Of a DNA stretch of 64,000 nt, positions 1 through 64,000 are shown in pieces. Within the stretch, counting starts at the first letter, position 1; the number at the start of each line of letters is the position of its first letter. Under the pieces are notes generated by a model, which saw only the letters and a program-made list of their open reading frames with translations, did no database searches and was not told the DNA's origin. Source of the DNA: a virus. The DNA lies in the IMG/VR virus record IMGVR_UViG_3300042691_008788, positions 64,001 to 128,000 of that record; one strand, written 5' to 3'. The position numbers and the translations under genes were made by a program.

Positions 1-142
1 CAATGAGAATAGTTTCGCCAGTCGTTCCACCAACATACAACAACGCATCGGTGACATTGACGGCAAGTTCACCGAATGTCAAACCCGAAGGTATTACACC
101 TCCAGTTGAACCTCTCTTGATCTTGATGGTGATATCAGACAT
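1..142 (-). CDS. N-terminus of a tail fibre/virion protein (runs off the window edge)
   Basis: Not in the ORF track. ATG at 142 after AGGAGA; translates as MSDITIKIKRGSTGGVIPSGLTFGELAVNVTDALLYVG, a typical phage fibre N-terminal motif; late-type promoter upstream. Confidence 0.75.
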   Translation of the reverse strand, partial: MSDITIKIKRGSTGGVIPSGLTFGELAVNVTDALLYVGGTTGETILI

Positions 143-160
143 AGTTCTCCTACTTTTACT

Positions 161-168
161 TATTTATC
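161..168 (-). promoter_or_regulatory. T4-type late promoter (GATAAATA)
   Basis: Resembles the TATAAATA late consensus; directly upstream of the RBS/ATG at 142. Confidence 0.6.
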
Positions 169-387
169 CTAGAAAAGTCCACCGTCCAGCACAGATGGAA
201 ATGATCCTGTCGCACCTGTTGCTCCCTGTGGTCCTGTAGCACCCGTTGATCCTTGGGGTCCAGTTGCACCAAGGTATCCAGTAGCAGTTGATACTTTGTC
301 CCAAGCAGAGCCATTCCATGCCCATGTGATGTTTCCATACACATAGGTCTGATTGAGTGAGGGGCTGTTGGGAAAGTTTATCGACAT
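169..387 (-). CDS. small virion/fibre-associated protein with short Gly-X-Y run
   Basis: INFPNSPSLNQTY..WAWNGSAW motif, GATGPQGSTGATGPQGATGATG, C-terminal LDGGLF; TAATG-coupled to the upstream gene. Confidence 0.7.
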   Translation of the reverse strand: MSINFPNSPSLNQTYVYGNITWAWNGSAWDKVSTATGYLGATGPQGSTGATGPQGATGATGSFPSVLDGGLF

Positions 388-1622
388 TAGACTAATTCAA
401 ACCATGAGAGATCGCAATAAGCATTCAATCCGTCTTCAGTTGGTGTCAATGTGAGAACAAATGTATCGGATACTCCTGTTTGAGTTCTCCCGAGTTGGAA
501 GTTGAAATCATTTATATTCGAAATATCAAGTGATCCGCTGCTGCTGATGTATCCGCCGATGATATCGGTTCCACCAGTGACTTCTGTTGCTGTTACATTA
601 TAATCAACATTTCCATTGAAATGTGTTGACCAGGTATTTCCCGTCAAAGTTGGATTCAGAAGAATCCTGTATTGAACCGTGACTGGCTTGTTGTTTGTTC
701 CTGGCTCAAGGACCACGCTTATATTTGAAGGAATGATCACCGAATCAATACGATTTGGATTCAGCCTTATCGCCATCATGGGATACTGAACATCCTGAGT
801 TGTAAGGGTGGTGGGATTTGAACCATTCTTGGTGATGTTATATCGTCTGCTGAATCCTTCGTATCCACCTTCACTCATGACCGTGGTGCATATTTGGTGC
901 AATGTACTTCCACTTGCCTGTGCCGTCTTGTTCTCAAGTTCATATCTGCAAGGAAGGACTGCCGTTGTCATGTATGTCGTTGGATGCACATTGTCGTTGT
1001 GGAATGTGTGTGCCACCACAGGTTTTCCATCAACGAAGAATCCTGTACGCACATCACCAACACCGAGCCATTCAATGTCCGTCCAGAAGATGTTTCCCTT
1101 GGTGATATCAATCGTTCTACCCGATGTTCCGCTTCCATCGAACACATCTCCATTCCAAGATGATTGCTCCACTTTTGTGATCGTATTCAATGACTGACTT
1201 GCAAGGCATATGGATAGGGTTAGTCCATCCTGCTGCAAGTAGACTCCATTGGCAGGAGTTCCAAATGTTGCTCCACCAGAGATGCCAAAGTATCCAACTC
1301 TCTGTAGCAATCCATCCTTTGGTTGGTTCATTGCGAATGTGTTGATCACCAACAGGGACTTTCCTGGCTGATATGCAAATACGCGCTTAGTCTCTCTAGT
1401 GACTTTGCTACCCGCCGTTGTCCCAACAGAAAGAAGTACAGCACTTTCATTCACCGCATATGTGGCAGTTCCACCAGTGACACCAAAGGTATCCCACTTG
1501 TCATTCGCCTGATATCTGTGCTGTGAATCGAAGAGTGTGAATGGCTGAGACACCTTGAGGCGATTGAAGCCATCTACCGCATTCGGAACGAATCCAACCT
1601 GATTGTTGAAAAGATAACTCAT
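387..1622 (-). CDS. putative virion structural protein (beta-rich)
   Basis: ~411-aa G/T/S-rich ORF; ATGA overlap with the collagen gene favours a start at 1622. Confidence 0.6.
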   Translation of the reverse strand: MSYLFNNQVGFVPNAVDGFNRLKVSQPFTLFDSQHRYQANDKWDTFGVTGGTATYAVNESAVLLSVGTTAGSKVTRETKRVFAYQPGKSLLVINTFAMNQPKDGLLQRVGYFGISGGATFGTPANGVYLQQDGLTLSICLASQSLNTITKVEQSSWNGDVFDGSGTSGRTIDITKGNIFWTDIEWLGVGDVRTGFFVDGKPVVAHTFHNDNVHPTTYMTTAVLPCRYELENKTAQASGSTLHQICTTVMSEGGYEGFSRRYNITKNGSNPTTLTTQDVQYPMMAIRLNPNRIDSVIIPSNISVVLEPGTNNKPVTVQYRILLNPTLTGNTWSTHFNGNVDYNVTATEVTGGTDIIGGYISSSGSLDISNINDFNFQLGRTQTGVSDTFVLTLTPTEDGLNAYCDLSWFELV

Positions 1623-3214
1623 ATGATTCTCCATCCATTCCTATAGATCATCTGTATGGCTCCATTGTTCAGATTGAGTATCGCGCTGCTCTGATTGTCG
1701 ATGTAGTGCCCAGTAGAACCTTGTATCGTGATTTGCCTATGCACTCCATCACCAGCATGACCGCTCTCGTCTTTCACCACCATCTCCTTGCCGTTGACTA
1801 TGTTGCCAGGAAGTATGACAGTCACAGGACCAGCATAACTCACACCGATGTAGTAGTCATTTGGAGAGGCATAATAGGTAGCACCCGTGATTCCTGTGGT
1901 GTTGTAGACCGCATTCAATGCACCATTGCCTATGAAGTCAACCCATATGATTCCAGAGTCGTCTGTAACGGCATGGTAGAGAAGACCAGCATCGGTATCG
2001 AACCACATGTCTCCTGCGGACATGCCAGTGGGAGCATTGTCCTGCTCATAGAAGTGAACGGTTCCCGATCCACCACCACCCGTGATGTTGACGATGACAC
2101 CGCCACCAGACTGAGTTACTGACACCCCGCTACCACGGAAGTCGATGTCATTGATGGTGGAGCGAATGTACTTGCCATTCAACTTTACACCAACGCCACC
2201 ACCCGATGCAGCAAGCCAATCCAACTTGGACAAGTCGAAGTTCTTGTTTGCAAGCGGAGCAAAGATGTGCTGCAACTTCTCAAGAAGGTTCTTGCTGTCA
2301 AGGGTGACTATCTTCTTTGTCTTGTCATAGACAAGTGGGTATTGAACATCGATGATGGCATCTTCACCAGCATCACCCTTTTCACCCTTGTCGCCTTTGT
2401 CTCCCTTAAGACCTTGAGTACCGACATCACCACGAAGACCCTGCGGACCTACTTCGCCCCTCTCGCCTTTCTCGCCCTTTGGACCTTGGAGTCCCTGCGG
2501 ACCCCTTTCTCCTTTTTGACCTTTGATGCCGCGTTCGCCCCGTTCTCCTTGGAGTCCTCTTTCTCCCCGCTCTCCTTGGAGTCCTTGCGGTCCTTGTGGA
2601 CCGACTTCTCCTTGGTCGCCCTTTTCGCCTTTTTGACCTTGGTCGCCTTTTGGTCCTTGTTCTCCTCTTTCTCCTTGGAGTCCTTGTTCCCCCCGCTCAC
2701 CTCTTGGACCAGGCTCGCCAGTATCTCCCTTTTCGCCTTTCTCGCCGCGTTCTCCCTGCGGCCCCTGTTGTCCCTGCGGCCCAACTGGACCTCTTTCTCC
2801 AGGGAAGCCAGTATAGCCTCGTTCTCCGCGCTCACCTTTTTCCCCCTTTGTACTCGGTATTCCACCAGTTGCTTTACTTTGTTCCGTAATCGCTTCAGGC
2901 TTTTCTTTCCGAGTCTTCTGCTCATGGGGCTTCTCCTTTGGAATACTCCTCTCCACAAGTGAGAACATCATGTCTATCTTCAGGGGATCTCCCTTGAGGA
3001 TAACATGTCCGACATCTTCATTGAAGAGACAGAGTCTACAACTGCCTTCACCTTTTTTGTAGATCGCGGGGAACACGGCTTCCGATTCGGAAACCACGGA
3101 GAACTGCATTCCACGCGGGACATCCTTTAGGTTGGCTGTCAACGAGAAAACATCGCCAAGTTGTCCCTTGGAGATGCTTCCTGAGCCAATGAAGCCGCTA
3201 AAGTTGTCTTGCAT
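1619..3214 (-). CDS. collagen-like (Gly-X-Y) fibre protein
   Basis: 54 uninterrupted Gly-X-Y triplets; C-terminal fibre-type motifs ([30 protein letters not shown]). Confidence 0.85.
2360..2845 (-). repeat. collagen Gly-X-Y coding repeat (54 triplets)
   Basis: GEK GER GER ... GDA GED; 9-nt periodicity. Confidence 0.95.
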
Positions 3215-3236
3215 CCTATGGAAAACCCTCTCGTCC

Positions 3237-3244
3237 TATTTATG
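3237..3244 (-). promoter_or_regulatory. T4-type late promoter (CATAAATA)
   Basis: Just upstream of the collagen/fibre operon. Confidence 0.65.
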
Positions 3245-3929
3245 AAAACTCACGAAGAGCCTTCCAAGAATAGGGGAAGAAGGGTTCCACAATGTCAGAA
3301 ATGGCCTTGGCATACTCCCTGACCTCCCATTGGGCATGGGAATCCGATCTCAACTTGCAGACACGGGCATAGGCAGATAGAGATCCCGTCCACCACCACT
3401 CCGTATAGGTTCCCTGTGGGAGGGCAAACCTTGCCTGTTCTGGTGCCACTCCCGCGCTCAGAAGATCCCTGTAGGTATCAAGGGCATCATCACAGGCATT
3501 TCTGTAAGTCTCATCCTGCATGGTCGTGCCTACCATGAAATCAGAACTTCCCTGCTTGGCTCCATCGGTCGGAGCGGATCTCCATGTCGGCACATAGTAC
3601 TCAGGATCGTCCTTCACATAACGGCGGGACACTTCATTCTCAACGAATCCAACCTTGTGCTTGAAAAGTTGGGTGCGGATTGAGATGGGTGCCTTGATAT
3701 GGAGACATATCTGAGGATGGGCGAACGGAGTCCAGTGCTTGTGTTTGGAAAGGTAGTTTATAAGTTTCTCATCTTTGTCTGTGAACTGAGAAACTTCCTT
3801 GGCAAAGGACACTCGCGCTGCATTGACCACCATGAGATCACTTCCCATGTGGTCGATGTACCTCACGAATCCCTTGTCGAGGACATCAATCTTCTTGTCC
3901 GTCTGCCGTACATCCTGTGTTGTCAACAT
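3240..3929 (-). CDS. thyX: FAD-dependent thymidylate synthase
   Basis: VVNAARVSF, H-W-T-P-F, QLFKHKVGFVENEVSRRY (variant of RHRx7S), APEQARFALP, HAQWEVR; probable start 3929. Confidence 0.93.
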   Translation of the reverse strand: MLTTQDVRQTDKKIDVLDKGFVRYIDHMGSDLMVVNAARVSFAKEVSQFTDKDEKLINYLSKHKHWTPFAHPQICLHIKAPISIRTQLFKHKVGFVENEVSRRYVKDDPEYYVPTWRSAPTDGAKQGSSDFMVGTTMQDETYRNACDDALDTYRDLLSAGVAPEQARFALPQGTYTEWWWTGSLSAYARVCKLRSDSHAQWEVREYAKAISDIVEPFFPYSWKALREFS

Positions 3930-4113
3930 ATGTAAATTCCACTCCCTCCACATCTGTGAATGTCTTTGAATAATCAACAGCCCTCTTCCAAAGTTCAGGA
4001 TTCATCTCACGAATATATTCCTGAAAATGATGTGTGAACTGGAGGAATGCCTGAGTTATCTTCTCGGCTTCCTCATGGTCGATGTCATCATCTAGATCGT
4101 CACTTTCTTCCAT
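3886..4113 (-). CDS. small acidic hypothetical protein
   Basis: 75-aa ORF filling the primase-thyX gap with overlaps at both ends. Confidence 0.6.
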   Translation of the reverse strand: MEESDDLDDDIDHEEAEKITQAFLQFTHHFQEYIREMNPELWKRAVDYSKTFTDVEGVEFTYVDNTGCTADGQED

Positions 4114-5150
4114 TTAGCAAACCTCAGTTTCGCTTCAGCACCGCTGCATGTGCCTTGTTTGATGGCCTTCATGATGGAAGGGATGTCTATTCCCGCCATC
4201 ACCATGTCATTGATGTCCTTGTGTGTCATGGATGAATCCCATATCACCACATCGTGTCCAAGATCGATGTGCTTCTTCAACTGAGTGATGACAGCGACAT
4301 TCCTCGGCTCGTTATCTATGCAGAAAATCAGTTTTCTTCCCTGCAAAGGCTTTGGAATATTTGAACCATCATTGATTCCGATCATTGCAACTGCATTTGG
4401 AATGAATAGTGAATCAAGCGGACCTTCAAAGACATAGACAACTCCATCCTTGTCCAATCGCTCCATTCCATACCACAACTTCTCAATGGTCTTGTCTCCC
4501 TTGAGAGTGATGTAACGGGCTGTCCTTCGTGCATTCCTGTCATCCTGAACTGACAATGCTCGACCCTGAGCCGCTACCATGTTTCCATGCTTGTCAAAGA
4601 TAGGAATGACAAGGCGCGGTACAGCCTCAAGTCTAACATCGGGATCAACCAATCTTGACCATTGACCAAAGTCCTGAGCATAATAGAGTATGTCCCAATG
4701 CTTCTGTGGAATCTTTCTGAGTTCAATGAACTGGCGACACTTGTGGTTATCTGGTAGTTCAGAGACTTTCTGTAGTTCATCTAGTGGTGAACCTTTCTTT
4801 GCTTCGAAGGGCTTCTTGAATAGCCCGAACATCTCATCCTCCTTGGGTTTGGTGTAGTTGCAATGGCCTGTGTCTCCATTCCTCCACCGCTCAAGGGAGT
4901 ATTCCTTGCACATTGCGGGGGCGAACATCTCAAGAAACTTGTACATCGTGTGACTCGCACCACAGTTGTGACATCTGTAGTACATGTCGTTCTGCTTCTG
5001 ATAGAAATACCCACGCGCCTTTGCCTTGTTTTTCTTGGAGTCTCCGCACAGGGGACACCGAAAATTCGCAAGATCTTGTTTCTTCCAAGCGAATCTTTCG
5101 AGTCTAGGGGAGAGCAAGTTTATGTACTTCTTGTCGATGAATAGAGACAT
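4092..5150 (-). CDS. gp61: DNA primase (T4 gp61-like)
   Basis: Zn ribbon NFRCPLCGDS..KARGY..CHNCG, TOPRIM VFEGPLDSLF, DNEPRN, KDINDM; TGATG coupling with the helicase. Confidence 0.95.
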   Translation of the reverse strand: MSLFIDKKYINLLSPRLERFAWKKQDLANFRCPLCGDSKKNKAKARGYFYQKQNDMYYRCHNCGASHTMYKFLEMFAPAMCKEYSLERWRNGDTGHCNYTKPKEDEMFGLFKKPFEAKKGSPLDELQKVSELPDNHKCRQFIELRKIPQKHWDILYYAQDFGQWSRLVDPDVRLEAVPRLVIPIFDKHGNMVAAQGRALSVQDDRNARRTARYITLKGDKTIEKLWYGMERLDKDGVVYVFEGPLDSLFIPNAVAMIGINDGSNIPKPLQGRKLIFCIDNEPRNVAVITQLKKHIDLGHDVVIWDSSMTHKDINDMVMAGIDIPSIMKAIKQGTCSGAEAKLRFAKWKKVTI

Positions 5151-6544
5151 CAGTCGAAGTTCCAATCGTCATATTTATCTGCTGCGGAAGGTACTCCGTT
5201 TCGCTTTCCGCCATTCTTAACATTGTCTTCACTATCGTTGAAACCCCTGTCATCCACGACATCGCTGCCGACATCAATGAGTTTCATCTTTGATCTGTCA
5301 ATGCCAATCACGAACTTCTTGTTCCTTGAGACATCATTGTAGCGATTCTTCAACTGCTTGACCATGACCTGACCCTGTTCCTCAAGTTCCTCTGTGGAGA
5401 TGAGGGCAAACATAAGATCGGCTGTGGCGGGAAGACCGAATGATTCTGATGTATTCTCAAGACCAACATCTGAGTTGTTGAACCCACCGCGATTGACCTG
5501 AGTCGCTGAAAAGATGGGAACCTCAAACTCCTGAGCAAGACTACGAATTTCTTCAGCGATTGCCTTGATGAAAGTATAGGAATTCACACTTGCAGACATC
5601 TTCAATCTTGCGGATGCACAGATGTTCAGATAGTCGATGAAGATGATATCTGGTTCAAAGTTCTTCTTGGTCTTGAGATCATTCAACAATGCTCGGAAAT
5701 GGTTTGCATTTGCCGTTGCCGTTGGATACTCCTTGATGATGAGTCTACCCGTGTACTTCTTACGAATCTGCTGCATCTTCTTGTTGTACAAGTCCGCTGG
5801 CAGTGCCTTGAGATCATCCATGGCTAGATCCATGAGGTTTGCATCGATGCGTTCCGCGATCCTCTCCTCTGCCATCTCACAGGTGATGTAGAGAACATCA
5901 AGATTCTGTGTCAAACAGGCAGATGCATGGTGACACATGAATAGAGACTTGCCGACACCCGTACCCGCCATCACGATATTCAAGGTTTTGCGAGGAACAC
6001 CACCATTGGTGATGGTATTGAACTGCTCAATGTCAAATGGAATCTTGTTTTCAACGCGATGATAGAACTCGTACCGCTTGCCGTAGTCTTCGATGTAATC
6101 GTGACCGATGTTGGTATCGAATGACACCGCAAGGGCATCGGATAGCATCTTTGGTAAAGATCCAACATCCTTGTCCTTCGACTTTCCGTCGATGATATGG
6201 ATTGATTCAAGAATTGCATTGTAGAGTGCCTTGTCCTTGCAGAACTTCTCAGTCTGCTCCACAAGCCATTCAAGATCTGGACTCTTTATGTCTTCGAACA
6301 TCTTGTCTAGATTCACGATGCATTGCTTCATCGTCTCGGGTTCGATGTTCGTCTTGGCATCTAGGAGGATTTCCAAGGCACCGCGAGTCGGCATGGAGTT
6401 GTATCGCTGAATATAGTCAGACACCATTCTGAACAAAATCTTGGTGTCCCTATCAGCGAAATAGTCCTCCTTGAGGAAGGGGAGGACTTTTCGGAAGTAC
6501 TGGTCGTTGCGCGTCAGTTCACGCAGGATGGTCAGTTCGATCAT
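5150..6544 (-). CDS. gp41: replicative DNA helicase (T4 gp41-like)
   Basis: Walker A AGTGVGKS, EMAEERIAERIDAN, IDYLNIC, SESFGLPATAD, QLKNRY. Confidence 0.96.
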   Translation of the reverse strand: MIELTILRELTRNDQYFRKVLPFLKEDYFADRDTKILFRMVSDYIQRYNSMPTRGALEILLDAKTNIEPETMKQCIVNLDKMFEDIKSPDLEWLVEQTEKFCKDKALYNAILESIHIIDGKSKDKDVGSLPKMLSDALAVSFDTNIGHDYIEDYGKRYEFYHRVENKIPFDIEQFNTITNGGVPRKTLNIVMAGTGVGKSLFMCHHASACLTQNLDVLYITCEMAEERIAERIDANLMDLAMDDLKALPADLYNKKMQQIRKKYTGRLIIKEYPTATANANHFRALLNDLKTKKNFEPDIIFIDYLNICASARLKMSASVNSYTFIKAIAEEIRSLAQEFEVPIFSATQVNRGGFNNSDVGLENTSESFGLPATADLMFALISTEELEEQGQVMVKQLKNRYNDVSRNKKFVIGIDRSKMKLIDVGSDVVDDRGFNDSEDNVKNGGKRNGVPSAADKYDDWNFD

Positions 6545-6551
6545 GTAGGTA

Positions 6552-6579
6552 AGTATAGTGTGAGATCAAGTGATGTCAA
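6552..6579 (-). promoter_or_regulatory. sigma70-like promoter for gp41, probably leaderless
   Basis: TTGACA-16 bp-TATACT, 7 nt before the ATG. Confidence 0.75.
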
Positions 6580-7495
6580 GATTCTTTATCCATTCCTCTA
6601 CAGATATTTTTGGTTCCCACTTAAGTTTGGATGTTATTCTTTGAATGTTTGCCTCTGTGATCTTTGCCTCACCCTGTCTTGGCGGTAGGAATACAAATGG
6701 TTCATTGCTATCCCATCGTTCTTGCATGAGTTCCGCAATCTTTCTGATTGTTATGCTCTTTCCCGTACCAACATTATAAACAGTTCCATTTTGTGGTTCA
6801 TTTGATTCAGCACCAGCAATCAATGCCCTACAAACATCCTCAACATGGATGAAGTCCCTGCTTTGGTGTCCATTGCCCGTGATAGTAAGTGGCTTGCCCT
6901 CTTTTAGAAGTCGCTGAAAGATTCCCATCACAAGAGCATACTGACCCTTCTTTGGCATTCGGTTTCCATAGATGTTGAATCCTCGGAAGCACACAGTGTC
7001 AAGTCCATAGTTCGTAGAGTACATCTTGCAAAGTTGTTCACCGAAATACTTGGAATATGAATATGCATTCAGACAATCAGGAACATCCCATTCGAGATTT
7101 GGAGGTTCGCAGAGTCCATAGATCGCAGAGGTACTCATGAACACCATGCGAGAAGCACACCCATTATCATGTTTTCTACACAAAGAAAGCATTGTTTGTG
7201 TACCCATGACATTTGTTTCCATGCAGCGACTAGGGTCATTCATGCAGTTCTGTATACGAGCCTCTGCTGCAAGATGAAAGACCACATCGGGTCTGTGTCT
7301 TTCAAATACCTCGCTGCACATAACATAATCAGTTATGTCATAGTGGTAGTACATTACATTGGGATTGAAGTAGAACTCATCGTGAGCATCGGATGAAAGA
7401 TTATCGATGCCTACGACTTCATGTCCCTGCTCGACAAGCATATCGACAAGATTGGAGCCGATGAATCCGCAGGAGCCTGTTACTAGGTATTTCAT
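6566..7495 (-). CDS. NAD-dependent nucleotide-sugar epimerase/dehydratase (extended SDR)
   Basis: VTGSCGFIGS, VFHLAA, YSYSK (YxxxK), GHQSRDFIHVEDV. Confidence 0.92.
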   Translation of the reverse strand: MKYLVTGSCGFIGSNLVDMLVEQGHEVVGIDNLSSDAHDEFYFNPNVMYYHYDITDYVMCSEVFERHRPDVVFHLAAEARIQNCMNDPSRCMETNVMGTQTMLSLCRKHDNGCASRMVFMSTSAIYGLCEPPNLEWDVPDCLNAYSYSKYFGEQLCKMYSTNYGLDTVCFRGFNIYGNRMPKKGQYALVMGIFQRLLKEGKPLTITGNGHQSRDFIHVEDVCRALIAGAESNEPQNGTVYNVGTGKSITIRKIAELMQERWDSNEPFVFLPPRQGEAKITEANIQRITSKLKWEPKISVEEWIKNLDIT

Positions 7496-7501
7496 AAAGC
7501 A

Positions 7502-7529
7502 AGTATAGCGCGGGATCAGCGAGAGTCAA
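7502..7529 (-). promoter_or_regulatory. sigma70-like promoter, probably leaderless
   Basis: TTGACT-16 bp-TATACT, 6 nt before the epimerase ATG. Confidence 0.7.
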
Positions 7530-8146
7530 GACTTCCTTACAAGAACAATATTTTCAGCGTTCAGAGCGGCAGCATCATACTTGTCTTTAAATTTATCGTA
7601 GATAGCCTGATACTTTCCATCATGTTCTATAACGATTGCATCAACATCAAATCGTTCAAAATCAAACTTCATGGAAAGATCAAAACTGGTTCCTTCAACA
7701 TCAATGGACACCAAATGCAACTTTTGTGGTAGGAAAGTATATAATTCTTCCAATGATATTGTTGATGCCACATAAGGAACATGCTTTCTTCCAAGATGGT
7801 TCAGGTAGCCAGCCCACTTATCCTTATGCCATCCCTCAGTAGTAGTTAGCGCACCATCAGTTCTATCATCCTTCGGTACCAACCAAGACTTGATGGGCGG
7901 TGTCTTTTCAAGCGTGACTGCTGCACCAACTATCAGAATCTTGTCGTTGGTCTTGTATTCATTCACAAGATCAACAAGACTATAGGGAGACATGTCCACC
8001 ATGACTCCACCCCAACCCTTCTCGACCAATGCACGGGTGTTGGATAGATTCTTTGGGTGAAATGCTCCGATTTCAAGGAAAGAGCCATTTGGAATATTTG
8101 AGAAAAATGTTGCAAGAATATCATCTTCATTATTTTGAGCGTACAT
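7526..8146 (-). CDS. FkbM-family SAM methyltransferase
   Basis: MYAQNNED, FLEIGAFHPKNLSNT, GWGGVMVD, VSIDVEG; probable start 8146. Confidence 0.85.
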   Translation of the reverse strand: MYAQNNEDDILATFFSNIPNGSFLEIGAFHPKNLSNTRALVEKGWGGVMVDMSPYSLVDLVNEYKTNDKILIVGAAVTLEKTPPIKSWLVPKDDRTDGALTTTEGWHKDKWAGYLNHLGRKHVPYVASTISLEELYTFLPQKLHLVSIDVEGTSFDLSMKFDFERFDVDAIVIEHDGKYQAIYDKFKDKYDAAALNAENIVLVRKS

Positions 8147-8576
8147 GCGTTCTCCATTCTTTTGCGTAATCAGTGCATACTCCCCACATTTGAGGAATGT
8201 CACCTTCGGGCTTTCCCAACCACACCGTGACACCAAGACGAGAGTGGTTGTCAGGATACATCCACAACAATCCATCACTCGTCAGGGTCATCTTGTCCGT
8301 TTCATGCCAGAAACAAGTTATGCCATATGACGAAACGATCATTTCCTCAAAGGCTTCCTTGTTCTTTGCATGACACCACAAAGACTTTCCACGAAACCAC
8401 CAAGGATCAACAAAGTATGTCGGAGCATCATGCCCAAGAAAGAACTGACCATCGACATACCAAACATCCACTTCTACATCGAACCCAAGATCCAAAGCCT
8501 GTTGGATATAGGTTGGATTGTTCTCACACTCAGGTTTCCTACCATCTAGATTGCCACGATGAGATATAATTTTCAT
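8130..8576 (-). CDS. short glycerophosphodiester phosphodiesterase-like protein
   Basis: IISHRGN, EN, GFDVEVDVW, LGHD, WCHAKN, GVCTDY. Confidence 0.8.
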   Translation of the reverse strand: MKIISHRGNLDGRKPECENNPTYIQQALDLGFDVEVDVWYVDGQFFLGHDAPTYFVDPWWFRGKSLWCHAKNKEAFEEMIVSSYGITCFWHETDKMTLTSDGLLWMYPDNHSRLGVTVWLGKPEGDIPQMWGVCTDYAKEWRTHVRSK

Positions 8577-9289
8577 TACTTTCTACCGAGGAAAGAATTC
8601 AAATCTTCGGGGGTTCCTATTCCATGCATCCTGTGTACAAAGAAAGGAATCAGTGTCTTTCCAGACTGAATCAGTTCATTGTAGACAGGGGCGATATAGA
8701 ACTCGTTGTTCACCCGTATGTTCTTCTGAATCATTGTCTCAGCACAAGAAACAAACTCAGAACCCCTGCGATACCAGTAGATGCCACAGGTTGCAATGTC
8801 TGATATCGGATTCTTTTCGGCAACCTCAGTGACAACTCCCCGTGAATTTGTCTTCACGAAAGACCACTTGGGATGTACGGCATGAAAGGTGAATACTATC
8901 GCATCGGCGGCAGTAAAGTTCTTGAGATAGTTGAAGTTCTCAGGACTATATTCGATTATCTGATCCGAATTTGCTATTAACAGATCCTCGTCGTTGTTGA
9001 TGTATTCCTTGGCGAGCAATGCCGTACATGCCGCACCTTCAGTTAAACCATCCACCTCGACAACCTTGTATCTCCCATTAGTAATCCTCGCAAGGGTTGT
9101 CTCCAACCCAGCGTACTTATCAAGATGCTCCTTGCGAACAAGGAAGATATACTCTGCATCGAAGTCGAGATTCTCGACAACGCGCTGAATCATCGGTTTG
9201 CCTTCCACATCAATGAGAGGTTTTGGGAAGGTATATCCTTCCTTTGCGAACCTACTACCTTCCCCAGCCATTGGTATTAAAATCTGCAT
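8576..9289 (-). CDS. sugar/polyol-phosphate nucleotidyltransferase
   Basis: IPMAGEGSRF..PKPLI, TEGAACT, IANSDQ, EVAEKNPIS, GTPEDL. Confidence 0.88.
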   Translation of the reverse strand: MQILIPMAGEGSRFAKEGYTFPKPLIDVEGKPMIQRVVENLDFDAEYIFLVRKEHLDKYAGLETTLARITNGRYKVVEVDGLTEGAACTALLAKEYINNDEDLLIANSDQIIEYSPENFNYLKNFTAADAIVFTFHAVHPKWSFVKTNSRGVVTEVAEKNPISDIATCGIYWYRRGSEFVSCAETMIQKNIRVNNEFYIAPVYNELIQSGKTLIPFFVHRMHGIGTPEDLNSFLGRK

Positions 9290-9918
9290 AGTTCTTTGTA
9301 ATAATAAAGCCCATCAACAAAATTTGTGTAACTCTCTCTAGTCACTTTTGTTGAGTTATCAACTTTCCAAATATATTCTGCTAGGCTGCTCTTTGCAGAT
9401 TGCAAACCAAACATAGAGTCCTCAACACAAATGCACTTTTTAGGATTTGCGTTCATCTTTCCGATTGCCAAATTATAACAGTCTGGATGAGGCTTGTTTC
9501 TATTCACCATTTCGTTACTAACGATAAGATCAATAAATGGAATTTGTCCAGTGGCAGTAAGCATCTCTATTGCGGTGTCTCGTATTGAGTTTGTGACACA
9601 TGCTATTTTGATATCCAAAGACTTCAAATGCTGATGTAGTTCGATCTTCTCTGGCATAAGAGTAGCATTTTTCCTGATGACATCAATAGTGTGTCTTTGC
9701 TTTTCCTCATTAATCTTTTCAGCGATTTCTTTTGGCACATTCATCATTTGTAACTTTATCCGCGTTGGTAATCCATTATATGTCGATTCATGAGCATTCC
9801 TGCTGATTTCAGGATAGCCATGTTCTTTTAGGGCCATATTCAACGCCTCGTAGTGCCATTCGCAGGCGTCCACAAGAACTCCATCCAAATCAAAAAGAAC
9901 AAAATCAATATCTACCAT
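9277..9918 (-). CDS. HAD-superfamily phosphatase
   Basis: FDLDGVLVD, VTNS, KPHP, VEDS. Confidence 0.9.
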   Translation of the reverse strand: MVDIDFVLFDLDGVLVDACEWHYEALNMALKEHGYPEISRNAHESTYNGLPTRIKLQMMNVPKEIAEKINEEKQRHTIDVIRKNATLMPEKIELHQHLKSLDIKIACVTNSIRDTAIEMLTATGQIPFIDLIVSNEMVNRNKPHPDCYNLAIGKMNANPKKCICVEDSMFGLQSAKSSLAEYIWKVDNSTKVTRESYTNFVDGLYYYKELCRF

Positions 9919-9919
9919 T

Positions 9920-10630
9920 TCAGTATTGCCTCATGTTTGGACTATTAGCATAATAAAAAGACTCATCTAGTCTAACTATCTCAGAATCGAATAGCGTCTG
10001 ACATATGTCAAATAGATTTTTGTGTGTGTCTACGAAAGAGCGGGTGTTATACACTTCATGTGAAAAGAGACGAAGTAGATGAGAAGATTTCCCAATCATG
10101 ACTCCATCATGAAGATGATCCTTCATCTGAGAAAAAACTAGCAGATCTTTGTCTGTTTTGCTGAATCTACTAATTGAGTCATTTATGTAATCTATCGAAG
10201 AGGGCTTGTGCGGAAATATATCTGGTCTTGTGAGTATCACTATATCATCCGACAAAGATGGTTGTGTTGACAAGAACTGATTCAATGCCATGTAACGATG
10301 CAAAATTTGCATCTTGTAACTAGACTCTCTGTAATATGGTCTTTCTTTACAAACGGGCAGGGTCTTATATTGAGATAACAGAAGATCTCGCGTCGATAGA
10401 TCTATAAAATCTACGGCATCAAAAAACTCAAGATCCATCAGTTTTTGTAGATTTACCTTAGAAGTGTCCGCAGACATAGTTTTATCCATGTCTCCTGTCC
10501 ACCATCCGAGTTCTTCGTGCGTAAAAATAACTCTTTTTTGACAAAGAAACCTTGATAGATGTCTCTCTATGAATGGTGTGGGGTTGGAATAAAAGTTTCT
10601 CAGATGTCCAGTGACGAAAAGAGTAGGCAT
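9920..10630 (-). CDS. hypothetical protein, possible glycosyltransferase
   Basis: LFVTGHLRNF, IFTHE, ILTRPDI pattern and island context. Confidence 0.5.
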   Translation of the reverse strand: MPTLFVTGHLRNFYSNPTPFIERHLSRFLCQKRVIFTHEELGWWTGDMDKTMSADTSKVNLQKLMDLEFFDAVDFIDLSTRDLLLSQYKTLPVCKERPYYRESSYKMQILHRYMALNQFLSTQPSLSDDIVILTRPDIFPHKPSSIDYINDSISRFSKTDKDLLVFSQMKDHLHDGVMIGKSSHLLRLFSHEVYNTRSFVDTHKNLFDICQTLFDSEIVRLDESFYYANSPNMRQY

Positions 10631-10631
10631 G

Positions 10632-11210
10632 TCATTTTCTCCGCACTATGAACATCAAGTCATCGTAACGACCCTTTGTTGCTCGCAGATCAACTATATC
10701 GAACTCATCTGTCTCTTGTTTTACTTTCTCAAATGCATTACAAAGAACTGGCATCCAATCGATTGACTGTACATCTTCTATTGCAAGAACTCCACCACTG
10801 TTAAGTTTACGAAGATAGATGTTAATACAAGATACCATAGAGTCTAGGGTGTGTGGTCCATCATCTATAATGATGTCGAAATTTGGCAATCCATCTGAAA
10901 CTCTAGAGTTGTATGCGTCATCTATTGTGATAACTATGTTATCGTTTTGCAATGCTTCTTGGACAATCTTCCCACCATAATTGTCAAGTCCATAAACCCC
11001 AGTGTGATTAGAAAAATACTTGTCCCACAAGAGCAGCGAATGACCAGAAGCGATTCCAATCTCAAGGATTTTTACTGCCTTGTCCCTATATTTGGAAAAC
11101 TCCTGCTCATAAAAGCCGTCAATGTAGTTGTGTGTGGTATTTTTGTCGGTGGCAACTCCACATTCCCCCGACCACTTGCTTTCATTCAATATTTCGTTCA
11201 AAGTTTTCAT
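10632..11210 (-). CDS. class I SAM-dependent (sugar O-)methyltransferase, MycE-like
   Basis: TDK..HNY..Y, ILEIGIASGHSL..W, FDIIIDDGPH, GGVLAIEDV. Confidence 0.85.
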   Translation of the reverse strand: MKTLNEILNESKWSGECGVATDKNTTHNYIDGFYEQEFSKYRDKAVKILEIGIASGHSLLLWDKYFSNHTGVYGLDNYGGKIVQEALQNDNIVITIDDAYNSRVSDGLPNFDIIIDDGPHTLDSMVSCINIYLRKLNSGGVLAIEDVQSIDWMPVLCNAFEKVKQETDEFDIVDLRATKGRYDDLMFIVRRK

Positions 11211-11233
11211 AGTTATTTTCTCAATCAAAATTT

Positions 11234-12397
11234 TTAAGAGTAAATCTGTATCTCAGGGAGCAGAACCACTATCTTTCCTCCAAATGATTGCCTGAGAGAG
11301 TGTATTATGTGATCTTTGAAGTTGTGTATCAGCACTATGATGTAGTCTGGTTTGTCTGTATTTATACGAGTTCTATCAACAACTTCTAACTTTGTTCCTG
11401 GAATAAACTTTCCTTGCTTACCTGGAGTGTCATCAACAACATAGAGAAATTGATCAACAAGAGATTTATCTATGCAATTTAAATAGACACAACTCTTAGC
11501 CCCAGCACCGAAACAGGCAACCCTGCCACCATTCAATAGACTTTGGATGAATATCTCATCGGATTCTATTTTATTCCTAACAGACTTTCCCCACGAAGCA
11601 AAATCAAAATCTTTCTCTATTTGAATATAGTTTTGAACTTCGTCAATATGACCTCTACCTCTGTTTGTAGACACCACTCGGATAGTTCCTCCGTGGATAG
11701 GATGTTCTGTTATAGAAACTATACTCAACCCATATTCAGAAAACAACTTGGCTAAAGGGGTTATTAGCCAGTAAAAGTAATGCTCATGATATATCTGATC
11801 AAATTGATTCGTCTGTGCGGTTCTTAAAAAATACGGAAATTCTAAAACCCAAACCCCATCTAAGTTTGATTTTATAGACCTCAAAAACCCATGGACATCC
11901 GAGTTGTGTTGAAACACATTAGTAGACACAATGAGATTTGCTTTTCCATCAATTTTGCAATCTGCCCAGAACTTTCTCTCATAGATGATGCCCGATGCTA
12001 TGTTTTCTTCCACAAAAGAAACGCTTGGATCAACATTGATAAGTCTTGTCTCAACTCCATCTGGCATCCTCTCCTTAAACACCTTAAGAAGAGTTCCATC
12101 ATTTCCTCCTATATCTACAATCGTAGAAATCTCTTTAGCATACATCGAAAGATGCTTTTTAATGTCGTTCCACATTGCTCGGCAATGTTGCTTATACGGC
12201 TCGTTCACAGAAGACCTATAGAGATATTCGTGAAACATCTCTGTTGGGTCAACCTGTGTGTCCAAGCGAAATATCATGTCTTCCTCAACCATTTTCAATG
12301 AATATCTTTTGGCAGAAATGGAAGATTCAGCAGTTGTTTTCAGGTTATTTGCCAAAGGTATTGTGTTCAGATCAAGTATAGTTCGTTCGTTGCTCAT
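11234..12397 (-). CDS. NDP-sugar C-methyltransferase-like protein
   Basis: YLYRSS, VDIGGNDGTLL, NVFQH, FDQIYHEH, IHGGTIR, FGAGAK, VDDTPGKQGKFIPGT. Confidence 0.9.
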   Translation of the reverse strand: MSNERTILDLNTIPLANNLKTTAESSISAKRYSLKMVEEDMIFRLDTQVDPTEMFHEYLYRSSVNEPYKQHCRAMWNDIKKHLSMYAKEISTIVDIGGNDGTLLKVFKERMPDGVETRLINVDPSVSFVEENIASGIIYERKFWADCKIDGKANLIVSTNVFQHNSDVHGFLRSIKSNLDGVWVLEFPYFLRTAQTNQFDQIYHEHYFYWLITPLAKLFSEYGLSIVSITEHPIHGGTIRVVSTNRGRGHIDEVQNYIQIEKDFDFASWGKSVRNKIESDEIFIQSLLNGGRVACFGAGAKSCVYLNCIDKSLVDQFLYVVDDTPGKQGKFIPGTKLEVVDRTRINTDKPDYIIVLIHNFKDHIIHSLRQSFGGKIVVLLPEIQIYS

Positions 12398-12415
12398 TTC
12401 TGTTCTCCTCGAAAA

Positions 12416-13099
12416 TTAATGAATCTCTTCATTTCCATGTACTGCTATCTTTCCCTTTATTCCAATTGGAGAATCAAAGAACTGATAGCGAGAAGGGTTC
12501 AATGTAGTCACATAGTTGTATACCATTTTTTCCATCGAAGTCTGATCACCAGAAGCGTATCTGTTCGTGGCATAGTTCAAAAAATCCATGTATTTCTCTC
12601 TGCATGATACCCGATAAAGTGATGGAATCGATGTAGAACCCTCCCAAGGAGTATTGTACATCACACGGACATTGAAGTCTTTATTCATGTCAAATCTTTC
12701 TAGTTTAAAACTAGAATCAATGATATATCTTCCACTGATCTTATAGATGTCGTTGGAAAAATCAATCTTTGATACTACTTCACGCAGGATAAAAGCCTCC
12801 CCAGCACTCTTATTTGGAGAGTGTACCCACTTAGCCACCTCTTGAGTTGAAGACAAATCTACAAACTTGTCTTCATAACCAAGAACTTTTCTTATTTTAA
12901 AACTATTAGCCGAACTCCAATCAAATGCACTACAGTCTGCAAGGATAATCTTAAATTGAGGTAACATATTCTTGATCGACAGAATAGTTTCGATAGTCTG
13001 CTTTAGTCTAGAATCAACATCAAAAACACTTCGTGTAGCAGTGTAATTCAAAGGACTATTAGTCGGGTGTATAACTGATGTTATTATGATGGTACTCAA
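12416..13099 (-). CDS. hypothetical protein, putative glycosyltransferase
   Basis: IITSVI..RSVF..RLKQTIETI..ILADCS..NKSAGE..YKISGRY; island context. Confidence 0.55.
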   Translation of the reverse strand: MSTIIITSVIHPTNSPLNYTATRSVFDVDSRLKQTIETILSIKNMLPQFKIILADCSAFDWSSANSFKIRKVLGYEDKFVDLSSTQEVAKWVHSPNKSAGEAFILREVVSKIDFSNDIYKISGRYIIDSSFKLERFDMNKDFNVRVMYNTPWEGSTSIPSLYRVSCREKYMDFLNYATNRYASGDQTSMEKMVYNYVTTLNPSRYQFFDSPIGIKGKIAVHGNEEIH

Positions 13100-13111
13100 A
13101 ATTTAGAACTC

Positions 13112-13861
13112 CTAAAATGAATAGTGCTTCTTGTAGTGATGTAGAATTGAATACTTTTCTCTTAATGTATCTTCTACCCCATCGTAGTTTTTTTTGCTAT
13201 GATCTTCTCCCCATCTACCAAGTTCATAAACTTCTGCATTAAACTGATGTTTCTTTCCTGCTAGCATGAAGGCAATTGAATTCATACAGTCAGTCCATCC
13301 TATTGTTGGATAAATCTTCTGTATAGCATCAAAGTTCTTGTCAACAAATGATATCAGATATGGATATATCATCTGAAATGTTTCTCGCTTAAATATCCCC
13401 CCACCACCAAGACCATAGTGATTGTCTGAATTTTCTCCACTAACATTTCTTATAAACTCTAGTAACGACGGGTGAATGTAGTTCTGTTTGCAGTTTTCTG
13501 TTACATACATCTCAACATCTATCGGAACATTGATAGAGTTTATTACACACACATCATCTTCCATTATCAGAATATGAGATGATTTGCACAAAGAAACAGC
13601 CGCAGAAAATCTCCTCAGATATTCCATCATCTGTGATTTCTTGTAACCAAATACTTTTTCGGGATATCCGATGTTCTCTTGGGCGTGAATATAAATGCAA
13701 TTGTGGTTACGACAAATATCGGAAAAATCATCACCGCCATCACATACAACCACATAGGTAGAATCTGGATTATACTTACGAAAACTTGATATCGCAGCAT
13801 CACTGGCTACTTTGTTTTTATAAACTAAGTGAAGTGCATCGATACTCAAAACACACCCCAC
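13112..13861 (-). CDS. GT-A fold glycosyltransferase
   Basis: VVVCDGG, ENIGY, ILIMEDDV (DxD-like), GGGGIF. Confidence 0.7.
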   Translation of the reverse strand: MGCVLSIDALHLVYKNKVASDAAISSFRKYNPDSTYVVVCDGGDDFSDICRNHNCIYIHAQENIGYPEKVFGYKKSQMMEYLRRFSAAVSLCKSSHILIMEDDVCVINSINVPIDVEMYVTENCKQNYIHPSLLEFIRNVSGENSDNHYGLGGGGIFKRETFQMIYPYLISFVDKNFDAIQKIYPTIGWTDCMNSIAFMLAGKKHQFNAEVYELGRWGEDHSKKNYDGVEDTLREKYSILHHYKKHYSF

Positions 13862-14628
13862 TTGCTAGTATCTACTCTATCATACTGATGTATAATTGGT
13901 ATTACACTTCCACCGACAGATGGGAGTTTGCTTTCATCCCATGTAGGCTTCTCAATCAACTTGTCACGGAACTTCTGAACTCCAACTGTCCCAAGGTGAA
14001 CCATAAGTCCATCGGATGGCCGAACCATTCGTATTGACCTTCTTCCAAACTCAGTACCCATGAGGATGTTGAAAGACGATTGATCTGAAACGCTTGCAGG
14101 ATTGTGGTAGCACATGGTGAAGATCATCAGACACAATTCAGCAACTGCTTCTACAGTTCCACAGAGAACGCCGACATTGCATATCTCCTGTTCCTTGTAC
14201 TCGTCATAGACATAGCCAAATCCCTCACGAAGATTTCCGTTCCCCCAATGCTCATCTTGATAAGCAATACATTCGCTGCCACAGACTATATTTCTACTAC
14301 CTAGAAGTTGAATCAAGCGGGGAAATGGATCTCCATGAAAATAGACATCCCTGCTATCTGTTAGAACAACATATGAGTATATGTGCTTCACAGACATCAG
14401 GTACTTGTATTGAAGTAAAAAGCGTAGGTTGTGTGGAGGCTTGTTCATCGGTGGAAGATGATATGGAACAACCATAACTCTGTTATCTGTACAATCCTTT
14501 ACAAGTTGATCATTTGAATTAATAAGGATATTACAAACATCATGCCCCGTCTTTTTTGCAGACAAGTTCCAAGTCTTTATTTGATCCCAACCATAACCTG
14601 AAGATGATGATAGAAATAAATTTTTCAC
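13846..14628 (-). CDS. GT-A glycosyltransferase resembling the PLOD/LH3 GT domain
   Basis: VVLTDSRDVYF, IVCGSE, CNVGVLCG, SDQ, IIHQYDR. Confidence 0.7.
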   Translation of the reverse strand: MKNLFLSSSSGYGWDQIKTWNLSAKKTGHDVCNILINSNDQLVKDCTDNRVMVVPYHLPPMNKPPHNLRFLLQYKYLMSVKHIYSYVVLTDSRDVYFHGDPFPRLIQLLGSRNIVCGSECIAYQDEHWGNGNLREGFGYVYDEYKEQEICNVGVLCGTVEAVAELCLMIFTMCYHNPASVSDQSSFNILMGTEFGRRSIRMVRPSDGLMVHLGTVGVQKFRDKLIEKPTWDESKLPSVGGSVIPIIHQYDRVDTSKWGVF

Positions 14629-15527
14629 TTGGTATCCATTACCTTCATAATAAAGTTCTTGAATATCTGTCGCCCATTGCGAATGTACTCATCTGCACGA
14701 TATCCTGTGATTGGATCAACAAAGGACATCGTCTGTAGTCTGTCTTGATCGGATAGCAAAGAGAATATATCTTGTACAGATCTAGTTACAGACTCTTGGT
14801 TGGTAGAATCAAATCTGATATACGATTTAGGATTAAACTCAAGCGCAATATCTTCGGCTCCCCAATAAATCGGAACTGAGTTGACAATAAATGCCTCATA
14901 GATCTTTTCTGTAATATATGACTTTTTTGCAAGATTTTCAAATGCAATAGCAGCCGAATACTTTGAAGTGAACTCCAACTTGTCAGAAACTTCACCAACA
15001 TTATTGCATACCCTTCCACCAGAGTCACATACACCACTCTGAACAAGATACTGAATCAATGTTGTTCTCAAGCCATTGCTTGGATTAGAAACAACTGCTG
15101 ATATCTTTCGCGTCTTATCCTTACGAAACTTTTCTCGCAGTTCTTCAAATGAATCACAGCCGTGCTTGTCAAGATAGTCCTGATGGTAGATCGCATATAG
15201 AGGAAACCTAAGTGCCATCATACCATTCGGCATATCCTCTTCAAGATCAAATCCAATGTATGCATCACATCCTGGTGTCGTGGAGACGATATCATAACTT
15301 TCTCCAGTAAAAGCAATTTTTTTACAGTTAATCTTGTTCATATCTGCATATGACGGAGAACCAACCATCGGTCGATATATTGAAATGACCAAATCAACAT
15401 TAGTATTCACTCCAAGTTGTATTTCACATTTTGGAAATATCTCCTTAAGCAATCTACTGATAATAAAACTATCTGTCGTACAATTATTGTCAAATCCACC
15501 CCAAGTATTGACATAAGCAATCTTCAT
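14625..15527 (-). CDS. GT10 alpha-1,3/4-fucosyltransferase-like protein
   Basis: FTGE, AVVSN, K..F...Y..AIAFEN....YITEKI..AF....VPIYWG. Confidence 0.9.
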   Translation of the reverse strand: MKIAYVNTWGGFDNNCTTDSFIISRLLKEIFPKCEIQLGVNTNVDLVISIYRPMVGSPSYADMNKINCKKIAFTGESYDIVSTTPGCDAYIGFDLEEDMPNGMMALRFPLYAIYHQDYLDKHGCDSFEELREKFRKDKTRKISAVVSNPSNGLRTTLIQYLVQSGVCDSGGRVCNNVGEVSDKLEFTSKYSAAIAFENLAKKSYITEKIYEAFIVNSVPIYWGAEDIALEFNPKSYIRFDSTNQESVTRSVQDIFSLLSDQDRLQTMSFVDPITGYRADEYIRNGRQIFKNFIMKVMDTK

Positions 15528-16183
15528 ATACTCACCTTTATCAATATTCTTTCTGGTGTTTCGTTGCGATCAAGAACAGAATACTTGCAGGAATTGATTC
15601 CTTCATTCTCCCAATCCAACTTCTTCAACCACATCTCTCTAATACGCTCTATGTTCTTCTTGTAATCTTGCTCATCAATCTTCCTGTCATGGTTCAATGA
15701 CTTCAGGATACCAGGCGACTGCCTTTGAACCTTCAACCCTGCGAGGTGGCAACGATAGAGGATGTCATCATCTTCTGCTCCCCAACCCCAATACTCGTTG
15801 CTGTATCCATTCACCTTGTTGAATGAGTTCCTACTGAACATAGTGACTCCACCAAAGTATCCTTCGTATGGAAGCCCATAGTTGAACTGACTTGCGGATG
15901 CAGCAAGGTGTGTTGGTAGTTCCTCATAGTTGTAACTTACATTCTGAGGAAGCATGTCAACATCATGAAACACAAAGTAATCGCAGTCCGTGTCTGCCTC
16001 AAGAAAACCAATATTCAACAACTTGGCTCTATTGAATGGCTTTCCAACTTCCTGCTCTATGATATAGATGTTGTGCAGTACATTCTGCTTGTCCAAGTAA
16101 CTCTTCATGTGAGGAAGGAACACCCGAAGGTGTTCCTCACGATCACGATATGGAACTACTATAGCAAGTTTATGTGTGGTCAA
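15524..16183 (-). CDS. GT7 beta-1,4-galactosyltransferase-like protein
   Basis: AIVVPYRDREEHL, FNRAKLLNIGF, FHDVDMLP, YFGGV, NGYSNEYWGWGAEDDD. Confidence 0.92.
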   Translation of the reverse strand: MTTHKLAIVVPYRDREEHLRVFLPHMKSYLDKQNVLHNIYIIEQEVGKPFNRAKLLNIGFLEADTDCDYFVFHDVDMLPQNVSYNYEELPTHLAASASQFNYGLPYEGYFGGVTMFSRNSFNKVNGYSNEYWGWGAEDDDILYRCHLAGLKVQRQSPGILKSLNHDRKIDEQDYKKNIERIREMWLKKLDWENEGINSCKYSVLDRNETPERILIKVSI

Positions 16184-17034
16184 AAAGCACCACCAGACAT
16201 TTTTTTCAAAGAATATCTCAAAGCATCCAACTCAGTTCTACAATGCATCATCGGATTTTCTTTTTGTATTGTTTCTAGACAGATATTTGCTCTTGGAGCA
16301 GAAAGAGAAAGTTGTTCTAAAGTCTTCAACTTCCAATTTGGATTCCCAAATCCAAATTTTTGCATTTCCGTAATGAACTCCTCGGTGTTAAGTGGATTTG
16401 GATTTATCATGTGATAAACCCCACATGCATCTACGAGAATACCACTTACAAGCATTTGCTCTATCGCAGAACACAAATCATCCATACAAGTTTTTGAATT
16501 TCTATAATTAAGAATATTGTCATAATTAACCAACTTACAAATCAAATTTCTTTGAGTAGTTTCTGAGTTAAAAGGAAGTCTGATCCTTAAATTTGAGTTC
16601 GGGAGATGTTTAGATGACAACTCATAAGCATGTTTAGTTTTTGTATAAAATGATGGTTCATTGAACATTCCAAAATTTGGAGTGTCTGATTCATTCCAAA
16701 CTTTATTATAACCATCGAACAAACAACCAGTGGAGATATGAACATAAGAAATGTTCCTATTAGCACACAAAGTATTGACCATAAGAGGAACACTGACATT
16801 CAAATTCCAACATTCTTCTTTTTTTGACTCGGCTTCGTCTATGTTTGGTCTGCCTGTGAATCCAAAGCACCCAAAGACAATATCTGGTCTAAACGACTGC
16901 AAATGACTATCCAAAATAGATTTGTTATGATAATCAAGAATATTTCTAGGAAAAACCAAGGTTTCGTGGGTTTTCACCAATTGCTTGTATAAGTTGCCAC
17001 CAACATATCCATTTCCCAGTATAGTTATTTTCAT
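16180..17034 (-). CDS. NDP-4-keto-6-deoxyhexose 3,5-epimerase/4-reductase (RmlD/NRS-ER-like)
   Basis: ILGNGYVG, GFTGRPNIDEAE, HISTGCLF, ESDTPNF, SFYTKTK, LRIRLP. Confidence 0.85.
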   Translation of the reverse strand: MKITILGNGYVGGNLYKQLVKTHETLVFPRNILDYHNKSILDSHLQSFRPDIVFGCFGFTGRPNIDEAESKKEECWNLNVSVPLMVNTLCANRNISYVHISTGCLFDGYNKVWNESDTPNFGMFNEPSFYTKTKHAYELSSKHLPNSNLRIRLPFNSETTQRNLICKLVNYDNILNYRNSKTCMDDLCSAIEQMLVSGILVDACGVYHMINPNPLNTEEFITEMQKFGFGNPNWKLKTLEQLSLSAPRANICLETIQKENPMMHCRTELDALRYSLKKMSGGAF

Positions 17035-17070
17035 AGTGATTAACATCCCCTACTGATTTTATTATCCAAT

Positions 17071-18090
17071 TCAAGCACTTCCATACTTAAACTCCTTTGC
17101 CACAGCATCCTCAAGCCGCTTCATCACATCATCGGTGAAGTACTTCTGTGGATTCTCATTGATGTTCTTCTCAAATGCCGTGGTGCCATCGGGAAGTTCG
17201 ATGCGAGTCGATACCTTCTTGAAGATTCCATGGTTGAGAGCGATCTCGGTAAGACCATAGTAGCGGTTCAGACCAGTATCATAGTTCAACTGAACATCGA
17301 CCTGTTGATTCTCTTTGGTCAAACGAGATTTGTACAACTTGCAATGAATGATGTTTCCCACCACATCCCCATCTGCATTCTTTTCCTTCTTCTTTGAGAG
17401 ATAGACGATGGTGGATGCGGCGTACTTCAAACCGCTGCCACCACCCATCTCCTTCGTCGGAACATACGCGCCAATGACATCGTATGTGTGATTGGTCATC
17501 ACAAGAGGAATCCTTGCCTTACCCAACTTCATGGTAAGGACACGGAATGTTGCCTTGACTCCCTGCGAACGAGTCATGTCGCGGACATTCTTACCCTCTG
17601 CTGAATCGTTGACTTCCTTCTCGGTTGACAACATTCCAAGTGAGTCAAGGACGATCATCATCGGCTTGCGATCTGATTCATCCATCTCAAGAACCTTGTC
17701 AACGATTGTCACACATTGAGTCTTGAACTCCTCAATCGTGGCAACGGGAAACACAGCGACTCGCTTGGCATCAACACCACGACCTTCGAACATGTCGGAT
17801 GTCACCGCTTGCTCTGAGTCAAAGTAGAGAACCATGCCCTCGGGATTGTTCTTGAGGAACTGCGCGACAATCCCAAGGGTAAAGTAGGTCTTTCCCGTGG
17901 CAGACTCACCCGCAAGGGCGATGATCTTGTTGTCGGCAACTCCACCATACAACGATCCTGAAAGGAGCGCATTGAAAGCATAGGAGCCTGTGTCAACGAA
18001 TCCCGCGACATCGGCACCTTCGATTCCATCCTCAACGATACTGGCAAACTTGTTGCCAGATTCCTTCACAATCTGCTTTAGAAAATTCAA
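17071..18090 (-). CDS. uvsX: RecA-like recombinase
   Basis: DTGSYAFNALLSG, AGESATGKT, LDSLGML, VTNHTY-like, MGGGSGLKYAAS; TTG start. Confidence 0.95.
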   Translation of the reverse strand: MNFLKQIVKESGNKFASIVEDGIEGADVAGFVDTGSYAFNALLSGSLYGGVADNKIIALAGESATGKTYFTLGIVAQFLKNNPEGMVLYFDSEQAVTSDMFEGRGVDAKRVAVFPVATIEEFKTQCVTIVDKVLEMDESDRKPMMIVLDSLGMLSTEKEVNDSAEGKNVRDMTRSQGVKATFRVLTMKLGKARIPLVMTNHTYDVIGAYVPTKEMGGGSGLKYAASTIVYLSKKKEKNADGDVVGNIIHCKLYKSRLTKENQQVDVQLNYDTGLNRYYGLTEIALNHGIFKKVSTRIELPDGTTAFEKNINENPQKYFTDDVMKRLEDAVAKEFKYGSA

Positions 18091-18094
18091 TGTA

Positions 18095-18400
18095 TTACTC
18101 TCCTGACAACTTGAGGCTTACTGGCTTGACTCCACCCGTTGGCATCACAAGACCCGAACCGAATCCCGTGCTGTACTCGTTTGCCGTATTGTCCTCTGCA
18201 TCGACGCAGTACAGAACCTTATCTGCTGCAATCGTGACCGACTCTTCCTTCGCAAATGGAATCCAAGGAACAAGACCAACCTCGCCCTTGTTGATCATCA
18301 CGATCATTGCTGGCTTCTTGAGAGTATAAGAAGTGCCATTGTCCGTCGTGTTTGCGAGAAGATTCTCACCCGTAACCAATCTAATCAACTTTGTAGCCAT
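18095..18400 (-). CDS. conserved T4-like-phage small protein (Sm-like fold suspected)
   Basis: KLIRLVTGENLLA..LKKPA..LVPWIPF..Y...FGSGL; AGGAG RBS. Confidence 0.7.
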   Translation of the reverse strand: MATKLIRLVTGENLLANTTDNGTSYTLKKPAMIVMINKGEVGLVPWIPFAKEESVTIAADKVLYCVDAEDNTANEYSTGFGSGLVMPTGGVKPVSLKLSGE

Positions 18401-18432
18401 GATATATCTCCTTTTGTTAGGCTTTCACTTCA

Positions 18433-18460
18433 AGTGTACTGTATTTATGACCATTGTCAA
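18433..18460 (-). promoter_or_regulatory. composite sigma70-like promoter with an embedded late promoter
   Basis: TTGACA-16 bp-TACACT; spacer contains CATAAATA (18442-18449). Confidence 0.65.
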
Positions 18461-18469
18461 TGACTTCAA

Positions 18470-19135
18470 TCAAGATTCTTCATCGTAGTTGAACTTAGTT
18501 GCCTTCGATGCACTCCACCTGTCCTGATTCTCGCAGTACCAATTCCGCGTCGAGAATCTGAAGTATGGAGTCTGTAGTTGCGATGTTGGAGTCTGTGACT
18601 GATGCTTCCAAATGATTCTATTGTTGGGCTGTGCAGCGAACTGTCCATTGTCTAACTTTATGATGTTGAAAGACTTGTGTTCATTTGGTGTTTCTGCCCA
18701 TGTCACATTCACCTCATTGGGATCAGATGCACAGGTATCCACGGTGAACAAATAGTAACCAGGTTCCTTCGTTCTATCTTTCATCACAACTTCACATCGT
18801 GCATTTCTCAAACGCTCTTTGCGAATAACAGAAATATTGTATGACATTCCATCCCAAAGTTGCAACCAATCCAAGGGATACAACTTGCTTGGATCAACAT
18901 TCTTGCGCCACACATAGGCATGTAGTGGCAACTTGTCATACACAGCACCGTATTCATGAATCAATGATTCAAAGTACAATGCCTGATTCGGAATAGACTT
19001 CACCGTAAGCCAGTGAGCAGATTCATATTCACCAACACCACAGATTTTTCCATCTTTGTCTGTAAGAAAATCATATAGGAATTCCTTACGAACAAATACC
19101 TCAATTGGTGGAATGTTTGCTATCAAATATGCCAT
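18470..19135 (-). CDS. conserved phage hypothetical protein
   Basis: MAYLIANIPP..VRKEFLYD..LQLWD..EHKSFNIIKLDNGQFAAQPNNR; start at 19135 just after the gp43 stop. Confidence 0.75.
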   Translation of the reverse strand: MAYLIANIPPIEVFVRKEFLYDFLTDKDGKICGVGEYESAHWLTVKSIPNQALYFESLIHEYGAVYDKLPLHAYVWRKNVDPSKLYPLDWLQLWDGMSYNISVIRKERLRNARCEVVMKDRTKEPGYYLFTVDTCASDPNEVNVTWAETPNEHKSFNIIKLDNGQFAAQPNNRIIWKHQSQTPTSQLQTPYFRFSTRNWYCENQDRWSASKATKFNYDEES

Positions 19136-19136
19136 A

Positions 19137-21677
19137 TCAGCAGAATAGTCCTTCCAATGTCTGTACTGGTTCTTCCTTCCATCCAAGTACGCCAAGGATG
19201 GTGCGGAGAGGTTCGATGAATGACTTGTCAAACTGCAAATCGTAATCAATGAATCCATCAAGATCAAACTCGGTTGGGATCTTTGATCCGAAGGCAACAA
19301 CCTTCTCATGCAAGGGATTGGGAGTCTTGAGATAGATGAACTTGATCTTGTCTCCCTCGCGGATCTCCCGATACTTACCCGTCAACTTGTTCTTGCGAAG
19401 ATGGTGGTTGAACAGAAGAGAACCCTTCGTGGCGATTGGTGTTCCCTTCTTGTAGACCATCGTGCTGTCCCCATACTCCTTGAGGCCGTTGCAACTTCTT
19501 GGGAATGCAACCTTCTCGGGGGGAAGGCTCTTGAAAACATTCCTGAACGATGCCACAAACTCTTGCACATGACCTTCGTCCTTGTTCATGATGATTGAGA
19601 TTGTTTCCTTGAGGGCGTTCCTGACCACCTCTGGCGTGGACGAACGAGCAGTCTCAATGCCCATGATCTTGAGTTCGGGAACCTTTAGATAAACATTCTC
19701 CTCGCCCATGCGTACATTGAGCATATACCGCTTCTTTGCAGTCCATATACCGCTTGAGGCAATAGACTCCCGCTTCATACGCATCTTATTGTCATAGGCA
19801 TTCATGTACTCAGCAAGAGAATCATATGACTTGTTTATGACTTTCTGAATGGCCTCGTTCGATGCCTTGTCGATGAACTTGGTGATCTTCTCCTCGTCCT
19901 TCTCGTTTGGCATGATCTTTGCCACAAGAGGACCAAGATTCAAATACACAGAGTCTGTATCGATTGCAATCACATAATCGACACCATCAGTCTCCATTGC
20001 CTTGTTAAGATAATCATTGATGGATTTCTCAACCCATCGAACGGACAACTGACCCGACAGAGTGATGGCCTCTGCAATCTCCTCGTCATAGTAACGGAAC
20101 CACTCGTTGCCAACAGCACCGAAAGCAGAGTTCAACTGAATCTTCCGAACCAACTGAAAGTTGTGGTACTTGGAGATCAAGTCAGAAAGATTTTTCCTGT
20201 CTTCGGGTGGCGCGTCAGATGGAAGGTTTTTGAGAGCCGCCTTTGTCTCAAGCATGAGTTTCTTGTAGTGACTTCGTTCACTATACATACGCTCCATGAG
20301 GTGCGGAAGAAATCCCCTAACATCCTTTCGATAAGTTGTACCATTGGCAGCAAGACACAATCCATGCTTGATGGCCTTTTCTCTCTCCCCCATCGCAACT
20401 GGTCTGCCCTGTAGGAGCGTATCAGGCGTAGCCGATCTGCGTATACCGTGCTTGGTCTTCGTCTCGGGGGATAGATTGTACTGCATGATGAGATGGGGGT
20501 ATAGTGAGTCGAGGTCGAACGACACCACCCACTTGTGCATCCCAGTTTTCGGATCTTTGACATACGCACCTTCGAATGAAGCATCCTTCTTTCCTTTCTT
20601 CTTCGGTGGAATGACCACCTTCTTTTCGTGCAAATGATGATAGATGATCTGCTCCCAAGTCCTTACCTGAGAGAAAACATCGTTGAGATTCACCTTGGCA
20701 GAGTAGGCAAGCGACACCGCAAGTTCCATGAGGCGCAACTTGGCCTCAAGTTTCTGCACAAGGATGGTGTCTTGAATGTTGTAGAGTACGAACTTCGTGA
20801 AATCATTCTTGTAGAAGTCAGAGAAGTTGTCATATTCAACATATGCAATCTTAGTTTCGCCAAGTTCTACCTGAGCGATATGCCCCAACTTGTAAGTCTC
20901 GCGGGTGACATATGTGAACTTCTTGTATAGATCATAGTAGTCCAAGGTATTGATGCCCACGATCTCGTAGGTAATGCTATCCTTGCCCATGATCTCGACC
21001 TTGCGTTCCTTGAGTTTACCCCAAGGTGAAAGTTTCTTGGCAAACTTCTCGCCAAAGAGACTAGTCAATCTGTTCACAATGTATGGAATGTCGAAGAACT
21101 GAACATTCCACCCCGTGATGACATCGATGTTGAGGCTTTGCCAAGTCAACACGAAGTCTCCTAGCATCTGCTCTTCGTTGTCGTACAGATTGACAAGCAC
21201 ATCACCTGGCATTTGTGACTTGTCAACCTTGCCAAGAGCATAGGTGTACTTCTTGTGTCCTACGATCAGAGTGATGACATTGATCTTCTCATTGGCTGTT
21301 TCGATGTTGGGAAATCCCTCCTCCGATTCAGTCTCAATGTCAAGATATGCGATCTTCATCGCACTCATGTCATAGTTGATGTCGCCTTGATACTCGTTCC
21401 CAATGAACTGATAGATGTAGTCTGTGTTTCCGTAGATTGGATAATCATTCACATCCTTGTACTTGTCGGAGAACTCTCGCGCAGAATCAATGTCATCAAA
21501 GACAATCGGTTCCACAGTCTTGCCGTCCAAGGTTGTCCACACAGAACTTCTCTTGCTCAAAACGAACAGCGTGGGCTGAAAGGAAGCCTCCTCCGAAAAG
21601 GCGACTCCGTTTTCATACCCACGATGCAGAATGCGATTGCCACGAATGGCGACATTCGTATAGAACTTCTTGCTCAT
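19137..21677 (-). CDS. gp43: family B DNA polymerase (T4 gp43-like)
   Basis: Exo DIETE, GWNVQFFDIPY, YNIQD; pol SFDLDSLYPH, KIQLNSAFG, DTDSVY, KKRY; probable start MSKKFYTNV. Confidence 0.97.
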   Translation of the reverse strand: MSKKFYTNVAIRGNRILHRGYENGVAFSEEASFQPTLFVLSKRSSVWTTLDGKTVEPIVFDDIDSAREFSDKYKDVNDYPIYGNTDYIYQFIGNEYQGDINYDMSAMKIAYLDIETESEEGFPNIETANEKINVITLIVGHKKYTYALGKVDKSQMPGDVLVNLYDNEEQMLGDFVLTWQSLNIDVITGWNVQFFDIPYIVNRLTSLFGEKFAKKLSPWGKLKERKVEIMGKDSITYEIVGINTLDYYDLYKKFTYVTRETYKLGHIAQVELGETKIAYVEYDNFSDFYKNDFTKFVLYNIQDTILVQKLEAKLRLMELAVSLAYSAKVNLNDVFSQVRTWEQIIYHHLHEKKVVIPPKKKGKKDASFEGAYVKDPKTGMHKWVVSFDLDSLYPHLIMQYNLSPETKTKHGIRRSATPDTLLQGRPVAMGEREKAIKHGLCLAANGTTYRKDVRGFLPHLMERMYSERSHYKKLMLETKAALKNLPSDAPPEDRKNLSDLISKYHNFQLVRKIQLNSAFGAVGNEWFRYYDEEIAEAITLSGQLSVRWVEKSINDYLNKAMETDGVDYVIAIDTDSVYLNLGPLVAKIMPNEKDEEKITKFIDKASNEAIQKVINKSYDSLAEYMNAYDNKMRMKRESIASSGIWTAKKRYMLNVRMGEENVYLKVPELKIMGIETARSSTPEVVRNALKETISIIMNKDEGHVQEFVASFRNVFKSLPPEKVAFPRSCNGLKEYGDSTMVYKKGTPIATKGSLLFNHHLRKNKLTGKYREIREGDKIKFIYLKTPNPLHEKVVAFGSKIPTEFDLDGFIDYDLQFDKSFIEPLRTILGVLGWKEEPVQTLEGLFC

Positions 21678-21683
21678 GTTGTA

Positions 21684-21711
21684 AGTATACCTCAATGCAT
21701 CAGAGATGCAA
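21684..21711 (-). promoter_or_regulatory. sigma70-like promoter for gp43, probably leaderless
   Basis: TTGCAT-16 bp-TATACT, 6 nt before the ATG at 21677. Confidence 0.65.
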
Positions 21712-22633
21712 GGGTCGTTGGGATTTCTTCTTTGATTCTATTCTCTGCCAACTGAATGTATTCGGGATTCAGTTCTGTCCCAACAAAGTTTCTATTGTTC
21801 TCAAGTGCAACAATAGCCGTGGTTCCCGATCCCGTGAATGGATCAAGGACGGTTCCGCCTTCGGGACATCCCGCAAGTATGCATGGAAGAATAAGATTCT
21901 TTGGATAGACTGCGAAATGTGCGCCCTTGTAACCACGGGTGTTCACCGTCCACACGGAACGCTTGTTCTTCAGCGGATTGTCCTCATCGGGTTTTCCCTT
22001 GAGTCCGTGGTGCTTCAACTTCGGATCAGTTGTTCCGTCACGCATCTCATCGCGATTGCGAGTTCCCCAGTTTCGTGCTGGCTCCTTGATCGCCTCATGG
22101 TCATAGTAGTAGTGCGACTTCTTGGAGAGCAGGAAGATGTACTCATGACTCTTCGTACAGCGATCAGTCACCGACTCAGGCATGGGATTGGGCTTCGACC
22201 AGATGATATCCTGACGCAGCCACCACCCATCTGCCTGTAGGGCAAATGCCACTCGCCAAGGGATGCCGATGAGATCCTTGTGCTTCAGACCCTTCTGTTT
22301 TTTTCGATTGCCTGGAATGAAATCGCTAGGCATTCCACGCTGACCACCAATTGTTTGTGGAGGAGGAGCAACATTATATTGAGCGATATACGAATCACCA
22401 AGATTCAGCCACAGAGTGCCATCAGGACGAAGACAGCGGCGAACTTCGCGAAAGACATCAACCATTGCCTTGACATATTCTTCGACTTCCTGTTCTGATC
22501 CAATCTCACCTTCTCCTCCTCCGTAGTCACGAAGTCCGAAATACGGAGGTGAGGTAACGCAAGTATGAACAGAGTCTGAATCAACTTGCTTGAGTGCTTC
22601 ACGACAATCTCCCTGAATGATTTTGTAGTTCAC
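21692..22633 (-). CDS. beta-class DNA amino-methyltransferase (N4-mC or N6-mA)
   Basis: IIQGDC, TSPPY (motif IV), LWLNLGDSY, HFAVYP, LDPFTGSGTT (motif I); GTG start 1 nt after the speD stop. Confidence 0.92.
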   Translation of the reverse strand: MNYKIIQGDCREALKQVDSDSVHTCVTSPPYFGLRDYGGGEGEIGSEQEVEEYVKAMVDVFREVRRCLRPDGTLWLNLGDSYIAQYNVAPPPQTIGGQRGMPSDFIPGNRKKQKGLKHKDLIGIPWRVAFALQADGWWLRQDIIWSKPNPMPESVTDRCTKSHEYIFLLSKKSHYYYDHEAIKEPARNWGTRNRDEMRDGTTDPKLKHHGLKGKPDEDNPLKNKRSVWTVNTRGYKGAHFAVYPKNLILPCILAGCPEGGTVLDPFTGSGTTAIVALENNRNFVGTELNPEYIQLAENRIKEEIPTTLASLMH

Positions 22634-22634
22634 T

Positions 22635-23012
22635 TTAGTATCCCTTGCCTCGGACGAAGTAATGTTCTTCAAACGATGCGAAACCAAAGCATTCCCGCGC
22701 ATAATCAAAGATGATCTTCTTGTCGAAGTTGTTGCAGGAATATACATCCAGCGTGATGAAGTGGGTGGGTTCGATTGAGTGGATTTGAATACCACTTTCA
22801 ATCAGAGGAACCCACCCACTTACACCAGCCTTTGCTGGATAGAGTTCCCTGCCAAGGTGAGTCGGACCATGTATGACAATAGGTTGGCTCATGCGGGTCA
22901 TGCCGATCTTATCGACAACCCGCTCAAGGAAACGATAGGTGAGTTCCATATCGTCTGCTGTGCCAGACCTACAGTTGTACATGTCAAGATAGTATGAATA
23001 TCCAAATGCCAT
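22635..23012 (-). CDS. speD: pyruvoyl-dependent S-adenosylmethionine decarboxylase-family proenzyme
   Basis: LDMYNC, GVSGWVPLIE-SGIQIHS (E|S self-cleavage site), LDVYSC. Confidence 0.85.
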   Translation of the reverse strand: MAFGYSYYLDMYNCRSGTADDMELTYRFLERVVDKIGMTRMSQPIVIHGPTHLGRELYPAKAGVSGWVPLIESGIQIHSIEPTHFITLDVYSCNNFDKKIIFDYARECFGFASFEEHYFVRGKGY

Positions 23013-23279
23013 TTACTCGCGCTCCACCATGTAGATGTGATCCTGATGAACTATGTCAAACTCCTTGTAGTGATTTCCCTTTATCTTGGTGATATCCCAC
23101 AAGGCACGATCTCCAACCTTAATGTCCTCTGTGACTCCCTCACCGACCGCAATCACCTTCGACCACACAAGACGAGAAGTCACCTTCTCGTTGTAGATGA
23201 TTCCCGCATCGGTTGTCTTCTGACCACCGAAGTCCTTGAGCAACATCACATTCTTGCCAACGGGCTTGAGTCCACTCAT
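23013..23279 (-). CDS. groES: GroES-like co-chaperonin
   Basis: LKPVGKNV, KTTDAGII mobile loop, KVIAVGEG, IKVGDR. Confidence 0.85.
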   Translation of the reverse strand: MSGLKPVGKNVMLLKDFGGQKTTDAGIIYNEKVTSRLVWSKVIAVGEGVTEDIKVGDRALWDITKIKGNHYKEFDIVHQDHIYMVERE

Positions 23280-23644
23280 GAAAGTTCCCTTGTGGTGCAG
23301 TTGAATAGAGAATCGCCATACTGCTTCTTGAGTTGCTTCTCCTGACGATACGCAGAAAGAAGAACGATATAGTTAATGACATCCACAAGCGTGTCATCGA
23401 ATGTCTCATTTGTTACATTCGTCTTTCCTGATTGAAGAATGGATGATAGACGGCTCATCTTATCCGTGAGACGAACCATAAAACCTTGTTCAGTCGAGCA
23501 AATGCCCATGGCCTCAACTCGCGTGAAGTTTGCAAATGGTTCCTTACCGTCGTTACCAGCATAGTCGCGGTTCTTCTTGTCCATCAGATCCCTTGCTTGT
23601 TTGCAAAGGACTTCGTGGTGCTTCAACAGTTCTTCGCGTGTCAT
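23276..23644 (-). CDS. DUF1599 / nucleotide-modification-associated domain 1-like all-alpha protein
   Basis: KKNRDYA..PFANF..VRLTDKMSRL..ETFDDTLVDVINY; GGAGG RBS before 23644. Confidence 0.75.
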   Translation of the reverse strand: MTREELLKHHEVLCKQARDLMDKKNRDYAGNDGKEPFANFTRVEAMGICSTEQGFMVRLTDKMSRLSSILQSGKTNVTNETFDDTLVDVINYIVLLSAYRQEKQLKKQYGDSLFNCTTRELS

Positions 23645-23658
23645 GTCACCTCCGTACA

Positions 23659-24156
23659 TTATTTCACTCCTGTGCTTCCGAATCCACCATTTCTGGTAGT
23701 CTTCTTACCTGGTTTTTCCAAGGATTCGAAGATTACATACTCCAAGTTCTTGACCATCTCTGCCTGAGCAATCCTCATGCCATGCTCAATCGTGATTCTG
23801 TTTAGAGAATCATTCTTGAGCATCACAAAGCACTCCTCGACATAGTCGGAGTCGATTATACCTTCGGCATTCTGAGTTACAAGTCCATTCTTGAAAGAAA
23901 GTCCAGATCGTGGATGAACTCGTACAGAATGATTTTCAGGAATATCGAAGATAAGACCAGTTGGAATCAATACGCGAAACTCAGCGGGGATCTCAACCCT
24001 ATCCGTGCAGTAAAGTTCCATTGGTTCGTTTGTCCGCGTGTATGCCTTGATCTTCTCAACTCCAAGCAAACATGCTGTTAGATCAAAACAAGCAGACTGC
24101 TCGGTGGCAAAAGATGGAATGACAGCATTGGGGTTCACCTTGAACGCTTTCAGCAT
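23659..24156 (-). CDS. dut: trimeric dUTPase
   Basis: SACFDL, LIPTGL, PRSGLS, GIIDSDY, RIAQ, RNGGFGSTG. Confidence 0.95.
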   Translation of the reverse strand: MLKAFKVNPNAVIPSFATEQSACFDLTACLLGVEKIKAYTRTNEPMELYCTDRVEIPAEFRVLIPTGLIFDIPENHSVRVHPRSGLSFKNGLVTQNAEGIIDSDYVEECFVMLKNDSLNRITIEHGMRIAQAEMVKNLEYVIFESLEKPGKKTTRNGGFGSTGVK

Positions 24157-24174
24157 AATATAGACTCCCTTGTT

Positions 24175-25452
24175 TTAACGACGGGCTTTCTTCTTATTCT
24201 TATTACGATTCATCAGCATGTCAAGACGCTTGCGCTTTGCGGCATCATCTTCCTGCTGCTGAAGCATCTTTTCAGTTGGGCTTTGTTGTGGAGCAACAAC
24301 TTTTTGCCCTTCCATATCTCGCATGGCTTGTACCACCCCACCCATTTCCTGCATCTTTACCTTGTACTGATTGAGGTTTACTTCCATGCGCTGACGCTCT
24401 GTATCGGGGAATGATGGGTTCTTAAGAAGAGATTCACATGCTGCAATACCTTCATCAAACTTATGGAGGAAGAATGCAGTTGCTGCAATCTCATCATCAC
24501 ATTGCCACCTGTAGATGTCCTCATCAATAAAGAGAATATCAAACTTTGGATATGGCATTGTCTTTGCCATTGAAGCATACAGATATGCTAGTCGTGGCTG
24601 ATTTACCATTCTATACATCTTTGCAATCTGATATAAGGGTTCTGCGCGGATGGGGCGATAGTTCCATGACATCAAGAACTTCTCTTTGATTTCCCCAAAT
24701 GTCTTGTTTGTGATGGCCGCAATCATGGCGATTCTGTACAGTGAATAGAAGACTTCTTCTTCCCATCCACCCATCTCAACACGCTTGCGATAAGATGCAT
24801 CTGCCTTATCCCATTGCTGAGAGTCAAAATAAGACTGTGCAAGATAGAATTGGTGGCGGGTATTTGTTGGATCTTCCAACATTGCCTTTTCAAGGACTTC
24901 TGCATCTCTACTGTACTTCTCGACTGGAGAGATACCAACATTTCTTGCTCCACCCATGGTACGAGCGCAGATGTTGTACTTACCTTCCAACTTTACGATC
25001 TTTGGATTTGGCTTTTGGCAAGCCGCATATTCGTGCAGAACGCCCTTGTATTCCCACTTGGCATCCAACTTGAATACTTGATTGCGCCACCAGAAGAAGG
25101 ATCCCCGCTTGATGCGTAGAGCATAACTGTCAATCTCTGTTGTCTGCGGTAGGATCAGTTCGCCTTCAAGATAATCATCGGCATCAATGACCCATGCATA
25201 ATCTGCCTTGCCCTCTGCCGCCTTGAATGCAAGACTTCTATTGTGTCCGAAATCCTTCCATTCATGGTCGTGGATCTCGCCAGGAATACCCTTCTCCTTG
25301 AAGAAGTTGGTGATGATTTCTTTTGTATTGTCCGTGGAACCCGTATCACAAATAACCCAATAGTCGATGTACTTGTATACGGAGTTAAGGCATTCAAGAA
25401 TGATGTGTGATTCATTCTTGACGATCATGCACAGCGTAAGCGTTGGCTTCAT
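24175..25452 (-). CDS. GT2 glycosyltransferase with C-terminal TPR repeats
   Basis: LCMIVKNE, DTGSTDNT, DFGHNR, VIDADD, YKGVLHE, then helical TPR-like segments (FYLAQSYFD, RAEPLYQIA). Confidence 0.9.
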   Translation of the reverse strand: MKPTLTLCMIVKNESHIILECLNSVYKYIDYWVICDTGSTDNTKEIITNFFKEKGIPGEIHDHEWKDFGHNRSLAFKAAEGKADYAWVIDADDYLEGELILPQTTEIDSYALRIKRGSFFWWRNQVFKLDAKWEYKGVLHEYAACQKPNPKIVKLEGKYNICARTMGGARNVGISPVEKYSRDAEVLEKAMLEDPTNTRHQFYLAQSYFDSQQWDKADASYRKRVEMGGWEEEVFYSLYRIAMIAAITNKTFGEIKEKFLMSWNYRPIRAEPLYQIAKMYRMVNQPRLAYLYASMAKTMPYPKFDILFIDEDIYRWQCDDEIAATAFFLHKFDEGIAACESLLKNPSFPDTERQRMEVNLNQYKVKMQEMGGVVQAMRDMEGQKVVAPQQSPTEKMLQQQEDDAAKRKRLDMLMNRNKNKKKARR

Positions 25453-25479
25453 AACGAAAAATCTCCTTGTTGGTTCACT

Positions 25480-25487
25480 TATGTATT
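25480..25487 (-). promoter_or_regulatory. late-type promoter variant (AATACATA)
   Basis: TACATA variant also found before gp3, gp22 and gp18; lies upstream of the GT2-TPR RBS. Confidence 0.5.
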
Positions 25488-25902
25488 AGGGTTTCTTGCG
25501 ACCGATATGGTATTTCGGAACCAGTTCCCAATTGCTCTTGTCCTTGTGTGGGATTATCTTCATCTGAGCAAGGGAAACTATTGGATCTCCAGCCTTCTTC
25601 TTGTCAACCACATCGACAAGACCCCACTCCTCAAGAAGATTGGCAATGGTGTTCCGTCTGCCAATGTCTGTATCATCAATGTCTGTAGGCAGACCATCAA
25701 GAGCAAATAGTTCCTTGAAATGAACAATATAGAACTTGCCTCTCTTGTGGAGTATATGGCAACTCTGATACAACTTGTTTTCTTTCTTAGAGGAAACTCC
25801 TATGCGGGTAAGTGTTTCTCTTACTTTTAGGAAATCGTCCTCTGCCTTTAGTGTCACCTCAAGCAAGTCCTCTGCATTGAGGGAAAGTATTCTTTTTTCC
25901 AT
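25486..25902 (-). CDS. regA: translational repressor RegA
   Basis: DDFLKVRETLTRIGV, LYQSCHILHKRGKFYIVHFKELFALDG, RRNTIANLLEEWGL. Confidence 0.96.
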   Translation of the reverse strand: MEKRILSLNAEDLLEVTLKAEDDFLKVRETLTRIGVSSKKENKLYQSCHILHKRGKFYIVHFKELFALDGLPTDIDDTDIGRRNTIANLLEEWGLVDVVDKKKAGDPIVSLAQMKIIPHKDKSNWELVPKYHIGRKKP

Positions 25903-25955
25903 ATCGACCTCGCCAATCAATCAAGCATGTGTGAATAACTGAAATATTTAGCATT

Positions 25956-26345
25956 TCAGATTCCTCCACGCATCTCGGATCCCCTTTTGAGGATCTTGGC
26001 TACGGTCTTCTTGTCCAAGGTCGCCTTTATCTCTTCTGCTTTCCTAACGGAACACCCAAAGATATCCATAATCTTTTGGGTAGTCTCTGCATCGTCTTTC
26101 TTTGCCCACTTTGCGAATCTTTTTCTTGGCCTCAGAGAGTGAAGCAGATACTCATACTGCATCTGCTTGTCCAAGTGGCAATGAAGATTCATCTCATTTG
26201 CATACATGATGGAGTCTGCAAACTGCGACAGACCTTTGTTCATGAGATAGGGGGCATATTCAGATGCCCCCCTCCCCTCATCACGGATAAGATTTACCTT
26301 GGTCTGGTTGATGCTGTTGAGAAAGTCGAATGGACTGTCGTTCAT
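25956..26345 (-). CDS. gp62: clamp loader small subunit
   Basis: PFDFLNSIN, YAPYLMNKGLS, ANEMN, RPRKRFAKW; synteny gp45-44-62-regA. Confidence 0.92.
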   Translation of the reverse strand: MNDSPFDFLNSINQTKVNLIRDEGRGASEYAPYLMNKGLSQFADSIMYANEMNLHCHLDKQMQYEYLLHSLRPRKRFAKWAKKDDAETTQKIMDIFGCSVRKAEEIKATLDKKTVAKILKRGSEMRGGI

Positions 26346-27289
26346 TTCTTGAACTCGCAGGAAACCATCAGTTCGCTTAGACAGGCCATTGTGTTGATCT
26401 CCTGATCAGCCACGAATGCTGCCTTGTATTGATATTCAGCAATGGTAAGAATGGCCTGTGGGATCGACTGTGGCTCTAGGATGTCATGTAGACCATCATA
26501 GACGGAGCGGAACAAACCCACATGGTCATTGTCGATGTTGCTTGCCACCCACTTGCGAATCGATCCAAACTCCTTCTTCTTCATGAAGGCAATAAGATCG
26601 TTGATCTTGTCCGAAGCACTTGTGCCAAGTATGCCAACATCGATCTTTCCACCCAAGGAATACTTCTGAAGGTCATTGATGAGTCTGCGGAAGTCGGGGA
26701 ACCTACGCATGACAAGTTCAGCAACCACCTTCTGATCATACTCAATGTCCTCAGCATCAAGAATGGCACACACCCGCTTCAGCATCTGCTTGGCGAGTTT
26801 TGGCTTGTCTGATGATGGGATCTTGAAGTCGATGACCGTGCATCGTGAATGCAGAGGCTGAATGATTCGATTCTTGTAGTTGCAAGTCAGAATGAATCGA
26901 CAGTTCTTGGAGAACTCCTCCATAAAACCACGAAGTGCTGGTTGCATAGATTGTGGGTTGGAGTAGTCGAACTCGTCAAGGATGACCACCTTGGCCCCAC
27001 CGCTGAAAGAAACCGCACTTGCAAACTCGCGGATTCTTGTACGCAGGGTGTCGATATTTCCATCTTCAGAGCAGTTGATGAGGATGTAATCACACCTAAG
27101 TTCCTCACACAATGCCTTGGCAACGGTGGTCTTGCCTACACCAGGCCCACCCGACAGAAGCATGTTCTGAATCTGTCCTTGTTTGATTGTTTCCTCAAAT
27201 GTATTCAGAAGTTCAGGAGTAAGGACACAATCTGCAATCCTCTTTGGCCTGTACTTCTCTGACCACAGATATTCATCTGTAGCAAGCAT
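26342..27289 (-). CDS. gp44: clamp loader AAA+ subunit
   Basis: WSEKYRP, GGPGVGKTT, ILDEFD, PLHSRC, FPDFRR. Confidence 0.96.
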   Translation of the reverse strand: MLATDEYLWSEKYRPKRIADCVLTPELLNTFEETIKQGQIQNMLLSGGPGVGKTTVAKALCEELRCDYILINCSEDGNIDTLRTRIREFASAVSFSGGAKVVILDEFDYSNPQSMQPALRGFMEEFSKNCRFILTCNYKNRIIQPLHSRCTVIDFKIPSSDKPKLAKQMLKRVCAILDAEDIEYDQKVVAELVMRRFPDFRRLINDLQKYSLGGKIDVGILGTSASDKINDLIAFMKKKEFGSIRKWVASNIDNDHVGLFRSVYDGLHDILEPQSIPQAILTIAEYQYKAAFVADQEINTMACLSELMVSCEFKK

Positions 27290-27297
27290 CTTTCACC

Positions 27298-27975
27298 TCA
27301 CTTGGTTTCTGGACGAAGAGCAATCCAATAGGTAACGCCGTTCTTTGCACCAGTCAACTTTGCAACTGCCGATCCGCCGATTTGGAACAAGTAGTCATCG
27401 GGAATCATCTTCAAAAGTTCAATGTCAAGATACACCGCAAAGGTTGATGGAGATTCATTGGTCTTAACCACCATGCTGTATTGATTTGACGAACCGTTGA
27501 TACCGATCTTACGGTCAAATGCAACGATCTTAATATCTGCACCATTGTTCTGAATGCAGATGGTGTCAAGTTGAAGAACGGATGCAGACCTCTGAATCTC
27601 CGTGATCTGATTTGCCGTTAGCACAAACTCTGCGGTCAGGGTTGGCATCTTGATGGTCTTGTCTGCCTTCTCCACCAACTTGGAGTCTGCATAGCAGTAA
27701 CGAACCGTGCTTCCATTTGGAGAATTCACCACAACAAACTTATCGCTGAAATTGAAGTCATAGTCTGGTTCCGAGAACAGACTTGTAGTCGCAATGAACT
27801 TGCCAAGATCGAAGATGGCAAAAGGAGAAGGAAAAGATTCATCGACCTTTGCCTCTGCCATTATGTTCTTGGCTGTAGAGACCGTGCGGATGACATTTCC
27901 CTTGTCCACATAGATGGATGAGCGAATGCCTGAAAAGTTCTTAAGGATGTCAAATGTCTTCTTGCTGATCTTCAT
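27298..27975 (-). CDS. gp45: sliding clamp
   Basis: MKISKKTFDILKNFSGI, FAIFDLGKF, YWIAL; synteny. Confidence 0.92.
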   Translation of the reverse strand: MKISKKTFDILKNFSGIRSSIYVDKGNVIRTVSTAKNIMAEAKVDESFPSPFAIFDLGKFIATTSLFSEPDYDFNFSDKFVVVNSPNGSTVRYCYADSKLVEKADKTIKMPTLTAEFVLTANQITEIQRSASVLQLDTICIQNNGADIKIVAFDRKIGINGSSNQYSMVVKTNESPSTFAVYLDIELLKMIPDDYLFQIGGSAVAKLTGAKNGVTYWIALRPETK

Positions 27976-27978
27976 GAT

Positions 27979-28173
27979 TTAGTCCTCCTCCTCAAGGTCG
28001 TCCATGAGGTCTTCGTCAATGTCTTCACCACCATTTACCATGTCTTTTACATCGCGCAGATGATGCTTGCTTTCATGTCTGTGTCCTCTGCGTTCGTGCT
28101 TTCGACCGCGAGAGGATGAGCGTCCACCCGCAAATGGGTCGTGATCTCCGTTGTCCTTCCAGTTCCTGCTCAC
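27979..28173 (-). CDS. small hypothetical protein (basic middle, acidic tail)
   Basis: GTGA overlap with the upstream ORF; GGAG RBS; fills the gap. Confidence 0.6.
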   Translation of the reverse strand: MSRNWKDNGDHDPFAGGRSSSRGRKHERRGHRHESKHHLRDVKDMVNGGEDIDEDLMDDLEEED

Positions 28174-28604
28174 TTCTCATTCTCCTTCTCAATCAGTAGT
28201 TGAGACAAGTAGTCTACACCAAATGTGTTCTCAATCAACCTCTTTCTCTCGTTATTCTCCGAGATTGTCAGAGGAATATAGTTGCTGAATCCTGGCATTT
28301 GTTTCGGGCAATGAACTCTAGGATAGTCCAATTTTGAATAATGCCCATCATCAACATTAGTCAGTTGTGTCTGTCCAAAATCTCCACAGTTGCAAGCACG
28401 ACATATGAATGATTTTGGATATTTCTTGCTTTCTTCTCGCTCTTCACATGGCGATAAGCCCATCTCTGATGATCCATGACAGGATATCTCACGAATGTCT
28501 TTTATCTCTTCCGACACAGTTGCTCCTGCAAGTCCACGCGAGATCAGAGAATCTGCAAACTGCCAAGCCTTGGTGAATCTATTTCTGAGAAAGTAGTCTT
28601 TCAT
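28170..28604 (-). CDS. Cys-rich hypothetical protein
   Basis: SCHG..PC..ICRACNCGD..HCP; ATGA-coupled to gp46. Confidence 0.65.
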   Translation of the reverse strand: MKDYFLRNRFTKAWQFADSLISRGLAGATVSEEIKDIREISCHGSSEMGLSPCEEREESKKYPKSFICRACNCGDFGQTQLTNVDDGHYSKLDYPRVHCPKQMPGFSNYIPLTISENNERKRLIENTFGVDYLSQLLIEKENEK

Positions 28605-30328
28605 TGGTTTATCCTGCTGAAGTTGTTCTTCTTGCTGAATGTAAGCACATCTTGAAACTTATCTACAAGTTGATCAGTCTTGTGCGAAATGACAAACACA
28701 TTGCATCTCTTACCAAGGGTTCTGATCAGTTTCATAAACTCGTCCATGCCTGTACTATCAAGGCTTGAATCAAACACTTCATCAAGAACCAAGATATTGC
28801 AGTTGGTGCTATTCTTCAATCGTGCGATCTCTCTCCATGCAAGAAGAAGAGAAAGATCGATACGCATCTTTTCTCCTTCGCTGAAAGAAGCATAGGTAAA
28901 CTCATCCCTATGTCGTGACTTGATTGTTTCATTGAAACTCTCATCAAGATTGAACTGTACGAAGAAGTCCATACAAGCGAGATAGTGATTGATCAACTTA
29001 TTCATGATTGGCAAATAGTGCTTGATCACTCTCGTCTTGATTCCGCTATCCTTGAGTATACCCTGTGCTGATGAGAGAAGTTTTTGCTCATCCTGTTTTT
29101 CATCGTAGTGCTTCTTGGCATCATCACACTTGTTCTCAAGTTGGTCTAGTGTGTCTTGTTCTGTTTGAAGATTCTGCTGCGATTTTTTGATCTTGTCGGC
29201 ATCAGAAGATAGACGCTCAATCATTTTCTCTGCTACGGCTAGTTTCTGTCTATGTTCGTTCAATATTGTCTGAAACTTATCGTAGTCCTGTTCCACATTG
29301 GTCAACTTATTGTCAGTAATGAATTTTTCCTCAACCGCTATTCTTTTCTCAACATCAAGAACCGCAATACGCATCTCTTCGCGCTTTGTCTTCTTGCTGT
29401 CTATCTCTCTGTTCCTATGCTGCTCTGTAAGAGGCTGTCCACATGACGGACAAGGAACTTCCTCGGTTGTCATTATCATAGACAACTCCATATCAATGGT
29501 GTTCAACTTGTTGTCAAGAGTGGAACGGATCCTCTTCAAGTCTGTGATGGTCTGTTCCTTCTTGCGCTTCAAGTCCCTGTTTTTTGATAGATTACTCAGA
29601 GTGTTTCCACCCTTGACAACAACAGAAGATAGAGAATCCCGAACTACTTCATTTTTCTTTATCTCTTCATCGATACCTTCAAGGGACGAGCGACTCTTTT
29701 CCTCAAGAGCATCAAGATACTTTTTCTGAGTATCCTTCTTGCTCTCAAGAATCTCCATTGTGGTTTCACAGGTGCGAAGGTCTTCCTTGTTGGAGGAGAC
29801 TCTGTCCTTCAAAACAGTATTCATTGAAGAAAATACGCTGATGTCAAGCAAAGACTCAACGATGGCGCGTCGGTCTGCGGCGGGTAGACGCATGAAAGGC
29901 ACATAGTTGGTAGATCCAAGAATGACAACTTGACAGAATGCCTTGTATGACATCTTGAGAATCTGTTCCTCAAGCATCTTCTGATAGTCCTTGGACTTGG
30001 AGTCCTGATCTATCATCTTGTCATCTTTATGGATCTCAAATAACTTTGGAGCAAGTCCTCGTCGGATAAGATACTTCGTGCCACCGATCTTAAAGATGCA
30101 TTCAACCACACAGTCCTTGGTGTTGATGCTGTTGGCGAGTTGCGGAATGTTTATGTTGCGGAACGGCTTGCCGAATAGACAGAAGGTCAAGGCATCAAGG
30201 AAAGTCGTCTTTCCCGCACCATTTTCTCCACAGATCAGAGTCATCTCTGACTTGTCGAGTTTTAGTTCAGTCCAATAGTTACCGTATGAAAGAAAGTTCT
30301 TCCAGCGAATGGATTCAAAGACGATCAT
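28601..30328 (-). CDS. gp46: Rad50/SbcC-like recombination ATPase
   Basis: KNFLSYGN, GENGAGKTT, CPSCGQ zinc hook, FSEGEKMRIDL, LDEVFDSSLD, VISH. Confidence 0.96.
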   Translation of the reverse strand: MIVFESIRWKNFLSYGNYWTELKLDKSEMTLICGENGAGKTTFLDALTFCLFGKPFRNINIPQLANSINTKDCVVECIFKIGGTKYLIRRGLAPKLFEIHKDDKMIDQDSKSKDYQKMLEEQILKMSYKAFCQVVILGSTNYVPFMRLPAADRRAIVESLLDISVFSSMNTVLKDRVSSNKEDLRTCETTMEILESKKDTQKKYLDALEEKSRSSLEGIDEEIKKNEVVRDSLSSVVVKGGNTLSNLSKNRDLKRKKEQTITDLKRIRSTLDNKLNTIDMELSMIMTTEEVPCPSCGQPLTEQHRNREIDSKKTKREEMRIAVLDVEKRIAVEEKFITDNKLTNVEQDYDKFQTILNEHRQKLAVAEKMIERLSSDADKIKKSQQNLQTEQDTLDQLENKCDDAKKHYDEKQDEQKLLSSAQGILKDSGIKTRVIKHYLPIMNKLINHYLACMDFFVQFNLDESFNETIKSRHRDEFTYASFSEGEKMRIDLSLLLAWREIARLKNSTNCNILVLDEVFDSSLDSTGMDEFMKLIRTLGKRCNVFVISHKTDQLVDKFQDVLTFSKKNNFSRINQ

Positions 30329-30343
30329 TGGTCACTCCACCTG

Positions 30344-30351
30344 TATTTATC
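30344..30351 (-). promoter_or_regulatory. late-type promoter (GATAAATA)
   Basis: Upstream of the gp46 RBS. Confidence 0.5.
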
Positions 30352-30841
30352 GGGTGGACTCTAGATCAAGGTAAGGATTTTTTGAAGAAAACCAAAGAGG
30401 AGTTGTGCTATTCTTCCAAGCCGCAAATCGCGACTTTTCTCCGATGTAATACTTTCTATATGCTACCACAGCATCAACATCCTTGTATTGTTCTGGCATT
30501 GCCTGTGCAAAAGGAGTCAGTTCCTTGATTGGAATATTTGGTGGGTAGTTGGCATGACACCACCGAATGATGTCTTCGCTCTTATGAATCTTGCCATATC
30601 TCTTTGTGTATTCGTCACATAGAGCAAGACCATGCAGACACAGCCAATTGTAGTTGGCTATGCTTGCTGATGCCCACAGAGTGCATGGATGCTTTCTATG
30701 GGTTGGTTTGTATGTCGCAGTCCCCTCTGGGTGTGCAGAACAAAGCATCTGCGCTGTTTCCAAAATCATCTTGACAATATGCTTATCGCACATGTCTTGT
30801 GCTGCCTTGCGTGGATTGCTGTTTACTACAAAGATGTTCAT
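30347..30841 (-). CDS. pyrimidine-dimer DNA glycosylase / endonuclease V family protein
   Basis: MNIF....P..AAQ..CDKHIVKMILETAQML, THRKHPCTLW, EYTKRYGKIH, AQAMP, AYRKYY. Confidence 0.85.
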   Translation of the reverse strand: MNIFVVNSNPRKAAQDMCDKHIVKMILETAQMLCSAHPEGTATYKPTHRKHPCTLWASASIANYNWLCLHGLALCDEYTKRYGKIHKSEDIIRWCHANYPPNIPIKELTPFAQAMPEQYKDVDAVVAYRKYYIGEKSRFAAWKNSTTPLWFSSKNPYLDLESTR

Positions 30842-30847
30842 GGCGAG

Positions 30848-30876
30848 AGCATAACCTAATAAGTGAGTGGTGTCAA
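30848..30876 (-). promoter_or_regulatory. sigma70-like promoter, probably leaderless
   Basis: TTGACA-17 bp-TATGCT, 6 nt before the ATG. Confidence 0.75.
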
Positions 30877-33800
30877 CTATGAGTAGATCGGAATATTTTC
30901 AAAGGCTATGTCTGCAAACTGCGGTAGGCTTTGCTTGATTGCCTGTAGACCAGATGAAGAAAGTTTGAAGTCTTTGTTTCCATAATTTAAGAACCATCCA
31001 GATCCTCCAGCCACACTTGCAAAAGTTATACCACCAATAGTAAACCCACCATAAAGAGTTCCACTTGCAGAATATACCTTCTCAAAGAAAGCATATGTTG
31101 CCCCCGTTGTCGTACCTATACAAACATTGTTGTTTGCTATCACAAGATTAGATGGATTGTTTATCTGAGATAGATTTAGTTGAATGTTTGTTCCATCAAA
31201 AGACATTATGCTGGTTAGATGAGGATATTGACTCACCCAAGGCAAATTTCTGATGTCAACCTTGTTGTATAAACCGAAATAATCGCTATTACCTTGCTGC
31301 ATGGTGGCTTCACCATAATTTGTTTCATAGTACGAGTACGGAGTATATCCATATCTACGATCCGTTGTTGGAATTGTACTAGACCTTTCAAGCCACTCAT
31401 CTCCATCAATGTTAAATGTGGAATACTTGAGTCCATTTGCTTTCCATAGACTGTTCCAGTTTCCTTCATTGAATTTCACAAATGTTGATGGTCTAGTACA
31501 TTCTATGAAAATATTGTTATTGATTTTGATGTTTGTTCCGCCGATGAAGATGGCGTTGTCAACATCAGACATTGTGCTACCGCATCGATAGAACACATTT
31601 CTTATGATGTTGTCGCCACCACCGCTGTAATCGAAATATATTGCACAAGCATTGTGTAGAGAATCAACTCCGCATATTCCATAATAAGGTCCACCTGGCA
31701 AGCGGGATCCGATGTTGTTAAAGAAGTTTCCACGAATGACATTTCCCACATGAGATGGGTCTGCATACTTGTAGACAGCACCCATGTCATCGTTGTAGAA
31801 ATTTAGATTTGTGAAGTTGTTTGACTCTATTATATTGTTGTTACCAGAGTAGTCTATTCCCTTTCCATTTCCATCAGCAATCAATGTCTTTTGTATGATG
31901 TTTCCGACACCAGACATTTGAATTGCAGCACCGTTTGAACTGGAAAGTCTACCGAAAGACTTTATAACACAGTTGCTTACTACATTGCCAGATCCCGATA
32001 GTGTTTGTCTATTTCCACCAGTTAGAATTATTCCCTTGAGTCCAATGTTTCTTATATCGCAATTATCAACCGTGGCGGTAGTTCCATCAAGAATGACAAC
32101 GCCATTTTTTCTCATATTCCGAATCTTGCAATTTTTCACCACTACATTGTTGCACTGATTTATCTCAACCGCAGAACCAGAGCATGTATCAAATATCAAA
32201 CCATCTATAACAATATTGTCACTTCTGTATAGTTTGAACAAAGATGCCAATGTATCTCGCGTGTTACTCGGATCCTTTGTTTGTATAACCTTAGATGCAT
32301 CATATTCAGGTGTTCCATCGCTCCAATCAACACCACTAGATGTTCTTGAAGAGGACACCCGAATCTTTGTTCCAGAAGTTATTCCAACTGGAGGTATAAA
32401 ATACAGAGTATCTGATAGACCAGAGGTGAGAGAACCAGAGTTCAATCTGTTTCTGCTGATGTAATACTCACCAGCAGTGTCGAGTTCTTCAGGGACATTA
32501 AGAGCAAACCATCTTCTTGGTGAGGGATTTGCTGGAACATATGATGTACATGATGTAACGCCAGCGATTCCATATGCCGAATCAGACGAGCGAACCGTGA
32601 TATTTCTTGTTGCTGTGTTTATAGAATCGATTCTATAGGCTTCATCATTCCAATCAAATCGCCAGAAGCCATGAACATAGATGTCACTGTTTGGCCCAAC
32701 TCTATCAGACCATCTTGTTATTCCACTATAGTCTATTCCATAGCACACACCAGAAGGATATCTAAACACCCCGAAAGTAAATCCTGGTGATGTAAAGGCA
32801 GATCCAGAACCAGATTCAATAACGCTTTCGATTATTGCACTTGAATCAAAACTAAATTCCGATGATTCCGCTCCAGTTGCTATGCTTGGGAATCTTGCTA
32901 GTGTGAGTGGTTCACCATTGAATGATATTTCAGGAAGTGTTGGTATGTCTTTGAAGCCAAGTCTTCTTCCGTTATAGACATCAACAGTAACACCAGCAAT
33001 AGGATATATTGGCTGTGTATATCTTATGTTTCCGAAAACGCCGACATCTATCATGCCGAAACCATTTCCATCATTCAAGTTGACCTTGTATATGCTTCCG
33101 CGAACAGATGGCTTGAACCTTTCGTACATAGGATCAGCACTGTTTATCAAGGTCACACCAGCAACATCTAGAGTCTTTGCACCAGTGATTATTACTGAAT
33201 CTTGTTGAGTAGCACGAATCGTCAATGGTTTGTCCGCTTCGCCACTGTGAGTAGAATTAAATTCCACAGTTTCCCCAAACAACTCGTAAACACCAGGCAT
33301 CATATCAATAATGATTGGCAAAGTACCAGTATAGGATGCAGCAATATTCAACGCTCTTCCTATTGTTTGAACTGGCGACGAAACACCATCAGAGGCATCA
33401 TCTCCGCTCATGGAAGAAACACTTATTGTGTAGTAATCTGGAGTTGCATTAAACTGGCTTTGATATACAGGAACGCCATAGGATGCAGGAGCCTCCAACC
33501 AAACTCCTCTCTCACCAGATGCAATTGCAATAGTATCAGGAAGATTTGGTTGACTTGTTCCTTGCTTTACAAACACATTCTTTCCTGCTGGTGCCGTGAG
33601 TCTCCATAGTCTCTTATTTGGATCGTTTGTATATGCACCACTTACAAGTATATTTGTACCAGCCTGATGCAGATCGATTCTGTCCACAAGACCCGAGGTA
33701 GAACCAGTAGAGTCACAAGGAGCAGCAACCTTATTTCCACTTATTTCTCTCCATTCTACAAGTGCAGAATTTACTCTACTTAGATCTTTACCAGCAGGGT

Positions 33801-36800
33801 CTCTTGTATTGAATACGATAAACTGATTTGTTCCAGCAAGACAACTGTGGAAAATATCTTCTTTATAGTATTCTTCAGAAAGTGGTCCCGTGAATCCAAC
33901 AGAATTGTTGAAGACATTATGTGGACCAGAAATTATAAGGAAATTCAATCCCTCTGATGGTGCCTGTGGCCTTGATCTCAGAATTGCTCTTACTTTCTTT
34001 TGATTGTGTATCAATCCTTGATATGCCTTATTTCCAAATGTTATTCCTCCCTCTGATACAGGGTGAAATCCAAATCTTTTTCCAAACCTAATAGATTCAT
34101 CAGATGACACAGATGGAGGATATCCATAATCTCTTATGAGATAATCTGCCATTTCAGCATACAAGTGATGTGAATGTCCATAGCCAGGAAGTTTTATTGC
34201 TACCCTAGACAATCCACCTGGGTCAACACCATATCTTGCTTCTGCTGGTGTCATTTCATGTACTTCAGATGAAGTCACTATAGTGTTCTGAAATCCAGGA
34301 GTTTCTCTCAATGAATCTCCTATTATCTTTGATTTCAAATCACCTTGTGTAAACACATAAAGTGCTGTAGACCAAGCAAATGCAGTTTGTCTAGTTTCAT
34401 CACTTTGATATGCATTTTTGAAGTCTTGTCTGCTTGCCACATTCGTGAAGTAAGACAATAATGCTTCGGCACTTGCTCCACAAGCACCAGCAAATCCATT
34501 TGGATCCATATAGGTCAATCCATCATACCAATGCTTAAACTCCTGAGCAAATGTTCTATTTGTAATGCTTGATGTGATACCATTGAATCTGGCATCGTTC
34601 ACTATTGCATATGTCTGACGAGCATCTGGTATAACTTTGAAGCCATTGTTTGGATCATTTGCCCAATTCAATAGTGCTGCTGTGCTTCCAAGATCTGTTC
34701 TTGACAAATAAGGACCAGCAACTGCAAACTGATCTCCCCATGCTTCTGAATCATCGTGAAGATATTTGAATAACATTTCATCATTTTTGGCTTGACTCAA
34801 GAAGTTCAAGAATGACTGTTTTGCTACAGATCTATTTTCATATGCCCATGGAGTCAAGAACCTGATTGGGTTTGTGTCTGTAAATGCACCCCATGTTCCG
34901 CCAAACTCTGTACTTAGGAATGTGAGTCCACCAGCGGCACCAGTGTATGTCGTTCCATCTGTAAGTTTCTTAAAGTAATAGTGTGGTTCACGATGGAATC
35001 CAGGAGGTCCATCAAGAAGCCAGTACTGTGGTTTAAGCATTCTTCTTTCATATGGTATCTGAGCAGCCAATCTCTTATGTGCGCCAAAAATGTCCGAATA
35101 TGTGTCTGAAGTAAATGTCATTCCCGCAGTTGAACCTGGTCCATCTCTATATCTGAAATAGTTCAAATCTACACCAGGTGTATTATCAACATGAAGCATT
35201 GGGACTATAGAAGGATAAAGCGATTGACCGTCTGGTCCTGTTGCTGCTGGTGTCCACGAAACTCCCCATACCGCAAAATCCAATGCTCTAAAGAATCCAG
35301 TTCTTGAAGTGTCGGGAGGATCAATCAATCCGTTTACAAGTTCTTCATGTAGTTCGTTGAAGTACAACGAATCAAGACCAGTTGTAATCCCACCTTTCAT
35401 GCAAGCATACAGCAACTCAAACTCGGATGTCCTCGCAAACCCAGTCCAGAAATTCTGTGGTGGTTTTGTTGGTGTCTTTCTATTTGGAAATGGGAAGTTT
35501 GAAACAACTGCCGCATTTCCAATCATTTCCATATTTGGTCTAAACTTATTGTTTAGTGTCTTGTCAAACCATCCAGACTTATTGAGATGATTGTAATAAC
35601 CAACGCCATCATGGAAGTAATCAACTATACTCATGTTGAGTGCCAACATGGTTGGATACAAATAGAACAATCTAAATCGTCTGTCGTTTATCCATGGTAC
35701 TTGTTGTTCGAAATCTCCATTAAATATTGTTCCAGTTACACCTTTCCATGAGATATCACCGTTGTTTTCCACCTCTGTGAAAACATTGTAAAAGAATGGA
35801 TACGCACTCATCACTGATTTGTTGCTATCAGAGGAATCTTCTGGTGTGCATACTGCCATTATCTCGCCAAGTTCACTTGTTCCACAGATACCCATACCCC
35901 AAATCGAATTAGAATAGGTAAGACCCCATTTTCTCTGTCCAAGCAACATGTCATGACCTGATGTAAACAAGTCGTTGGCTTTGTCGCTATCCAAACACCA
36001 GTGTCTTGGATTTGTGTCTCCATTGAATCTTCTCTGATCATTTCGCGTTGGATCAATTAGCCCAACATCATCCTTGAACATGTATTGAGCAAATCGCTCA
36101 ACACCAAGAACAACACCACCAGTTGCATCTGGACCAGAGTCACCGAATGTATAGTTGTATTGATCCCTTGCCCATTCTACTGGAATATTCTCGACATAAC
36201 TTGCACCAGAACTTGCGATGTTTGTCCACAAGGTATAACCAGGTGCTTGCCATTGATGGAATGTTCTTTCTATAACTGCACTTGCATCCATGATGACATG
36301 TGCAAATCCATCATTTGGTGACTTGAATTTTTCCTTCCAATGTGATACTGATGCATCAAGTCTCCACTTGAAGTAATCTTTATTTCCTTCTACTGTTGGA
36401 TCTTTGTAAAGACCAAAAGGAATACGCATCTCAAAGCCAGTTCCATATGGAAGGCATCCAAGATAAGCGATGAACTCCATTGAGTTTCCCCATGCTGCGG
36501 ACAAATCATTCAAGGATTGGAGAAGTCTGTTGCCGTAACCATAGGAGATGCCAACAACATCAGTCATCGGAGGTTTGAAAGTAAGTTCCGTCAAGTCTTG
36601 TGGACTATCGGGAAAAGTCATTCCATTGAATAGAATCAGAGTTTCATAAGCAAAGCAAAGTCCCGCTCTTTCGTTTACTTGCCCCCACCAAGTTGAATAA
36701 GTCAGTGCTTCGGGATATCGAATCCACGGAGAACCAACCAGCACTTGATCAGCAGAGTATCCACCACCAGTTCTTCCGTAATCATTAAATCTAACTCGCG

Positions 36801-37695
36801 ATACTAAACCAGCAGGAAAACAGAGTCCGCTATACGCTGTATTCAAGTTTGCATCAGTAACACCATTCACAATAACACCAAGTTCTGCTGATCTTCCACC
36901 AAACACATCTACATTCAACAGATCGCTAACTGTTGTGTTTTCCCGTAATAGCAAATACATGTCAAACTGAAATGATTCAGCCGTATATCTGTCGGACAAC
37001 CAAGGATATCTTCTCCAGTTGCCAACGAGTGAATTCATCGGACTGGAAAAGTTTCCGTATGGACTATGGATTACAGAACGACGAATACAGTTGTCATAGT
37101 TTGCACTTAAGCCCATGTATAGTTGCGACGGGAGAGAGTTGCCAGGATACCAATCAAACTTTGGATGATAACCAAAGAAAGCGTTGCCACCATCAAACAA
37201 GAAATCCTGTGCATATATTCCATTCAAATTATACTGAACAAATTTATTCGACGCTCTCTGTGGACTTCTTGCTCTATCAAACTTTTTGTATGCAGTTCTA
37301 ACAGCAGATGCAAAATCCCTTGGGTGAGTCAATATATCAAACCAACCATCATCACCATTTGTAGTATAGTTGAACGATGCCTCAACAGTTCCACCCAGTA
37401 TTAGCGGGTTGACAGGAGCAGATATTCCAAGCAATTCCATGGTTGCTGCTTTACCTAAATCAGCAGTAGCAGCAGACCAACCTGGCTCGTATCTATTGAT
37501 CAAATAATTGAATACACGATTAAACTTTTCCTGAAACTCTGGATCTGGTGGAGTTGTTATAATCGTGGGAAAATCACTTGGTGGTCTTGTGCCTTGATCG
37601 TTGAATGCGGACTCAAAAGGATTAACGCCAGAAAACTTTGCGTTTATCAACTTTACCTTGTAGTTGTTCAATACCCGTATATTAGTTATTCTCAT
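30877..37695 (-). CDS. 2272-aa putative virion protein with a C-terminal right-handed beta-helix (carbohydrate-active-like) domain
   Basis: From ~33435: GDDASDG..SPVQTIGRA, PGVY, SGEADKPLTIRA, LTLARFP, VHGFWRFDW, NVPEELDTAGEYY, beta-helix repeats, DDMGAVY, AIYFD. Confidence 0.8.
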   Translation of the reverse strand: MRITNIRVLNNYKVKLINAKFSGVNPFESAFNDQGTRPPSDFPTIITTPPDPEFQEKFNRVFNYLINRYEPGWSAATADLGKAATMELLGISAPVNPLILGGTVEASFNYTTNGDDGWFDILTHPRDFASAVRTAYKKFDRARSPQRASNKFVQYNLNGIYAQDFLFDGGNAFFGYHPKFDWYPGNSLPSQLYMGLSANYDNCIRRSVIHSPYGNFSSPMNSLVGNWRRYPWLSDRYTAESFQFDMYLLLRENTTVSDLLNVDVFGGRSAELGVIVNGVTDANLNTAYSGLCFPAGLVSRVRFNDYGRTGGGYSADQVLVGSPWIRYPEALTYSTWWGQVNERAGLCFAYETLILFNGMTFPDSPQDLTELTFKPPMTDVVGISYGYGNRLLQSLNDLSAAWGNSMEFIAYLGCLPYGTGFEMRIPFGLYKDPTVEGNKDYFKWRLDASVSHWKEKFKSPNDGFAHVIMDASAVIERTFHQWQAPGYTLWTNIASSGASYVENIPVEWARDQYNYTFGDSGPDATGGVVLGVERFAQYMFKDDVGLIDPTRNDQRRFNGDTNPRHWCLDSDKANDLFTSGHDMLLGQRKWGLTYSNSIWGMGICGTSELGEIMAVCTPEDSSDSNKSVMSAYPFFYNVFTEVENNGDISWKGVTGTIFNGDFEQQVPWINDRRFRLFYLYPTMLALNMSIVDYFHDGVGYYNHLNKSGWFDKTLNNKFRPNMEMIGNAAVVSNFPFPNRKTPTKPPQNFWTGFARTSEFELLYACMKGGITTGLDSLYFNELHEELVNGLIDPPDTSRTGFFRALDFAVWGVSWTPAATGPDGQSLYPSIVPMLHVDNTPGVDLNYFRYRDGPGSTAGMTFTSDTYSDIFGAHKRLAAQIPYERRMLKPQYWLLDGPPGFHREPHYYFKKLTDGTTYTGAAGGLTFLSTEFGGTWGAFTDTNPIRFLTPWAYENRSVAKQSFLNFLSQAKNDEMLFKYLHDDSEAWGDQFAVAGPYLSRTDLGSTAALLNWANDPNNGFKVIPDARQTYAIVNDARFNGITSSITNRTFAQEFKHWYDGLTYMDPNGFAGACGASAEALLSYFTNVASRQDFKNAYQSDETRQTAFAWSTALYVFTQGDLKSKIIGDSLRETPGFQNTIVTSSEVHEMTPAEARYGVDPGGLSRVAIKLPGYGHSHHLYAEMADYLIRDYGYPPSVSSDESIRFGKRFGFHPVSEGGITFGNKAYQGLIHNQKKVRAILRSRPQAPSEGLNFLIISGPHNVFNNSVGFTGPLSEEYYKEDIFHSCLAGTNQFIVFNTRDPAGKDLSRVNSALVEWREISGNKVAAPCDSTGSTSGLVDRIDLHQAGTNILVSGAYTNDPNKRLWRLTAPAGKNVFVKQGTSQPNLPDTIAIASGERGVWLEAPASYGVPVYQSQFNATPDYYTISVSSMSGDDASDGVSSPVQTIGRALNIAASYTGTLPIIIDMMPGVYELFGETVEFNSTHSGEADKPLTIRATQQDSVIITGAKTLDVAGVTLINSADPMYERFKPSVRGSIYKVNLNDGNGFGMIDVGVFGNIRYTQPIYPIAGVTVDVYNGRRLGFKDIPTLPEISFNGEPLTLARFPSIATGAESSEFSFDSSAIIESVIESGSGSAFTSPGFTFGVFRYPSGVCYGIDYSGITRWSDRVGPNSDIYVHGFWRFDWNDEAYRIDSINTATRNITVRSSDSAYGIAGVTSCTSYVPANPSPRRWFALNVPEELDTAGEYYISRNRLNSGSLTSGLSDTLYFIPPVGITSGTKIRVSSSRTSSGVDWSDGTPEYDASKVIQTKDPSNTRDTLASLFKLYRSDNIVIDGLIFDTCSGSAVEINQCNNVVVKNCKIRNMRKNGVVILDGTTATVDNCDIRNIGLKGIILTGGNRQTLSGSGNVVSNCVIKSFGRLSSSNGAAIQMSGVGNIIQKTLIADGNGKGIDYSGNNNIIESNNFTNLNFYNDDMGAVYKYADPSHVGNVIRGNFFNNIGSRLPGGPYYGICGVDSLHNACAIYFDYSGGGDNIIRNVFYRCGSTMSDVDNAIFIGGTNIKINNNIFIECTRPSTFVKFNEGNWNSLWKANGLKYSTFNIDGDEWLERSSTIPTTDRRYGYTPYSYYETNYGEATMQQGNSDYFGLYNKVDIRNLPWVSQYPHLTSIMSFDGTNIQLNLSQINNPSNLVIANNNVCIGTTTGATYAFFEKVYSASGTLYGGFTIGGITFASVAGGSGWFLNYGNKDFKLSSSGLQAIKQSLPQFADIAFENIPIYS

Positions 37696-38141
37696 GTAGT
37701 TGACTCCGCTTCAATCTCAAACTTACCCGCCATCAACTTGCTGACTATCTCTCCACCATCAACCAACTGTACAAGTTCAACATCATAAAAATAACGACCA
37801 GCCTTAAAAGTCGTTGTTGTATCCGAACTTATCACCATACGCATGAAACCCGTATTACCACCAAGGAAAAATATCCCATCCTGTACAAAGCCCTGTGTGC
37901 TTCCAGGCTGAAATACTTGAGTGGCTGTGCTTCCAAGTGTGAATAAAACGGGATCTCTGTACTTAGACTTCTTGATCTTCATTCTTGCTCTGTAATCATC
38001 TAATGAGTAGACAAGTGTACCGAACTCATTTATAGATGAGTTTAATATAGACAATGGCTGAAGATCATCTGTAAAAACTTGAAATTCAAGAACGAAAGTA
38101 GAACCTTGCTCAAGTGAAAGATCGTTGTTTAGTGCTGGCAT
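37692..38141 (-). CDS. small virion adaptor-like protein (paralogue B)
   Basis: LEQGSTFVLEF..ARMKIKKSKY..ISSDTT..GRYFYDVEL..KLMAGKFEIEAEST. Confidence 0.7.
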   Translation of the reverse strand: MPALNNDLSLEQGSTFVLEFQVFTDDLQPLSILNSSINEFGTLVYSLDDYRARMKIKKSKYRDPVLFTLGSTATQVFQPGSTQGFVQDGIFFLGGNTGFMRMVISSDTTTTFKAGRYFYDVELVQLVDGGEIVSKLMAGKFEIEAESTT

Positions 38142-38587
38142 CAGTTAGTTACCTCCGCTTGAACATCTAATCTTCCGCTTAATGCTTTTGTAACTTCAAC
38201 TCCACCACTTGTCTTTGTATCTACAACTTCTATGTCATAGAAATATTTTCCATGCTTCAATGCAGCAGTTGTCGTGGATGATATAATGAACTTCACTCTA
38301 CCTTGATTTTCAGCATCAAAATAGAACCCATCTATGGTATTGCCTTCAGTTGATTCTGTATTTGCTTGCAAAACACTGTTTGCAGTTATACCAAGAACTG
38401 CTGCCGCTGTCCCATACTTGCTCTTCTTTACCTTCATTCGCAATGAAATATTAGCGGCAGATGAGGTGGCTGTATATTGATTTGTCGTGGTGGTTGTTAG
38501 TGTACTGTTATCATCATTTCTGAGATCAAACTGTAACACAAAGGTTGAACCTTGCTCAACAATAAAATCCTGATCAACAAGTGCCAT
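38141..38587 (-). CDS. small virion adaptor-like protein (paralogue A)
   Basis: VEQGSTFVLQF..LRMKVKKSKY..ISSTTT..GKYFYDIEV..KALSGRLDVQAEVT. Confidence 0.7.
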   Translation of the reverse strand: MALVDQDFIVEQGSTFVLQFDLRNDDNSTLTTTTTNQYTATSSAANISLRMKVKKSKYGTAAAVLGITANSVLQANTESTEGNTIDGFYFDAENQGRVKFIISSTTTAALKHGKYFYDIEVVDTKTSGGVEVTKALSGRLDVQAEVTN

Positions 38588-39618
38588 TAGTCCCCCTTCG
38601 TGAGGTCAGTAACGCTCTTGTCCTTGCGCCACATCTGACACGACCAGTACTTTGGCGTATCTCGCGAAAGACCACCTTTGTCACAGCCATGTCGAGCGCG
38701 GAAGTTCTTCAAACGACCTGGTTGATCACGCTTGATCGAAAGACCAGGATCACCGAATCTAACGATCTTGTTGTCAACGCACACAGCGAACTTCTTACGC
38801 TCACCAGGTGTTCTCCAAGGCTTACCAGTGGCTCGTCCCTCGCACTCATTAGCCTCGTTCATGCCCTTGCCCGTTAGAGCCTTTAGGAATGAATCTGCTG
38901 AACCTTCATCATCAAATACAAACTCGGTTGTCTCGTCATTTGATTTGACTTTTGCTCCATACTTCTTGGCGTGTGAACGAATGCTGCTTGCACCAACTCC
39001 CGTCTTGAGATTTCCCTGTACGATGTACTTCTCCAAGATGACAGGCCCATCCCTTGAAATAACATCATTGAATGAAGACAGTGCTGAAAGTATTTCCTGC
39101 CTATCAATAAACGCATTAAGATTGTATCTGCCTTCTTTGATAGTCTTCCAATCACCACCAAGTTCCTTATACTTTGCAGACGCCCAGCCATTACTATAGG
39201 CCGATGGGTGTACCCGAAAACCCTTTCCGTTGTTCGGTCCATCAACGGTCTTACCGTTGTATTCTATACTTGCAACTTTACCAGACACAAGGCTTTGAAT
39301 CTTGCTCCAAAGTTCCTTATTTGTTGGCTCATTTTTCTCATTTATCTTGCCTTTGCCGAAGTTGGACACCATGATGGGTTCACCCTTTCTTTCAGGATTT
39401 GGATCGTGCTTTCTCTTAACGCGAACAGCGGCGGCTCTCTTTTTCTTGGAGAGCATCGCTCGCTTTTCGTTAGACATGCACTTTGGCTTGGGTTCACCAG
39501 TCTCCCTTGCACAGGGACCGATGGCCTCACCTTTGGCATTGATCCTCTTCCAACCACCCTCGGGGTGAGATGGGCTGAACCAATTTCTCAAATCCTCAAA
39601 TGTAAGAACCTTTCCCAT
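38587..39618 (-). CDS. modular basic protein built from small T4-like-phage domains
   Basis: EDLRNWF..GGW..PCAR..PKC module; PTNKELW..PSAYSNGW..YKELGGDW module; KKFAV..VRFGDP..NFRARHGCD..YWSCQMW module. Confidence 0.7.
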   Translation of the reverse strand: MGKVLTFEDLRNWFSPSHPEGGWKRINAKGEAIGPCARETGEPKPKCMSNEKRAMLSKKKRAAAVRVKRKHDPNPERKGEPIMVSNFGKGKINEKNEPTNKELWSKIQSLVSGKVASIEYNGKTVDGPNNGKGFRVHPSAYSNGWASAKYKELGGDWKTIKEGRYNLNAFIDRQEILSALSSFNDVISRDGPVILEKYIVQGNLKTGVGASSIRSHAKKYGAKVKSNDETTEFVFDDEGSADSFLKALTGKGMNEANECEGRATGKPWRTPGERKKFAVCVDNKIVRFGDPGLSIKRDQPGRLKNFRARHGCDKGGLSRDTPKYWSCQMWRKDKSVTDLTKGD

Positions 39619-39638
39619 GCATGTCTCCTAGTTCCCAA

Positions 39639-39646
39639 TATTTAGG
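39639..39646 (-). promoter_or_regulatory. late-type promoter (CCTAAATA)
   Basis: Heads the insert operon, upstream of the AGGAG RBS of the 39618 ORF. Confidence 0.6.
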
Positions 39647-39650
39647 AAAA

Positions 39651-40703
39651 CTACAGAGACAAACTTTCAGCATAAAGTTCACGCATGAGGGATTTCAGGG
39701 CAGTTCCGCTGTCGATTTTTAGTTCATCAATATAGCCATCTATCAGTTCCACGGTGTTCTTGGAAAGTTCCTTTTCAGAGACATATTCCTCTTCCGTGGC
39801 GGCTTCTTCCTCAAGTTTTTCAACAATCTGTAGGTCGTACACACCAGCATCAAACAACTTGTCGCAGAACATATCGAACTTGGCAGTGTTCTTCTTGGAG
39901 GTAACTACAACCTTTACAAAGCATTCCTTGTACTTTGAGAAGTTGAAGTTTCCATGTCCTACCTCATCAAGGTTGGTATCGTAGGAAATCTTGCGATACA
40001 ACTTTCGCGGATTCTCCACAAACTCAAGAGTCCCATCTTCCGTGTCTAGGATATGGAATCCCTTTGTCTCGGTTGCCTCTGAATAGAACATCTCATAGGC
40101 TGTTCCGAGATAGTGGATGTTTCCATTCTGCTGCTTGCAATGGAAGTGACCCGAATAGACCTGTTTGAAGCGGGATAGGGCGATTGGATTCAAGCCACCT
40201 TCGTGCTTAACTCCACGAACAACCTCATATCCCGTAAGTTCAAAGTGACCAAAAAGGACATCAGCATTGCTCTTTGCAAGATATTCCTGAACAACCTGTG
40301 CATTGTCCTTGGATATCCACGGAACAAATCCACAGATCATTCCGCCAATCATGACATCGCTTGGCTTCTCATAGACATGGAAGGCATCACCGAATATCTC
40401 GACAACAGAGTTGACCTCATTGGTGTTTTTCCAATAGCAATCATGGTTCCCGATGACACAATGAACATCTATGTCGTTCTTTCTGAACCACTCCGTGAAT
40501 CTTCTGCGGACATTGTAAAGAGTATTGAAGTTTATGTACTTTCTGCGATCAAGGACATCTCCCGTATGGATGACTGTCTTGATGTTGTGCTTCAGTAGAT
40601 ACGGAAACACCTGTTCTTCGAAATATGAAAGATATGCCTCAAGGAAAATCGGTGAGTCGTTTTTCACCCCGAAATGTGTATCGGTGATTATTGCAATCTT
40701 CAT
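39651..40703 (-). CDS. gp47: Mre11/SbcD-like nuclease
   Basis: ITDTHFG, HTGDVLDRR, GNHD, FGHFE, SGHFH. Confidence 0.95.
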   Translation of the reverse strand: MKIAIITDTHFGVKNDSPIFLEAYLSYFEEQVFPYLLKHNIKTVIHTGDVLDRRKYINFNTLYNVRRRFTEWFRKNDIDVHCVIGNHDCYWKNTNEVNSVVEIFGDAFHVYEKPSDVMIGGMICGFVPWISKDNAQVVQEYLAKSNADVLFGHFELTGYEVVRGVKHEGGLNPIALSRFKQVYSGHFHCKQQNGNIHYLGTAYEMFYSEATETKGFHILDTEDGTLEFVENPRKLYRKISYDTNLDEVGHGNFNFSKYKECFVKVVVTSKKNTAKFDMFCDKLFDAGVYDLQIVEKLEEEAATEEEYVSEKELSKNTVELIDGYIDELKIDSGTALKSLMRELYAESLSL

Positions 40704-41218
40704 TTCTTGCTCTTCTTGGGTTCCTTCTTCGTAACCTCAAAGTTCTTGAGATCAGTCTCAGACAATGCCAATGACTTGAAGAACTCTTCGACCTTGTTTT
40801 CGTCATAGCACATGTTCTTCAGCCAGTTCGGAATCTTCCCGTTGACTTGTGCTATCTCTATACTCTTATATTTGATATAGTTCTGCTTCTTTTCTTTCTG
40901 TATCCTACGAACGAAGGCATAGTAGATTATCTGTGTGAAATATGAGAATGGATTCTTTGACTTCTTTGGATTGAAGTTGGCAGCATACATCAGGCAGTTC
41001 TCAATGCCGTCCCCGACCATTTCCTCGCGATATGGATAGTTGATGAAGTTTGGTCTATATGAGAGTCTTTCAGCAATAGCCAGAAAGCATCTTCCGATAT
41101 AGTCAGTCACAGGAGGCTGAGGTTCCTTCTTCCTCTTTGCCTTATTGCACTCCCGCTTCCACTTTATCATCTCTTGATAGAAAACTTTATTATCAACATA
41201 GTGACCTTCTTCGTTCAT
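40700..41218 (-). CDS. gp55: late-transcription sigma factor
   Basis: HYVDNKVF, YIGRCFLAIAERLSYRPNFINY, DGIENC, NPFSYFTQIIYYAFVRRIQKEKKQ. Confidence 0.96.
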   Translation of the reverse strand: MNEEGHYVDNKVFYQEMIKWKRECNKAKRKKEPQPPVTDYIGRCFLAIAERLSYRPNFINYPYREEMVGDGIENCLMYAANFNPKKSKNPFSYFTQIIYYAFVRRIQKEKKQNYIKYKSIEIAQVNGKIPNWLKNMCYDENKVEEFFKSLALSETDLKNFEVTKKEPKKSKK

Positions 41219-41243
41219 GTAGTATCCCTTTCATAGTGTAGTA

Positions 41244-41271
41244 ATCATACACCAGTTATCGTCAAAGACAA
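41244..41271 (-). promoter_or_regulatory. sigma70-like promoter for gp55
   Basis: TTGTCT-16 bp-TATGAT. Confidence 0.55.
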
Positions 41272-41302
41272 GTGCCTTGATTTAGATTTATTTGAAAGGG
41301 TC

Positions 41303-41331
41303 TTGACAGATGAAAACGAGAATGGTAACTT
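41303..41331 (+). promoter_or_regulatory. plus-strand sigma70-like promoter, antisense to the local genes
   Basis: TTGACA-17 bp-TAACTT with an AT-rich upstream element. Confidence 0.45.
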
Positions 41332-41372
41332 GACTGTGTCGTGTTTAATCAAGAAATGTACTTACAGATTAC

Positions 41373-42119
41373 TTACAGGTAATCATTGGGATCTGGACTC
41401 CAGTCCTTGAGACTGTTGCCCCACTTCTCGTCTCCAGTATCCTTGATGGTTTCATGGTCATCCTTGGGCTTCTTGGGTAGGCTCGGATCGACATCATCTT
41501 CCAAATCATCGTCATCATCGATGTCATGCATACCAGCAGTCATCATATCTTCGATCAGACCTTCTTCCATTAGGTTCTTGAAGATCTTTGCAGGGATCAT
41601 AAAGTTCACAACAACCATTTCCTTCTCTGGATCTTTTGGGTCAAGTTTTGACTGCATCATTGAATCGAAATCGGCCATGCTGTTTATCATTGGAGAAATA
41701 CCAGCATCAGCGGCCATTTCCTTTAACAAACGACTCATCTCTCCTTCCATTTCTGCTAGTTCTTTCTTCTTTGCTTCATCGACTTCTTCTCTGATGGTCT
41801 TTGCTTCTTCCTTGATGGGAGGTAGGGATGGATTGTCCTCGCGGTTTTTATACTTTTCATAAGCATCTACTATTTCTTGGGCAGGAGTCATCTTTATTCC
41901 AACCCAACTATTAGGAATGGTGACTTCGTTTTCATTTGTCCTACCAATCCAATTTTCCATGACAGACGCTGCCTTCAATGCACCACTTGATGGATCCATG
42001 AATGGAACCTGTCGAATAAGCATCGGTCTAGACACCTTGATGCCATTTCGATTCTTGGAGAGGATGCTGGCTACTATCTCCTCACCCGATCTCAACTTAA
42101 TCAAGATGTATTGATTCAT
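41373..42119 (-). CDS. conserved T4-like hypothetical protein between uvsW and gp55
   Basis: ILIKLRSGEEIVA N-terminus (Sm-like), acidic C-terminus; ATGA-coupled to uvsW. Confidence 0.7.
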   Translation of the reverse strand: MNQYILIKLRSGEEIVASILSKNRNGIKVSRPMLIRQVPFMDPSSGALKAASVMENWIGRTNENEVTIPNSWVGIKMTPAQEIVDAYEKYKNREDNPSLPPIKEEAKTIREEVDEAKKKELAEMEGEMSRLLKEMAADAGISPMINSMADFDSMMQSKLDPKDPEKEMVVVNFMIPAKIFKNLMEEGLIEDMMTAGMHDIDDDDDLEDDVDPSLPKKPKDDHETIKDTGDEKWGNSLKDWSPDPNDYL

Positions 42120-43603
42120 GGTAGATTCTCCATCTTTAGTAACACTGGTCTGAAGTCGAAGTTTTCTGATCGATAGATCTTTATTCGTTCCGCAAAGTGA
42201 CGAAGCGTGTGATTCTTTTTGCTCTTCCATGATAAATCATCCCCAATATCGTATAGTTTCGCGTATTCCTTGTGTTCAGATACTCGCAGTTGTCTTCCTA
42301 TCGATTGCAGCACCCGAATCCTTGACTTGCTAGGTGATGCAAATATGATGTTGTGTAGCCTCTTGATTGAGATGCCTGTTGAGAATGTTCCGTATGATGC
42401 AACAACTATGCAGGAATCGTTCTCTTCAAGTATCTTTCTTACTTTCTCTCTGTCCTCCGCTTCCGTTCCGCCATGCACGAAGAAGGTCTTTCTTCCCGTC
42501 TTTTCTGCAAGATGATTGAGATACTTTCCATGCTTCTCAACAAACTGAAACAGAATCAAAGTATTTCCCTTTAGTTTGTCTGCAAGATCTACTATGAATC
42601 TGTTTCTCTTGTCGTTGTGGATAAGCCACAACATCTCGTCACTATAGTTATACTTGCTGACAGCGCGTCTTTCGTCTTCTCCGTATTGAAGTAGTATTGT
42701 GTCGATTTTCAGATGCGAAAGTATGTTCTTGTCGATGAGTTTCTTCGTGGTTGTGACATGATAGGAAGGTCCGAACAGACCTTCGATGATCAACTTGTGG
42801 CATTGCATTCCATCAAGTGTTCCCGTGGTGCCAATCCTATAGTTGCAATCAGTCAATTTTTCCATGATGCCAGTGAGAGACTTTGCCTTGAACATATGGC
42901 ATTCATCACCGAAAACAACCTTGAACTGGTCGAAGTAAGCGCGTGGTTGCTTGAACACTGATTGCCATGTGGTGATGACAACTCGTTTGTTTGTTTCTTT
43001 GTCTTGTCCCGCATAAATCGGGTGGCAGTTCTTTGAAACTTTCCAATCCGTTCCCTTGGCATAGGCTTCGAAATCACTTGCCATCTGTGTAACAAGACCT
43101 ATGGTTGGAACAACTATGAGAATCTTGCCATCGACATTTTCAAGTAAATGCCTGAGCAGAAGGTAGATGATCATGGATTTGCCACTGCCTGTCGGAGAGA
43201 CGAGCAGAAGCCTTGATGCCTCGGTAGCCTTGATGATGGCTTCCCGCTGATGGTCGTGTAATGAAGGTATTCCAGATGCCTTGCCTACGCATCTGTTGAA
43301 GAGATCATCCAAGCCCTCGTTGTCTAGAGGAATGGATTGATTCTGTGAAAGACTGCTCTCCACATGATAACCACGATCACAGGCGAACTTTGTGACATAG
43401 TTCTTCAGACCTCTGTAGATCGTTGCCTTGCCTATGTTGTAGAGTTTGATGTCGCCACTCCACCGCGACTTGCGGAAACGCGACATGTACTTGTGGTTTG
43501 GAACCTTGAAGGAGAAGCAATCGCTCAACTCCTTTGCGGTGCCGCGTTCACAACGCACACGGATGAATACTGAATCAACATCTTCCAGAACCAATGTATC
43601 CAT
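42116..43603 (-). CDS. uvsW: SF2 helicase UvsW
   Basis: SPTGSGKS, GDECH, GTTGT, ASYGTFSTGISI, LQSIGR. Confidence 0.95.
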   Translation of the reverse strand: MDTLVLEDVDSVFIRVRCERGTAKELSDCFSFKVPNHKYMSRFRKSRWSGDIKLYNIGKATIYRGLKNYVTKFACDRGYHVESSLSQNQSIPLDNEGLDDLFNRCVGKASGIPSLHDHQREAIIKATEASRLLLVSPTGSGKSMIIYLLLRHLLENVDGKILIVVPTIGLVTQMASDFEAYAKGTDWKVSKNCHPIYAGQDKETNKRVVITTWQSVFKQPRAYFDQFKVVFGDECHMFKAKSLTGIMEKLTDCNYRIGTTGTLDGMQCHKLIIEGLFGPSYHVTTTKKLIDKNILSHLKIDTILLQYGEDERRAVSKYNYSDEMLWLIHNDKRNRFIVDLADKLKGNTLILFQFVEKHGKYLNHLAEKTGRKTFFVHGGTEAEDREKVRKILEENDSCIVVASYGTFSTGISIKRLHNIIFASPSKSRIRVLQSIGRQLRVSEHKEYAKLYDIGDDLSWKSKKNHTLRHFAERIKIYRSENFDFRPVLLKMENLP

Positions 43604-43608
43604 GCAGA

Positions 43609-43616
43609 TATTTATG
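43609..43616 (-). promoter_or_regulatory. late promoter (CATAAATA) 5 nt before the uvsW ATG
   Basis: Consensus match; no room for an SD sequence. Confidence 0.6.
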
Positions 43617-44112
43617 GTTCTATATCTCTCCCATCAAAATGAATCTTAAACTCTCCTTCGTTTAGGACTTTTCCCTCATAGAGCAGGACTTCTACCCCCG
43701 CAGACTCAAGGATTGACACTCCGATATCGCACTTTGTTTTCCACCTGTCGGGGATGATGTCCCATAGAGTCTTGTGTCCAACCACCCTCTTTATGCCAGA
43801 TAGAACGATTGCCCTCGCACAATCGGGACAACTGATGAATGGGCAATACATGTGCGTATTGAGGGTTGTAAGACCCTTGGAAACACACCTGTATATCACA
43901 GATCTCTCAGCGTGTTCGATGTAATCGTATTTCGGTTGTTCGTTTGGTTGTCGTATGGATGGGTAGCGGTTTACATCTGCTGCTATGATTCCCGATGAAG
44001 GAAATACAATCAAGGCACCAACCTGTGTGTTTGTGTCTTCGCTACGAGCCTGAGCATGAATGTAGGCTTGTCTGAGATAGACTCTGTGAATGCCTTCGGT
44101 TACTATCTTCAT
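43612..44112 (-). CDS. cd: dCMP deaminase
   Basis: RSED..TQVGA, EHAER, SCPDCARAI; ATGA-coupled to uvsY. Confidence 0.88.
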   Translation of the reverse strand: MKIVTEGIHRVYLRQAYIHAQARSEDTNTQVGALIVFPSSGIIAADVNRYPSIRQPNEQPKYDYIEHAERSVIYRCVSKGLTTLNTHMYCPFISCPDCARAIVLSGIKRVVGHKTLWDIIPDRWKTKCDIGVSILESAGVEVLLYEGKVLNEGEFKIHFDGRDIEP

Positions 44113-44543
44113 GATCCACTCATGAACTTCTTCCATTCTATTGCAGACTTGATGTCCCAACCACGGCGACCAATGGATTGTAATACGGATTCGATGTACT
44201 TCACCTTTTCCTTGAGGTAGTATACACGGGCTTCCAACCTTAGTAGATCCTTGTCAGATTCAAGGTAAACATCGATGTCTGTTCTGAGGATCTTCAGGCC
44301 AAAAGGTTGCCATCCCTTTTCATCAAGCGTCTCTTGATCCAACTTGCCAAGGTAATATTCCCACTTGAGTCTACGAAGTTCCTTCTGCTCAATCGTGGCC
44401 TTGTGTAGAACAAGAGACTCATCGTGCAGTATGTTCAGATACTTGCTGTGTAGTTGTGGTGTCTTGAGAGATTCAAGGTCGAGATTGAGGTCATCAATCT
44501 CCATGTCCTCTGCGACCATCTTCTTGATTGTTTCTATATCCAT
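44109..44543 (-). CDS. uvsY: recombination mediator UvsY
   Basis: ESLKTPQLHSKYL, KWEYYLGK, YLESD, RGWDIKSAIEWKKF. Confidence 0.92.
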   Translation of the reverse strand: MDIETIKKMVAEDMEIDDLNLDLESLKTPQLHSKYLNILHDESLVLHKATIEQKELRRLKWEYYLGKLDQETLDEKGWQPFGLKILRTDIDVYLESDKDLLRLEARVYYLKEKVKYIESVLQSIGRRGWDIKSAIEWKKFMSGS

Positions 44544-44549
44544 GGTTAA

Positions 44550-44577
44550 AGAATATCACAAAATCAAATCAAGTCAA
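44550..44577 (-). promoter_or_regulatory. sigma70-like promoter for uvsY, probably leaderless
   Basis: TTGACT-16 bp-(TGA)TATTCT with extended -10, 6 nt before the ATG. Confidence 0.7.
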
Positions 44578-45140
44578 GTCACATCTTCAAGTTCAAATGA
44601 ATGGAATGTGAATGTTGCGCTGACTTGTACTGGCTCTGGTTCGTTTAGGGCAACATTTAGATCAAATCCATCTATACTGACAGGAAATACTTGCTTGAAA
44701 ACAAATCTCTTATTAGGATTCTTTGCACTATTCAGCATGTGTACTGTGGCATCTGAATAATAGTTGTTCTCATTTGCAAGAATAGATTCAAAATCTTCGA
44801 AAGGGACAATGCCTTTCATCCATCGATATACCTCATACCAGTTCGCAAAATCTTCATCAACTTCAAATGTGACTCGCAACTGATCAAACTGAACAGATGA
44901 CCCAGGCACATGATGTGTTAGCAGTCTATTCGGTATGCTTATCTCACCAACCGAAATTGATGGTATATTTACCGATGTACACCAGAAGGTGACATTTGGG
45001 AGTCTTGTGAAAGACAACTTAAAGTTTGTATTCTGATATGCATTTACATTTGTCGGCTGACGAAGAAGTGCATTGTAACTAGTGCCTTCTTCGTTTATGG
45101 CAGCGGCATTTATCAATGATGAATCGTATTCGTCGCTCAT
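44574..45140 (-). CDS. gp3: tail tube terminator / tail completion protein
   Basis: FKL...RLPNVTFWC..VNIPSIS, FEVDEDFANWYEVYRWM, SDAT, FPVSI; position after gp23. Confidence 0.85.
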   Translation of the reverse strand: MSDEYDSSLINAAAINEEGTSYNALLRQPTNVNAYQNTNFKLSFTRLPNVTFWCTSVNIPSISVGEISIPNRLLTHHVPGSSVQFDQLRVTFEVDEDFANWYEVYRWMKGIVPFEDFESILANENNYYSDATVHMLNSAKNPNKRFVFKQVFPVSIDGFDLNVALNEPEPVQVSATFTFHSFELEDVT

Positions 45141-45145
45141 GCCTA

Positions 45146-45153
45146 TATGTATC
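45146..45153 (-). promoter_or_regulatory. late-type promoter (GATACATA)
   Basis: Directly after the gp23 terminator, 5 nt before the gp3 ATG. Confidence 0.55.
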
Positions 45154-45156
45154 CTT

Positions 45157-45188
45157 AAAAAAGAAATCGGGGGGATTTCTCCCCCCGA
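45157..45188 (-). terminator. rho-independent terminator after gp23
   Basis: TCGGGGGGA-GAAA-TCCCCCCGA hairpin followed by TTTCTTTTTT. Confidence 0.9.
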
Positions 45189-45215
45189 CCTCTACTGATT
45201 ATTTTCAGTCAACTA

Positions 45216-46688
45216 TCAGGACTGTGAAACTACACCCTGAACGCCATGGAGGTTGTCCACGCGGAAGATGCGGTAGTACTGATTTGCGCGATAGTTGCTA
45301 GAAACTGCAACATTGGTTGTGTTGACGAATGGATTGACTGCCATGCCGTAACGGGTCTTGAAACCAATCTTTGGCTGGAAGGTCGCATCGTTGATTGCAC
45401 GAACCATCTGTAGTGGGATGTATGGGCAGTAGAAGAGTCCTGCATCATATGGCGAGGTTCCCTTGTATCCGACGCAGACGAAGTCGCGAGCGTTTGCGCT
45501 GATACCAACTGAGGAGTAAGGATCAACATAGACCTTGATCTTACCATTGAGAACACCGACGAAGGTGTTGCCCGTGTCATCAACATCAAGGTTAACATTG
45601 AGTGCTGGGCTGATGTTAAGGAATCCACCCATTGCGAGGGCTGATGCAACATCCGCAGAGCAGATGATGAAGTTGCCCTTACCACGGCGGGTATCCTTAG
45701 CGATCACATTGGCTTCGCGCTCAATTTGGAACATGAGGCCGCGGAACTTCTCAGCAGACCAACGACCGTCTGAGTCGCGGATTAGGTCATAGACACCACC
45801 TGGAGCAGCAAGACCAGTGCTTTGAGATGGATTTGATGCGCCTGGAACGAACGAGTAAGTGCTTCCAGAGGTCTTGTAGAAAAGATCGCTGTGCTGTGCG
45901 CCGAGTTTGGCTGTGGTGTAGATCGAACGAACGACTTCGCGGTTGATTTCAGCAAGGATTTCGGTGCTGAGAATGTTGGCGAGTTCTGTCTCAGCGTCGA
46001 GGCCATGGATAGCCTTGAGGTCTTGAGCGAGTTCGATTGTATACTCTGCCTTGAGTGCGCGAGTCTTTGCAGTGACTGATGCACGATCAATCGTGAATGC
46101 CATGGTGTTGAAGTCGCCATTTGCTCCACCTTCACCAAGACCTTCACCGAGTTCGCGGGACATTCCGCTAGATGGTTCCCAACCAGAGGCACCCGAAATG
46201 GCAGAACCAGTGGTTCCGAGAATACCATAAAGTGGATCACCAACAAATGTTGATTCGGCAGTGCCGCCACCAGCAGACGAAGCAGATCCCGAAACACCCG
46301 AGAACTTAGTGAATGCTTCATTGAAGAGGGCTTCTGATCCACTGCGGTTGACATAAGTGGACTTCATTGCGAAGATGAGTCCAGTTGGCGAGGTCATTGG
46401 CTGAACTGATGCAACATCGTATGCCATGAGGTTTGGCATTGCGCGGCGAACGAGCGAGATGAGGATTGGATCATATCCTGCAAGACCAGATCCAGTTGCA
46501 TAATCAAGACCCGCTGCTCCGATTGCACTTGCTGGTGCTGCTGCTTCGCGAAGTGCTTGCTCTTGGTTCTCCAAGAGGATTGCCGTGACTGCACGGCGGT
46601 AGTTGTCCTTGATTGGCGAGAGGCTGTTATGTTCCATAACTGGCTCCCACTTGCGCTCAAGTTGTTCGACTAGTGTGAAAGTACCCAT
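45216..46688 (-). CDS. gp23: major capsid protein
   Basis: DPILISLVRRAMPNL, VQPMTSPTGLIFAM, RALKAEYTIELAQDLKAIHGLDAETEL, FYCPYIPL, QPKIGFKTRYG. Confidence 0.98.
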   Translation of the reverse strand: MGTFTLVEQLERKWEPVMEHNSLSPIKDNYRRAVTAILLENQEQALREAAAPASAIGAAGLDYATGSGLAGYDPILISLVRRAMPNLMAYDVASVQPMTSPTGLIFAMKSTYVNRSGSEALFNEAFTKFSGVSGSASSAGGGTAESTFVGDPLYGILGTTGSAISGASGWEPSSGMSRELGEGLGEGGANGDFNTMAFTIDRASVTAKTRALKAEYTIELAQDLKAIHGLDAETELANILSTEILAEINREVVRSIYTTAKLGAQHSDLFYKTSGSTYSFVPGASNPSQSTGLAAPGGVYDLIRDSDGRWSAEKFRGLMFQIEREANVIAKDTRRGKGNFIICSADVASALAMGGFLNISPALNVNLDVDDTGNTFVGVLNGKIKVYVDPYSSVGISANARDFVCVGYKGTSPYDAGLFYCPYIPLQMVRAINDATFQPKIGFKTRYGMAVNPFVNTTNVAVSSNYRANQYYRIFRVDNLHGVQGVVSQS

Positions 46689-46714
46689 TTCTATTCTCCT
46701 TGATTTGACAGGGA

Positions 46715-47839
46715 TTACCTGTTCTTTAGACCTTTGCGTGACAATGCAGATGTGTAGTGCTGCATGATTGGATTGATTGGTGCTGTTTCTTCTGCGAGTT
46801 CCTGCTCCTCGTCGCCTGAGTCGAGGACTACTTCCTCAATAAGATTCTCGGTGACAGGTGCTGGTGCCTTTACGCGACGAGCATTGCCGAAGTATGATTC
46901 CTTGAGGACTGCCAACTTGTCTTCAAACATATCCTCTGAGTCGAACTCAATACCCTCTGCGAGAGTGCGGAGTTTCTCAACTTGGGTGTCTGCAAGACCG
47001 TCGCAATATGATTCAAAGATATCGTCGCAGCGGAGAGCAAGGATTTCCTTACGGAGTTCCATGTTCTCGTTGACTTGATTGTTTACTTCGTCGCGGAGTT
47101 CTTCGTTCTCATCGGAGAGTTCATCCATGAGATCAACCTTCTCTTCAGGAACCTGAATGAAGTTCTCTTCGAAGATACCCTTCATGCCGTTGAGGAAGTT
47201 CTCTGCGATCTCTACCTTGATACCGCTTTCAAGAACGAGACGATTTTCTTCGACCCATTCTTCAGCGATGTAGGAGATATAGTCATTGACGCGGCTTGAG
47301 AGTTCATCAAGAATCTTCTCGGTGTTCTCAGCGATAGTCTGCTCATATGCCTCTTCAAGGCGAGTAACGATTGCGTCGTAACGCTCGTTGATTGCTGCCT
47401 CAAATACTGCAATCGCCTTGTTCTTGAAGTCTTCGGAGAGATCCTCGCCTTCGAACATTGCACCGATATGCTCCTGCATGGTGAAGTCCGAACGATCTGG
47501 AATCTTTGCCTTGCCCTTGAATGGAACCTTGGAGGCAATGGTTGCCTTGTTCTGAGCAGACTTGTCTTCTGGCTCGGGGAACCTCTTGGTCTTGCCACCG
47601 CCGAAGTCAGTATTGGTGTCGCTTGTTGCAACCACCTCGTACTCCTCAGAGACATCTTCCTCGTCCTCGTCTTCTTCGTCTTCATCGATGAAGTCGTCTT
47701 CATCAAATTCTTCTTCGCCATCTTCAACGAGTTCATCGTCGGTTGGCTCTTCATCATCGATGGTATCGTCCTCATCAACATCGTTGTCAATGTCTTCAAG
47801 GATCTCTTCTTCTTCGTAGAACTCTTCTGGCTGAGGCAT
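46715..47839 (-). CDS. gp22: prohead core scaffold protein
   Basis: LSEDFKNKAIAVFEAA, YIAEEWVEEN, LADTQVEKL..LAEGIEF, LKESYF; very acidic N-terminus. Confidence 0.93.
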   Translation of the reverse strand: MPQPEEFYEEEEILEDIDNDVDEDDTIDDEEPTDDELVEDGEEEFDEDDFIDEDEEDEDEEDVSEEYEVVATSDTNTDFGGGKTKRFPEPEDKSAQNKATIASKVPFKGKAKIPDRSDFTMQEHIGAMFEGEDLSEDFKNKAIAVFEAAINERYDAIVTRLEEAYEQTIAENTEKILDELSSRVNDYISYIAEEWVEENRLVLESGIKVEIAENFLNGMKGIFEENFIQVPEEKVDLMDELSDENEELRDEVNNQVNENMELRKEILALRCDDIFESYCDGLADTQVEKLRTLAEGIEFDSEDMFEDKLAVLKESYFGNARRVKAPAPVTENLIEEVVLDSGDEEQELAEETAPINPIMQHYTSALSRKGLKNR

Positions 47840-47862
47840 TAGAAATCTCCTTTATCTTCCCT

Positions 47863-47870
47863 TATGTATA
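47863..47870 (-). promoter_or_regulatory. late promoter (TATACATA)
   Basis: Upstream of the gp22 AGGAG RBS. Confidence 0.65.
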
Positions 47871-47874
47871 AAAA

Positions 47875-48522
47875 TCAGAGTTTTGATAAGAAGTCCTTGA
47901 AGACTTCCAACTTTGCTTCTTCTAGTTCGCGTGAACTGGCTTTTGTGATGGTCTTCTTGTATGAGGCAATAGCCTTCTCCTGAAGAATACCATTGTTCCA
48001 GACCCACTCCTTGCCTTCCATGATGCCATTGACAAAGGCATTTGGGGCTGATGGATCTGCAACGATGTCTACTGTTGCAAGACTAAAATCGTCCTGAACC
48101 TCGTTCACGCCGTTTACTTGCTTTAAAGAACCCATTCCACGGGATGAAACGCCAAGGCGCACACCCTCATCAATGAGGTTCTTAACAATGTTTCCGAATG
48201 GTGTATCAAGAATCTTTGCCTTTCCATAAACGACAGTTCCATCCATATTCATCTCCTTGATGATATGGGAAACTCTGTCGAGGTTTAGGCTTGGTCCCTG
48301 TGGGTGGCCTAGTTCGCCAAGCGAACGGCTGCTCTTGATGTAGTTGTCGTTGTACTTACCAACCTCACGCTCCATGATGGATTGTGGGTAGATTCGACCA
48401 TTCTTGTTAATCTGCTCGGATTCCATGAACACACCACGAATGTAGTAGTTCTTCTTTCCGTTGCCAGCATCTTCAGCAATGGTCTGAATGTTTGTTTCGT
48501 TGTGTTCTGTGATTAGTAGCAT
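47875..48522 (-). CDS. gp21: prohead protease
   Basis: YIRGVFM, NKNGRIYP, LGELGHP, LGVSSRGMGSL, DIVADPSAPNAFV. Confidence 0.96.
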   Translation of the reverse strand: MLLITEHNETNIQTIAEDAGNGKKNYYIRGVFMESEQINKNGRIYPQSIMEREVGKYNDNYIKSSRSLGELGHPQGPSLNLDRVSHIIKEMNMDGTVVYGKAKILDTPFGNIVKNLIDEGVRLGVSSRGMGSLKQVNGVNEVQDDFSLATVDIVADPSAPNAFVNGIMEGKEWVWNNGILQEKAIASYKKTITKASSRELEEAKLEVFKDFLSKL

Positions 48523-48531
48523 AGAAAATCC

Positions 48532-48828
48532 TTAGCGGTACATGCCCTTGTTCTTGGTCTTTGCTGCCTGTTGTGGTGAGAGTTTACCAGACTTGACTGC
48601 GGCATTGATGCGTGAACCAAGGACTTCATCCTTTGGAGATTCAATCGTGCCGTCCTTATCATAATCCTTACCTTCCTCAAGTTCATCGAAAAGGTTCATT
48701 CCAACTTCAGCCTTTACATCATCAATGTGATCGGCAACGGTGGAGAAAAGAAGGCCATTTGTGATTTCTTTGGCAGAGACGAAATCTTCGTCCATGATTG
48801 CCCTGATGAGTTCTCTTGAATCGGACAT
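48532..48828 (-). CDS. small prohead core-like protein (gp67/68 position)
   Basis: Between the portal and gp21; helical N-terminus, then LEE and KDYDKDGTIES. Confidence 0.6.
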   Translation of the reverse strand: MSDSRELIRAIMDEDFVSAKEITNGLLFSTVADHIDDVKAEVGMNLFDELEEGKDYDKDGTIESPKDEVLGSRINAAVKSGKLSPQQAAKTKNKGMYR

Positions 48829-48855
48829 TTTATTATCTCCTGATTTGATTATCTA

Positions 48856-50532
48856 TTATTTCTTGGAGTTTGGTTGTTCTTGGGGCTGTGGCATTTGTGC
48901 TTGCATCTGCATTTGAGCCTGTTGCTGTTGCAACTGCTGCTGCATCTGTATATCACCAGTCATCTGCTGAGTGGTGACTTGGGTCGCTATCTGCGTTGGA
49001 ATGGCAGTATCGGGATTCTCTTGCTTCTCTTGCTCGACTTCCTGCGTGATATCCGCGATTTCTTCCTCAGAAAGACGCAGAATATGCTTCTGAACATAAG
49101 CCTTAGAGAAGTACTTGCCGAGATATGGATCTGCACTATTGACGAGATTCAGTCTGTTTGTTAGGATCTCGTTCTCCTTTGCTTCCGTGAAGTATGAATC
49201 CTTGCGGAAGTCGAAGCGAATCATGGGCTGAATGTATTCCCAATCTTCCTTCGTGATGACTCCTTTGAGAAGCAACTGAGTCTTCATGATGTCCATGAAT
49301 AGTTCACCGAACTTCTTGCGAAGTCTTTCGATGAATCTGAAGAACTTGAGTTCGTCGCGGGTGATTTCTGCCTGACGGCCCATATTGAAGCCGTTCTGAT
49401 CAGTCTCAAGTCTTGATGTGGGAACATTCAATGACTTGTATAGTTTCTTCTGAAAGTACAGGACATCGTCCATCTGTCCAAGATTCTGTCCACCTGGTAG
49501 CGTTGAGACTTCGGTTCCCTTGCCACCTTCGCGGCGAGGCATCCAAAAGTCCTCAAGCATTGTCATGTGCCTACGCTCGTCCTTGAGTTCTCCAGTCGAT
49601 GCATCATAAACCAACTTATTGCGATAGCGGTTCATGATGTCCTTGAGATACTGCTCGGCCTTGTTCTTTGGAAGATTGCCGACATCGATGTAGAAAACTC
49701 TTCGCTCTGGAGCGCGAGACAACCGATAGATCACAACGGCATCCTCGACCATCTTCAACTGATTGAGTGGCTTGAGTGCCTTGTGAACATAGGATAGGAC
49801 GCGCTTCTTACCTGAATCAAACAAACCGCTGTGTGTGTAACAGATCGAATCTGTGGCAATCTTCACACCCTTGGTTGGTGTGGCGGGAGTGAATGCCGCA
49901 GTGGTTGTGGATGTTTCCTCGCGCTCGCTGTAGACAAAGAACTCGTCAACCTTTGTGACAAGATCAGCATTGGTTGCCTTGTCCTTCTTCTTCTGAACAT
50001 TTCGAACCTTCCTGATGTGGGTTGATTCGATTGGACGAAGTTCGACAAGACCCTTCTTTGGGTTTTCCTTGTCTATGATCTTGTGATAATAGAGTCTTCC
50101 GTCAATGTACCACTTTCGAAAGATTTCGTATCCTTTATCTTGAAACTTCAGCAGACGAAGGATCTCATCAAACTCTTCTTGGATCTTTGCCTTAATCTTT
50201 GGAGAAAGTTTCCTGTCATCAACAACGATCTCGACTGGCCTCTTTGTGTCATCGTAGACGATTGCTTCGTTGCAGATGTCATCGATTGCCATTTCAACTT
50301 CAGGATACAGGGCCATTTCCCTGTACTTGCGAATCATGTCGGCTGTTGACTTGATTCCCCCATCGAAATCCATGTAGGAACTAAAGTATACACCAGACGA
50401 AATAGGCATAGCCCCGTCCTCAAGATCAGGAGGGGCAAATGATGCATTTGCCTTAATCTCTTCCTGCTCAAGTTTCGGGGCTGTCCTATCGCCTGATCTA
50501 CCCAGGCTCCATCCAAAAAGTTCAAAAGCCAT
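48856..50532 (-). CDS. gp20: portal protein
   Basis: YREMALYPEV, WYIDGRL, VIYRLSRAPERRVFYIDVGNLPK, EDFWMPRREGGKGTEVSTLPGGQNL. Confidence 0.97.
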   Translation of the reverse strand: MAFELFGWSLGRSGDRTAPKLEQEEIKANASFAPPDLEDGAMPISSGVYFSSYMDFDGGIKSTADMIRKYREMALYPEVEMAIDDICNEAIVYDDTKRPVEIVVDDRKLSPKIKAKIQEEFDEILRLLKFQDKGYEIFRKWYIDGRLYYHKIIDKENPKKGLVELRPIESTHIRKVRNVQKKKDKATNADLVTKVDEFFVYSEREETSTTTAAFTPATPTKGVKIATDSICYTHSGLFDSGKKRVLSYVHKALKPLNQLKMVEDAVVIYRLSRAPERRVFYIDVGNLPKNKAEQYLKDIMNRYRNKLVYDASTGELKDERRHMTMLEDFWMPRREGGKGTEVSTLPGGQNLGQMDDVLYFQKKLYKSLNVPTSRLETDQNGFNMGRQAEITRDELKFFRFIERLRKKFGELFMDIMKTQLLLKGVITKEDWEYIQPMIRFDFRKDSYFTEAKENEILTNRLNLVNSADPYLGKYFSKAYVQKHILRLSEEEIADITQEVEQEKQENPDTAIPTQIATQVTTQQMTGDIQMQQQLQQQQAQMQMQAQMPQPQEQPNSKK

Positions 50533-50555
50533 TCACGATCTCCAAATACTAAAGA

Positions 50556-51125
50556 TTAACCACCTGGGGTGAAGTTGTTCAAGCCAGGTAGCGGTTGTGC
50601 GTCTGGCGTTCCGACATTAGATGTGAAGTAAGAGTATGCAAGAGTGACGCTGAACTCTTCAATCTGATCTGTTGCTTCATATGAAAGATCGATTGGAGAG
50701 ATGTCAGTTGGGAAGCATCCAACCAAAGTATATGCCTTGATTGGCTTTCCTGCACGATCCAACTGATTTACAGTCCAATCTGTGAAGACTGGACCAGCGA
50801 AGTTGATGAACTCGTTGGTAGCAACATTTGTCTGCATCGACTGAATGCTGTTGACCCAAAGTTCAAAAAGATTACGAAGTTGGAACTTATTATCATTGAT
50901 GAGTGTGATTGTCCAATCACCGAAGACGCGGTCGCCAGGTACCTTGATTCTTCTTCCACGGAATGGAATTTCGATGGTTCCTAACGCAGTACCTGGCAAT
51001 GATGCGGACTTGACAAGGAACGGAGTGAGTGGGCTTTCCGTTCCACCGATTCTACCCTGAACTTCGAAGAGAGAAGGCTTGACTCCCGCTCCCTGCATTG
51101 CATTGGCAAAGTTCTTGATGTTCAT
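50556..51125 (-). CDS. gp19: tail tube protein
   Basis: KSASLPG..LG.IEIPFRGRRIKVPGDRVF.DWTIT, VNQLDR, FPTDISPIDLSY, IEEFSVTL. Confidence 0.95.
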   Translation of the reverse strand: MNIKNFANAMQGAGVKPSLFEVQGRIGGTESPLTPFLVKSASLPGTALGTIEIPFRGRRIKVPGDRVFGDWTITLINDNKFQLRNLFELWVNSIQSMQTNVATNEFINFAGPVFTDWTVNQLDRAGKPIKAYTLVGCFPTDISPIDLSYEATDQIEEFSVTLAYSYFTSNVGTPDAQPLPGLNNFTPGG

Positions 51126-51146
51126 TCTTGATGCTCCCTATAGGCT

Positions 51147-51154
51147 TATTTATT
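51147..51154 (-). promoter_or_regulatory. late promoter (AATAAATA)
   Basis: Upstream of gp19, overlapping the stop codon of the second sheath gene. Confidence 0.6.
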
Positions 51155-53900
51155 CGATGGTGGTGAGGTTAAAGTCGCTTCTCACTGCAATGAAGTTCAA
51201 CTGAATGAAGTTGATGGACTTCAATGGCTTGATATAGATGTCTGCAACGAACTGATTCTTATCAATCACTTCAGCAGTATTGTTTGTGTTGTCGCAAACA
51301 ACCTTGAAATCTGCAATACCCCTTTGTGATTGTACACTTGAGAGGAATGGGATTACTAGATTGCGGAACTGAGAACGGGTGAACTCGTCATTGAATTCGA
51401 ACAATGAGAACTTAGCCGCCTTAGAAATGGCCTTCTCAAGAGAGATGAACACTCTGCGGACATTGATGCGATCAAAGGCACTTGGTTTGGTTAGAAGAGT
51501 CTTGTCACCGAACAATGCTGTACCAGATCCATCATTGAACTGAACGAAGAAGTTAATTCCGTTCTTATAAAGTTCGTCGCGATCAGGCTTGGAGAAGTTT
51601 GTCTCCAACTTGATGGCATTGCGGATGATTCCTCTTGCAAATCCCGCTGGCGATTCCCAAGGAATCTCTTGTGCGGAGAGTATTCCAGCAAGATCTGATG
51701 ATAGAGACATTCTACGCAACTGATTATTGAATGTATCAAAGTAGATCTTTCTACCAGCAACAAGCATTGTGTACGAGTTGGAAGGAACTGTTAGATTGGT
51801 CTTCCTGAATCCAATGGCATTTGCTGTTGCTTGTGCAGAATGTTGAGTTGTGCTTGCTGGCTTTGGTGTTGGAATGACAAGGATGGTATCCTTGCGTGGT
51901 TCAATCACCGTATCATAGACGATAGATTCTACTGTTGTTGCTGCGCTTGATGTATCAGTTGCAACTGATGATTCTGGTACAAAGATAATATCAACTGCCG
52001 AATCATCATCAGCAAAGATTGAATATGCATTGCTATACTCAGCGATTGTTGGAGTTGATGCGCTTGATTCACCAAAATAAAGTTGGGATTCATAGAATCC
52101 CTTCCTTGTGTAGGTTGTGCCACCAGGTACATCAACATAAGAATAGAAGATTTCACCGAATGCGGTGGTTGCATCCGATGATGCATTGCCACCACCACTC
52201 AAACCAAACGGCTTGGTACAGTAAACAAATTTAGAGTTATTATTGATGTAGTCTTTATAGTAGATTGACTCACCATCAAGATTCTTTGCATCCTTTGCCT
52301 TTGATAGAAGTTGGAATCTTTCAAGAAGTCCATTCTTTGGACCAAACTTTCCACCCGTATCAATAACTGCAAAACTTACTTCATCATTTGAACCACCAAC
52401 ACTAAGAGCGAATTCTGATGTATTTGGTATCTTATCAAAGATCGCGGTTGATGATGTAAAATCTGCAACAGTTGATGTTGTCTGTGAGTTTACAACTGAT
52501 GTCTTTCCAAACTGCTTCATACCGAATGCAAAGTCTCTTTGGATACCAGTAAGACCACCAACTGTATCAAAGGTAAGACCTATTGCTTGTTGAGTTCCAC
52601 TGACTGTCTGAACAAATGTGATTCCACCAGTCAACCCAACAAGAAGATTCCAACCCTTTATAGAAGTAGATGGAGTCCCCGATACTGTGTTGAATATCTT
52701 GGAGGCTATAGTTGACCATGTGGATCTGTAGGTAACAAATAGATTTGTGCTATCTGTTCCTGTATAGATCAAAGAACCAAAGTTTGATGGAATACCAGAT
52801 GTTTGGAAGTTCTTGAACGCGGCTGGATTTGGTGCTTTTGCGGTTGCTGATGGATTTGCAAATCCAGAGTTCATATTTGTTGAATCTGCATTCAAGAATA
52901 ACAGATCAACAGCCGCACTATTTACAGAATTTACTTTTGCGAATATATTTTTCGAAGGATTCGTTGATGGGTTGAATGTATTGAATGGATTGAACGCTTT
53001 GCCTATGGTTGCTGTTGCATCCTCAAGAACATAATAATTTCCATTATTTCCATCGGGAATGCTACCAGAACTAGTCAAAGAAAGATTGCTTGAAGTTGTT
53101 CCTGTTGCATAGAAGAACTTGATTCCTTCTGCGTTTGATAGAGAATCTATAAACTGTGCTGTAGTTTGACTCGTTGGCGGGACAACCGTGACAAGAGTGT
53201 ATTGATGCGATCCACTTGTAAATCCCAAAGAAACAAGACCATCAACATCAGGCATATCAAGCCCAATAGTAAAAGGATTTCTTTTTACCTCAAATGTATA
53301 TCCGATAGTACCCGTGCTTATACCAGCCATTGTTGCTAGTGCGTATCCGCCAAACAATGTATAATCTGTGTATGCCGTGGTTGTTGTGTTTATTATACCA
53401 TTTTCACTTGTAGCACCATCCCAAACAATGACCTTAAGTGAGTCTCCAAAGTTTCCTGGATATCTACCGCGGAAGTGTGCAATGGATTCGATGCCATCTT
53501 GTCCAGAAAATCCTCCCAATAGTGCAAACTCTGCCTCATTCTTGATGCTACCATGAGTACAGTTTGCAATACTTGTTATTCCCGCTTCCTTAGAGGTAGA
53601 GTTCTTATCCCCACTCTGAAGGATTCTAATGGCCTTTAGATTATTTGAATAACGAAGGAAATTTGCACCCGCAAAGAAATCTGCCTCACTGTCAACATCA
53701 GAAGGATCAAGGGTTGGCTTTCCATAAAGGGCAGCAAGATTGCTTTCCGATGTGACTCGATTTGCAATCAAACATGGACCCCAATTGAATGTTCCCACCA
53801 TACCAGCACTGTTGAGAGACTCTGGCTGAATGAACTGAGAAAGATCGATCTCCGAAACTTTAACGCCTGGGCTTAGTTGTGTTGGGATTGGACTAGCCAT
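51150..53900 (-). CDS. gp18: tail sheath protein, second (long) paralogue
   Basis: SPGVKVSEIDL, FNWGP, ANFLRY, PWESPAGFARG, FGDKT, SAFDRINVRR, LFEFNDEFTR, KSINFIQLNF; large internal insertion. Confidence 0.93.
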   Translation of the reverse strand: MASPIPTQLSPGVKVSEIDLSQFIQPESLNSAGMVGTFNWGPCLIANRVTSESNLAALYGKPTLDPSDVDSEADFFAGANFLRYSNNLKAIRILQSGDKNSTSKEAGITSIANCTHGSIKNEAEFALLGGFSGQDGIESIAHFRGRYPGNFGDSLKVIVWDGATSENGIINTTTTAYTDYTLFGGYALATMAGISTGTIGYTFEVKRNPFTIGLDMPDVDGLVSLGFTSGSHQYTLVTVVPPTSQTTAQFIDSLSNAEGIKFFYATGTTSSNLSLTSSGSIPDGNNGNYYVLEDATATIGKAFNPFNTFNPSTNPSKNIFAKVNSVNSAAVDLLFLNADSTNMNSGFANPSATAKAPNPAAFKNFQTSGIPSNFGSLIYTGTDSTNLFVTYRSTWSTIASKIFNTVSGTPSTSIKGWNLLVGLTGGITFVQTVSGTQQAIGLTFDTVGGLTGIQRDFAFGMKQFGKTSVVNSQTTSTVADFTSSTAIFDKIPNTSEFALSVGGSNDEVSFAVIDTGGKFGPKNGLLERFQLLSKAKDAKNLDGESIYYKDYINNNSKFVYCTKPFGLSGGGNASSDATTAFGEIFYSYVDVPGGTTYTRKGFYESQLYFGESSASTPTIAEYSNAYSIFADDDSAVDIIFVPESSVATDTSSAATTVESIVYDTVIEPRKDTILVIPTPKPASTTQHSAQATANAIGFRKTNLTVPSNSYTMLVAGRKIYFDTFNNQLRRMSLSSDLAGILSAQEIPWESPAGFARGIIRNAIKLETNFSKPDRDELYKNGINFFVQFNDGSGTALFGDKTLLTKPSAFDRINVRRVFISLEKAISKAAKFSLFEFNDEFTRSQFRNLVIPFLSSVQSQRGIADFKVVCDNTNNTAEVIDKNQFVADIYIKPLKSINFIQLNFIAVRSDFNLTTIE

Positions 53901-53911
53901 TTTCTCTCCTG

Positions 53912-55819
53912 TTAGATGATCTCAGTAAAGGTGCTATCTGTTCTTGTTGCAATGAAGTTCAACTGAATGAAGTTGATAGACCGCGCTGGCTTAATGTAAA
54001 TGTCTGCCACGAACTGATTGCGGTCGATGACTTCTCCAGTGTTATTGGTTTCATCACAAATCACTCTGAAGTCGGTGATACCTCTTTGTGCCTGAACATT
54101 ACGGAGATATGGAATGGTAAGGTTCCTGAACTGTGAGCGAGTAAACTCATCATTGAATTCGAACAATGAGTATTTAGCGGCTGTGGAGATTGCTTTTTCA
54201 AGGGTGATGAAAAGCCGCCTGACATTGATGCGGTCAAATGCACTTGGCTTCTTCAACATGGTCTTGTCGCCAAAGAGGATGGTTCCCTCTCCGCTGAATG
54301 TAGCAACTGGATTTACATTTGCGACATAGAGAAGATCTCTTGCTGCTTGGTCTGGATTGAATGCCAACTTGATGACATTCTTGACTGTTCCTCTGTTTAG
54401 ACCCGCTGGAGAAAACCAAGATTGTGTTGCAAACTCTGCACGGGCGCAAATACCAGCAATGTCAGCATTGAGCGGAACATAGCGGAACATGTCATTGTAC
54501 TTGTCGTAGATATATTTCCAACCGCTATCCATCACGACATAGGAGGAATTGATTCCGTATGTTGTGTTTCTTGTGGTAAGAATGTTATTTGTTGCGACTG
54601 ATTGTGTCTTGTTTAGAACATCTGTAAGAAGTGGAGACACAAACAACACGCAATCCTTGCGTTCATTTACAAGATCAGATAGCAACTTTACTGTGGTTGC
54701 ATCAGATCGACCAGAGATAAGAAGAGAAATATCAACATTGTCTCGGTCGATGAACTTGCTGTATCCCTTAGTGTAGATATTTGCTGTCGATGAAGCAGCA
54801 CCAGTGCCTCCGCTAAGGCTATAGCGAGAAACCTTGGCAGCAGCATATCCACCGCTGATATCAGAGAATGTGGTTGTAAGATCTTGTGGAACAGATGCTC
54901 CCCAAAGTGTCTCAAGATTACCAGCCCAAATGTAGTTCGACTGTGAGTTGATCACCGACGAAACATAGTTTGGTGCGCCGTCATTGTCCCGAGCATCATA
55001 TGCCTTGGAGACATTTTGGAATGTCTCAAGAATCGTACCCTTGGTTCCCGTGAATAGACCATCTTCGTCAATGACTACGACATTGAGTTCGTCATTAGAG
55101 CCACCCTTTGCGGAGGCTTGTGTGCTTGTTTCGGCTGTGAGTTGGAATAGATCGGCATACTTACTGCGGAACTTGACATCCGCACTTAGACCGATGACGC
55201 TTGCAACATATGTCTTTGTTGTGACCGTGTTTCCCGCTGCCGAATCGACAAGGAATGTCTGAGAGAACTGATTTGTCTGATAGATCAACTTGTCATTTTC
55301 TTCAAGAGTTCCGCCAAGAACTGTTGAGAATCTGATGGTATTTGTTCCGATTGTTGCTGTTGCTCCAACCACAACAGAAGCCTCACCATTGCCGTCTAGA
55401 ACCACGACTTTGAGTGAATTTCCCAAAACACCAGGATAACGAGCATAGAAGGAAGCAGTTAGACCAGATGCGGCCTCACCACCAAGAACATCCTCATTTA
55501 CATACTGCAAGCCCGTAAAGCCAGAGGAGTTTGCATTTGTTTCATCAGATCCAACAGCACGAACAATCCGAAGGTCACGACCATACTGAAGGAAGTTTGC
55601 TGCACAGTGAAAATCTATTCCGTTTTCATCCCTTAAGGGCTTTCCAAAGATACGGACTAGATCGTCTTCTGAAGTTACGGTTACTATTTTTTCTGCTGGA
55701 CCCCATTGAAAGACTCCCGCGATGGCACCAGTGGCAGTTGCCACATTTGGAACAATCGTCGTAAGATCAATTTCCGAATAATTCACACCAGGGCTAAGTT
55801 GTACAGGTATTCTGCTCAT
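53912..55819 (-). CDS. gp18: tail sheath protein
   Basis: SPGVNYSEIDLT, FQWGP, ANFLQY, WFSPAGLNRG, FGDKT, SAFDRINVRRLF, KPARSINFIQLNF. Confidence 0.97.
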   Translation of the reverse strand: MSRIPVQLSPGVNYSEIDLTTIVPNVATATGAIAGVFQWGPAEKIVTVTSEDDLVRIFGKPLRDENGIDFHCAANFLQYGRDLRIVRAVGSDETNANSSGFTGLQYVNEDVLGGEAASGLTASFYARYPGVLGNSLKVVVLDGNGEASVVVGATATIGTNTIRFSTVLGGTLEENDKLIYQTNQFSQTFLVDSAAGNTVTTKTYVASVIGLSADVKFRSKYADLFQLTAETSTQASAKGGSNDELNVVVIDEDGLFTGTKGTILETFQNVSKAYDARDNDGAPNYVSSVINSQSNYIWAGNLETLWGASVPQDLTTTFSDISGGYAAAKVSRYSLSGGTGAASSTANIYTKGYSKFIDRDNVDISLLISGRSDATTVKLLSDLVNERKDCVLFVSPLLTDVLNKTQSVATNNILTTRNTTYGINSSYVVMDSGWKYIYDKYNDMFRYVPLNADIAGICARAEFATQSWFSPAGLNRGTVKNVIKLAFNPDQAARDLLYVANVNPVATFSGEGTILFGDKTMLKKPSAFDRINVRRLFITLEKAISTAAKYSLFEFNDEFTRSQFRNLTIPYLRNVQAQRGITDFRVICDETNNTGEVIDRNQFVADIYIKPARSINFIQLNFIATRTDSTFTEII

Positions 55820-55845
55820 TTGGTTCTCCCGATGATTCTACAATG

Positions 55846-55853
55846 TATGTAGG
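55846..55853 (-). promoter_or_regulatory. late-type promoter (CCTACATA)
   Basis: Intergenic, upstream of the first sheath gene. Confidence 0.5.
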
Positions 55854-55869
55854 ATTTTTGGTATTTGAA

Positions 55870-57525
55870 TCAGTACCAAGAATTCATTCGAGAATCTCTG
55901 TCCTTGAACCACACAGAACCATCTTCGCTTCGCTCAGGGGTAGAATCGTCAACTCCATCATCGATGAAGCCAAAAGGCGTCATCTCCTCCTCAAGTTTCG
56001 TGATCGTGTCCTGATATATGTCTTTCCTGATATCCATGGAGGAAAGATCCTTGAAGTATGGTTGGGTGGATAGCCACCCAAATAGAACCAAGGTCATCAC
56101 AAGATCGTCATTGTAACCAACCTCTGCCTCAAAAGAGTTCTTCTTGGAGATGAAGGCAAATAGTTCCTTGATGACATCGAAATCCTGTATCTGTAGCCTA
56201 TCAGATTCAATCAGAGACTTGAGGATGGAACACCCCGTGCGCTTTACCACCTCAGTTGTCCTGACTCCAAACTGACTTGTACCCGATCCAAAGCCACCGT
56301 CGAGAACCTGACCCTTTCGGCCACGCATGGTCGAGGACAATAGATTCTCATATTCCATCTCGCCATGGAGGATGTCTGCCACTTGACCACCCATGTCGTT
56401 GATCTCCACAAGCACATGGCAGTTGTTGTACTGCTTGGCTGCAACATGGATGGCATTTGGAAAGACCATGGGTGACATGGTATTGTTCCTGAAGGTAGCC
56501 ACCAACTTATAAGGTGCTGTAGTTATGTCCACTACGGTGAATGCTGAGTAGTCATTTCCTGTTCCGCGAGAGACATCGACGCACATGACATAGATGTGCT
56601 TCTCCTCTGGTTTGCTATAAACCTTAAATCCTTCCCCATTCTTGAATACTGGATCGACATAAGCCAGGGTCTTCAACTTGGATGGAGAAATAAGTGTATG
56701 GATGGAGCCTACAAAGTCGCAATCAAATTCTGTCCTAAACTGCTCCTCTGAAGTATTGGCAATCGTCTCTTCCTTCCACTTCTCGTCTCGGCCAGGTACA
56801 TCCGACCAGTGAACATCGATTGGAATGTAAGAGTTTCTATTGTTCGTAGCATCCGTCCACAACTTGTAGTATAGATTCATTCCGTGGGGAGTTGAAACTA
56901 TGAATACTTTGGTTTCCTGACCCGATGAGATGGTGGGATATACCGACGAGAAGAACTCTTCCGCCACATTCTGAGGAACATATGCAAACTCGTCAAGGAA
57001 GATCATGTTGAACGATCCACCACGAACCGCGCTTGAGGAAGTTGCCGATGCTAGAACCTTTGAGCCATTCTCAAGTTGTATGGAACCCTTATTCCATTCC
57101 AATACACCCTGCTGCAACCACTTCGGTAGATACTCATACGCCAGTTTGAGGCGGGATAGGAGTTCCCGTGCAGTACTCAACTTGTTGGCAAGGATCGCCA
57201 CATTGACGCTTTGGTTGAAGAGAACATAGTGCAAGATATATGCCGTAACAGTGGTAGACTTTCCACTCTGTCTCGGAAGTTTGGCAATGACGAACCTATT
57301 GCTATGAACGGTTCTTACCATCTCTTCCTGAAAGTCGTATAGTTCAAATGGAACAAGACCCTTGTCGAGACTGATGATCTTGACATAGTTCTGTATGAAA
57401 TAGATTGGATCTCTAGCGCACTTGGCATACTCCTCAAGTTGCTGCTGAGTCCATTCGTGTCTGACATCCGATGCCTTTAGGTTCGGATTGCCAAGATAGT
57501 TCTTTGTATTCTTAGTTTCCGCCAT
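55870..57525 (-). CDS. gp17: terminase large subunit
   Basis: YLGNPNLK, PRQSGKST, FLDEFAYV, VSTPHG, VDVSRG..DYSAF, NDDLVM. Confidence 0.97.
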   Translation of the reverse strand: MAETKNTKNYLGNPNLKASDVRHEWTQQQLEEYAKCARDPIYFIQNYVKIISLDKGLVPFELYDFQEEMVRTVHSNRFVIAKLPRQSGKSTTVTAYILHYVLFNQSVNVAILANKLSTARELLSRLKLAYEYLPKWLQQGVLEWNKGSIQLENGSKVLASATSSSAVRGGSFNMIFLDEFAYVPQNVAEEFFSSVYPTISSGQETKVFIVSTPHGMNLYYKLWTDATNNRNSYIPIDVHWSDVPGRDEKWKEETIANTSEEQFRTEFDCDFVGSIHTLISPSKLKTLAYVDPVFKNGEGFKVYSKPEEKHIYVMCVDVSRGTGNDYSAFTVVDITTAPYKLVATFRNNTMSPMVFPNAIHVAAKQYNNCHVLVEINDMGGQVADILHGEMEYENLLSSTMRGRKGQVLDGGFGSGTSQFGVRTTEVVKRTGCSILKSLIESDRLQIQDFDVIKELFAFISKKNSFEAEVGYNDDLVMTLVLFGWLSTQPYFKDLSSMDIRKDIYQDTITKLEEEMTPFGFIDDGVDDSTPERSEDGSVWFKDRDSRMNSWY

Positions 57526-57997
57526 CTTCTATGATTTTCTTTGAAGAATCCAGAATCACATCTGTCTCTTTGAGTGCCTTTGCGAAACTTCTCTTTGGAT
57601 TTATGAGTTCTTGTAGTTCTTTCGTAGAACCAAGGAATATGGCATTTGTGGTATTGTTGACCGTCTTCTGCTCGTACTTGTCTTCCTTGATGGTCTTCAT
57701 GCGCTGATGCAGTTCAACAAGATCCTTGTTTGTCTCTGCCACGGCTTTGATCATCTGTGCGACTACCTCGTAAGCGCGGGGAGAATCACCCTCGCTTGCC
57801 ACCTTCAACACACCATCGATGGCTTGAAACCCAAGACCAACAAGTTCCTTGAGGTTCTGTCGCGCCTTTTGAAAGTCTTTTTCAGCATCGTCCATGTCAA
57901 CGATTGCTTCTATTGCTTGTGGTGGTTTTGCCACAATGGCTTTTGGTTCGGGATCCATATTGAGGATCTCCGATAGATTTTCATCCATCTTGCTCAT
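57512..57997 (-). CDS. gp16: terminase small subunit
   Basis: DFQKARQNL, SPRAYEV, NNTTNAIFLGSTKELQ. Confidence 0.92.
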   Translation of the reverse strand: MSKMDENLSEILNMDPEPKAIVAKPPQAIEAIVDMDDAEKDFQKARQNLKELVGLGFQAIDGVLKVASEGDSPRAYEVVAQMIKAVAETNKDLVELHQRMKTIKEDKYEQKTVNNTTNAIFLGSTKELQELINPKRSFAKALKETDVILDSSKKIIEDGGN

Positions 57998-58004
57998 GAT
58001 AAAA

Positions 58005-60464
58005 TCACCTTCCTACGAACTGATCCGTAGATCTATACTCCGCTAGAGTAGTTATCTTATTATCTGAGAAATATTCAGACGCAGCGACTAACTGCTCCTT
58101 TGTTAGTTCGAAATATGCATCTCTCATTATTGAATATGCAACATTTATATTGTTGTTTGTTGTTGTCTGCCATCTATCTCGTAGATTTGTGTTTTTATAA
58201 AGTATTGATTCTTCATTTAGAGGAACCGCATACCACAGAAATTCACCATTGAAACCATAGGGTATCTTTGTATTACCACCCGTCAGACCAGTGTTTGATT
58301 CAAATACTCTATAATCACTAAATCTACCAGATCTAAATGTGTTTAGATAGTTAGAGTGATCTGCTTCAGCAGCAGTAAGCCCAAAATCAAAAAGTTGTTC
58401 TGAAAATGTCATCTGAAATTGCAGTTGCTGTAGATTAAAGAAATATGTCTCCAATCCACGAATGAATGCTGTGATCGGATCAGAACCAGATATACCGCGA
58501 TTAGTCACAACTTTTGTATACTCATCGCTCCCTCTTGCAATATTTCCAAGATAGAAACCTTGATATAGTAAATTATCAACATCGTTCTTCATGATGAATC
58601 CATTTGCTGGAACAACACTATTGAACAGTGGTTTTACTAAGTATTCAACAAAATCTTCTGGTCTATAGGGGACTGACCCGCCGCGAGTAAGATCATAATC
58701 TTCATTTCTACCAGAGAGAACGGGCATGATTCTGTAGTTGAACTTGCCGCGCTCATCAAGGAGGAGTTTCCACATCTTCAATGCTGAATGAATACTTGCC
58801 TTCATCGACTCCTTAAGGTTATACAGTCTTTCAGCGGTATTACCACCAAAGTCTTGGTGAATGGTGCAATCTCTTCTTGAAGTGTGATTTCTTGTTATGC
58901 TATTCTGATAAGAACCCTTCAACTGCATTGGAATATATGGATTGAAGCGGGGATTAAAATCCATGGCAAAGAAATTCATATCCTTATAACCACCATATTG
59001 CAACTGTTCTGCATAGATGTCATAGTAGTATGAATCAAGGAAATTCATCGTTGTTCCAAGTGGACCTCTAGGACCATTGTTGTCTGTAAACAACTTTAGA
59101 ATATTTGCTGGAACAAGTTTTGATGCTTCATATGTGTTTGAGGCAGCAGTTGTAGAACCACCAAGCATAAAATATTCGGGATAGAAAGATGAGTTTCCTG
59201 TGAGAGACTTGTGGTAAGAGTTCCAGCCCGAAGAACCACCAGAACCACCGAATGATGTCGCACCAGTTGATCCAAGATAGTTGTATGTTGATGGTGGTGG
59301 GTAGAAAGTAACACCCGCTATCCTGTTGAGATAAAACGATGCACCAACGCTTGCATATGGTCCCGTGGCATCGGTCGCTGTTCCTGGCGTTGGTATTTTT
59401 GCCGACCAGCCAAACACGGATGTAGTGTATGGATAGTTGTACTGACCAGTATTAAGATCAGTTGCCGTTGTTCTATATCTTCTCGGATAAGTCTTCACTT
59501 CAGAGAAGAATCTTTCATTGAAACTCTTGGCAAGATTGAAGCCATCAAGATTGATGTACGAACCAGTTTTACCAGAGGAACGAACTAATTCAACATTCCA
59601 CCCAGGATTTGCAGAGTTTCCTGCATACTGAGAAATAATATTAGTTGCTGTATCCGTATAGTCATTGTCAGAATATTTGATGAACTGATAGTGAGGCTCA
59701 AATGAAGTCAATATGCCAGAGAATGTAATTCCTCTATCCAACAGTATTGCAAGATTTCTTCTTGTTGAGAAGAAAATATCAGGCGTGAAATACATGGATT
59801 TCACTGATTGTGTTATACCATTGCTTGCAGACAATCCAAAATATAGAGGTGAGTCTAATGTTCCTGTTGGTAGGTTATTTGTGTGGGTCAATCCAAGAAT
59901 AGAGGGACTGAACATTAACTGAAATGGTGTTATTACACCGCCGAAGTTCACAAGTGTATAGGTTCCTGCCGATGCACCTTTAAGAGTAACTCCAGTAAAT
60001 GCTGTGACACCATAGGGCTGATTTGCACCAGTTATGCTATAGAACTGAGGATATTGTAGAAGTATGTTCGTGTTATCTTGCAGAGAGTTGAATGCGCCAT
60101 AGGAGTTGGTTCCTGTGATAATTCCATACTCCGAACTCTCAAGTTGATCCATGTCATAGACCATCTTGTGTTTCAATGATAGCATCTGCGTTACACCAGC
60201 GGTAAATCTGGCGTACTCATATGTCAATCCGTCATCCGCTGCCGATATTCCTTGAGCAAAGATTGTTACATCTTCAGTTGGTGCAAGATATGGAATAACA
60301 TCTCTACTAAAGAATATTACTGGAGTTATTTCTTTCTGCTCGACCGTGATGCGAATTTTTTTGATTGTATTAGCCGTTGTCAAATCAGCAGACTCAGTAG
60401 CCACAGTTATGATGCGGTACTGATCAAGGAATCCGTCTAGGTTTCTCTCTGCTGTTGATGGCAT
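58005..60464 (-). CDS. 819-aa hypothetical, probable virion protein
   Basis: TAATG-coupled to gp15; G/T/S/Y-rich with many G-x-T/S motifs; no recognised family. Confidence 0.7.
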   Translation of the reverse strand: MPSTAERNLDGFLDQYRIITVATESADLTTANTIKKIRITVEQKEITPVIFFSRDVIPYLAPTEDVTIFAQGISAADDGLTYEYARFTAGVTQMLSLKHKMVYDMDQLESSEYGIITGTNSYGAFNSLQDNTNILLQYPQFYSITGANQPYGVTAFTGVTLKGASAGTYTLVNFGGVITPFQLMFSPSILGLTHTNNLPTGTLDSPLYFGLSASNGITQSVKSMYFTPDIFFSTRRNLAILLDRGITFSGILTSFEPHYQFIKYSDNDYTDTATNIISQYAGNSANPGWNVELVRSSGKTGSYINLDGFNLAKSFNERFFSEVKTYPRRYRTTATDLNTGQYNYPYTTSVFGWSAKIPTPGTATDATGPYASVGASFYLNRIAGVTFYPPPSTYNYLGSTGATSFGGSGGSSGWNSYHKSLTGNSSFYPEYFMLGGSTTAASNTYEASKLVPANILKLFTDNNGPRGPLGTTMNFLDSYYYDIYAEQLQYGGYKDMNFFAMDFNPRFNPYIPMQLKGSYQNSITRNHTSRRDCTIHQDFGGNTAERLYNLKESMKASIHSALKMWKLLLDERGKFNYRIMPVLSGRNEDYDLTRGGSVPYRPEDFVEYLVKPLFNSVVPANGFIMKNDVDNLLYQGFYLGNIARGSDEYTKVVTNRGISGSDPITAFIRGLETYFFNLQQLQFQMTFSEQLFDFGLTAAEADHSNYLNTFRSGRFSDYRVFESNTGLTGGNTKIPYGFNGEFLWYAVPLNEESILYKNTNLRDRWQTTTNNNINVAYSIMRDAYFELTKEQLVAASEYFSDNKITTLAEYRSTDQFVGR

Positions 60465-61126
60465 TATTCGTCCGTTAGTTCTCTGAATGTAAGGTCGATT
60501 TCTCTAATGAGTCCAGACTGTCTGATTGGTCCGAAGATGTATGACTTGGTTTGAAAAATCAAAGAATGCGTTATGAGTCTTCTATCATTTAGATCACCCT
60601 CATAATCCTCAACTGTATTGACTGATGACAGTATAACTGGCACATCAACTCTTCTATCTAGTTCTGTGAAATTCATGCTGATAGTGAAGTCTGGTGTGAA
60701 GTATGGCAGTATCTGTTCTATGATCTGATATCCATCATCTATGTTACGATTCATTATATTGAGAGTAAACTCAATGTTGTATGGAACCTCGCTATAAGCA
60801 TATGAGATTGTTCCGTCTGTTTCGTCTCTGGCAGAATAAACCTTGTTAAGACTATTCAATTTTCTATTTGTGTCGTATACCATCGATGATATCTCAAACG
60901 ACATTCGTGGCAATATATTTTCAAAACTGCTTCTGGCTGGATCAGCCTCATCAAGTTCCTTAATCTTTCGGACAAACTTTTCTTTTGGTCCATATGATAT
61001 CGGGACTTTGATTTTCTTCAGTTCAGTTCCAGCAGAGTCTTTGCGGGAGATGTATATCTCGTTGAATAGCGAGCCAAAAGCCACTACAAGTTTTCTTATA
61101 CTACCATGGTAGAAGTATCGAAACAT
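60464..61126 (-). CDS. gp15: tail sheath stabiliser / tail terminator
   Basis: YFYHGSIRKLVVAFGSLFN, KVPISYGPKEKF, LPRMSFE, QIIEQILPYFTP. Confidence 0.95.
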   Translation of the reverse strand: MFRYFYHGSIRKLVVAFGSLFNEIYISRKDSAGTELKKIKVPISYGPKEKFVRKIKELDEADPARSSFENILPRMSFEISSMVYDTNRKLNSLNKVYSARDETDGTISYAYSEVPYNIEFTLNIMNRNIDDGYQIIEQILPYFTPDFTISMNFTELDRRVDVPVILSSVNTVEDYEGDLNDRRLITHSLIFQTKSYIFGPIRQSGLIREIDLTFRELTDE

Positions 61127-61980
61127 CAGTAGTTGCCCTCTGAGAATGGATCCTTATCGGTGAAATCAATGATGTCTAGAGTTGCTCTTTCTTTCTCTAG
61201 TTCATCCCCATCATCATTGTTAGCATTCACAAACTTCTTTTCAGTAGTAACAAGAGAATCATATGAAGCAAATGCGTTTGATTTTTCTCCGCGTATGAAT
61301 ACAAGAGAAGATGGAGTTCCTGTTTCCGTGTGAACTTGAATTGCATTAGTGAGAGCGTTGAAGTTCAATATCGTTGCAGACCAAGAAGAACTTCCGAGAC
61401 AGATTCCTTGATATATCTTCTCACCCTCAAAGAAGGCACCACACACTCCACTGATTGTGAATTCTCTGACATCTGTGAGAATGTTCTGTTCAATGTCATC
61501 AACTTCCTTGATCTCAGTATCAATCTGCTCACCAGAGTAGCGGAAGAGTTCGCAGGAAATCTCGTAGGCAAAGAATGAATTTCTTGATCCAACATACTTA
61601 ACTTCATAGATTCCGCCATACTCAGGAAAGTAGATTAGATCGCCTTCCTGTGGCTTGGTATCGGTGCCATACTTGGCGGCTTCTTCGCTAAATCTCTTTT
61701 TGGAAACCATTAGAGTCACGGAATCCTGAAGATTGATTCCGAATTTATCCATGATCTTATTCTGCGTTTCAAAGAACTCGTAGTTTGAAACAAACATCTC
61801 TATCTGAAAACTACGATCAAACTTTGATATGGTATCTTCACCAAACAGATTGTCTAGATTCTGAAACTTGCGAAAGATATAATGGACATCGAAGCCATAG
61901 ATCTTTATCTGCTCGACCACAAGTTGTTCGAACAAATCTGACTCGCGTGATGATACCTTAAAGTAGTTGTTGCGAGCCAT
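61126..61980 (-). CDS. gp14: neck protein
   Basis: EQIKIYGFDVHYI, LFGED..SKF, KFGI, PQEGDLIYFP, CELFRYSGE, IDFTDKDPF. Confidence 0.93.
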   Translation of the reverse strand: MARNNYFKVSSRESDLFEQLVVEQIKIYGFDVHYIFRKFQNLDNLFGEDTISKFDRSFQIEMFVSNYEFFETQNKIMDKFGINLQDSVTLMVSKKRFSEEAAKYGTDTKPQEGDLIYFPEYGGIYEVKYVGSRNSFFAYEISCELFRYSGEQIDTEIKEVDDIEQNILTDVREFTISGVCGAFFEGEKIYQGICLGSSSWSATILNFNALTNAIQVHTETGTPSSLVFIRGEKSNAFASYDSLVTTEKKFVNANNDDGDELEKERATLDIIDFTDKDPFSEGNY

Positions 61981-62751
61981 TTATCCCACCATGAAATCTG
62001 TTGGAAGTTCGTACTTGCTTTGGACCGTGTCTTCAATCTGAGTCAACTCTGTCATGGAATCATTGTACATGCTACGAGAATCAAACTGCATTCCGCCTGG
62101 TAGAGCGATGTTGGAGAATTTGCTTAGGTTGGAAGCCCATTGTCTCTTGATGAGTGCCGTGACATACTTCTTGAGGAGTATGTCGTTGTATATCTCTGGA
62201 TAAGTCTCTGGATTCAATGCCACATAGGCTTGCACCATCAACTTATCACCAACTCCAAAAGTCTCTGACCAATCTGTATTGATCTTCAACTTGTTGGTAA
62301 CACGGCTGAATCCAACACTCTTCTCTGGACTTAGGAACTGCTGTAAAAGAGAAAGATATTGCTTGGTTGTATCGTAATAAGATAGATTGGATGTACCCGT
62401 TAGAAAGCCGTTGAAATAGTCATTCAACATCAGTTGATACTGAACACTGAACATGCCGCTTTGTACGGCTTGATCTACGATGAATACTTTAGTGATGCTT
62501 ATGATGTTTCCACCAGATGAACCAGCCGAGATATTGTTGGTGTTGATGTACTTGTTATCAATATCTGTTTGTGTTATGACATATGGGAGATATGCCTCTT
62601 CGACACCATCAAAATGGTACTCAGAGAAAAACTGCAATGCATCGTCTATACGATCCTCTACTTGAGCATCATCGACATTGATCTCAATAACGGGAAATCC
62701 GAGCCTTCTTAGAGCATAGTCCTTGAGTTCTTCTCTTGTGGTTACTGCCAT
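61981..62751 (-). CDS. gp13: neck protein
   Basis: TREELKDYALRRLGFPVIEINVDDAQVEDRIDDALQFF.EYHFDG, LKKYVTALIKRQW..NLSKF. Confidence 0.95.
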   Translation of the reverse strand: MAVTTREELKDYALRRLGFPVIEINVDDAQVEDRIDDALQFFSEYHFDGVEEAYLPYVITQTDIDNKYINTNNISAGSSGGNIISITKVFIVDQAVQSGMFSVQYQLMLNDYFNGFLTGTSNLSYYDTTKQYLSLLQQFLSPEKSVGFSRVTNKLKINTDWSETFGVGDKLMVQAYVALNPETYPEIYNDILLKKYVTALIKRQWASNLSKFSNIALPGGMQFDSRSMYNDSMTELTQIEDTVQSKYELPTDFMVG

Positions 62752-62753
62752 GT

Positions 62754-63038
62754 CTATCTCCCTTTGTTACGAAGATTCTCAAGGTGTCTTTCGTCTATTT
62801 CTCTTTGTGCCTTAGCCATTCTAATTCCAACAACATTGGATACTATCTTTTTCATGGTTTGATCTAGTGATTCAACTGCCCACTGATTTCGTCCATCGGA
62901 TTTGAAATGTCTTCTGCCATCATAATAATGAATCAGACTGTCGGGGACATACTCTGGTACCACGGATCGTATGTCTTGAATCAAGAAAACTTCACCGTCT
63001 ATAGTTGCTGTATTTTCACATCGTCTAAATGTAGTCAT
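62754..63038 (-). CDS. small hypothetical protein
   Basis: 94-aa ORF packed between neighbours on the coding strand. Confidence 0.55.
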   Translation of the reverse strand: MTTFRRCENTATIDGEVFLIQDIRSVVPEYVPDSLIHYYDGRRHFKSDGRNQWAVESLDQTMKKIVSNVVGIRMAKAQREIDERHLENLRNKGR

Positions 63039-63047
63039 AGTTTAAAC

Positions 63048-64000
63048 TTATATTTCCGAAAGAATGGCATCCTCATTTCCAAGCGATTCATATGGACTGC
63101 CTGTTGCCTTGGCTCCCTTGCCTGTAGAAACACTCTTCTTGGTTGTTGCTGAATTTATAGAAGAAACAGAATCAAGTTTACTCTGAACAAGTTTGTTGAA
63201 GTAATCCAACAGATCAAGTCTAAGATTGTATATCTGTTGTGCATTCAATGTTCTATTGAAGTTAAGACCATCAGTAAAAGAATATGATGAACGGCATATA
63301 CCAAGTCCAGCAAGTTCACCATTCCTCAAAATGAAAGACAAAGTTTCGGTGTCGAGAGGATTCAAGAACAATGCACTATGATTGAACGATATTCCATAGT
63401 AGTTTCCACCGCATGAACCAAACAAGCGTCCAAATGGATTGGTTCCTAGTGATGACTTGGACACATTACCAGAGGATCCTTTGTTTCCAGATGCTCCTTC
63501 AATGAAGTAGAATGATTCGATCATTGCTTCATACATGGCATTGTAGCGGTAGTTGGATCTGAATGTTTCTAGAGTAACACCGAGATCAGTAACTGAGTAA
63601 ATATCAAACACATAATCATAACCATGTACAGTTGATCCTGGTGTTGTTGCATAAGGGAAAACAAGAGGACCATATCCCATAGAGAAACCAGTGTCATCTG
63701 TATATCCAGTAGCACCGCTTATTCCATATTGATACCTGTAGATGTCGCGAATGCCGACATCAGCAACTGTTGCTGTGACTGGCGCACCAGAAGGCCCAAG
63801 CACTAGATCAGATATTCTAGTGACCACCCCGATCATTCTGTCCTGACTCTCTGCATAGAACGAATCAACATCTTCAAGACCATTGAAGTTCATCACAAAA
63901 CATATTTCTGAACTTGTGGTGAATCCAGTAAGAGTCGGAACACCTAGAGTATTTCCATAGAATCCATATGCAGTTAGTAGTCCACCAGTAACATCGGTGT
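63048..64000 (-). CDS. probable virion/tail-associated protein (5' end outside the window)
   Basis: The frame of the 282-aa ORF stays open to the edge (..TDVTGGLLTAYGFYGNTLGVPTLTGFTTSSEICFVMNF..); G-x-T/S/C rich. Confidence 0.65.
   Translation of the reverse strand, partial: TDVTGGLLTAYGFYGNTLGVPTLTGFTTSSEICFVMNFNGLEDVDSFYAESQDRMIGVVTRISDLVLGPSGAPVTATVADVGIRDIYRYQYGISGATGYTDDTGFSMGYGPLVFPYATTPGSTVHGYDYVFDIYSVTDLGVTLETFRSNYRYNAMYEAMIESFYFIEGASGNKGSSGNVSKSSLGTNPFGRLFGSCGGNYYGISFNHSALFLNPLDTETLSFILRNGELAGLGICRSSYSFTDGLNFNRTLNAQQIYNLRLDLLDYFNKLVQSKLDSVSSINSATTKKSVSTGKGAKATGSPYESLGNEDAILSEI

Follow-up and report, generated by a model that had tools for sequence, protein, structure and literature searches.

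A dispersed Gly-x-Thr motif on outer virion proteins of a freshwater T4-like phage clade is a candidate sequon for phage-encoded O-glycosylation

Introduction

GmaR of Listeria is a GT2-TPR O-GlcNAc transferase and its substrate is flagellin. Another GT-TPR enzyme, SgtA of Clostridioides difficile, can attach GlcNAc to isolated GAT, GPT, and GAS sites of synthetic peptides; it is the O-GlcNAc transferase of BclA3, a collagen-like glycoprotein of the spore, and the two genes are adjacent (PMC7157674). SunS/ThuS-type enzymes act on Cys or Ser residues in peptides (PMC12457901). Among viruses, chloroviruses glycosylate their capsid with their own enzymes and an atypical sequon (PMC9614988). Phage-encoded glycosyltransferases coat the virions of mycobacteriophages, with glycans on the C-termini of the capsid and tail-tube subunits (Freeman et al. 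2023, as cited in PMC11600133 and PMC12619734). Other known roles of phage glycosyltransferases are the glycosylation of DNA and serotype conversion of the host (PMC12619734). In the literature that we found, virion glycosylation in tailed phages is documented only for some mycobacteriophages, at C-terminal sites.

Here we analyzed an uncultured freshwater T4-like phage (157 kb, estimated 86% complete), using a 64,000-nucleotide stretch of its genome (the window). A first-pass annotation had proposed that G-x-[T/S/C] in the structural proteins of this phage is an O-/S-glycosylation sequon. All 31 motif strings that it listed were found in the proteins that it named, at the copy numbers given, and the GT2-TPR gene and the 14-ORF island that it described are both in the window.

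The closest precedent appears to be SgtA-BclA3, with its GxT sites and O-GlcNAc. In SgtA-BclA3, a GT-A enzyme with TPRs acts on Thr or Ser in G-x-T/S on the surface coat of a dormant particle, and other enzymes add the later sugars; the phage enzyme has the same kinds of domain, and its acceptor, coat, and later steps are predicted to be similar. The phage also encodes a (G-x-T)n collagen-like protein, a 1066-aa fibre. However, the sites of BclA3 lie in one collagen region, whereas those of the phage are dispersed over many non-collagen virion proteins. The first-pass annotation had pointed to SunS-type enzymes, and these match in fold but are not by themselves the best precedent: SunS and ThuS are the nearest solved folds and have the same domain order, but they share 15-20% identity with the phage enzyme, and the phage enzyme would act on large structural proteins. 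Neither a glycocin precursor nor a transporter cluster was seen with the phage GT2-TPR. GmaR has the same domain order and differs in an extra anti-repressor domain. Like the mycobacteriophages, the phage encodes glycosyltransferases (GT2-TPR, GT7, GT10, and GT-like ORFs), but here the motif is internal and repeated and is spread over sheath, baseplate, fibre, and accessory proteins, while the tube is without the motif and the capsid is not enriched, when motif sites alone are counted. Chloroviruses likewise have their own enzymes and their own sequon on the particle, but their glycans are N-linked to Asn, and the capsid protein of these eukaryotic giant viruses has four to six such sites.

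Results

Enrichment of the motif in virion proteins

All counts were compared with composition-preserving shuffles and are given as observed against expected. In the accessory virion-like proteins, G-x-[T/S/C] occurred 402 times against 268 (z 10), and the excess stayed with 40-residue local shuffles (z 9.5). Outer core proteins had 132 against 109 (z 2.7), 42 non-virion proteins had 96 against 88 (z 1.0), and internal proteins had 11 against 15. The enrichment of virion over non-virion ORFs noticed in the first-pass annotation thus goes beyond composition, and its remark that replication enzymes do not show the pattern was correct, since neither replication nor internal proteins are enriched. 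Plain GxT was not generally avoided in replication proteins (1.14x vs 1.13x), and avoidance in non-virion proteins was not significant per genome (p 0.23). Avoidance in replication proteins appeared just for G-hydrophobic-T, pooled across genomes.

Among 1,925 gapped pairs in the virion-like proteins, with collagen runs masked, G.T ranked first (248/146, z 8.5), G.C ranked 40 (17/9), and G.S ranked 218 (169/154, not significant); plain G-x-S was not enriched either. None of GT, GxxT, GxxxT, TxG, and N-x-S/T was enriched in the source genome. The codons of the motif are mixed, and therefore it is not a DNA repeat.

The motif-bearing proteins of the window are as follows (motifs are G-x-[T/S/C]):
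1..142, minus strand, continuing past the window start: start of the 1066-aa fibre, with (GAT/GPT)n collagen runs (19 GAT and 9 GPT triplets) and dispersed GxT; 84 motifs against 40
387..1634, minus strand: 415-aa virion structural protein (phrog_1645); 15 motifs against 8.4
30877..37695, minus strand: 2272-aa orphan protein with a C-terminal beta-helix; 63 motifs against 36, z 5.3
51150..53900, minus strand: long tail-sheath gp18, 916 aa; 20 motifs against 16, not significant
53912..55819, minus strand: short tail-sheath gp18, 635 aa, motifs mostly where it matches T4 outer domains I-II; marginal excess, z 2.0
58005..60464, minus strand: 819-aa protein, TIM-barrel glycoside-hydrolase-like fold with long insertions; 30 motifs against 12.5, z 5.6
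61126..61980, minus strand: neck protein gp14, two G-x-C sites in the variable C-terminal part; 3 motifs against 2.8, not significant alone
63048..64000 (gene to window position 64988), minus strand: C-terminal part of a 646-aa virion-like protein; 24 motifs against 15, z 2.9

Of the proteins named in the first-pass annotation, the 2272-aa, 819-aa, fibre, and 646-aa proteins thus have a clear excess, but neither gp14 nor the long sheath reaches significance by itself. The capsid protein (10 against 8.2) was not significant, gp15 was not enriched in the source genome, and the tail tube had one motif against 2.6 expected, with G-hydrophobic-T at 0 against 8.0 across the clade. In the long sheath, 19 of the 20 motifs lie within residues 107-612, and the last 300 residues have none. 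Some instances are ancestral structural motifs, such as AGICAR of the short sheath, which aligns with AGLCAR of T4 gp18.

The gene position and composition of the 2272-aa and 819-aa proteins suggest that both are in the virion. The 2272-aa gene is downstream of a late-promoter-like site at 39639, and 6 of the 23 Cys of its product sit in G-hydrophobic-C. An Atlas search with part of this protein gave weak leads and nothing stronger. The best structural match of the 819-aa model was hyaluronidase Ves v 2 (Z 14.8, rmsd 4.8 over 282 residues), and a viral-structure search with the model found no match. All 41 full-length homologues of this protein have a motif ratio of 1.8-2.5. Of the 30 motif residues in the model, 22 are in coil and seven in helices; for the other S/T/C the coil count is 67 of 121, a small difference.

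Residue preference

The first-pass annotation regarded T, S, and C as interchangeable at the third position. They are not equal, since Thr has most of the signal, but Ser and Cys are enriched as well, mainly within the fuller context G-hydrophobic-[T/S/C]-[F/G/Y/A/L]. With Z as the third residue, G-hydrophobic-Z-[FGYAL] in the source genome was found at 4.1x for T, 2.0x for S, and 8.4x for C (n=10), compared with 0.4x for V, 1.0x for A, 1.0x for N, and 1.2x for D. The corresponding values in 11 other GT-positive genomes were 3.8x, 2.5x, and 2.6x (n=17), with V at 0.9x, A at 1.1x, N at 0.95x, and D at 1.1x; in GT-negative genomes T, S, and C were at 1.1x, 0.8x, and 1.7x (n=9). In alignments, 81% of comparisons preserve Thr at G+2, whereas Thr at other spacings is preserved in 58-66%; when Thr at G+2 does change, the replacement is Ser in 45% of cases.

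G-hydrophobic-C occurred 13 times against 3.6 in the source genome and 35 against 20 in other GT-positive genomes, some of the sites being ancestral. The 17 Cys motif sites of the source genome are few and mostly invariant across homologues, and swaps between Cys and T/S are limited to a handful of alignment columns; S-glycosylation is thus a minority possibility, and we regard linkage to Cys as tentative. The high G-x-C counts of G003, G036, G041, and G034 were excluded, because they come from Cys-rich GACC repeats, which are probably disulfide modules. Autoproteolysis at T/S/C was also dropped, as dozens of cuts per structural protein seem implausible. A search for GT41/HMW1C, a possible writer of the N-rich motifs in G007 and G008, found none.

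The GT2-TPR enzyme and its gene

Two features are relevant here:
24175..25452, minus strand: GT2-TPR glycosyltransferase, 425 aa (Pfam GT2 and fold), proposed writer of the first sugar
25480..25486, minus strand: late-promoter-like ATACATA, 28 nt before the GT2-TPR start

The protein matches Pfam GT2 with 54.8 bits, above the cut-off, followed by TPR_19 below the cut-off. Its AF2 model (pLDDT 90.5) has helical hairpins from residue 176. In a Foldseek search of the PDB, the top six rows were SunS/ThuS (E 6e-17 to 2e-15, TM about 0.55), the next folds were non-protein glycosyltransferases at 1e-7, and TPR folds were also among the matches. The best PDB match by sequence was GmaR (E 2e-14, first 108 residues), and the score for the SunS family TIGR04195 was 38.8 bits, below the curated cut-off of 350. 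A collagen run is at most 10 kb away at 17 of 45 loci of bacterial homologues, and 15 of these 17 runs have at least 30% Thr in the third position; the family flanks GxT collagens in many phyla. In the source genome the gene is ~24 kb from the collagen fibre gene and not adjacent to it, while homologues adjoin fibre genes in many relatives and in Tunturi_5. The modeled fold and the neighbourhood are typical of protein O/S-glycosyltransferases, the predicted activity. The consensus [AC]TA[AC]ATA has 16 matches in the window, 15 of them on the coding strand and mostly just 5' of genes (e.g. gp19, gp18, gp22, gp3, and the fibre), and its resemblance to the T4 late promoter suggests a promoter role.

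Comparison across phage genomes

All 15 T4-like genomes with GT2-TPR were enriched in GxT (1.39-1.88x), and none of the 13 without it was (0.83-1.14x), with no overlap between the ranges. Five of the 15 had been found via polymerase, terminase, or capsid genes and not via the glycosyltransferase. G.T was within the top five gapped pairs in 9 of the first 10 GT-positive genomes. GT2-TPR was in 12 of 12 clade genomes and in 0 of 14 others, a partly circular count, and it heads the list of clade-restricted genes. A 285-aa clade-restricted gene (41373-42230) was rejected as an alternative writer, its product resembling small non-enzyme T4-like proteins. However, the GT-positive T4-likes form a single clade (99/100 support), therefore the genome-level contrast is one event, and co-occurrence among T4-likes cannot separate cause from shared descent. 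Moreover, in Tunturi_5 (PP885688), a cultured phage, the enzyme gene adjoins that of a GxT collagen fibre (gp29), and the dispersed motif is not enriched (1.03x). The proposed tracking of enrichment with GT2-TPR thus stands for the 15 and 13 T4-likes, but it concerns one clade and the pairing is broken by Tunturi_5. In two unrelated huge phages with a distant homologue, G.T ranked 9 (1.56x and 1.31x); the refined context gave 1.02x and 1.61x, in partial agreement with plain GxT. A complete clade member without GT2-TPR was sought and not found. G034 and G041 are motif-rich and their contigs do not cover the expected GT2-TPR position, and L466, L477, L478, and L491, which have no GT2-TPR near regA-pol, are contigs without virion genes.

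The outer part of clade sheaths had GxT at 1.79x and their inner core at 0.42x; in 86 other sheaths the values were 1.26x and 1.02x. For G-hydrophobic-T in orthologue sets, the clade and the others differed in outer (2.19x vs 1.14x), internal (0.71x vs 1.07x), and replication proteins (0.55x vs 0.85x). In the nine clade sheaths, 52 of 66 motif columns were private to one genome, where the alignment is uncertain. A noisy test of private-site turnover gave 1.8x for the 819-aa family, 1.5x for gp46, and 0.9x for the long sheath.

The glycan island

One further feature was proposed to be linked to the motif:
6566..17046, minus strand: 14-gene glycan island (Pfam, PHROG, and Atlas), proposed variable chain-extension module

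The island is located among replication genes and has a GC content of 37-42%, compared with about 45% in the flanks. It encodes an epimerase, FkbM, C- and other methyltransferases, a nucleotidyltransferase, HAD, GT10, GT7, and an RmlD-like protein, and the remainder are further GT-like and unassigned ORFs. The link to the motif was not borne out, as island genes are patchy among motif-rich relatives and none is universal. The island probably extends or decorates glycan chains. No thymidylate-synthase-family gene (dCMP hydroxymethylase, PF00303) was found in five genomes, with working controls; a search for PF12851 (TET/JBP) had no match anywhere, control genomes included.

Discussion

We think it fairly likely that GxT, dispersed over the virion surface, is a sequon that a phage enzyme O-glycosylates. 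Motif enrichment, restriction to outer proteins, absence from GT-negative T4-likes, and the enzyme's fold and neighbourhood support this part of the first-pass proposal, while the S-linkage, the tie to the island, and the co-occurrence with the glycosyltransferase are weaker than it claimed. Late in infection, GT2-TPR would move a sugar from a nucleotide-sugar onto the hydroxyl of Thr two residues past Gly, less often of Ser, and perhaps onto the thiol of Cys, preferably in the context G-hydrophobic-T-[F/G/Y/A/L]. The family would usually act on a (G-x-T)n collagen, as in the SgtA-BclA3 pairs of bacteria. In the T4-like clade, selection may have scattered isolated copies of the motif across outward-facing proteins (sheath outer domains, baseplate, neck, fibres, and large accessory proteins), yielding a glycan-coated particle whose chains the variable island probably lengthens or decorates. 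Judging from sequence, the particle is probably sugar-coated, because the motif excess is on outer proteins and the enzyme is of a type known for that pattern. The coat might provide shielding, adhesion, or stability. The broadest version is doubtful. In it, the enzyme would read a G-hydrophobic-[T/S/C] sequon, evolved at dozens of sites per protein and disfavoured by selection in replication and internal proteins, and would cover the entire outer virion with mixed O-/S-glycans, while exchangeable islands would make the glycan differ from strain to strain.

It is unlikely that the motif is a structural or historical trait of the clade, such as a turn or strand cap, with GT2-TPR acting on the collagen fibre alone, which may be the situation in Tunturi_5. 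Restriction to a single clade, the Tunturi_5 enzyme without a dispersed motif, the many sites invariant within a family, and the mild outer-domain excess of other T4-like sheaths (1.26x) agree with such a trait. However, proteins with unrelated folds (sheath, TIM barrel, beta-helix protein, and baseplate) share the excess, orthologues outside the clade fold without the motif, and most motif columns of the clade sheaths are private, subject to the same alignment uncertainty. Asn and Asp substitute for Ser/Thr in turn motifs, yet Asn, Asp, and the Thr isostere Val are not enriched here. Mere composition, with Gly/Thr-rich proteins read by eye, has a negligible chance of being the explanation. 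The virion proteins are G-, T-, and S-rich, and half or more of the single matches are expected by chance, but the excess survives whole-protein, local-window, and secondary-structure-class shuffles, other spacings are flat, and the virions of the 13 GT-negative controls are equally G/T-rich without excess; this reading is already refuted.

That the motif is modified by another writer, either a host or an island glycosyltransferase, or carries a non-sugar adduct (phosphate, phosphocholine, or acyl) seems quite unlikely to us. A nucleotidyltransferase, a HAD phosphatase, and several ORFs without assignment in the island leave room for such a writer; against it, no island gene is universal among motif-rich genomes, GT2-TPR comes first among clade-restricted genes and the next one resembles non-enzymes, and the GT2-TPR family flanks GxT collagens across phyla. 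Very improbable is the idea that phage DNA or the host surface is the target of the glycan genes and that the motif is unrelated. Known phage glycosyltransferases do both (PMC12619734), and the island lies among replication genes, so part of it may have such a role, but no dCMP hydroxymethylase gene was found in the five genomes searched, the architecture of GT2-TPR is of the protein-modifying type, and the motif would be left unexplained.

In the literature searched, with most subscription journals outside its scope, we found no paper describing a GxT virion sequon. Glycosyltransferase islands of aquatic phages are often filed as auxiliary metabolic genes. If O-glycosylation of the GxT sequon is true, a widespread freshwater T4-like clade would glycosylate its particles via a readable sequon, and therefore glycosylated virions and their sites would be predictable from sequence. 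The glycosyltransferase islands common in aquatic phage genomes would gain a testable purpose, and GT2-TPR would offer O-glycosylation (perhaps also S-glycosylation) by one soluble enzyme that recognizes a motif of three residues.

Excess and Residue Specificity of the Motif

The virus record is 156.6 kb long (the window being its positions 64001-128000), with an estimated completeness of 86%. Recognisable sheath, capsid, neck, and replication genes identify the phage as a T4-like myovirus, and freshwater metagenomes of about a dozen studies hold near-identical DNA. Its gp18 sheath genes are in tandem (916 and 635 aa, window 51150-55819), a pair also found in close relatives. Between 161 and 55852, 15 of 16 matches to a late-promoter-like element, [AC]TA[AC]ATA, lie on the coding strand; the element is also upstream of primase, regA, gp46, and uvsW. 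The features discussed are:

1..142, start of the 1066-aa fibre, with (GAT/GPT)n collagen runs
6566..17046 (-), glycan island of 14 ORFs
24175..25452 (-), GT2-TPR, a 425-aa glycosyltransferase
30877..37695, 2272-aa protein
58005..60464, 819-aa protein
63048..64000 and on to 64988, 646-aa protein

The first-pass annotation described a G-x-[T/S/C] motif across virion proteins, and every string that it named was found. Expected counts came from shuffles preserving composition protein by protein. Accessory virion-like proteins hold the motif 402 times where 268 are expected, the outer core proteins 132 times (109 expected), the non-virion proteins 96 times (88), and the internal proteins 11 times (15). 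The excess was not significant in gp14, the long sheath, or the capsid protein singly. As a guard against choosing a pattern by eye, all 1,925 gapped residue pairs were ranked with collagen masked; G.T came first (248 vs 146), G.C was 40th (17 vs 9), and G.S was 218th. The motif is a real feature.

In GxT, Leu and Ile are favoured at x while Asp, Glu, and Pro are disfavoured, and F, A, G, L, and Y are favoured after it. We refined the context to G-hydrophobic-Z-[FGYAL], which is that of the first reading with Leu added. Enrichment at Z was 4.1x for T, 2.0x for S, and 8.4x for C (n=10) in this genome, and 3.8x, 2.5x, and 2.6x (C n=17) in 11 other genomes with the GT2-TPR gene (GT-positive). Val, Ala, Asn, and Asp at Z were at about 1 or lower. 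Val and Thr are isosteric, while Asn or Asp can replace Ser and Thr in turn motifs; therefore, shape or turn-forming alone does not explain the pattern, and we infer that the side-chain nucleophile accounts for the preference.

In homologue alignments, with conserved Gly residues as reference, Thr at G+2 was kept in 81% of cases and Thr at the other spacings in 58-66%. When changed, it mostly became Ser, while x drifted among hydrophobic residues. Free interchange of T, S, and C fared less well: only these three are enriched, but T to C makes up just 5% of changes. True Cys swaps occur in a few columns (819-aa positions 79 and 595, 2272-aa position 382, gp14, and the 646-aa protein), and Cys sites are mostly invariant, one being ancestral to T4. 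Judged from these alignments, Cys is the weak point of the sequon reading.

Location of the Motif in the Virion

Sheaths were split into an outward part and an inner core by the T4 domain layout. In the GT-positive T4-like clade, GxT was 1.79x in the outward part and 0.42x in the core, compared with 1.26x and 1.02x in 86 other sheaths. For G-hydrophobic-T, GT-positive and GT-negative phages differed in outer orthologues (2.19x vs 1.14x), internal orthologues (0.71x vs 1.07x), and replication orthologues (0.55x vs 0.85x).

The 819-aa protein, encoded between gp15 and gp16, is an orphan with only 36 homologues found. It models as a TIM barrel that resembles glycoside hydrolases and carries long insertions, the best match being hyaluronidase Ves v 2 (Z 14.8), and it is possibly a virion-borne depolymerase. 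Twenty-two of its 30 motifs are in coil and lower-confidence regions, and the excess persists under shuffles within structure classes (30 vs 13).

The genome also encodes a second collagen (531 aa, 1619-3214) with charged triplets (GER, GEK, GPQ) and almost no Thr, which sets it apart within the genome from the 1066-aa fibre and its GxT collagen.

The GT2-TPR Enzyme and Its Co-occurrence with the Motif

The structure model of GT2-TPR is confident. Its nearest solved folds are the peptide glycosyltransferases SunS and ThuS, with teichoic-acid and polysaccharide enzymes far behind; its score is below SunS-family membership. A late-promoter-like element precedes the gene, which directly adjoins GxT-rich fibre genes in many relatives. 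A homologue of phrog_1084, present here as a pair of small paralogous ORFs (37692-38587), also directly adjoins GT2-TPR in many relatives. A parallel in the literature is the GT-TPR enzyme SgtA of C. difficile, which transfers GlcNAc to Thr of BclA3 collagen peptides and also to single GAT, GPT, and GAS sites (PMC7157674). Among bacterial homologue loci from several phyla, 17 of 45 carry a collagen run, a count with no random-locus baseline, and the third position is Thr-rich in 15 of these 17. Many homologues (L320-L364) are from Actinomycetota, Mycobacterium included. Most loci from mycobacteria have no collagen neighbour, and one Pirellulaceae locus carries a G-x-S collagen instead.

For genome comparisons, virion-like proteins were those of at least 300 aa with G+T+S+N of at least 30%; orthologue sets agreed with these sets. 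The GxT ratio was 1.39-1.88 in 15 genomes or long fragments bearing GT2-TPR and 0.83-1.14 in 13 T4-likes that lack the gene, a set in which seven are cultured phages. Several of these controls were compared on part of their sequence; the whole records of nine held no Pfam GT2 above cut-off, and the protein was absent from the others. The two ranges do not overlap, but the GT-positive T4-likes are one capsid-protein clade, so the comparison amounts to one evolutionary contrast. In two huge phages outside the clade, with a 34% identical homologue, G.T ranked ninth. In Tunturi_5, the gene adjoins a GAT/GPT collagen fibre, yet the dispersed GxT excess is absent; therefore, the enzyme is not sufficient for the dispersed pattern. 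Tunturi_5 (L301, PP885688) is a cultured Acidobacteriota jumbo phage whose homologue, gp35, is close to the collagen fibre gp29.

Other patterns were seen in relatives. A sister subclade (G003, G036, G041, G034, G001; e.g. L203-L204, L623) has large virion-like proteins with GACC repeats and up to 14% Cys, a content unusual for proteins synthesised in the bacterial cytoplasm. The repeat presumably resembles secreted proteins of Planctomycetota and may point to the host. Two GT2-TPR-negative T4-likes (G007, G008; L181-L197) have Asn-rich motifs (AN, NV, N.T) in virion-like proteins, where N-x-S/T is 1.22-1.27x; these are possibly another sequon, and no GT41 enzyme was found for them.

The Glycan Island

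By their Pfam matches, nine of the 14 island ORFs are methyltransferases or sugar-related enzymes. The island proposed as glycan machinery is present, but nothing links it directly to the motif. Among relatives, the epimerase alone is widespread and the other genes are patchy. Contigs of two sequencing runs join 16173 to 17075, skipping the RmlD-like gene (16180-17046), so strains without this gene exist and island content varies within the population. The patchiness is compatible with a fixed first sugar step and variable extension. A role in DNA glycosylation is less likely, since no dCMP-hydroxymethylase-type gene was found in the five genomes searched.

Discussion

Within the proposed O-/S-glycosylation sequon, O-linkage on T(S) is best supported, but S-linkage to Cys is weaker because T to C swaps are rare; it is possible, though rather doubtful. 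The phage system would work like SgtA-BclA3, of which it is a possible member, and neither its sites nor its targets are those of virion glycosylation in mycobacteriophages. Our analysis adds a control for residue specificity, a contrast between outer and inner proteins, the 15-versus-13 comparison within its one-clade limit, and the counter-example of Tunturi_5. Tunturi_5 is a ready test system for the GT2-TPR enzyme family. The most likely mechanism, and a fairly probable one, is that a phage-encoded enzyme would O-glycosylate a dispersed GxT(S) sequon on the outer virion proteins.

Follow-up and report, generated by a model that had tools for sequence, protein, structure and literature searches.

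A predicted hypervariable glycan-biosynthesis cassette at the uvsX-gp41 junction of an uncultured aquatic T4-like myovirus

What would a T4-like phage gain from a long run of sugar-handling genes lodged between its recombinase gene uvsX and its helicase gene gp41, and to what would their product be attached? A sequence-only reading of the window (the whole 64,000-nucleotide stretch of phage DNA analysed) had proposed a swappable cassette that builds a complex methylated oligosaccharide for the virion, the host surface or, less likely, DNA. The phage record is a metagenome-assembled, linear contig of 156.6 kb that is 86% complete. A cyanophage identity could not be demonstrated, as psbA is absent and uvsX resembles its counterparts in Pelagibacter, Methylophilales and Synechococcus myophages to the same degree. 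In this uncultured aquatic T4-like myovirus, the stretch from ~6590 to ~17076 is best read as a hypervariable cassette for glycan biosynthesis. Glycan clusters in marine T4-like phages are already known and, judged from sequence, this is a fast-changing sugar-decoration cassette of that broadly known kind, with a predicted target.

Layout, borders and composition of the island

The island lies between the following features:

17071-18090, minus strand: uvsX (RecA-like recombinase), left flank (Pfam RecA, 1.1e-17)
6552-6590, minus strand: right island border, with a sigma-70-like site (TTGACA-16-TATACT) preceding gp41
5150-6544, minus strand: gp41 replicative helicase, right flank (Pfam DnaB_C, 2.5e-19)

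Fourteen co-directional, tightly coupled minus-strand ORFs (6566-17046, ~10.5 kb) fill this junction, with spacings from a 17-nt overlap, a figure that takes the internal Met at 8146 as the FkbM start, up to a 30-nt gap. The ORF layout and the Pfam matches of both flanks thus bear out the 14-gene island originally described. Both uvsX and gp41 have annotated orthologues in S-H35 and S-WAM1; uvsX is 94-99% identical in relatives L006 and L009, and gp41 matches annotated Synechococcus-phage gp41 genes at the DNA level. The island's exact limits are the uvsX stop codon on one side and the gp41 promoter region on the other: according to blastn break points, homology with relatives ends at 17077-17081, just past the stop codon, and restarts at 6580-6590 (versus L024, L021 and L026). 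The border site was the region's best in a promoter scan (11/12), and sigma-70-like sites were the only promoter-like sites at intergenic gaps.

The same reading had called most of the island AT-richer than the flanking core, and GC and GC3 profiles agreed. Island GC is 0.392, against 0.475 and 0.454 in the flanks, which is the minimum among all sliding 10.5-kb segments of the window, and GC3 is 0.30-0.50 in island genes versus 0.57-0.60 in uvsX, gp41 and gp43. Lower GC than in the flanks was also found for the islands of L024, L021, L026 and L094. At the island itself, att-like repeats, an integrase and a tRNA were all absent.

Gene content and a proposed pathway

From the uvsX side to the gp41 side, the island encodes:

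16180-17046, minus strand: NRS/ER-type NDP-4-keto-6-deoxyhexose 3,5-epimerase/4-reductase-like protein, rhamnose-synthase type (Pfam RmlD_sub_bind, 7e-17)
15524-16183, minus strand: soluble GT7 (beta-1,4-galactosyltransferase family) catalytic domain (Pfam Glyco_transf_7N, 94.6 bits; 7C, 89.5 bits)
14625-15527, minus strand: GT10 (alpha-1,3-fucosyltransferase family)-like protein (Pfam Glyco_transf_10, 45.2 bits; cut-off 23.9)
13846-14628, minus strand: GT-A-fold glycosyltransferase-like protein (AlphaFold2 model and Foldseek; no Pfam family)
13112-13861, minus strand: putative glycan-pathway domain (invariant E-D-D motif)
12416-13099, minus strand: orphan, virus-restricted family (nearest Atlas clusters viral, unnamed)
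11234-12397, minus strand: NDP-hexose C-methyltransferase, TylC3/TcaB9/MtmC type (Pfam Methyltransf_14, 76.6 bits; Methyltransf_23)
10632-11228, minus strand: class I SAM methyltransferase (Methyltransf_24), presumed sugar O-methyltransferase (Pfam, 1.2e-6)
9920-10630, minus strand: GT-A-like protein of a viral family near DUF7796 (Atlas structure match)
9277-9918, minus strand: HAD-IA hydrolase of the beta-phosphoglucomutase family, sugar-phosphate phosphatase or mutase (Pfam HAD_2, 3e-31)
8576-9289, minus strand: sugar-1-phosphate (or phospho-alcohol) nucleotidyltransferase (Pfam NTP_transferase, 4.5e-9)
8130-8576, minus strand: mini-GDPD-like 148-aa protein, too short for a full barrel (N-terminal glycerophosphodiester phosphodiesterase motifs)
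7526-8146, minus strand: FkbM-family methyltransferase (Pfam Methyltransf_21, 25.1 bits; cut-off 22.7)
6566-7495, minus strand: GalE-like NDP-sugar 4-epimerase (extended SDR), the island's last gene (Pfam Epimerase, 6e-58)

The gene list of the sequence-only reading (reductase, GT7, GT10, C-methyltransferase, two more methyltransferases, HAD, nucleotidyltransferase and SDR epimerase) holds in the Pfam searches, with refinements. Among the sugar-supply enzymes, the HAD protein has a DxDGxL motif and matches the NCBIfam PGMB-YQAB subfamily at 5e-27, under its cut-off. The nucleotidyltransferase matches PHROG 3980 (4.9e-65) and PDB 4evw (2.6e-22), and is 72-87% identical to versions in relatives, 80% to one in a sister-lineage island and 55% to those of cultured Synechococcus phages. 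These two proteins are fused into one in S-CAM9 and S-PRM1, and the mini-GDPD travels with the pair, as in S-CAM9. Its earlier description as GDPD-like survives for the N-terminal motifs, which are invariant across 7 homologues (H6-R7, E18-N19, E35-x-D37 and H49-D50, i.e. HRG, EN, ExD and HD), but the Pfam search was blank, the protein is short and its best PDB profile match is weak (GDPD 7e2a, E=0.033); it also matches PHROG 34507 (1.6e-28). The GalE-like epimerase, which has its own promoter-like site, matches UDP-glucose 4-epimerase 4zrm (4.3e-55) and carries GxxGxxG, STSAIYG and YSYSK motifs without the Asp-Glu pair of 4,6-dehydratases.

The best PDB matches of the reductase, which carries GxGxxG and YxxxK motifs, are a 3,5-epimerase/4-reductase (4qqr, 1.2e-27) and UDP-L-rhamnose synthase (7jid, 1.2e-17). 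The C-methyltransferase matches D-mycarose 3-C-methyltransferase 4rv9 (2.4e-31), TcaB9 and another sugar 3-C-methyltransferase; it differs from the TylC3/TcaB9/MtmC type in that the N-terminal zinc-binding cysteines are missing, the first Cys being residue 72. A 68% identical homologue of the Methyltransf_24 protein sits at another position in the L024 island. The FkbM ORF is open to 8278, and its likely start is the Met at 8146, because the sole full homologue (L019, 86% identical) aligns from residue 45.

Both Pfam halves of the GT7 protein exceed their cut-offs, and the motifs FNRAKLLN, DVD and WGWGAEDDD are present. It is 52-94% identical to versions in relatives' islands and has 1914 metagenomic homologues, with none in 50,697 cultured phage records. 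The GT10-like protein has an FEN...YITEK motif and a FucT_N match of 24.4 bits, under its cut-off. Of "about four further GT-like proteins" claimed from the letters, two gained structural backing. The model of 13846-14628 (pLDDT 64, N-terminal two thirds confident) has as its top Foldseek matches GT6 alpha-3-GalT, blood-group GTA/GTB, BoGT6a and UGGT (E ~1e-8, TM ~0.5), and D91-S-R-D94 is invariant in 7 homologues. The protein at 9920-10630, blank in Pfam, aligns at TM 0.58-0.73 with Atlas clusters carrying GT92, GT2, GT8 or WavE. Support was partial for 13112-13861, which had no match in Pfam and PDB searches and gave a poor AlphaFold2 model; its profile retrieves 434 cluster representatives, and long homologues join the domain to GT4/GT1, Wzy_C, Methyltransf_24 or GT17+DUF6492; it is probably a glycan-pathway enzyme. 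The fourth, at 12416-13099, is still an orphan without matches in Pfam, NCBIfam and PHROG searches; its nearest named Atlas clusters, at weak scores, are WavE (18% of members) and DUF7796 (17% of members).

This enzyme set fits the proposed synthesis of a complex methylated oligosaccharide, and from it we infer a route. Activated sugars would come from the HAD/nucleotidyltransferase/mini-GDPD module and the GalE-like epimerase, while the C-methyltransferase and the NRS/ER-like reductase would turn an NDP-4-keto-6-deoxyhexose into a 6-deoxyhexose that is 3-C-methylated and/or of L-rhamnose type. Since the island encodes no 4,6-dehydratase, the deoxysugar route is incomplete without the host, which would supply that step. 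The GT7, GT10 and GT-A proteins and up to three orphan transferase-like proteins would assemble the oligosaccharide, and the FkbM and Methyltransf_24 enzymes would then O-methylate it.

Exchange among relatives and a second site

The uvsX-gp41 interval was compared in 67 informative relatives, 26 of which have a large, mostly different island there and 41 of which have 15-1264 nt. The island state occurs in four separately supported clades of uvsX relatives. Borders are constant to ~10 nt in seven relatives, the content between them is mosaic, and replacement is gene by gene or module by module. The islands of 25 relatives at this junction yielded 98 protein clusters, dominated by FkbM, epimerases, GMD, GT47, GT10, GT15, GLF, DegT and TPP enzymes. 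These fixed borders, variable contents and near-empty junctions strongly support a swappable cassette, presumably exchanged by homologous recombination in the conserved flanks. The reductase gene, which has the island's lowest GC3 (0.298), is a single-gene insertion peculiar to the window phage, being a precise indel relative to L009 and missing in all relatives.

Comparison with sister lineages drew attention to a gene outside the island:

24175-25452, minus strand: conserved GT2-TPR glycosyltransferase, candidate initiating protein glycosyltransferase (Pfam Glycos_transf_2, 1.4e-14; weak TPR_19)

Its closest PDB matches are GmaR (1.9e-14) and SunS and a SunS-like enzyme (~2e-5), which we take to be protein or peptide glycosyltransferases. 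In sister lineages a glycan island lies directly upstream of this gene at 47/47 loci. G006, G007 and the L036/L150 contig have a uvsX-gp41 gap of 15-277 nt and an island of 7 to >10 kb between regA and the GT2-TPR gene; in the window's clade (25 loci) and G002 the latter interval is 15-61 nt and the island occupies uvsX-gp41. A single island, at one site or the other, is present in every genome examined. The two placements share content, with 292 of 490 sister-island ORFs having homologues in uvsX-gp41 islands. Both typically end with an SDR epimerase gene; GalE-like homologues are present in 43 of the 47 sister-lineage islands, and an SDR adjoins the GT2-TPR gene in 25. When 788 pooled island and flank ORFs of relatives were mapped to the 156.6-kb genome, homologues were found only at 6569-16180, apart from the conserved flank genes among the queries. 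The link to GT2-TPR comes from about three lineages, and the adjacency could mark a second recombination hot spot only.

The predicted acceptor

Tentatively, we favour the view that the island, as a recombination-swapped cytosolic glycan cassette, extends a sugar placed by the GmaR/SunS-like GT2-TPR enzyme on phage, likely virion, proteins, the phage proteins thus being the cytosolic acceptor. No membrane segment was found in any of the 14 island proteins, and proteins with at least two hydrophobic segments numbered 0/14 in the window and 0/745 in relatives' islands (Wzy_C control, 12). In ~72 islands (759 proteins) there was no flippase, polymerase, ligase, initiating phosphoglycosyltransferase, ABC exporter or Gtr-type membrane protein. 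Of the three targets first proposed, the phage's own proteins gain support, from the GT2-TPR linkage and the lack of membrane components, and DNA is unlikely. If true, the cassette would give every phage strain its own surface glycan.

Possible substrates are GPT-type collagen-like proteins, which adjoin the GT2-TPR gene in G002, and two large window proteins show a Gly-x-Thr excess. This excess does not discriminate, because it is as strong in G008 and G010 (observed/expected 1.76-1.78, versus 1.47 in the window genome), on whose contigs neither the GT2-TPR gene nor an island was found. As a separate observation against a virion-protein target, the island sits in the replication module, away from late structural genes.

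The main rival, which we regard as possible, is remodelling of the host envelope, in which the soluble enzymes would extend host lipid-linked O-antigen, capsule or S-layer intermediates during infection, and the altered surface would block superinfection or keep new virions from adsorbing again to dying cells. As undecaprenyl-linked intermediates at the inner membrane face are also substrates of soluble glycosyltransferases, an all-soluble set agrees fully with remodelling of O-antigen or capsule through the host's flippase and ligase. The island runs co-directionally with early/middle replication genes, the promoter-like sites at its intergenic gaps are all sigma-70-like, its diversity of content resembles that of bacterial O-antigen loci, and the L081-L087 clade, with an island at its uvsX-gp41 junction, shows no GT2-TPR orthologue on a 119-kb contig. 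Host-envelope modification is also how "LPS genes" of marine T4-like phages are usually interpreted: in pelagimyophages and large cyanomyophages the same kind of repertoire has been assigned to modification of the O-chain or cell wall (PMC7029224, PMC12801897). Against this stand the lack of membrane glycan machinery and the physical and distributional tie to the GT2-TPR gene, whose nearest solved relatives glycosylate proteins or peptides; moreover, no close-homologue bacterial donor or host was found, GT7 being at most 55% identical across scattered phyla.

It seems improbable that the sugars go onto a small molecule, giving for instance a secondary-metabolite-like glycoside, or onto some other soluble acceptor in the cytosol such as a host protein. 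Every island enzyme is soluble, and the closest solved relatives of the C-methyltransferase include the antibiotic deoxysugar enzymes MtmC and TcaB9, but the chemistry of GT7 and GT10 is typical of glycoconjugates, and aglycone-forming genes (PKS, NRPS, terpene) were absent both from the Pfam matches of the window island and from the 25 commonest families listed per census of relatives' islands.

DNA hypermodification, in which glycosyltransferases decorate modified bases against restriction as the T4 alpha- and beta-glucosyltransferases do, is very unlikely. T4 has the gene for its DNA beta-glucosyltransferase beside uvsX, and the island lies within a replication/nucleotide-metabolism module, with genes for a dUTPase/dCTP-deaminase-like protein and a DNA N6/N4 methylase nearby. 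However, no ThyA-family dCMP/dUMP hydroxymethylase was found in the 156.6-kb, 86%-complete record, the island's GT-A types (GT7, GT10) differ from the GT-B T4 enzymes, and at least six transferase-like proteins with C-/O-methyltransferases and deoxysugar enzymes far exceed known DNA glycosylation needs. A TET/JBP search had no match in the record, but its control gave none anywhere either, so that this blank carries no weight.

That the island is a mis-assembly chimera or decaying non-functional cargo can practically be dismissed: although the record is a metagenome assembly and island and flanks differ in GC, the uvsX-to-GT7-to-GT10-to-GT-A junction is repeated in contigs from independent metagenomes (L006, L009, L014, L019, L023, L024 and L026), the junction into the gp41 promoter region recurs in L021, L024 and L026, both borders agree to within ~10 nt, and all 14 ORFs are intact with conserved catalytic motifs.

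Position, borders and exchange of the glycan island

The window holds bases 64001-128000 of a linear, 86%-complete IMG/VR virus record of 156.6 kb, and all genes of the region considered here lie on its minus strand. Read 5' to 3' on that strand, their order is gp46, gp45, gp44, regA, GT2-TPR (a conserved glycosyltransferase gene outside the island), a dUTPase-like gene, a DNA N6/N4 methylase gene, gp43, two small genes, uvsX, the 14 island genes (17046 to 6566) and gp41, with a 357-aa gene, thyX and a collagen-like gene 3' of gp41.

Landmark genes around the island
25486-25920 (-), regA
24175-25452 (-), GT2-TPR
19137-21695 (-), gp43
17071-18090 (-), uvsX
5150-6544 (-), gp41

Overlaps between adjacent island genes reach 17 nt, and gaps do not exceed 30 nt. 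The low GC content that the sequence-only reading had ascribed to the island was borne out: GC is 0.392 in the island against 0.475 and 0.454 in the flanks, the minimum among the window's 10.5-kb stretches, and GC3 is 0.30-0.50 in island genes as compared with 0.57-0.60 for uvsX, gp41 and gp43. In blastn alignments to seven relatives, the left break points fell at 17077-17081, just beyond the uvsX stop at 17071, and the right ones at 6580-6590, at a TTGACA-16-TATACT site preceding gp41. Since both junctions were reproduced by independent metagenomes, an assembly chimera at the island borders, a concern raised in the same reading, is excluded. The island site has no tRNA, no Rfam family and no direct or inverted flanking repeats beyond chance, and signatures of a mobile-element origin were rejected on these grounds. 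The simplest mechanism for exchange of the island would be homologous recombination in the conserved flanks.

The T4 late promoter (TATAAATA) matched once in 64 kb, which equals chance expectation, and the overall number of sigma-70-like and terminator-like sites in the promoter scan was also at chance level. The best promoter-like sites sit in rare intergenic gaps.

Best promoter-like sites
18433-18460, before the small gene upstream of uvsX
7502-7529, before the island SDR gene (6566-7495)
6552-6579, before gp41

Judging by this placement in gaps, transcription would read through from uvsX to 13 of the island genes. Upstream of uvsX, a 279-aa ORF without a Pfam hit (18470-19309, minus strand) overlaps gp43 by ~170 nt at the annotated TTG start of the latter; because its homologue in the relative L006 is matched over only 218 residues (86% identity), the start codon of one of these two genes has probably been called wrongly. 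Between gp43 and GT2-TPR lie the N6/N4 DNA methylase gene (21692-22801, minus strand; PF01555, 4.6e-54), found there in some relatives only (70-95% identical) and elsewhere in the genome in others, and the dUTPase/dCTP-deaminase-like gene (23659-24156, minus strand).

The island had been proposed to be a swappable cassette, and this view held when the uvsX-gp41 interval was compared among relatives. We fetched 80 uvsX-bearing IMG/VR loci and mapped all window proteins onto them; 66 of these loci and the window itself made up the 67 informative rows. Within the clade of the window (uvsX identity of 85% or more), a large co-directional island follows uvsX in every locus with at least 3 kb of downstream sequence, and the distance to gp41 is 6.2 kb in L026, 7.1 kb in L021, 9.1 kb in L024 and more than 10 kb in the rest. 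In 41 more distant loci the gap is only 15-1264 nt. The borders are fixed and the content is mosaic: the GT7, GT10 and GT-A genes come after uvsX in seven relatives (49-94% identity), the HAD/nucleotidyltransferase/GDPD-like module recurs in relatives' islands at 36-87% identity, and the Methyltransf_24 gene of L024 has a different position within the island. Core genes are 84-99% identical to those of relatives, as compared with 33-94%, or absence, for island genes. With its fixed break points and exchanged content, the region is a hypervariable (hyperplastic) island of T4-like genomes.

Clustering of 255 ORFs from the uvsX-gp41 islands of 25 relatives with the window's 14 proteins gave 98 clusters, whose representatives had mostly glycan-related Pfam matches (FkbM, epimerases, GDP-mannose dehydratase, GT47, GT10, GT15, RXYLT1, and further UDP-galactopyranose mutase, DegT aminotransferase and TPP/transketolase enzymes). 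Clade counts were based on a quick uvsX tree, in which the island state occurs in four separately supported clades and requires at least three changes; since the deep nodes are weakly placed, a single origin followed by losses would also fit. The marine cyanomyophages S-H35 (L003, 8253-8822) and S-WAM1 (L004, 7714-8277) carry a single conserved 2OG-Fe(II) oxygenase gene at uvsX-gp41, which has no homologue at this junction in the window's group. A cyanophage assignment of the window's phage is unproven, as the record contains no psbA; its uvsX is 63% identical to that of a Pelagibacter phage, 62.6% to that of a Methylophilales phage and 61% to those of Synechococcus phages.

Predicted enzymes of the island

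Genes of the island, 5' to 3'
16180-17046 (-), NRS/ER-like reductase
15524-16183 (-), GT7
14625-15527 (-), GT10-like
13846-14628 (-), family-less protein with a predicted GT-A fold
13112-13861 (-), unnamed domain
12416-13099 (-), orphan, member of a viral family
11234-12397 (-), putative sugar C-methyltransferase
10632-11228 (-), Methyltransf_24 methyltransferase (Pfam)
9920-10630 (-), GT-A-like (Atlas structure match)
9277-9918 (-), HAD
8576-9289 (-), nucleotidyltransferase
8130-8576 (-), GDPD-like
7526-8146 (-), FkbM methyltransferase (Pfam)
6566-7495 (-), GalE-like SDR

Beyond the two SDRs (E about 0.01), there is no paralogy among the island proteins. The GT7 protein is, judged by its sequence, a soluble prokaryote/virus-type member of the CAZy GT7/beta-1,4-galactosyltransferase family, the signature motifs of which are FNRA-x-LLN, a DVD metal site and WGWG-x-EDDD. 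It scored 94.6 bits to Glyco_transf_7N (cut-off 27) and 89.5 bits to 7C (cut-off 23), and its translation contains FNRAKLLN, FHDVDM (DVD metal site) and YWGWGAEDDD. With 219 aa and a maximum hydropathy of 0.51, it comprises the catalytic domain only, without the type II membrane anchor or stem of the eukaryotic enzymes. It has 1914 metagenomic homologues and zero among 50,697 cultured phage records. GT7 was rejected as a pointer to a bacterial donor or host, its best genome matches being 32-55% identical and scattered over Chlamydiota, Acidobacteriota, Bacteroidota, Desulfobacterota, Spirochaetota and Proteobacteria.

The GT10-like protein matched Glyco_transf_10 at 45.2 bits (cut-off 23.9), with AFENLAKKSYITEK agreeing with the FEN...Y(V/I)TEK motif (here FEN...YITEK); the N-terminal FucT_N match stayed under its cut-off (24.4 bits against 27.2). 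For 13846-14628, which belongs to no Pfam family, the AF2 model (pLDDT 64) has a GT-A fold, and its top Foldseek matches were GT6 and UGGT enzymes (E about 1e-8, TM about 0.5). The domain of 13112-13861 has an invariant E-D-D and is fused in longer homologues to GT4/GT1, Wzy_C, Methyltransf_24 or GT17; its own AF2 model (pLDDT 45.7) was too poor for a structure-based search. PDB profile searches with either of these two proteins gave no match, and their families are unrelated by hhalign.

The first island gene, 16180-17046, encodes an RmlD-fold protein that fits an NRS/ER-type 3,5-epimerase/4-reductase, the C-terminal type of UDP-L-rhamnose synthase. Its best solved relatives are 4qqr (a bifunctional 3,5-epimerase/4-reductase, 1.2e-27) and 7jid (UDP-L-rhamnose synthase, 1.2e-17), as compared with only 3e-5 for bacterial RmlD, and it contains GNGYVG (the NAD(P) GxGxxG motif) and YTKTK (catalytic YxxxK). 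The gene is a precise single-gene insertion present in the window only, with the lowest GC3 in the island; in L009, the window's closest relative (uvsX 99% identical), GT7 directly follows uvsX and the NRS/ER-like gene is missing. The island has no partner 4,6-dehydratase, its sole other SDR (6566-7495) having S-T-S-A in place of the T-D-E triad, so the 4-keto-6-deoxy substrate presumably comes from a host RmlB-type enzyme. This second, extended SDR would be a GalE-like NDP-sugar 4-epimerase. It matches the UDP-glucose 4-epimerase 4zrm at 4.3e-55 and contains GSCGFIG (the GxxGxxG motif), STSAIYG and YSYSK (the Ser/Thr...YxxxK triad) without the Asp-Glu dehydratase pair; its NCBIfam scores for dTDP-glucose 4,6-dehydratase (161.8, cut-off 365.1) and GalE (151.4, cut-off 262.3) both remain below the equivalog cut-offs.

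The putative C-methyltransferase combines a class I SAM-binding domain with a C-terminal Methyltransf_14 domain (76.6 bits to Methyltransf_14, 48.1 bits to Methyltransf_23) and aligned full-length to 4rv9 and 3ndi. The N-terminal four-cysteine zinc-binding domain is lacking (the first Cys is residue 72, and there is no Pfam match to this domain), and the protein appears to be a zinc-site-less variant of the NDP-hexose 3-C-methyltransferases (TylC3/TcaB9/MtmC). Its closest public-phage homologue, 39% identical, is found in the 735-kb uncultured phages LR756501/LR756503 (hits H31, H53), which also have a GT2-TPR homologue (31% identical) ~157 kb away from it. In the HAD/nucleotidyltransferase/GDPD-like module, which cultured Synechococcus phages have as well, its first two genes being fused there, the third protein has 148 aa as compared with about 240 aa for a GDPD TIM barrel, and no Pfam match even at E<=10. 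Its N-terminal motifs HR(G), EN, ExD and HD are invariant in seven homologues and its best PDB profile match is the GDPD 7e2a (E=0.033), suggesting a putative family member that may work like, or derive from, the N-terminal half of GDPD.

Taken as a pathway, the GalE-like epimerase and the module would provide activated donors, while the C-methyltransferase and the NRS/ER-like reductase would act on the presumably host-derived NDP-4-keto-6-deoxyhexose to give a 3-C-methyl-6-deoxyhexose and/or L-rhamnose. Oligosaccharide assembly would fall to the three recognisable transferases together with as many as three orphans that resemble transferases, and the two O-methyltransferase candidates might cap the product.

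A second island site beside GT2-TPR

GT2-TPR combines an N-terminal GT2 domain (Glycos_transf_2, 54.8 bits) with C-terminal helical repeats (TPR_19, a weak match of 17.1 bits under the cut-off), and its closest solved relatives in the PDB are GmaR (1.9e-14), SunS and a SunS-like enzyme (both about 2e-5). GmaR, SunS and the SunS-like enzyme glycosylate flagellin and peptides. By this architecture, GT2-TPR is a predicted protein glycosyltransferase of the GmaR/SunS type.

Two sister-lineage genomes (G006 and G007) have a 56% identical GT2-TPR orthologue and an empty uvsX-gp41 junction. In these genomes, ~12-kb co-directional islands of 15-16 genes stand between regA and GT2-TPR, with SDR epimerase and FkbM genes beside the latter; their Pfam families include GT47, GT10, GT11, GT25, GT92, RXYLT1, FkbM, Methyltransf_24, GLF and epimerases. 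A GT2-TPR scan gave 80 loci, which split cleanly by identity to the window's protein. At 72% identity or more, regA lies 22-61 nt from GT2-TPR in 25 loci and 654-656 nt in two; at 49-60% identity, each of the 47 loci that extend 3.5 kb or more upstream has the two genes separated by a co-directional gene block of 7 to more than 10 kb. The 490 ORFs upstream of GT2-TPR in these 47 loci form 172 clusters, 94% of the sequence is coding on one strand, and homologues of 292 of the ORFs occur in uvsX-gp41 islands. A Pfam census of the 490 ORFs once more comprised GT2, GT25, GT11, FkbM, Methyltransf_24, TylF, C-methyltransferase, DegT, GLF and TPP enzymes. An SDR epimerase directly precedes GT2-TPR in 25/47 loci, and homologues of the window's terminal SDR, at most 55% identical, occur in 43/47 sister islands; thus the SDR is typically the last gene in both placements. 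One sister-lineage island, with a GT2-TPR just 57% identical to the window's, holds a nucleotidyltransferase gene (L148:3702-4415) 80% identical to that of the window, which suggests lateral module exchange between lineages or unusually strong constraint.

The uvsX-gp41 site is used by a second lineage as well, as G002 (uvsX 72%, GT2-TPR 51% identical) has its island there and regA adjoining GT2-TPR. In the 156.6-kb genome of the window, homologues of 788 pooled island and flank ORFs of relatives were found only at 6569-16180, conserved query flank genes aside. So far, each genome has a single island, placed at either of the two sites, and no contig that carries GT2-TPR and spans both sites is without one. 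An exception to the pairing is the L081-L087 clade, which has the uvsX-gp41 island and no GT2-TPR orthologue on 119 kb. A further small glycan cluster elsewhere in this clade (L089, G001:C1:29244-32666) contains two GT2 genes and a DegT aminotransferase gene. Neither GT2-TPR nor an island was found in G008, G009 and G010, contigs that are only 33-43% complete. Plain co-occurrence of GT2-TPR with the uvsX-gp41 island is confounded by a single clade, and the two-site analysis was used instead. The GT2-TPR homologue of Tunturiibacter phage Tunturi_5, which adjoins a nucleotidyltransferase gene near tail-fibre genes, was too distant to use.

Acceptor of the glycan and comparison with known systems

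None of the window's island proteins has a membrane-spanning segment, and two or more hydrophobic segments were found in 0 of these 14 proteins and in 0 of 745 island proteins of relatives, as compared with 12 in the Wzy_C control. In the absence of polytopic proteins, the islands therefore have no flippase, polymerase, ligase, initiating phosphoglycosyltransferase or exporter, which sets them apart from bacterial O-antigen loci. All-soluble islands point to a cytosolic acceptor, or to reliance on host membrane steps. Based on the type of GT2-TPR, its physical and distributional linkage to the islands and the all-soluble gene set, we tentatively favour phage proteins as the acceptor, giving this reading a little less than an even chance.

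The same lack of membrane components counts against the host envelope as acceptor, which is the usual published interpretation for pelagimyophages and large cyanomyophages (PMC7029224, PMC12801897). Soluble transferases can act on lipid-linked intermediates, so this interpretation stays viable, and we regard it as possible, if less probable than modification of phage proteins. That the cytosolic acceptor is some other soluble molecule appears very improbable. DNA is the least probable acceptor: PF00303 (ThyA-type hydroxymethylase) is absent from the 156.6-kb record with its controls working, and every known DNA glycosylation system makes do with a far simpler enzyme set. PF12851 (TET/JBP) had no match in the record, and its control likewise matched nowhere. 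The alpha- and beta-glucosyltransferases of T4 are, like the island, encoded near uvsX in the replication module; the island differs in that no ThyA-type hydroxymethylase was found, its GT folds are others and its gene set exceeds theirs in complexity by an order of magnitude.

GmaR is the Listeria flagellin O-GlcNAc transferase, SunS/ThuS are S-glycosyltransferases, and SgtA-BclA3 is known from C. difficile. The likeness to these systems, in the GT2 domain and the GT2-plus-repeat architecture, is that of the neighbouring GT2-TPR gene and not of the island. Around GT2-TPR and regA in G002 (L192, G002:C1:56500-76436), we observed three collagen-like proteins (4084-5991, 6382-9063 and 15898-18471, all on the minus strand) and, between them, an RCC1-repeat protein (9175-10938). 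Two of the collagen-like proteins consist almost purely of Gly-Pro/x-Thr repeats, with 58 and 104 Gly-x-Thr triplets where 17 and 32 would be expected; in sequence they resemble glycoprotein substrates of the BclA type. Two large window proteins also have a Gly-x-Thr excess (p = 9e-6 and 6e-4). This excess was dropped as support for the system, since it is equally strong in large proteins (for example 78 vs 28.8, and 60 vs 18.3 in one with collagen-like runs) of the partial contigs G008 and G010 (L205-L212), where neither GT2-TPR nor an island was found. The window's own collagen-like protein (1619-3214, minus strand; 531 aa) has a 54-triplet region followed by a C-terminal globular domain and is probably a fibre; it was rejected as a BclA-type substrate because the third triplet position is mostly Gln, Lys or Arg and not Thr.

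GT2-TPR and the island could possibly form a two-part 'virion serotype' system, a model we put forward with reserve. The conserved GmaR/SunS-like GT2-TPR, usually with a GalE-like epimerase, would place the first sugar on proteins of the phage particle. A single exchangeable cassette with genes for soluble transferases, for deoxysugar enzymes and for C-/O-methyltransferases, at either of two replication-module sites, would then elaborate this sugar into a strain-specific methylated oligosaccharide. If true, this would be a viral counterpart of O-antigen diversity, equipped with enzymes of eukaryote or giant-virus type (GT7, GT10, NRS/ER) and the first of its kind among aquatic T4-like phages. 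If the virion is the target, phage particles in lakes and oceans would wear strain-specific glycan coats, with a bearing on adsorption, grazing, aggregation, defence evasion and the reading of 'auxiliary metabolic genes'.

The chlorovirus PBCV-1 glycosylates its capsid in the cytoplasm with virus-encoded soluble enzymes, independently of host membrane machinery, and its glycans contain methylated deoxyhexoses. Mycobacteriophage virions are also reported to be glycosylated (Freeman et al. 2023, as cited in PMC12801897). As in these viruses, soluble transferases, sugar-nucleotide enzymes and methyltransferases of the island would act on virion proteins in the cytoplasm; the island differs in that it does not lie beside capsid or tail genes and that its presumed initiator is of the GmaR/SunS type. 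Bacterial O-antigen and capsule loci (such as galF-gnd in Enterobacteriaceae) share with the island a fixed site, conserved flanks, low GC, extreme allelic diversity and, presumably in the island's case, exchange by flank recombination. Unlike them, the locus is viral, stands at one of two alternative sites and has no Wzx/Wzy, Wzm/Wzt, WaaL or initiating phosphoglycosyltransferase in ~72 islands.

Sugar-gene clusters of marine and freshwater T4-like phages commonly bear the annotation 'LPS genes', and to our knowledge nobody has shown their glycosylation target. The island's kind is not new, because hyperplastic regions with clustered genes for glycosyltransferases, NDP-sugar epimerases and nucleotidyltransferases are already known from marine T4-like phages of aquatic hosts (PMC7029224, PMC12801897). 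New are the fixed uvsX-gp41 site with break points mapped at the nucleotide level, the complementary second site adjoining a conserved GmaR/SunS-like GT2-TPR, and the absence of membrane components throughout ~72 islands. Fixed borders, a single island, no membrane machinery and the link to GT2-TPR make the locus and its relatives a sharply defined, testable system. Among the predicted parts, the soluble GT7, zinc-less sugar C-methyltransferase, NRS/ER-type reductase, mini-GDPD and two or three family-less transferase-like domains also appear new, and the cassette would be a source of such unusual enzymes.

We compared the island with the pelagimyophage host-recognition cluster and the 'LPS'/cell-wall clusters of S-SCSM2R, S-SCSM1, P-SSM2, S-CAM9 and S-PRM1, which are likewise multi-gene glycan sets in hyperplastic regions. 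The pelagimyophage cluster occupies a structural-region hyperplastic zone and that of S-CAM9 lies between talC and hli/psbA, whereas the window's island is in the replication module at uvsX-gp41. Unlike these clusters, the window's island belongs to a type that alternates with a second site next to GT2-TPR, and it contains a sugar C-methyltransferase, an NRS/ER-type reductase and GT7. A homologous HAD/nucleotidyltransferase/mini-GDPD module, at 55% identity, is shared with S-CAM9, S-PRM1 and 17 other Synechococcus phage records. In S-CAM9 (L001) and S-PRM1 (L002), both at 8341-11501, it consists of a fused HAD-nucleotidyltransferase ORF (461 aa) and a homologue of the 148-aa GDPD-like protein, and is part of a cluster of glycosyltransferase and epimerase genes located between talC and hli/psbA. 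This fusion is inconsistently named in public records, as 'HAD hydrolase', 'pyrophosphorylase' or 'hypothetical'.
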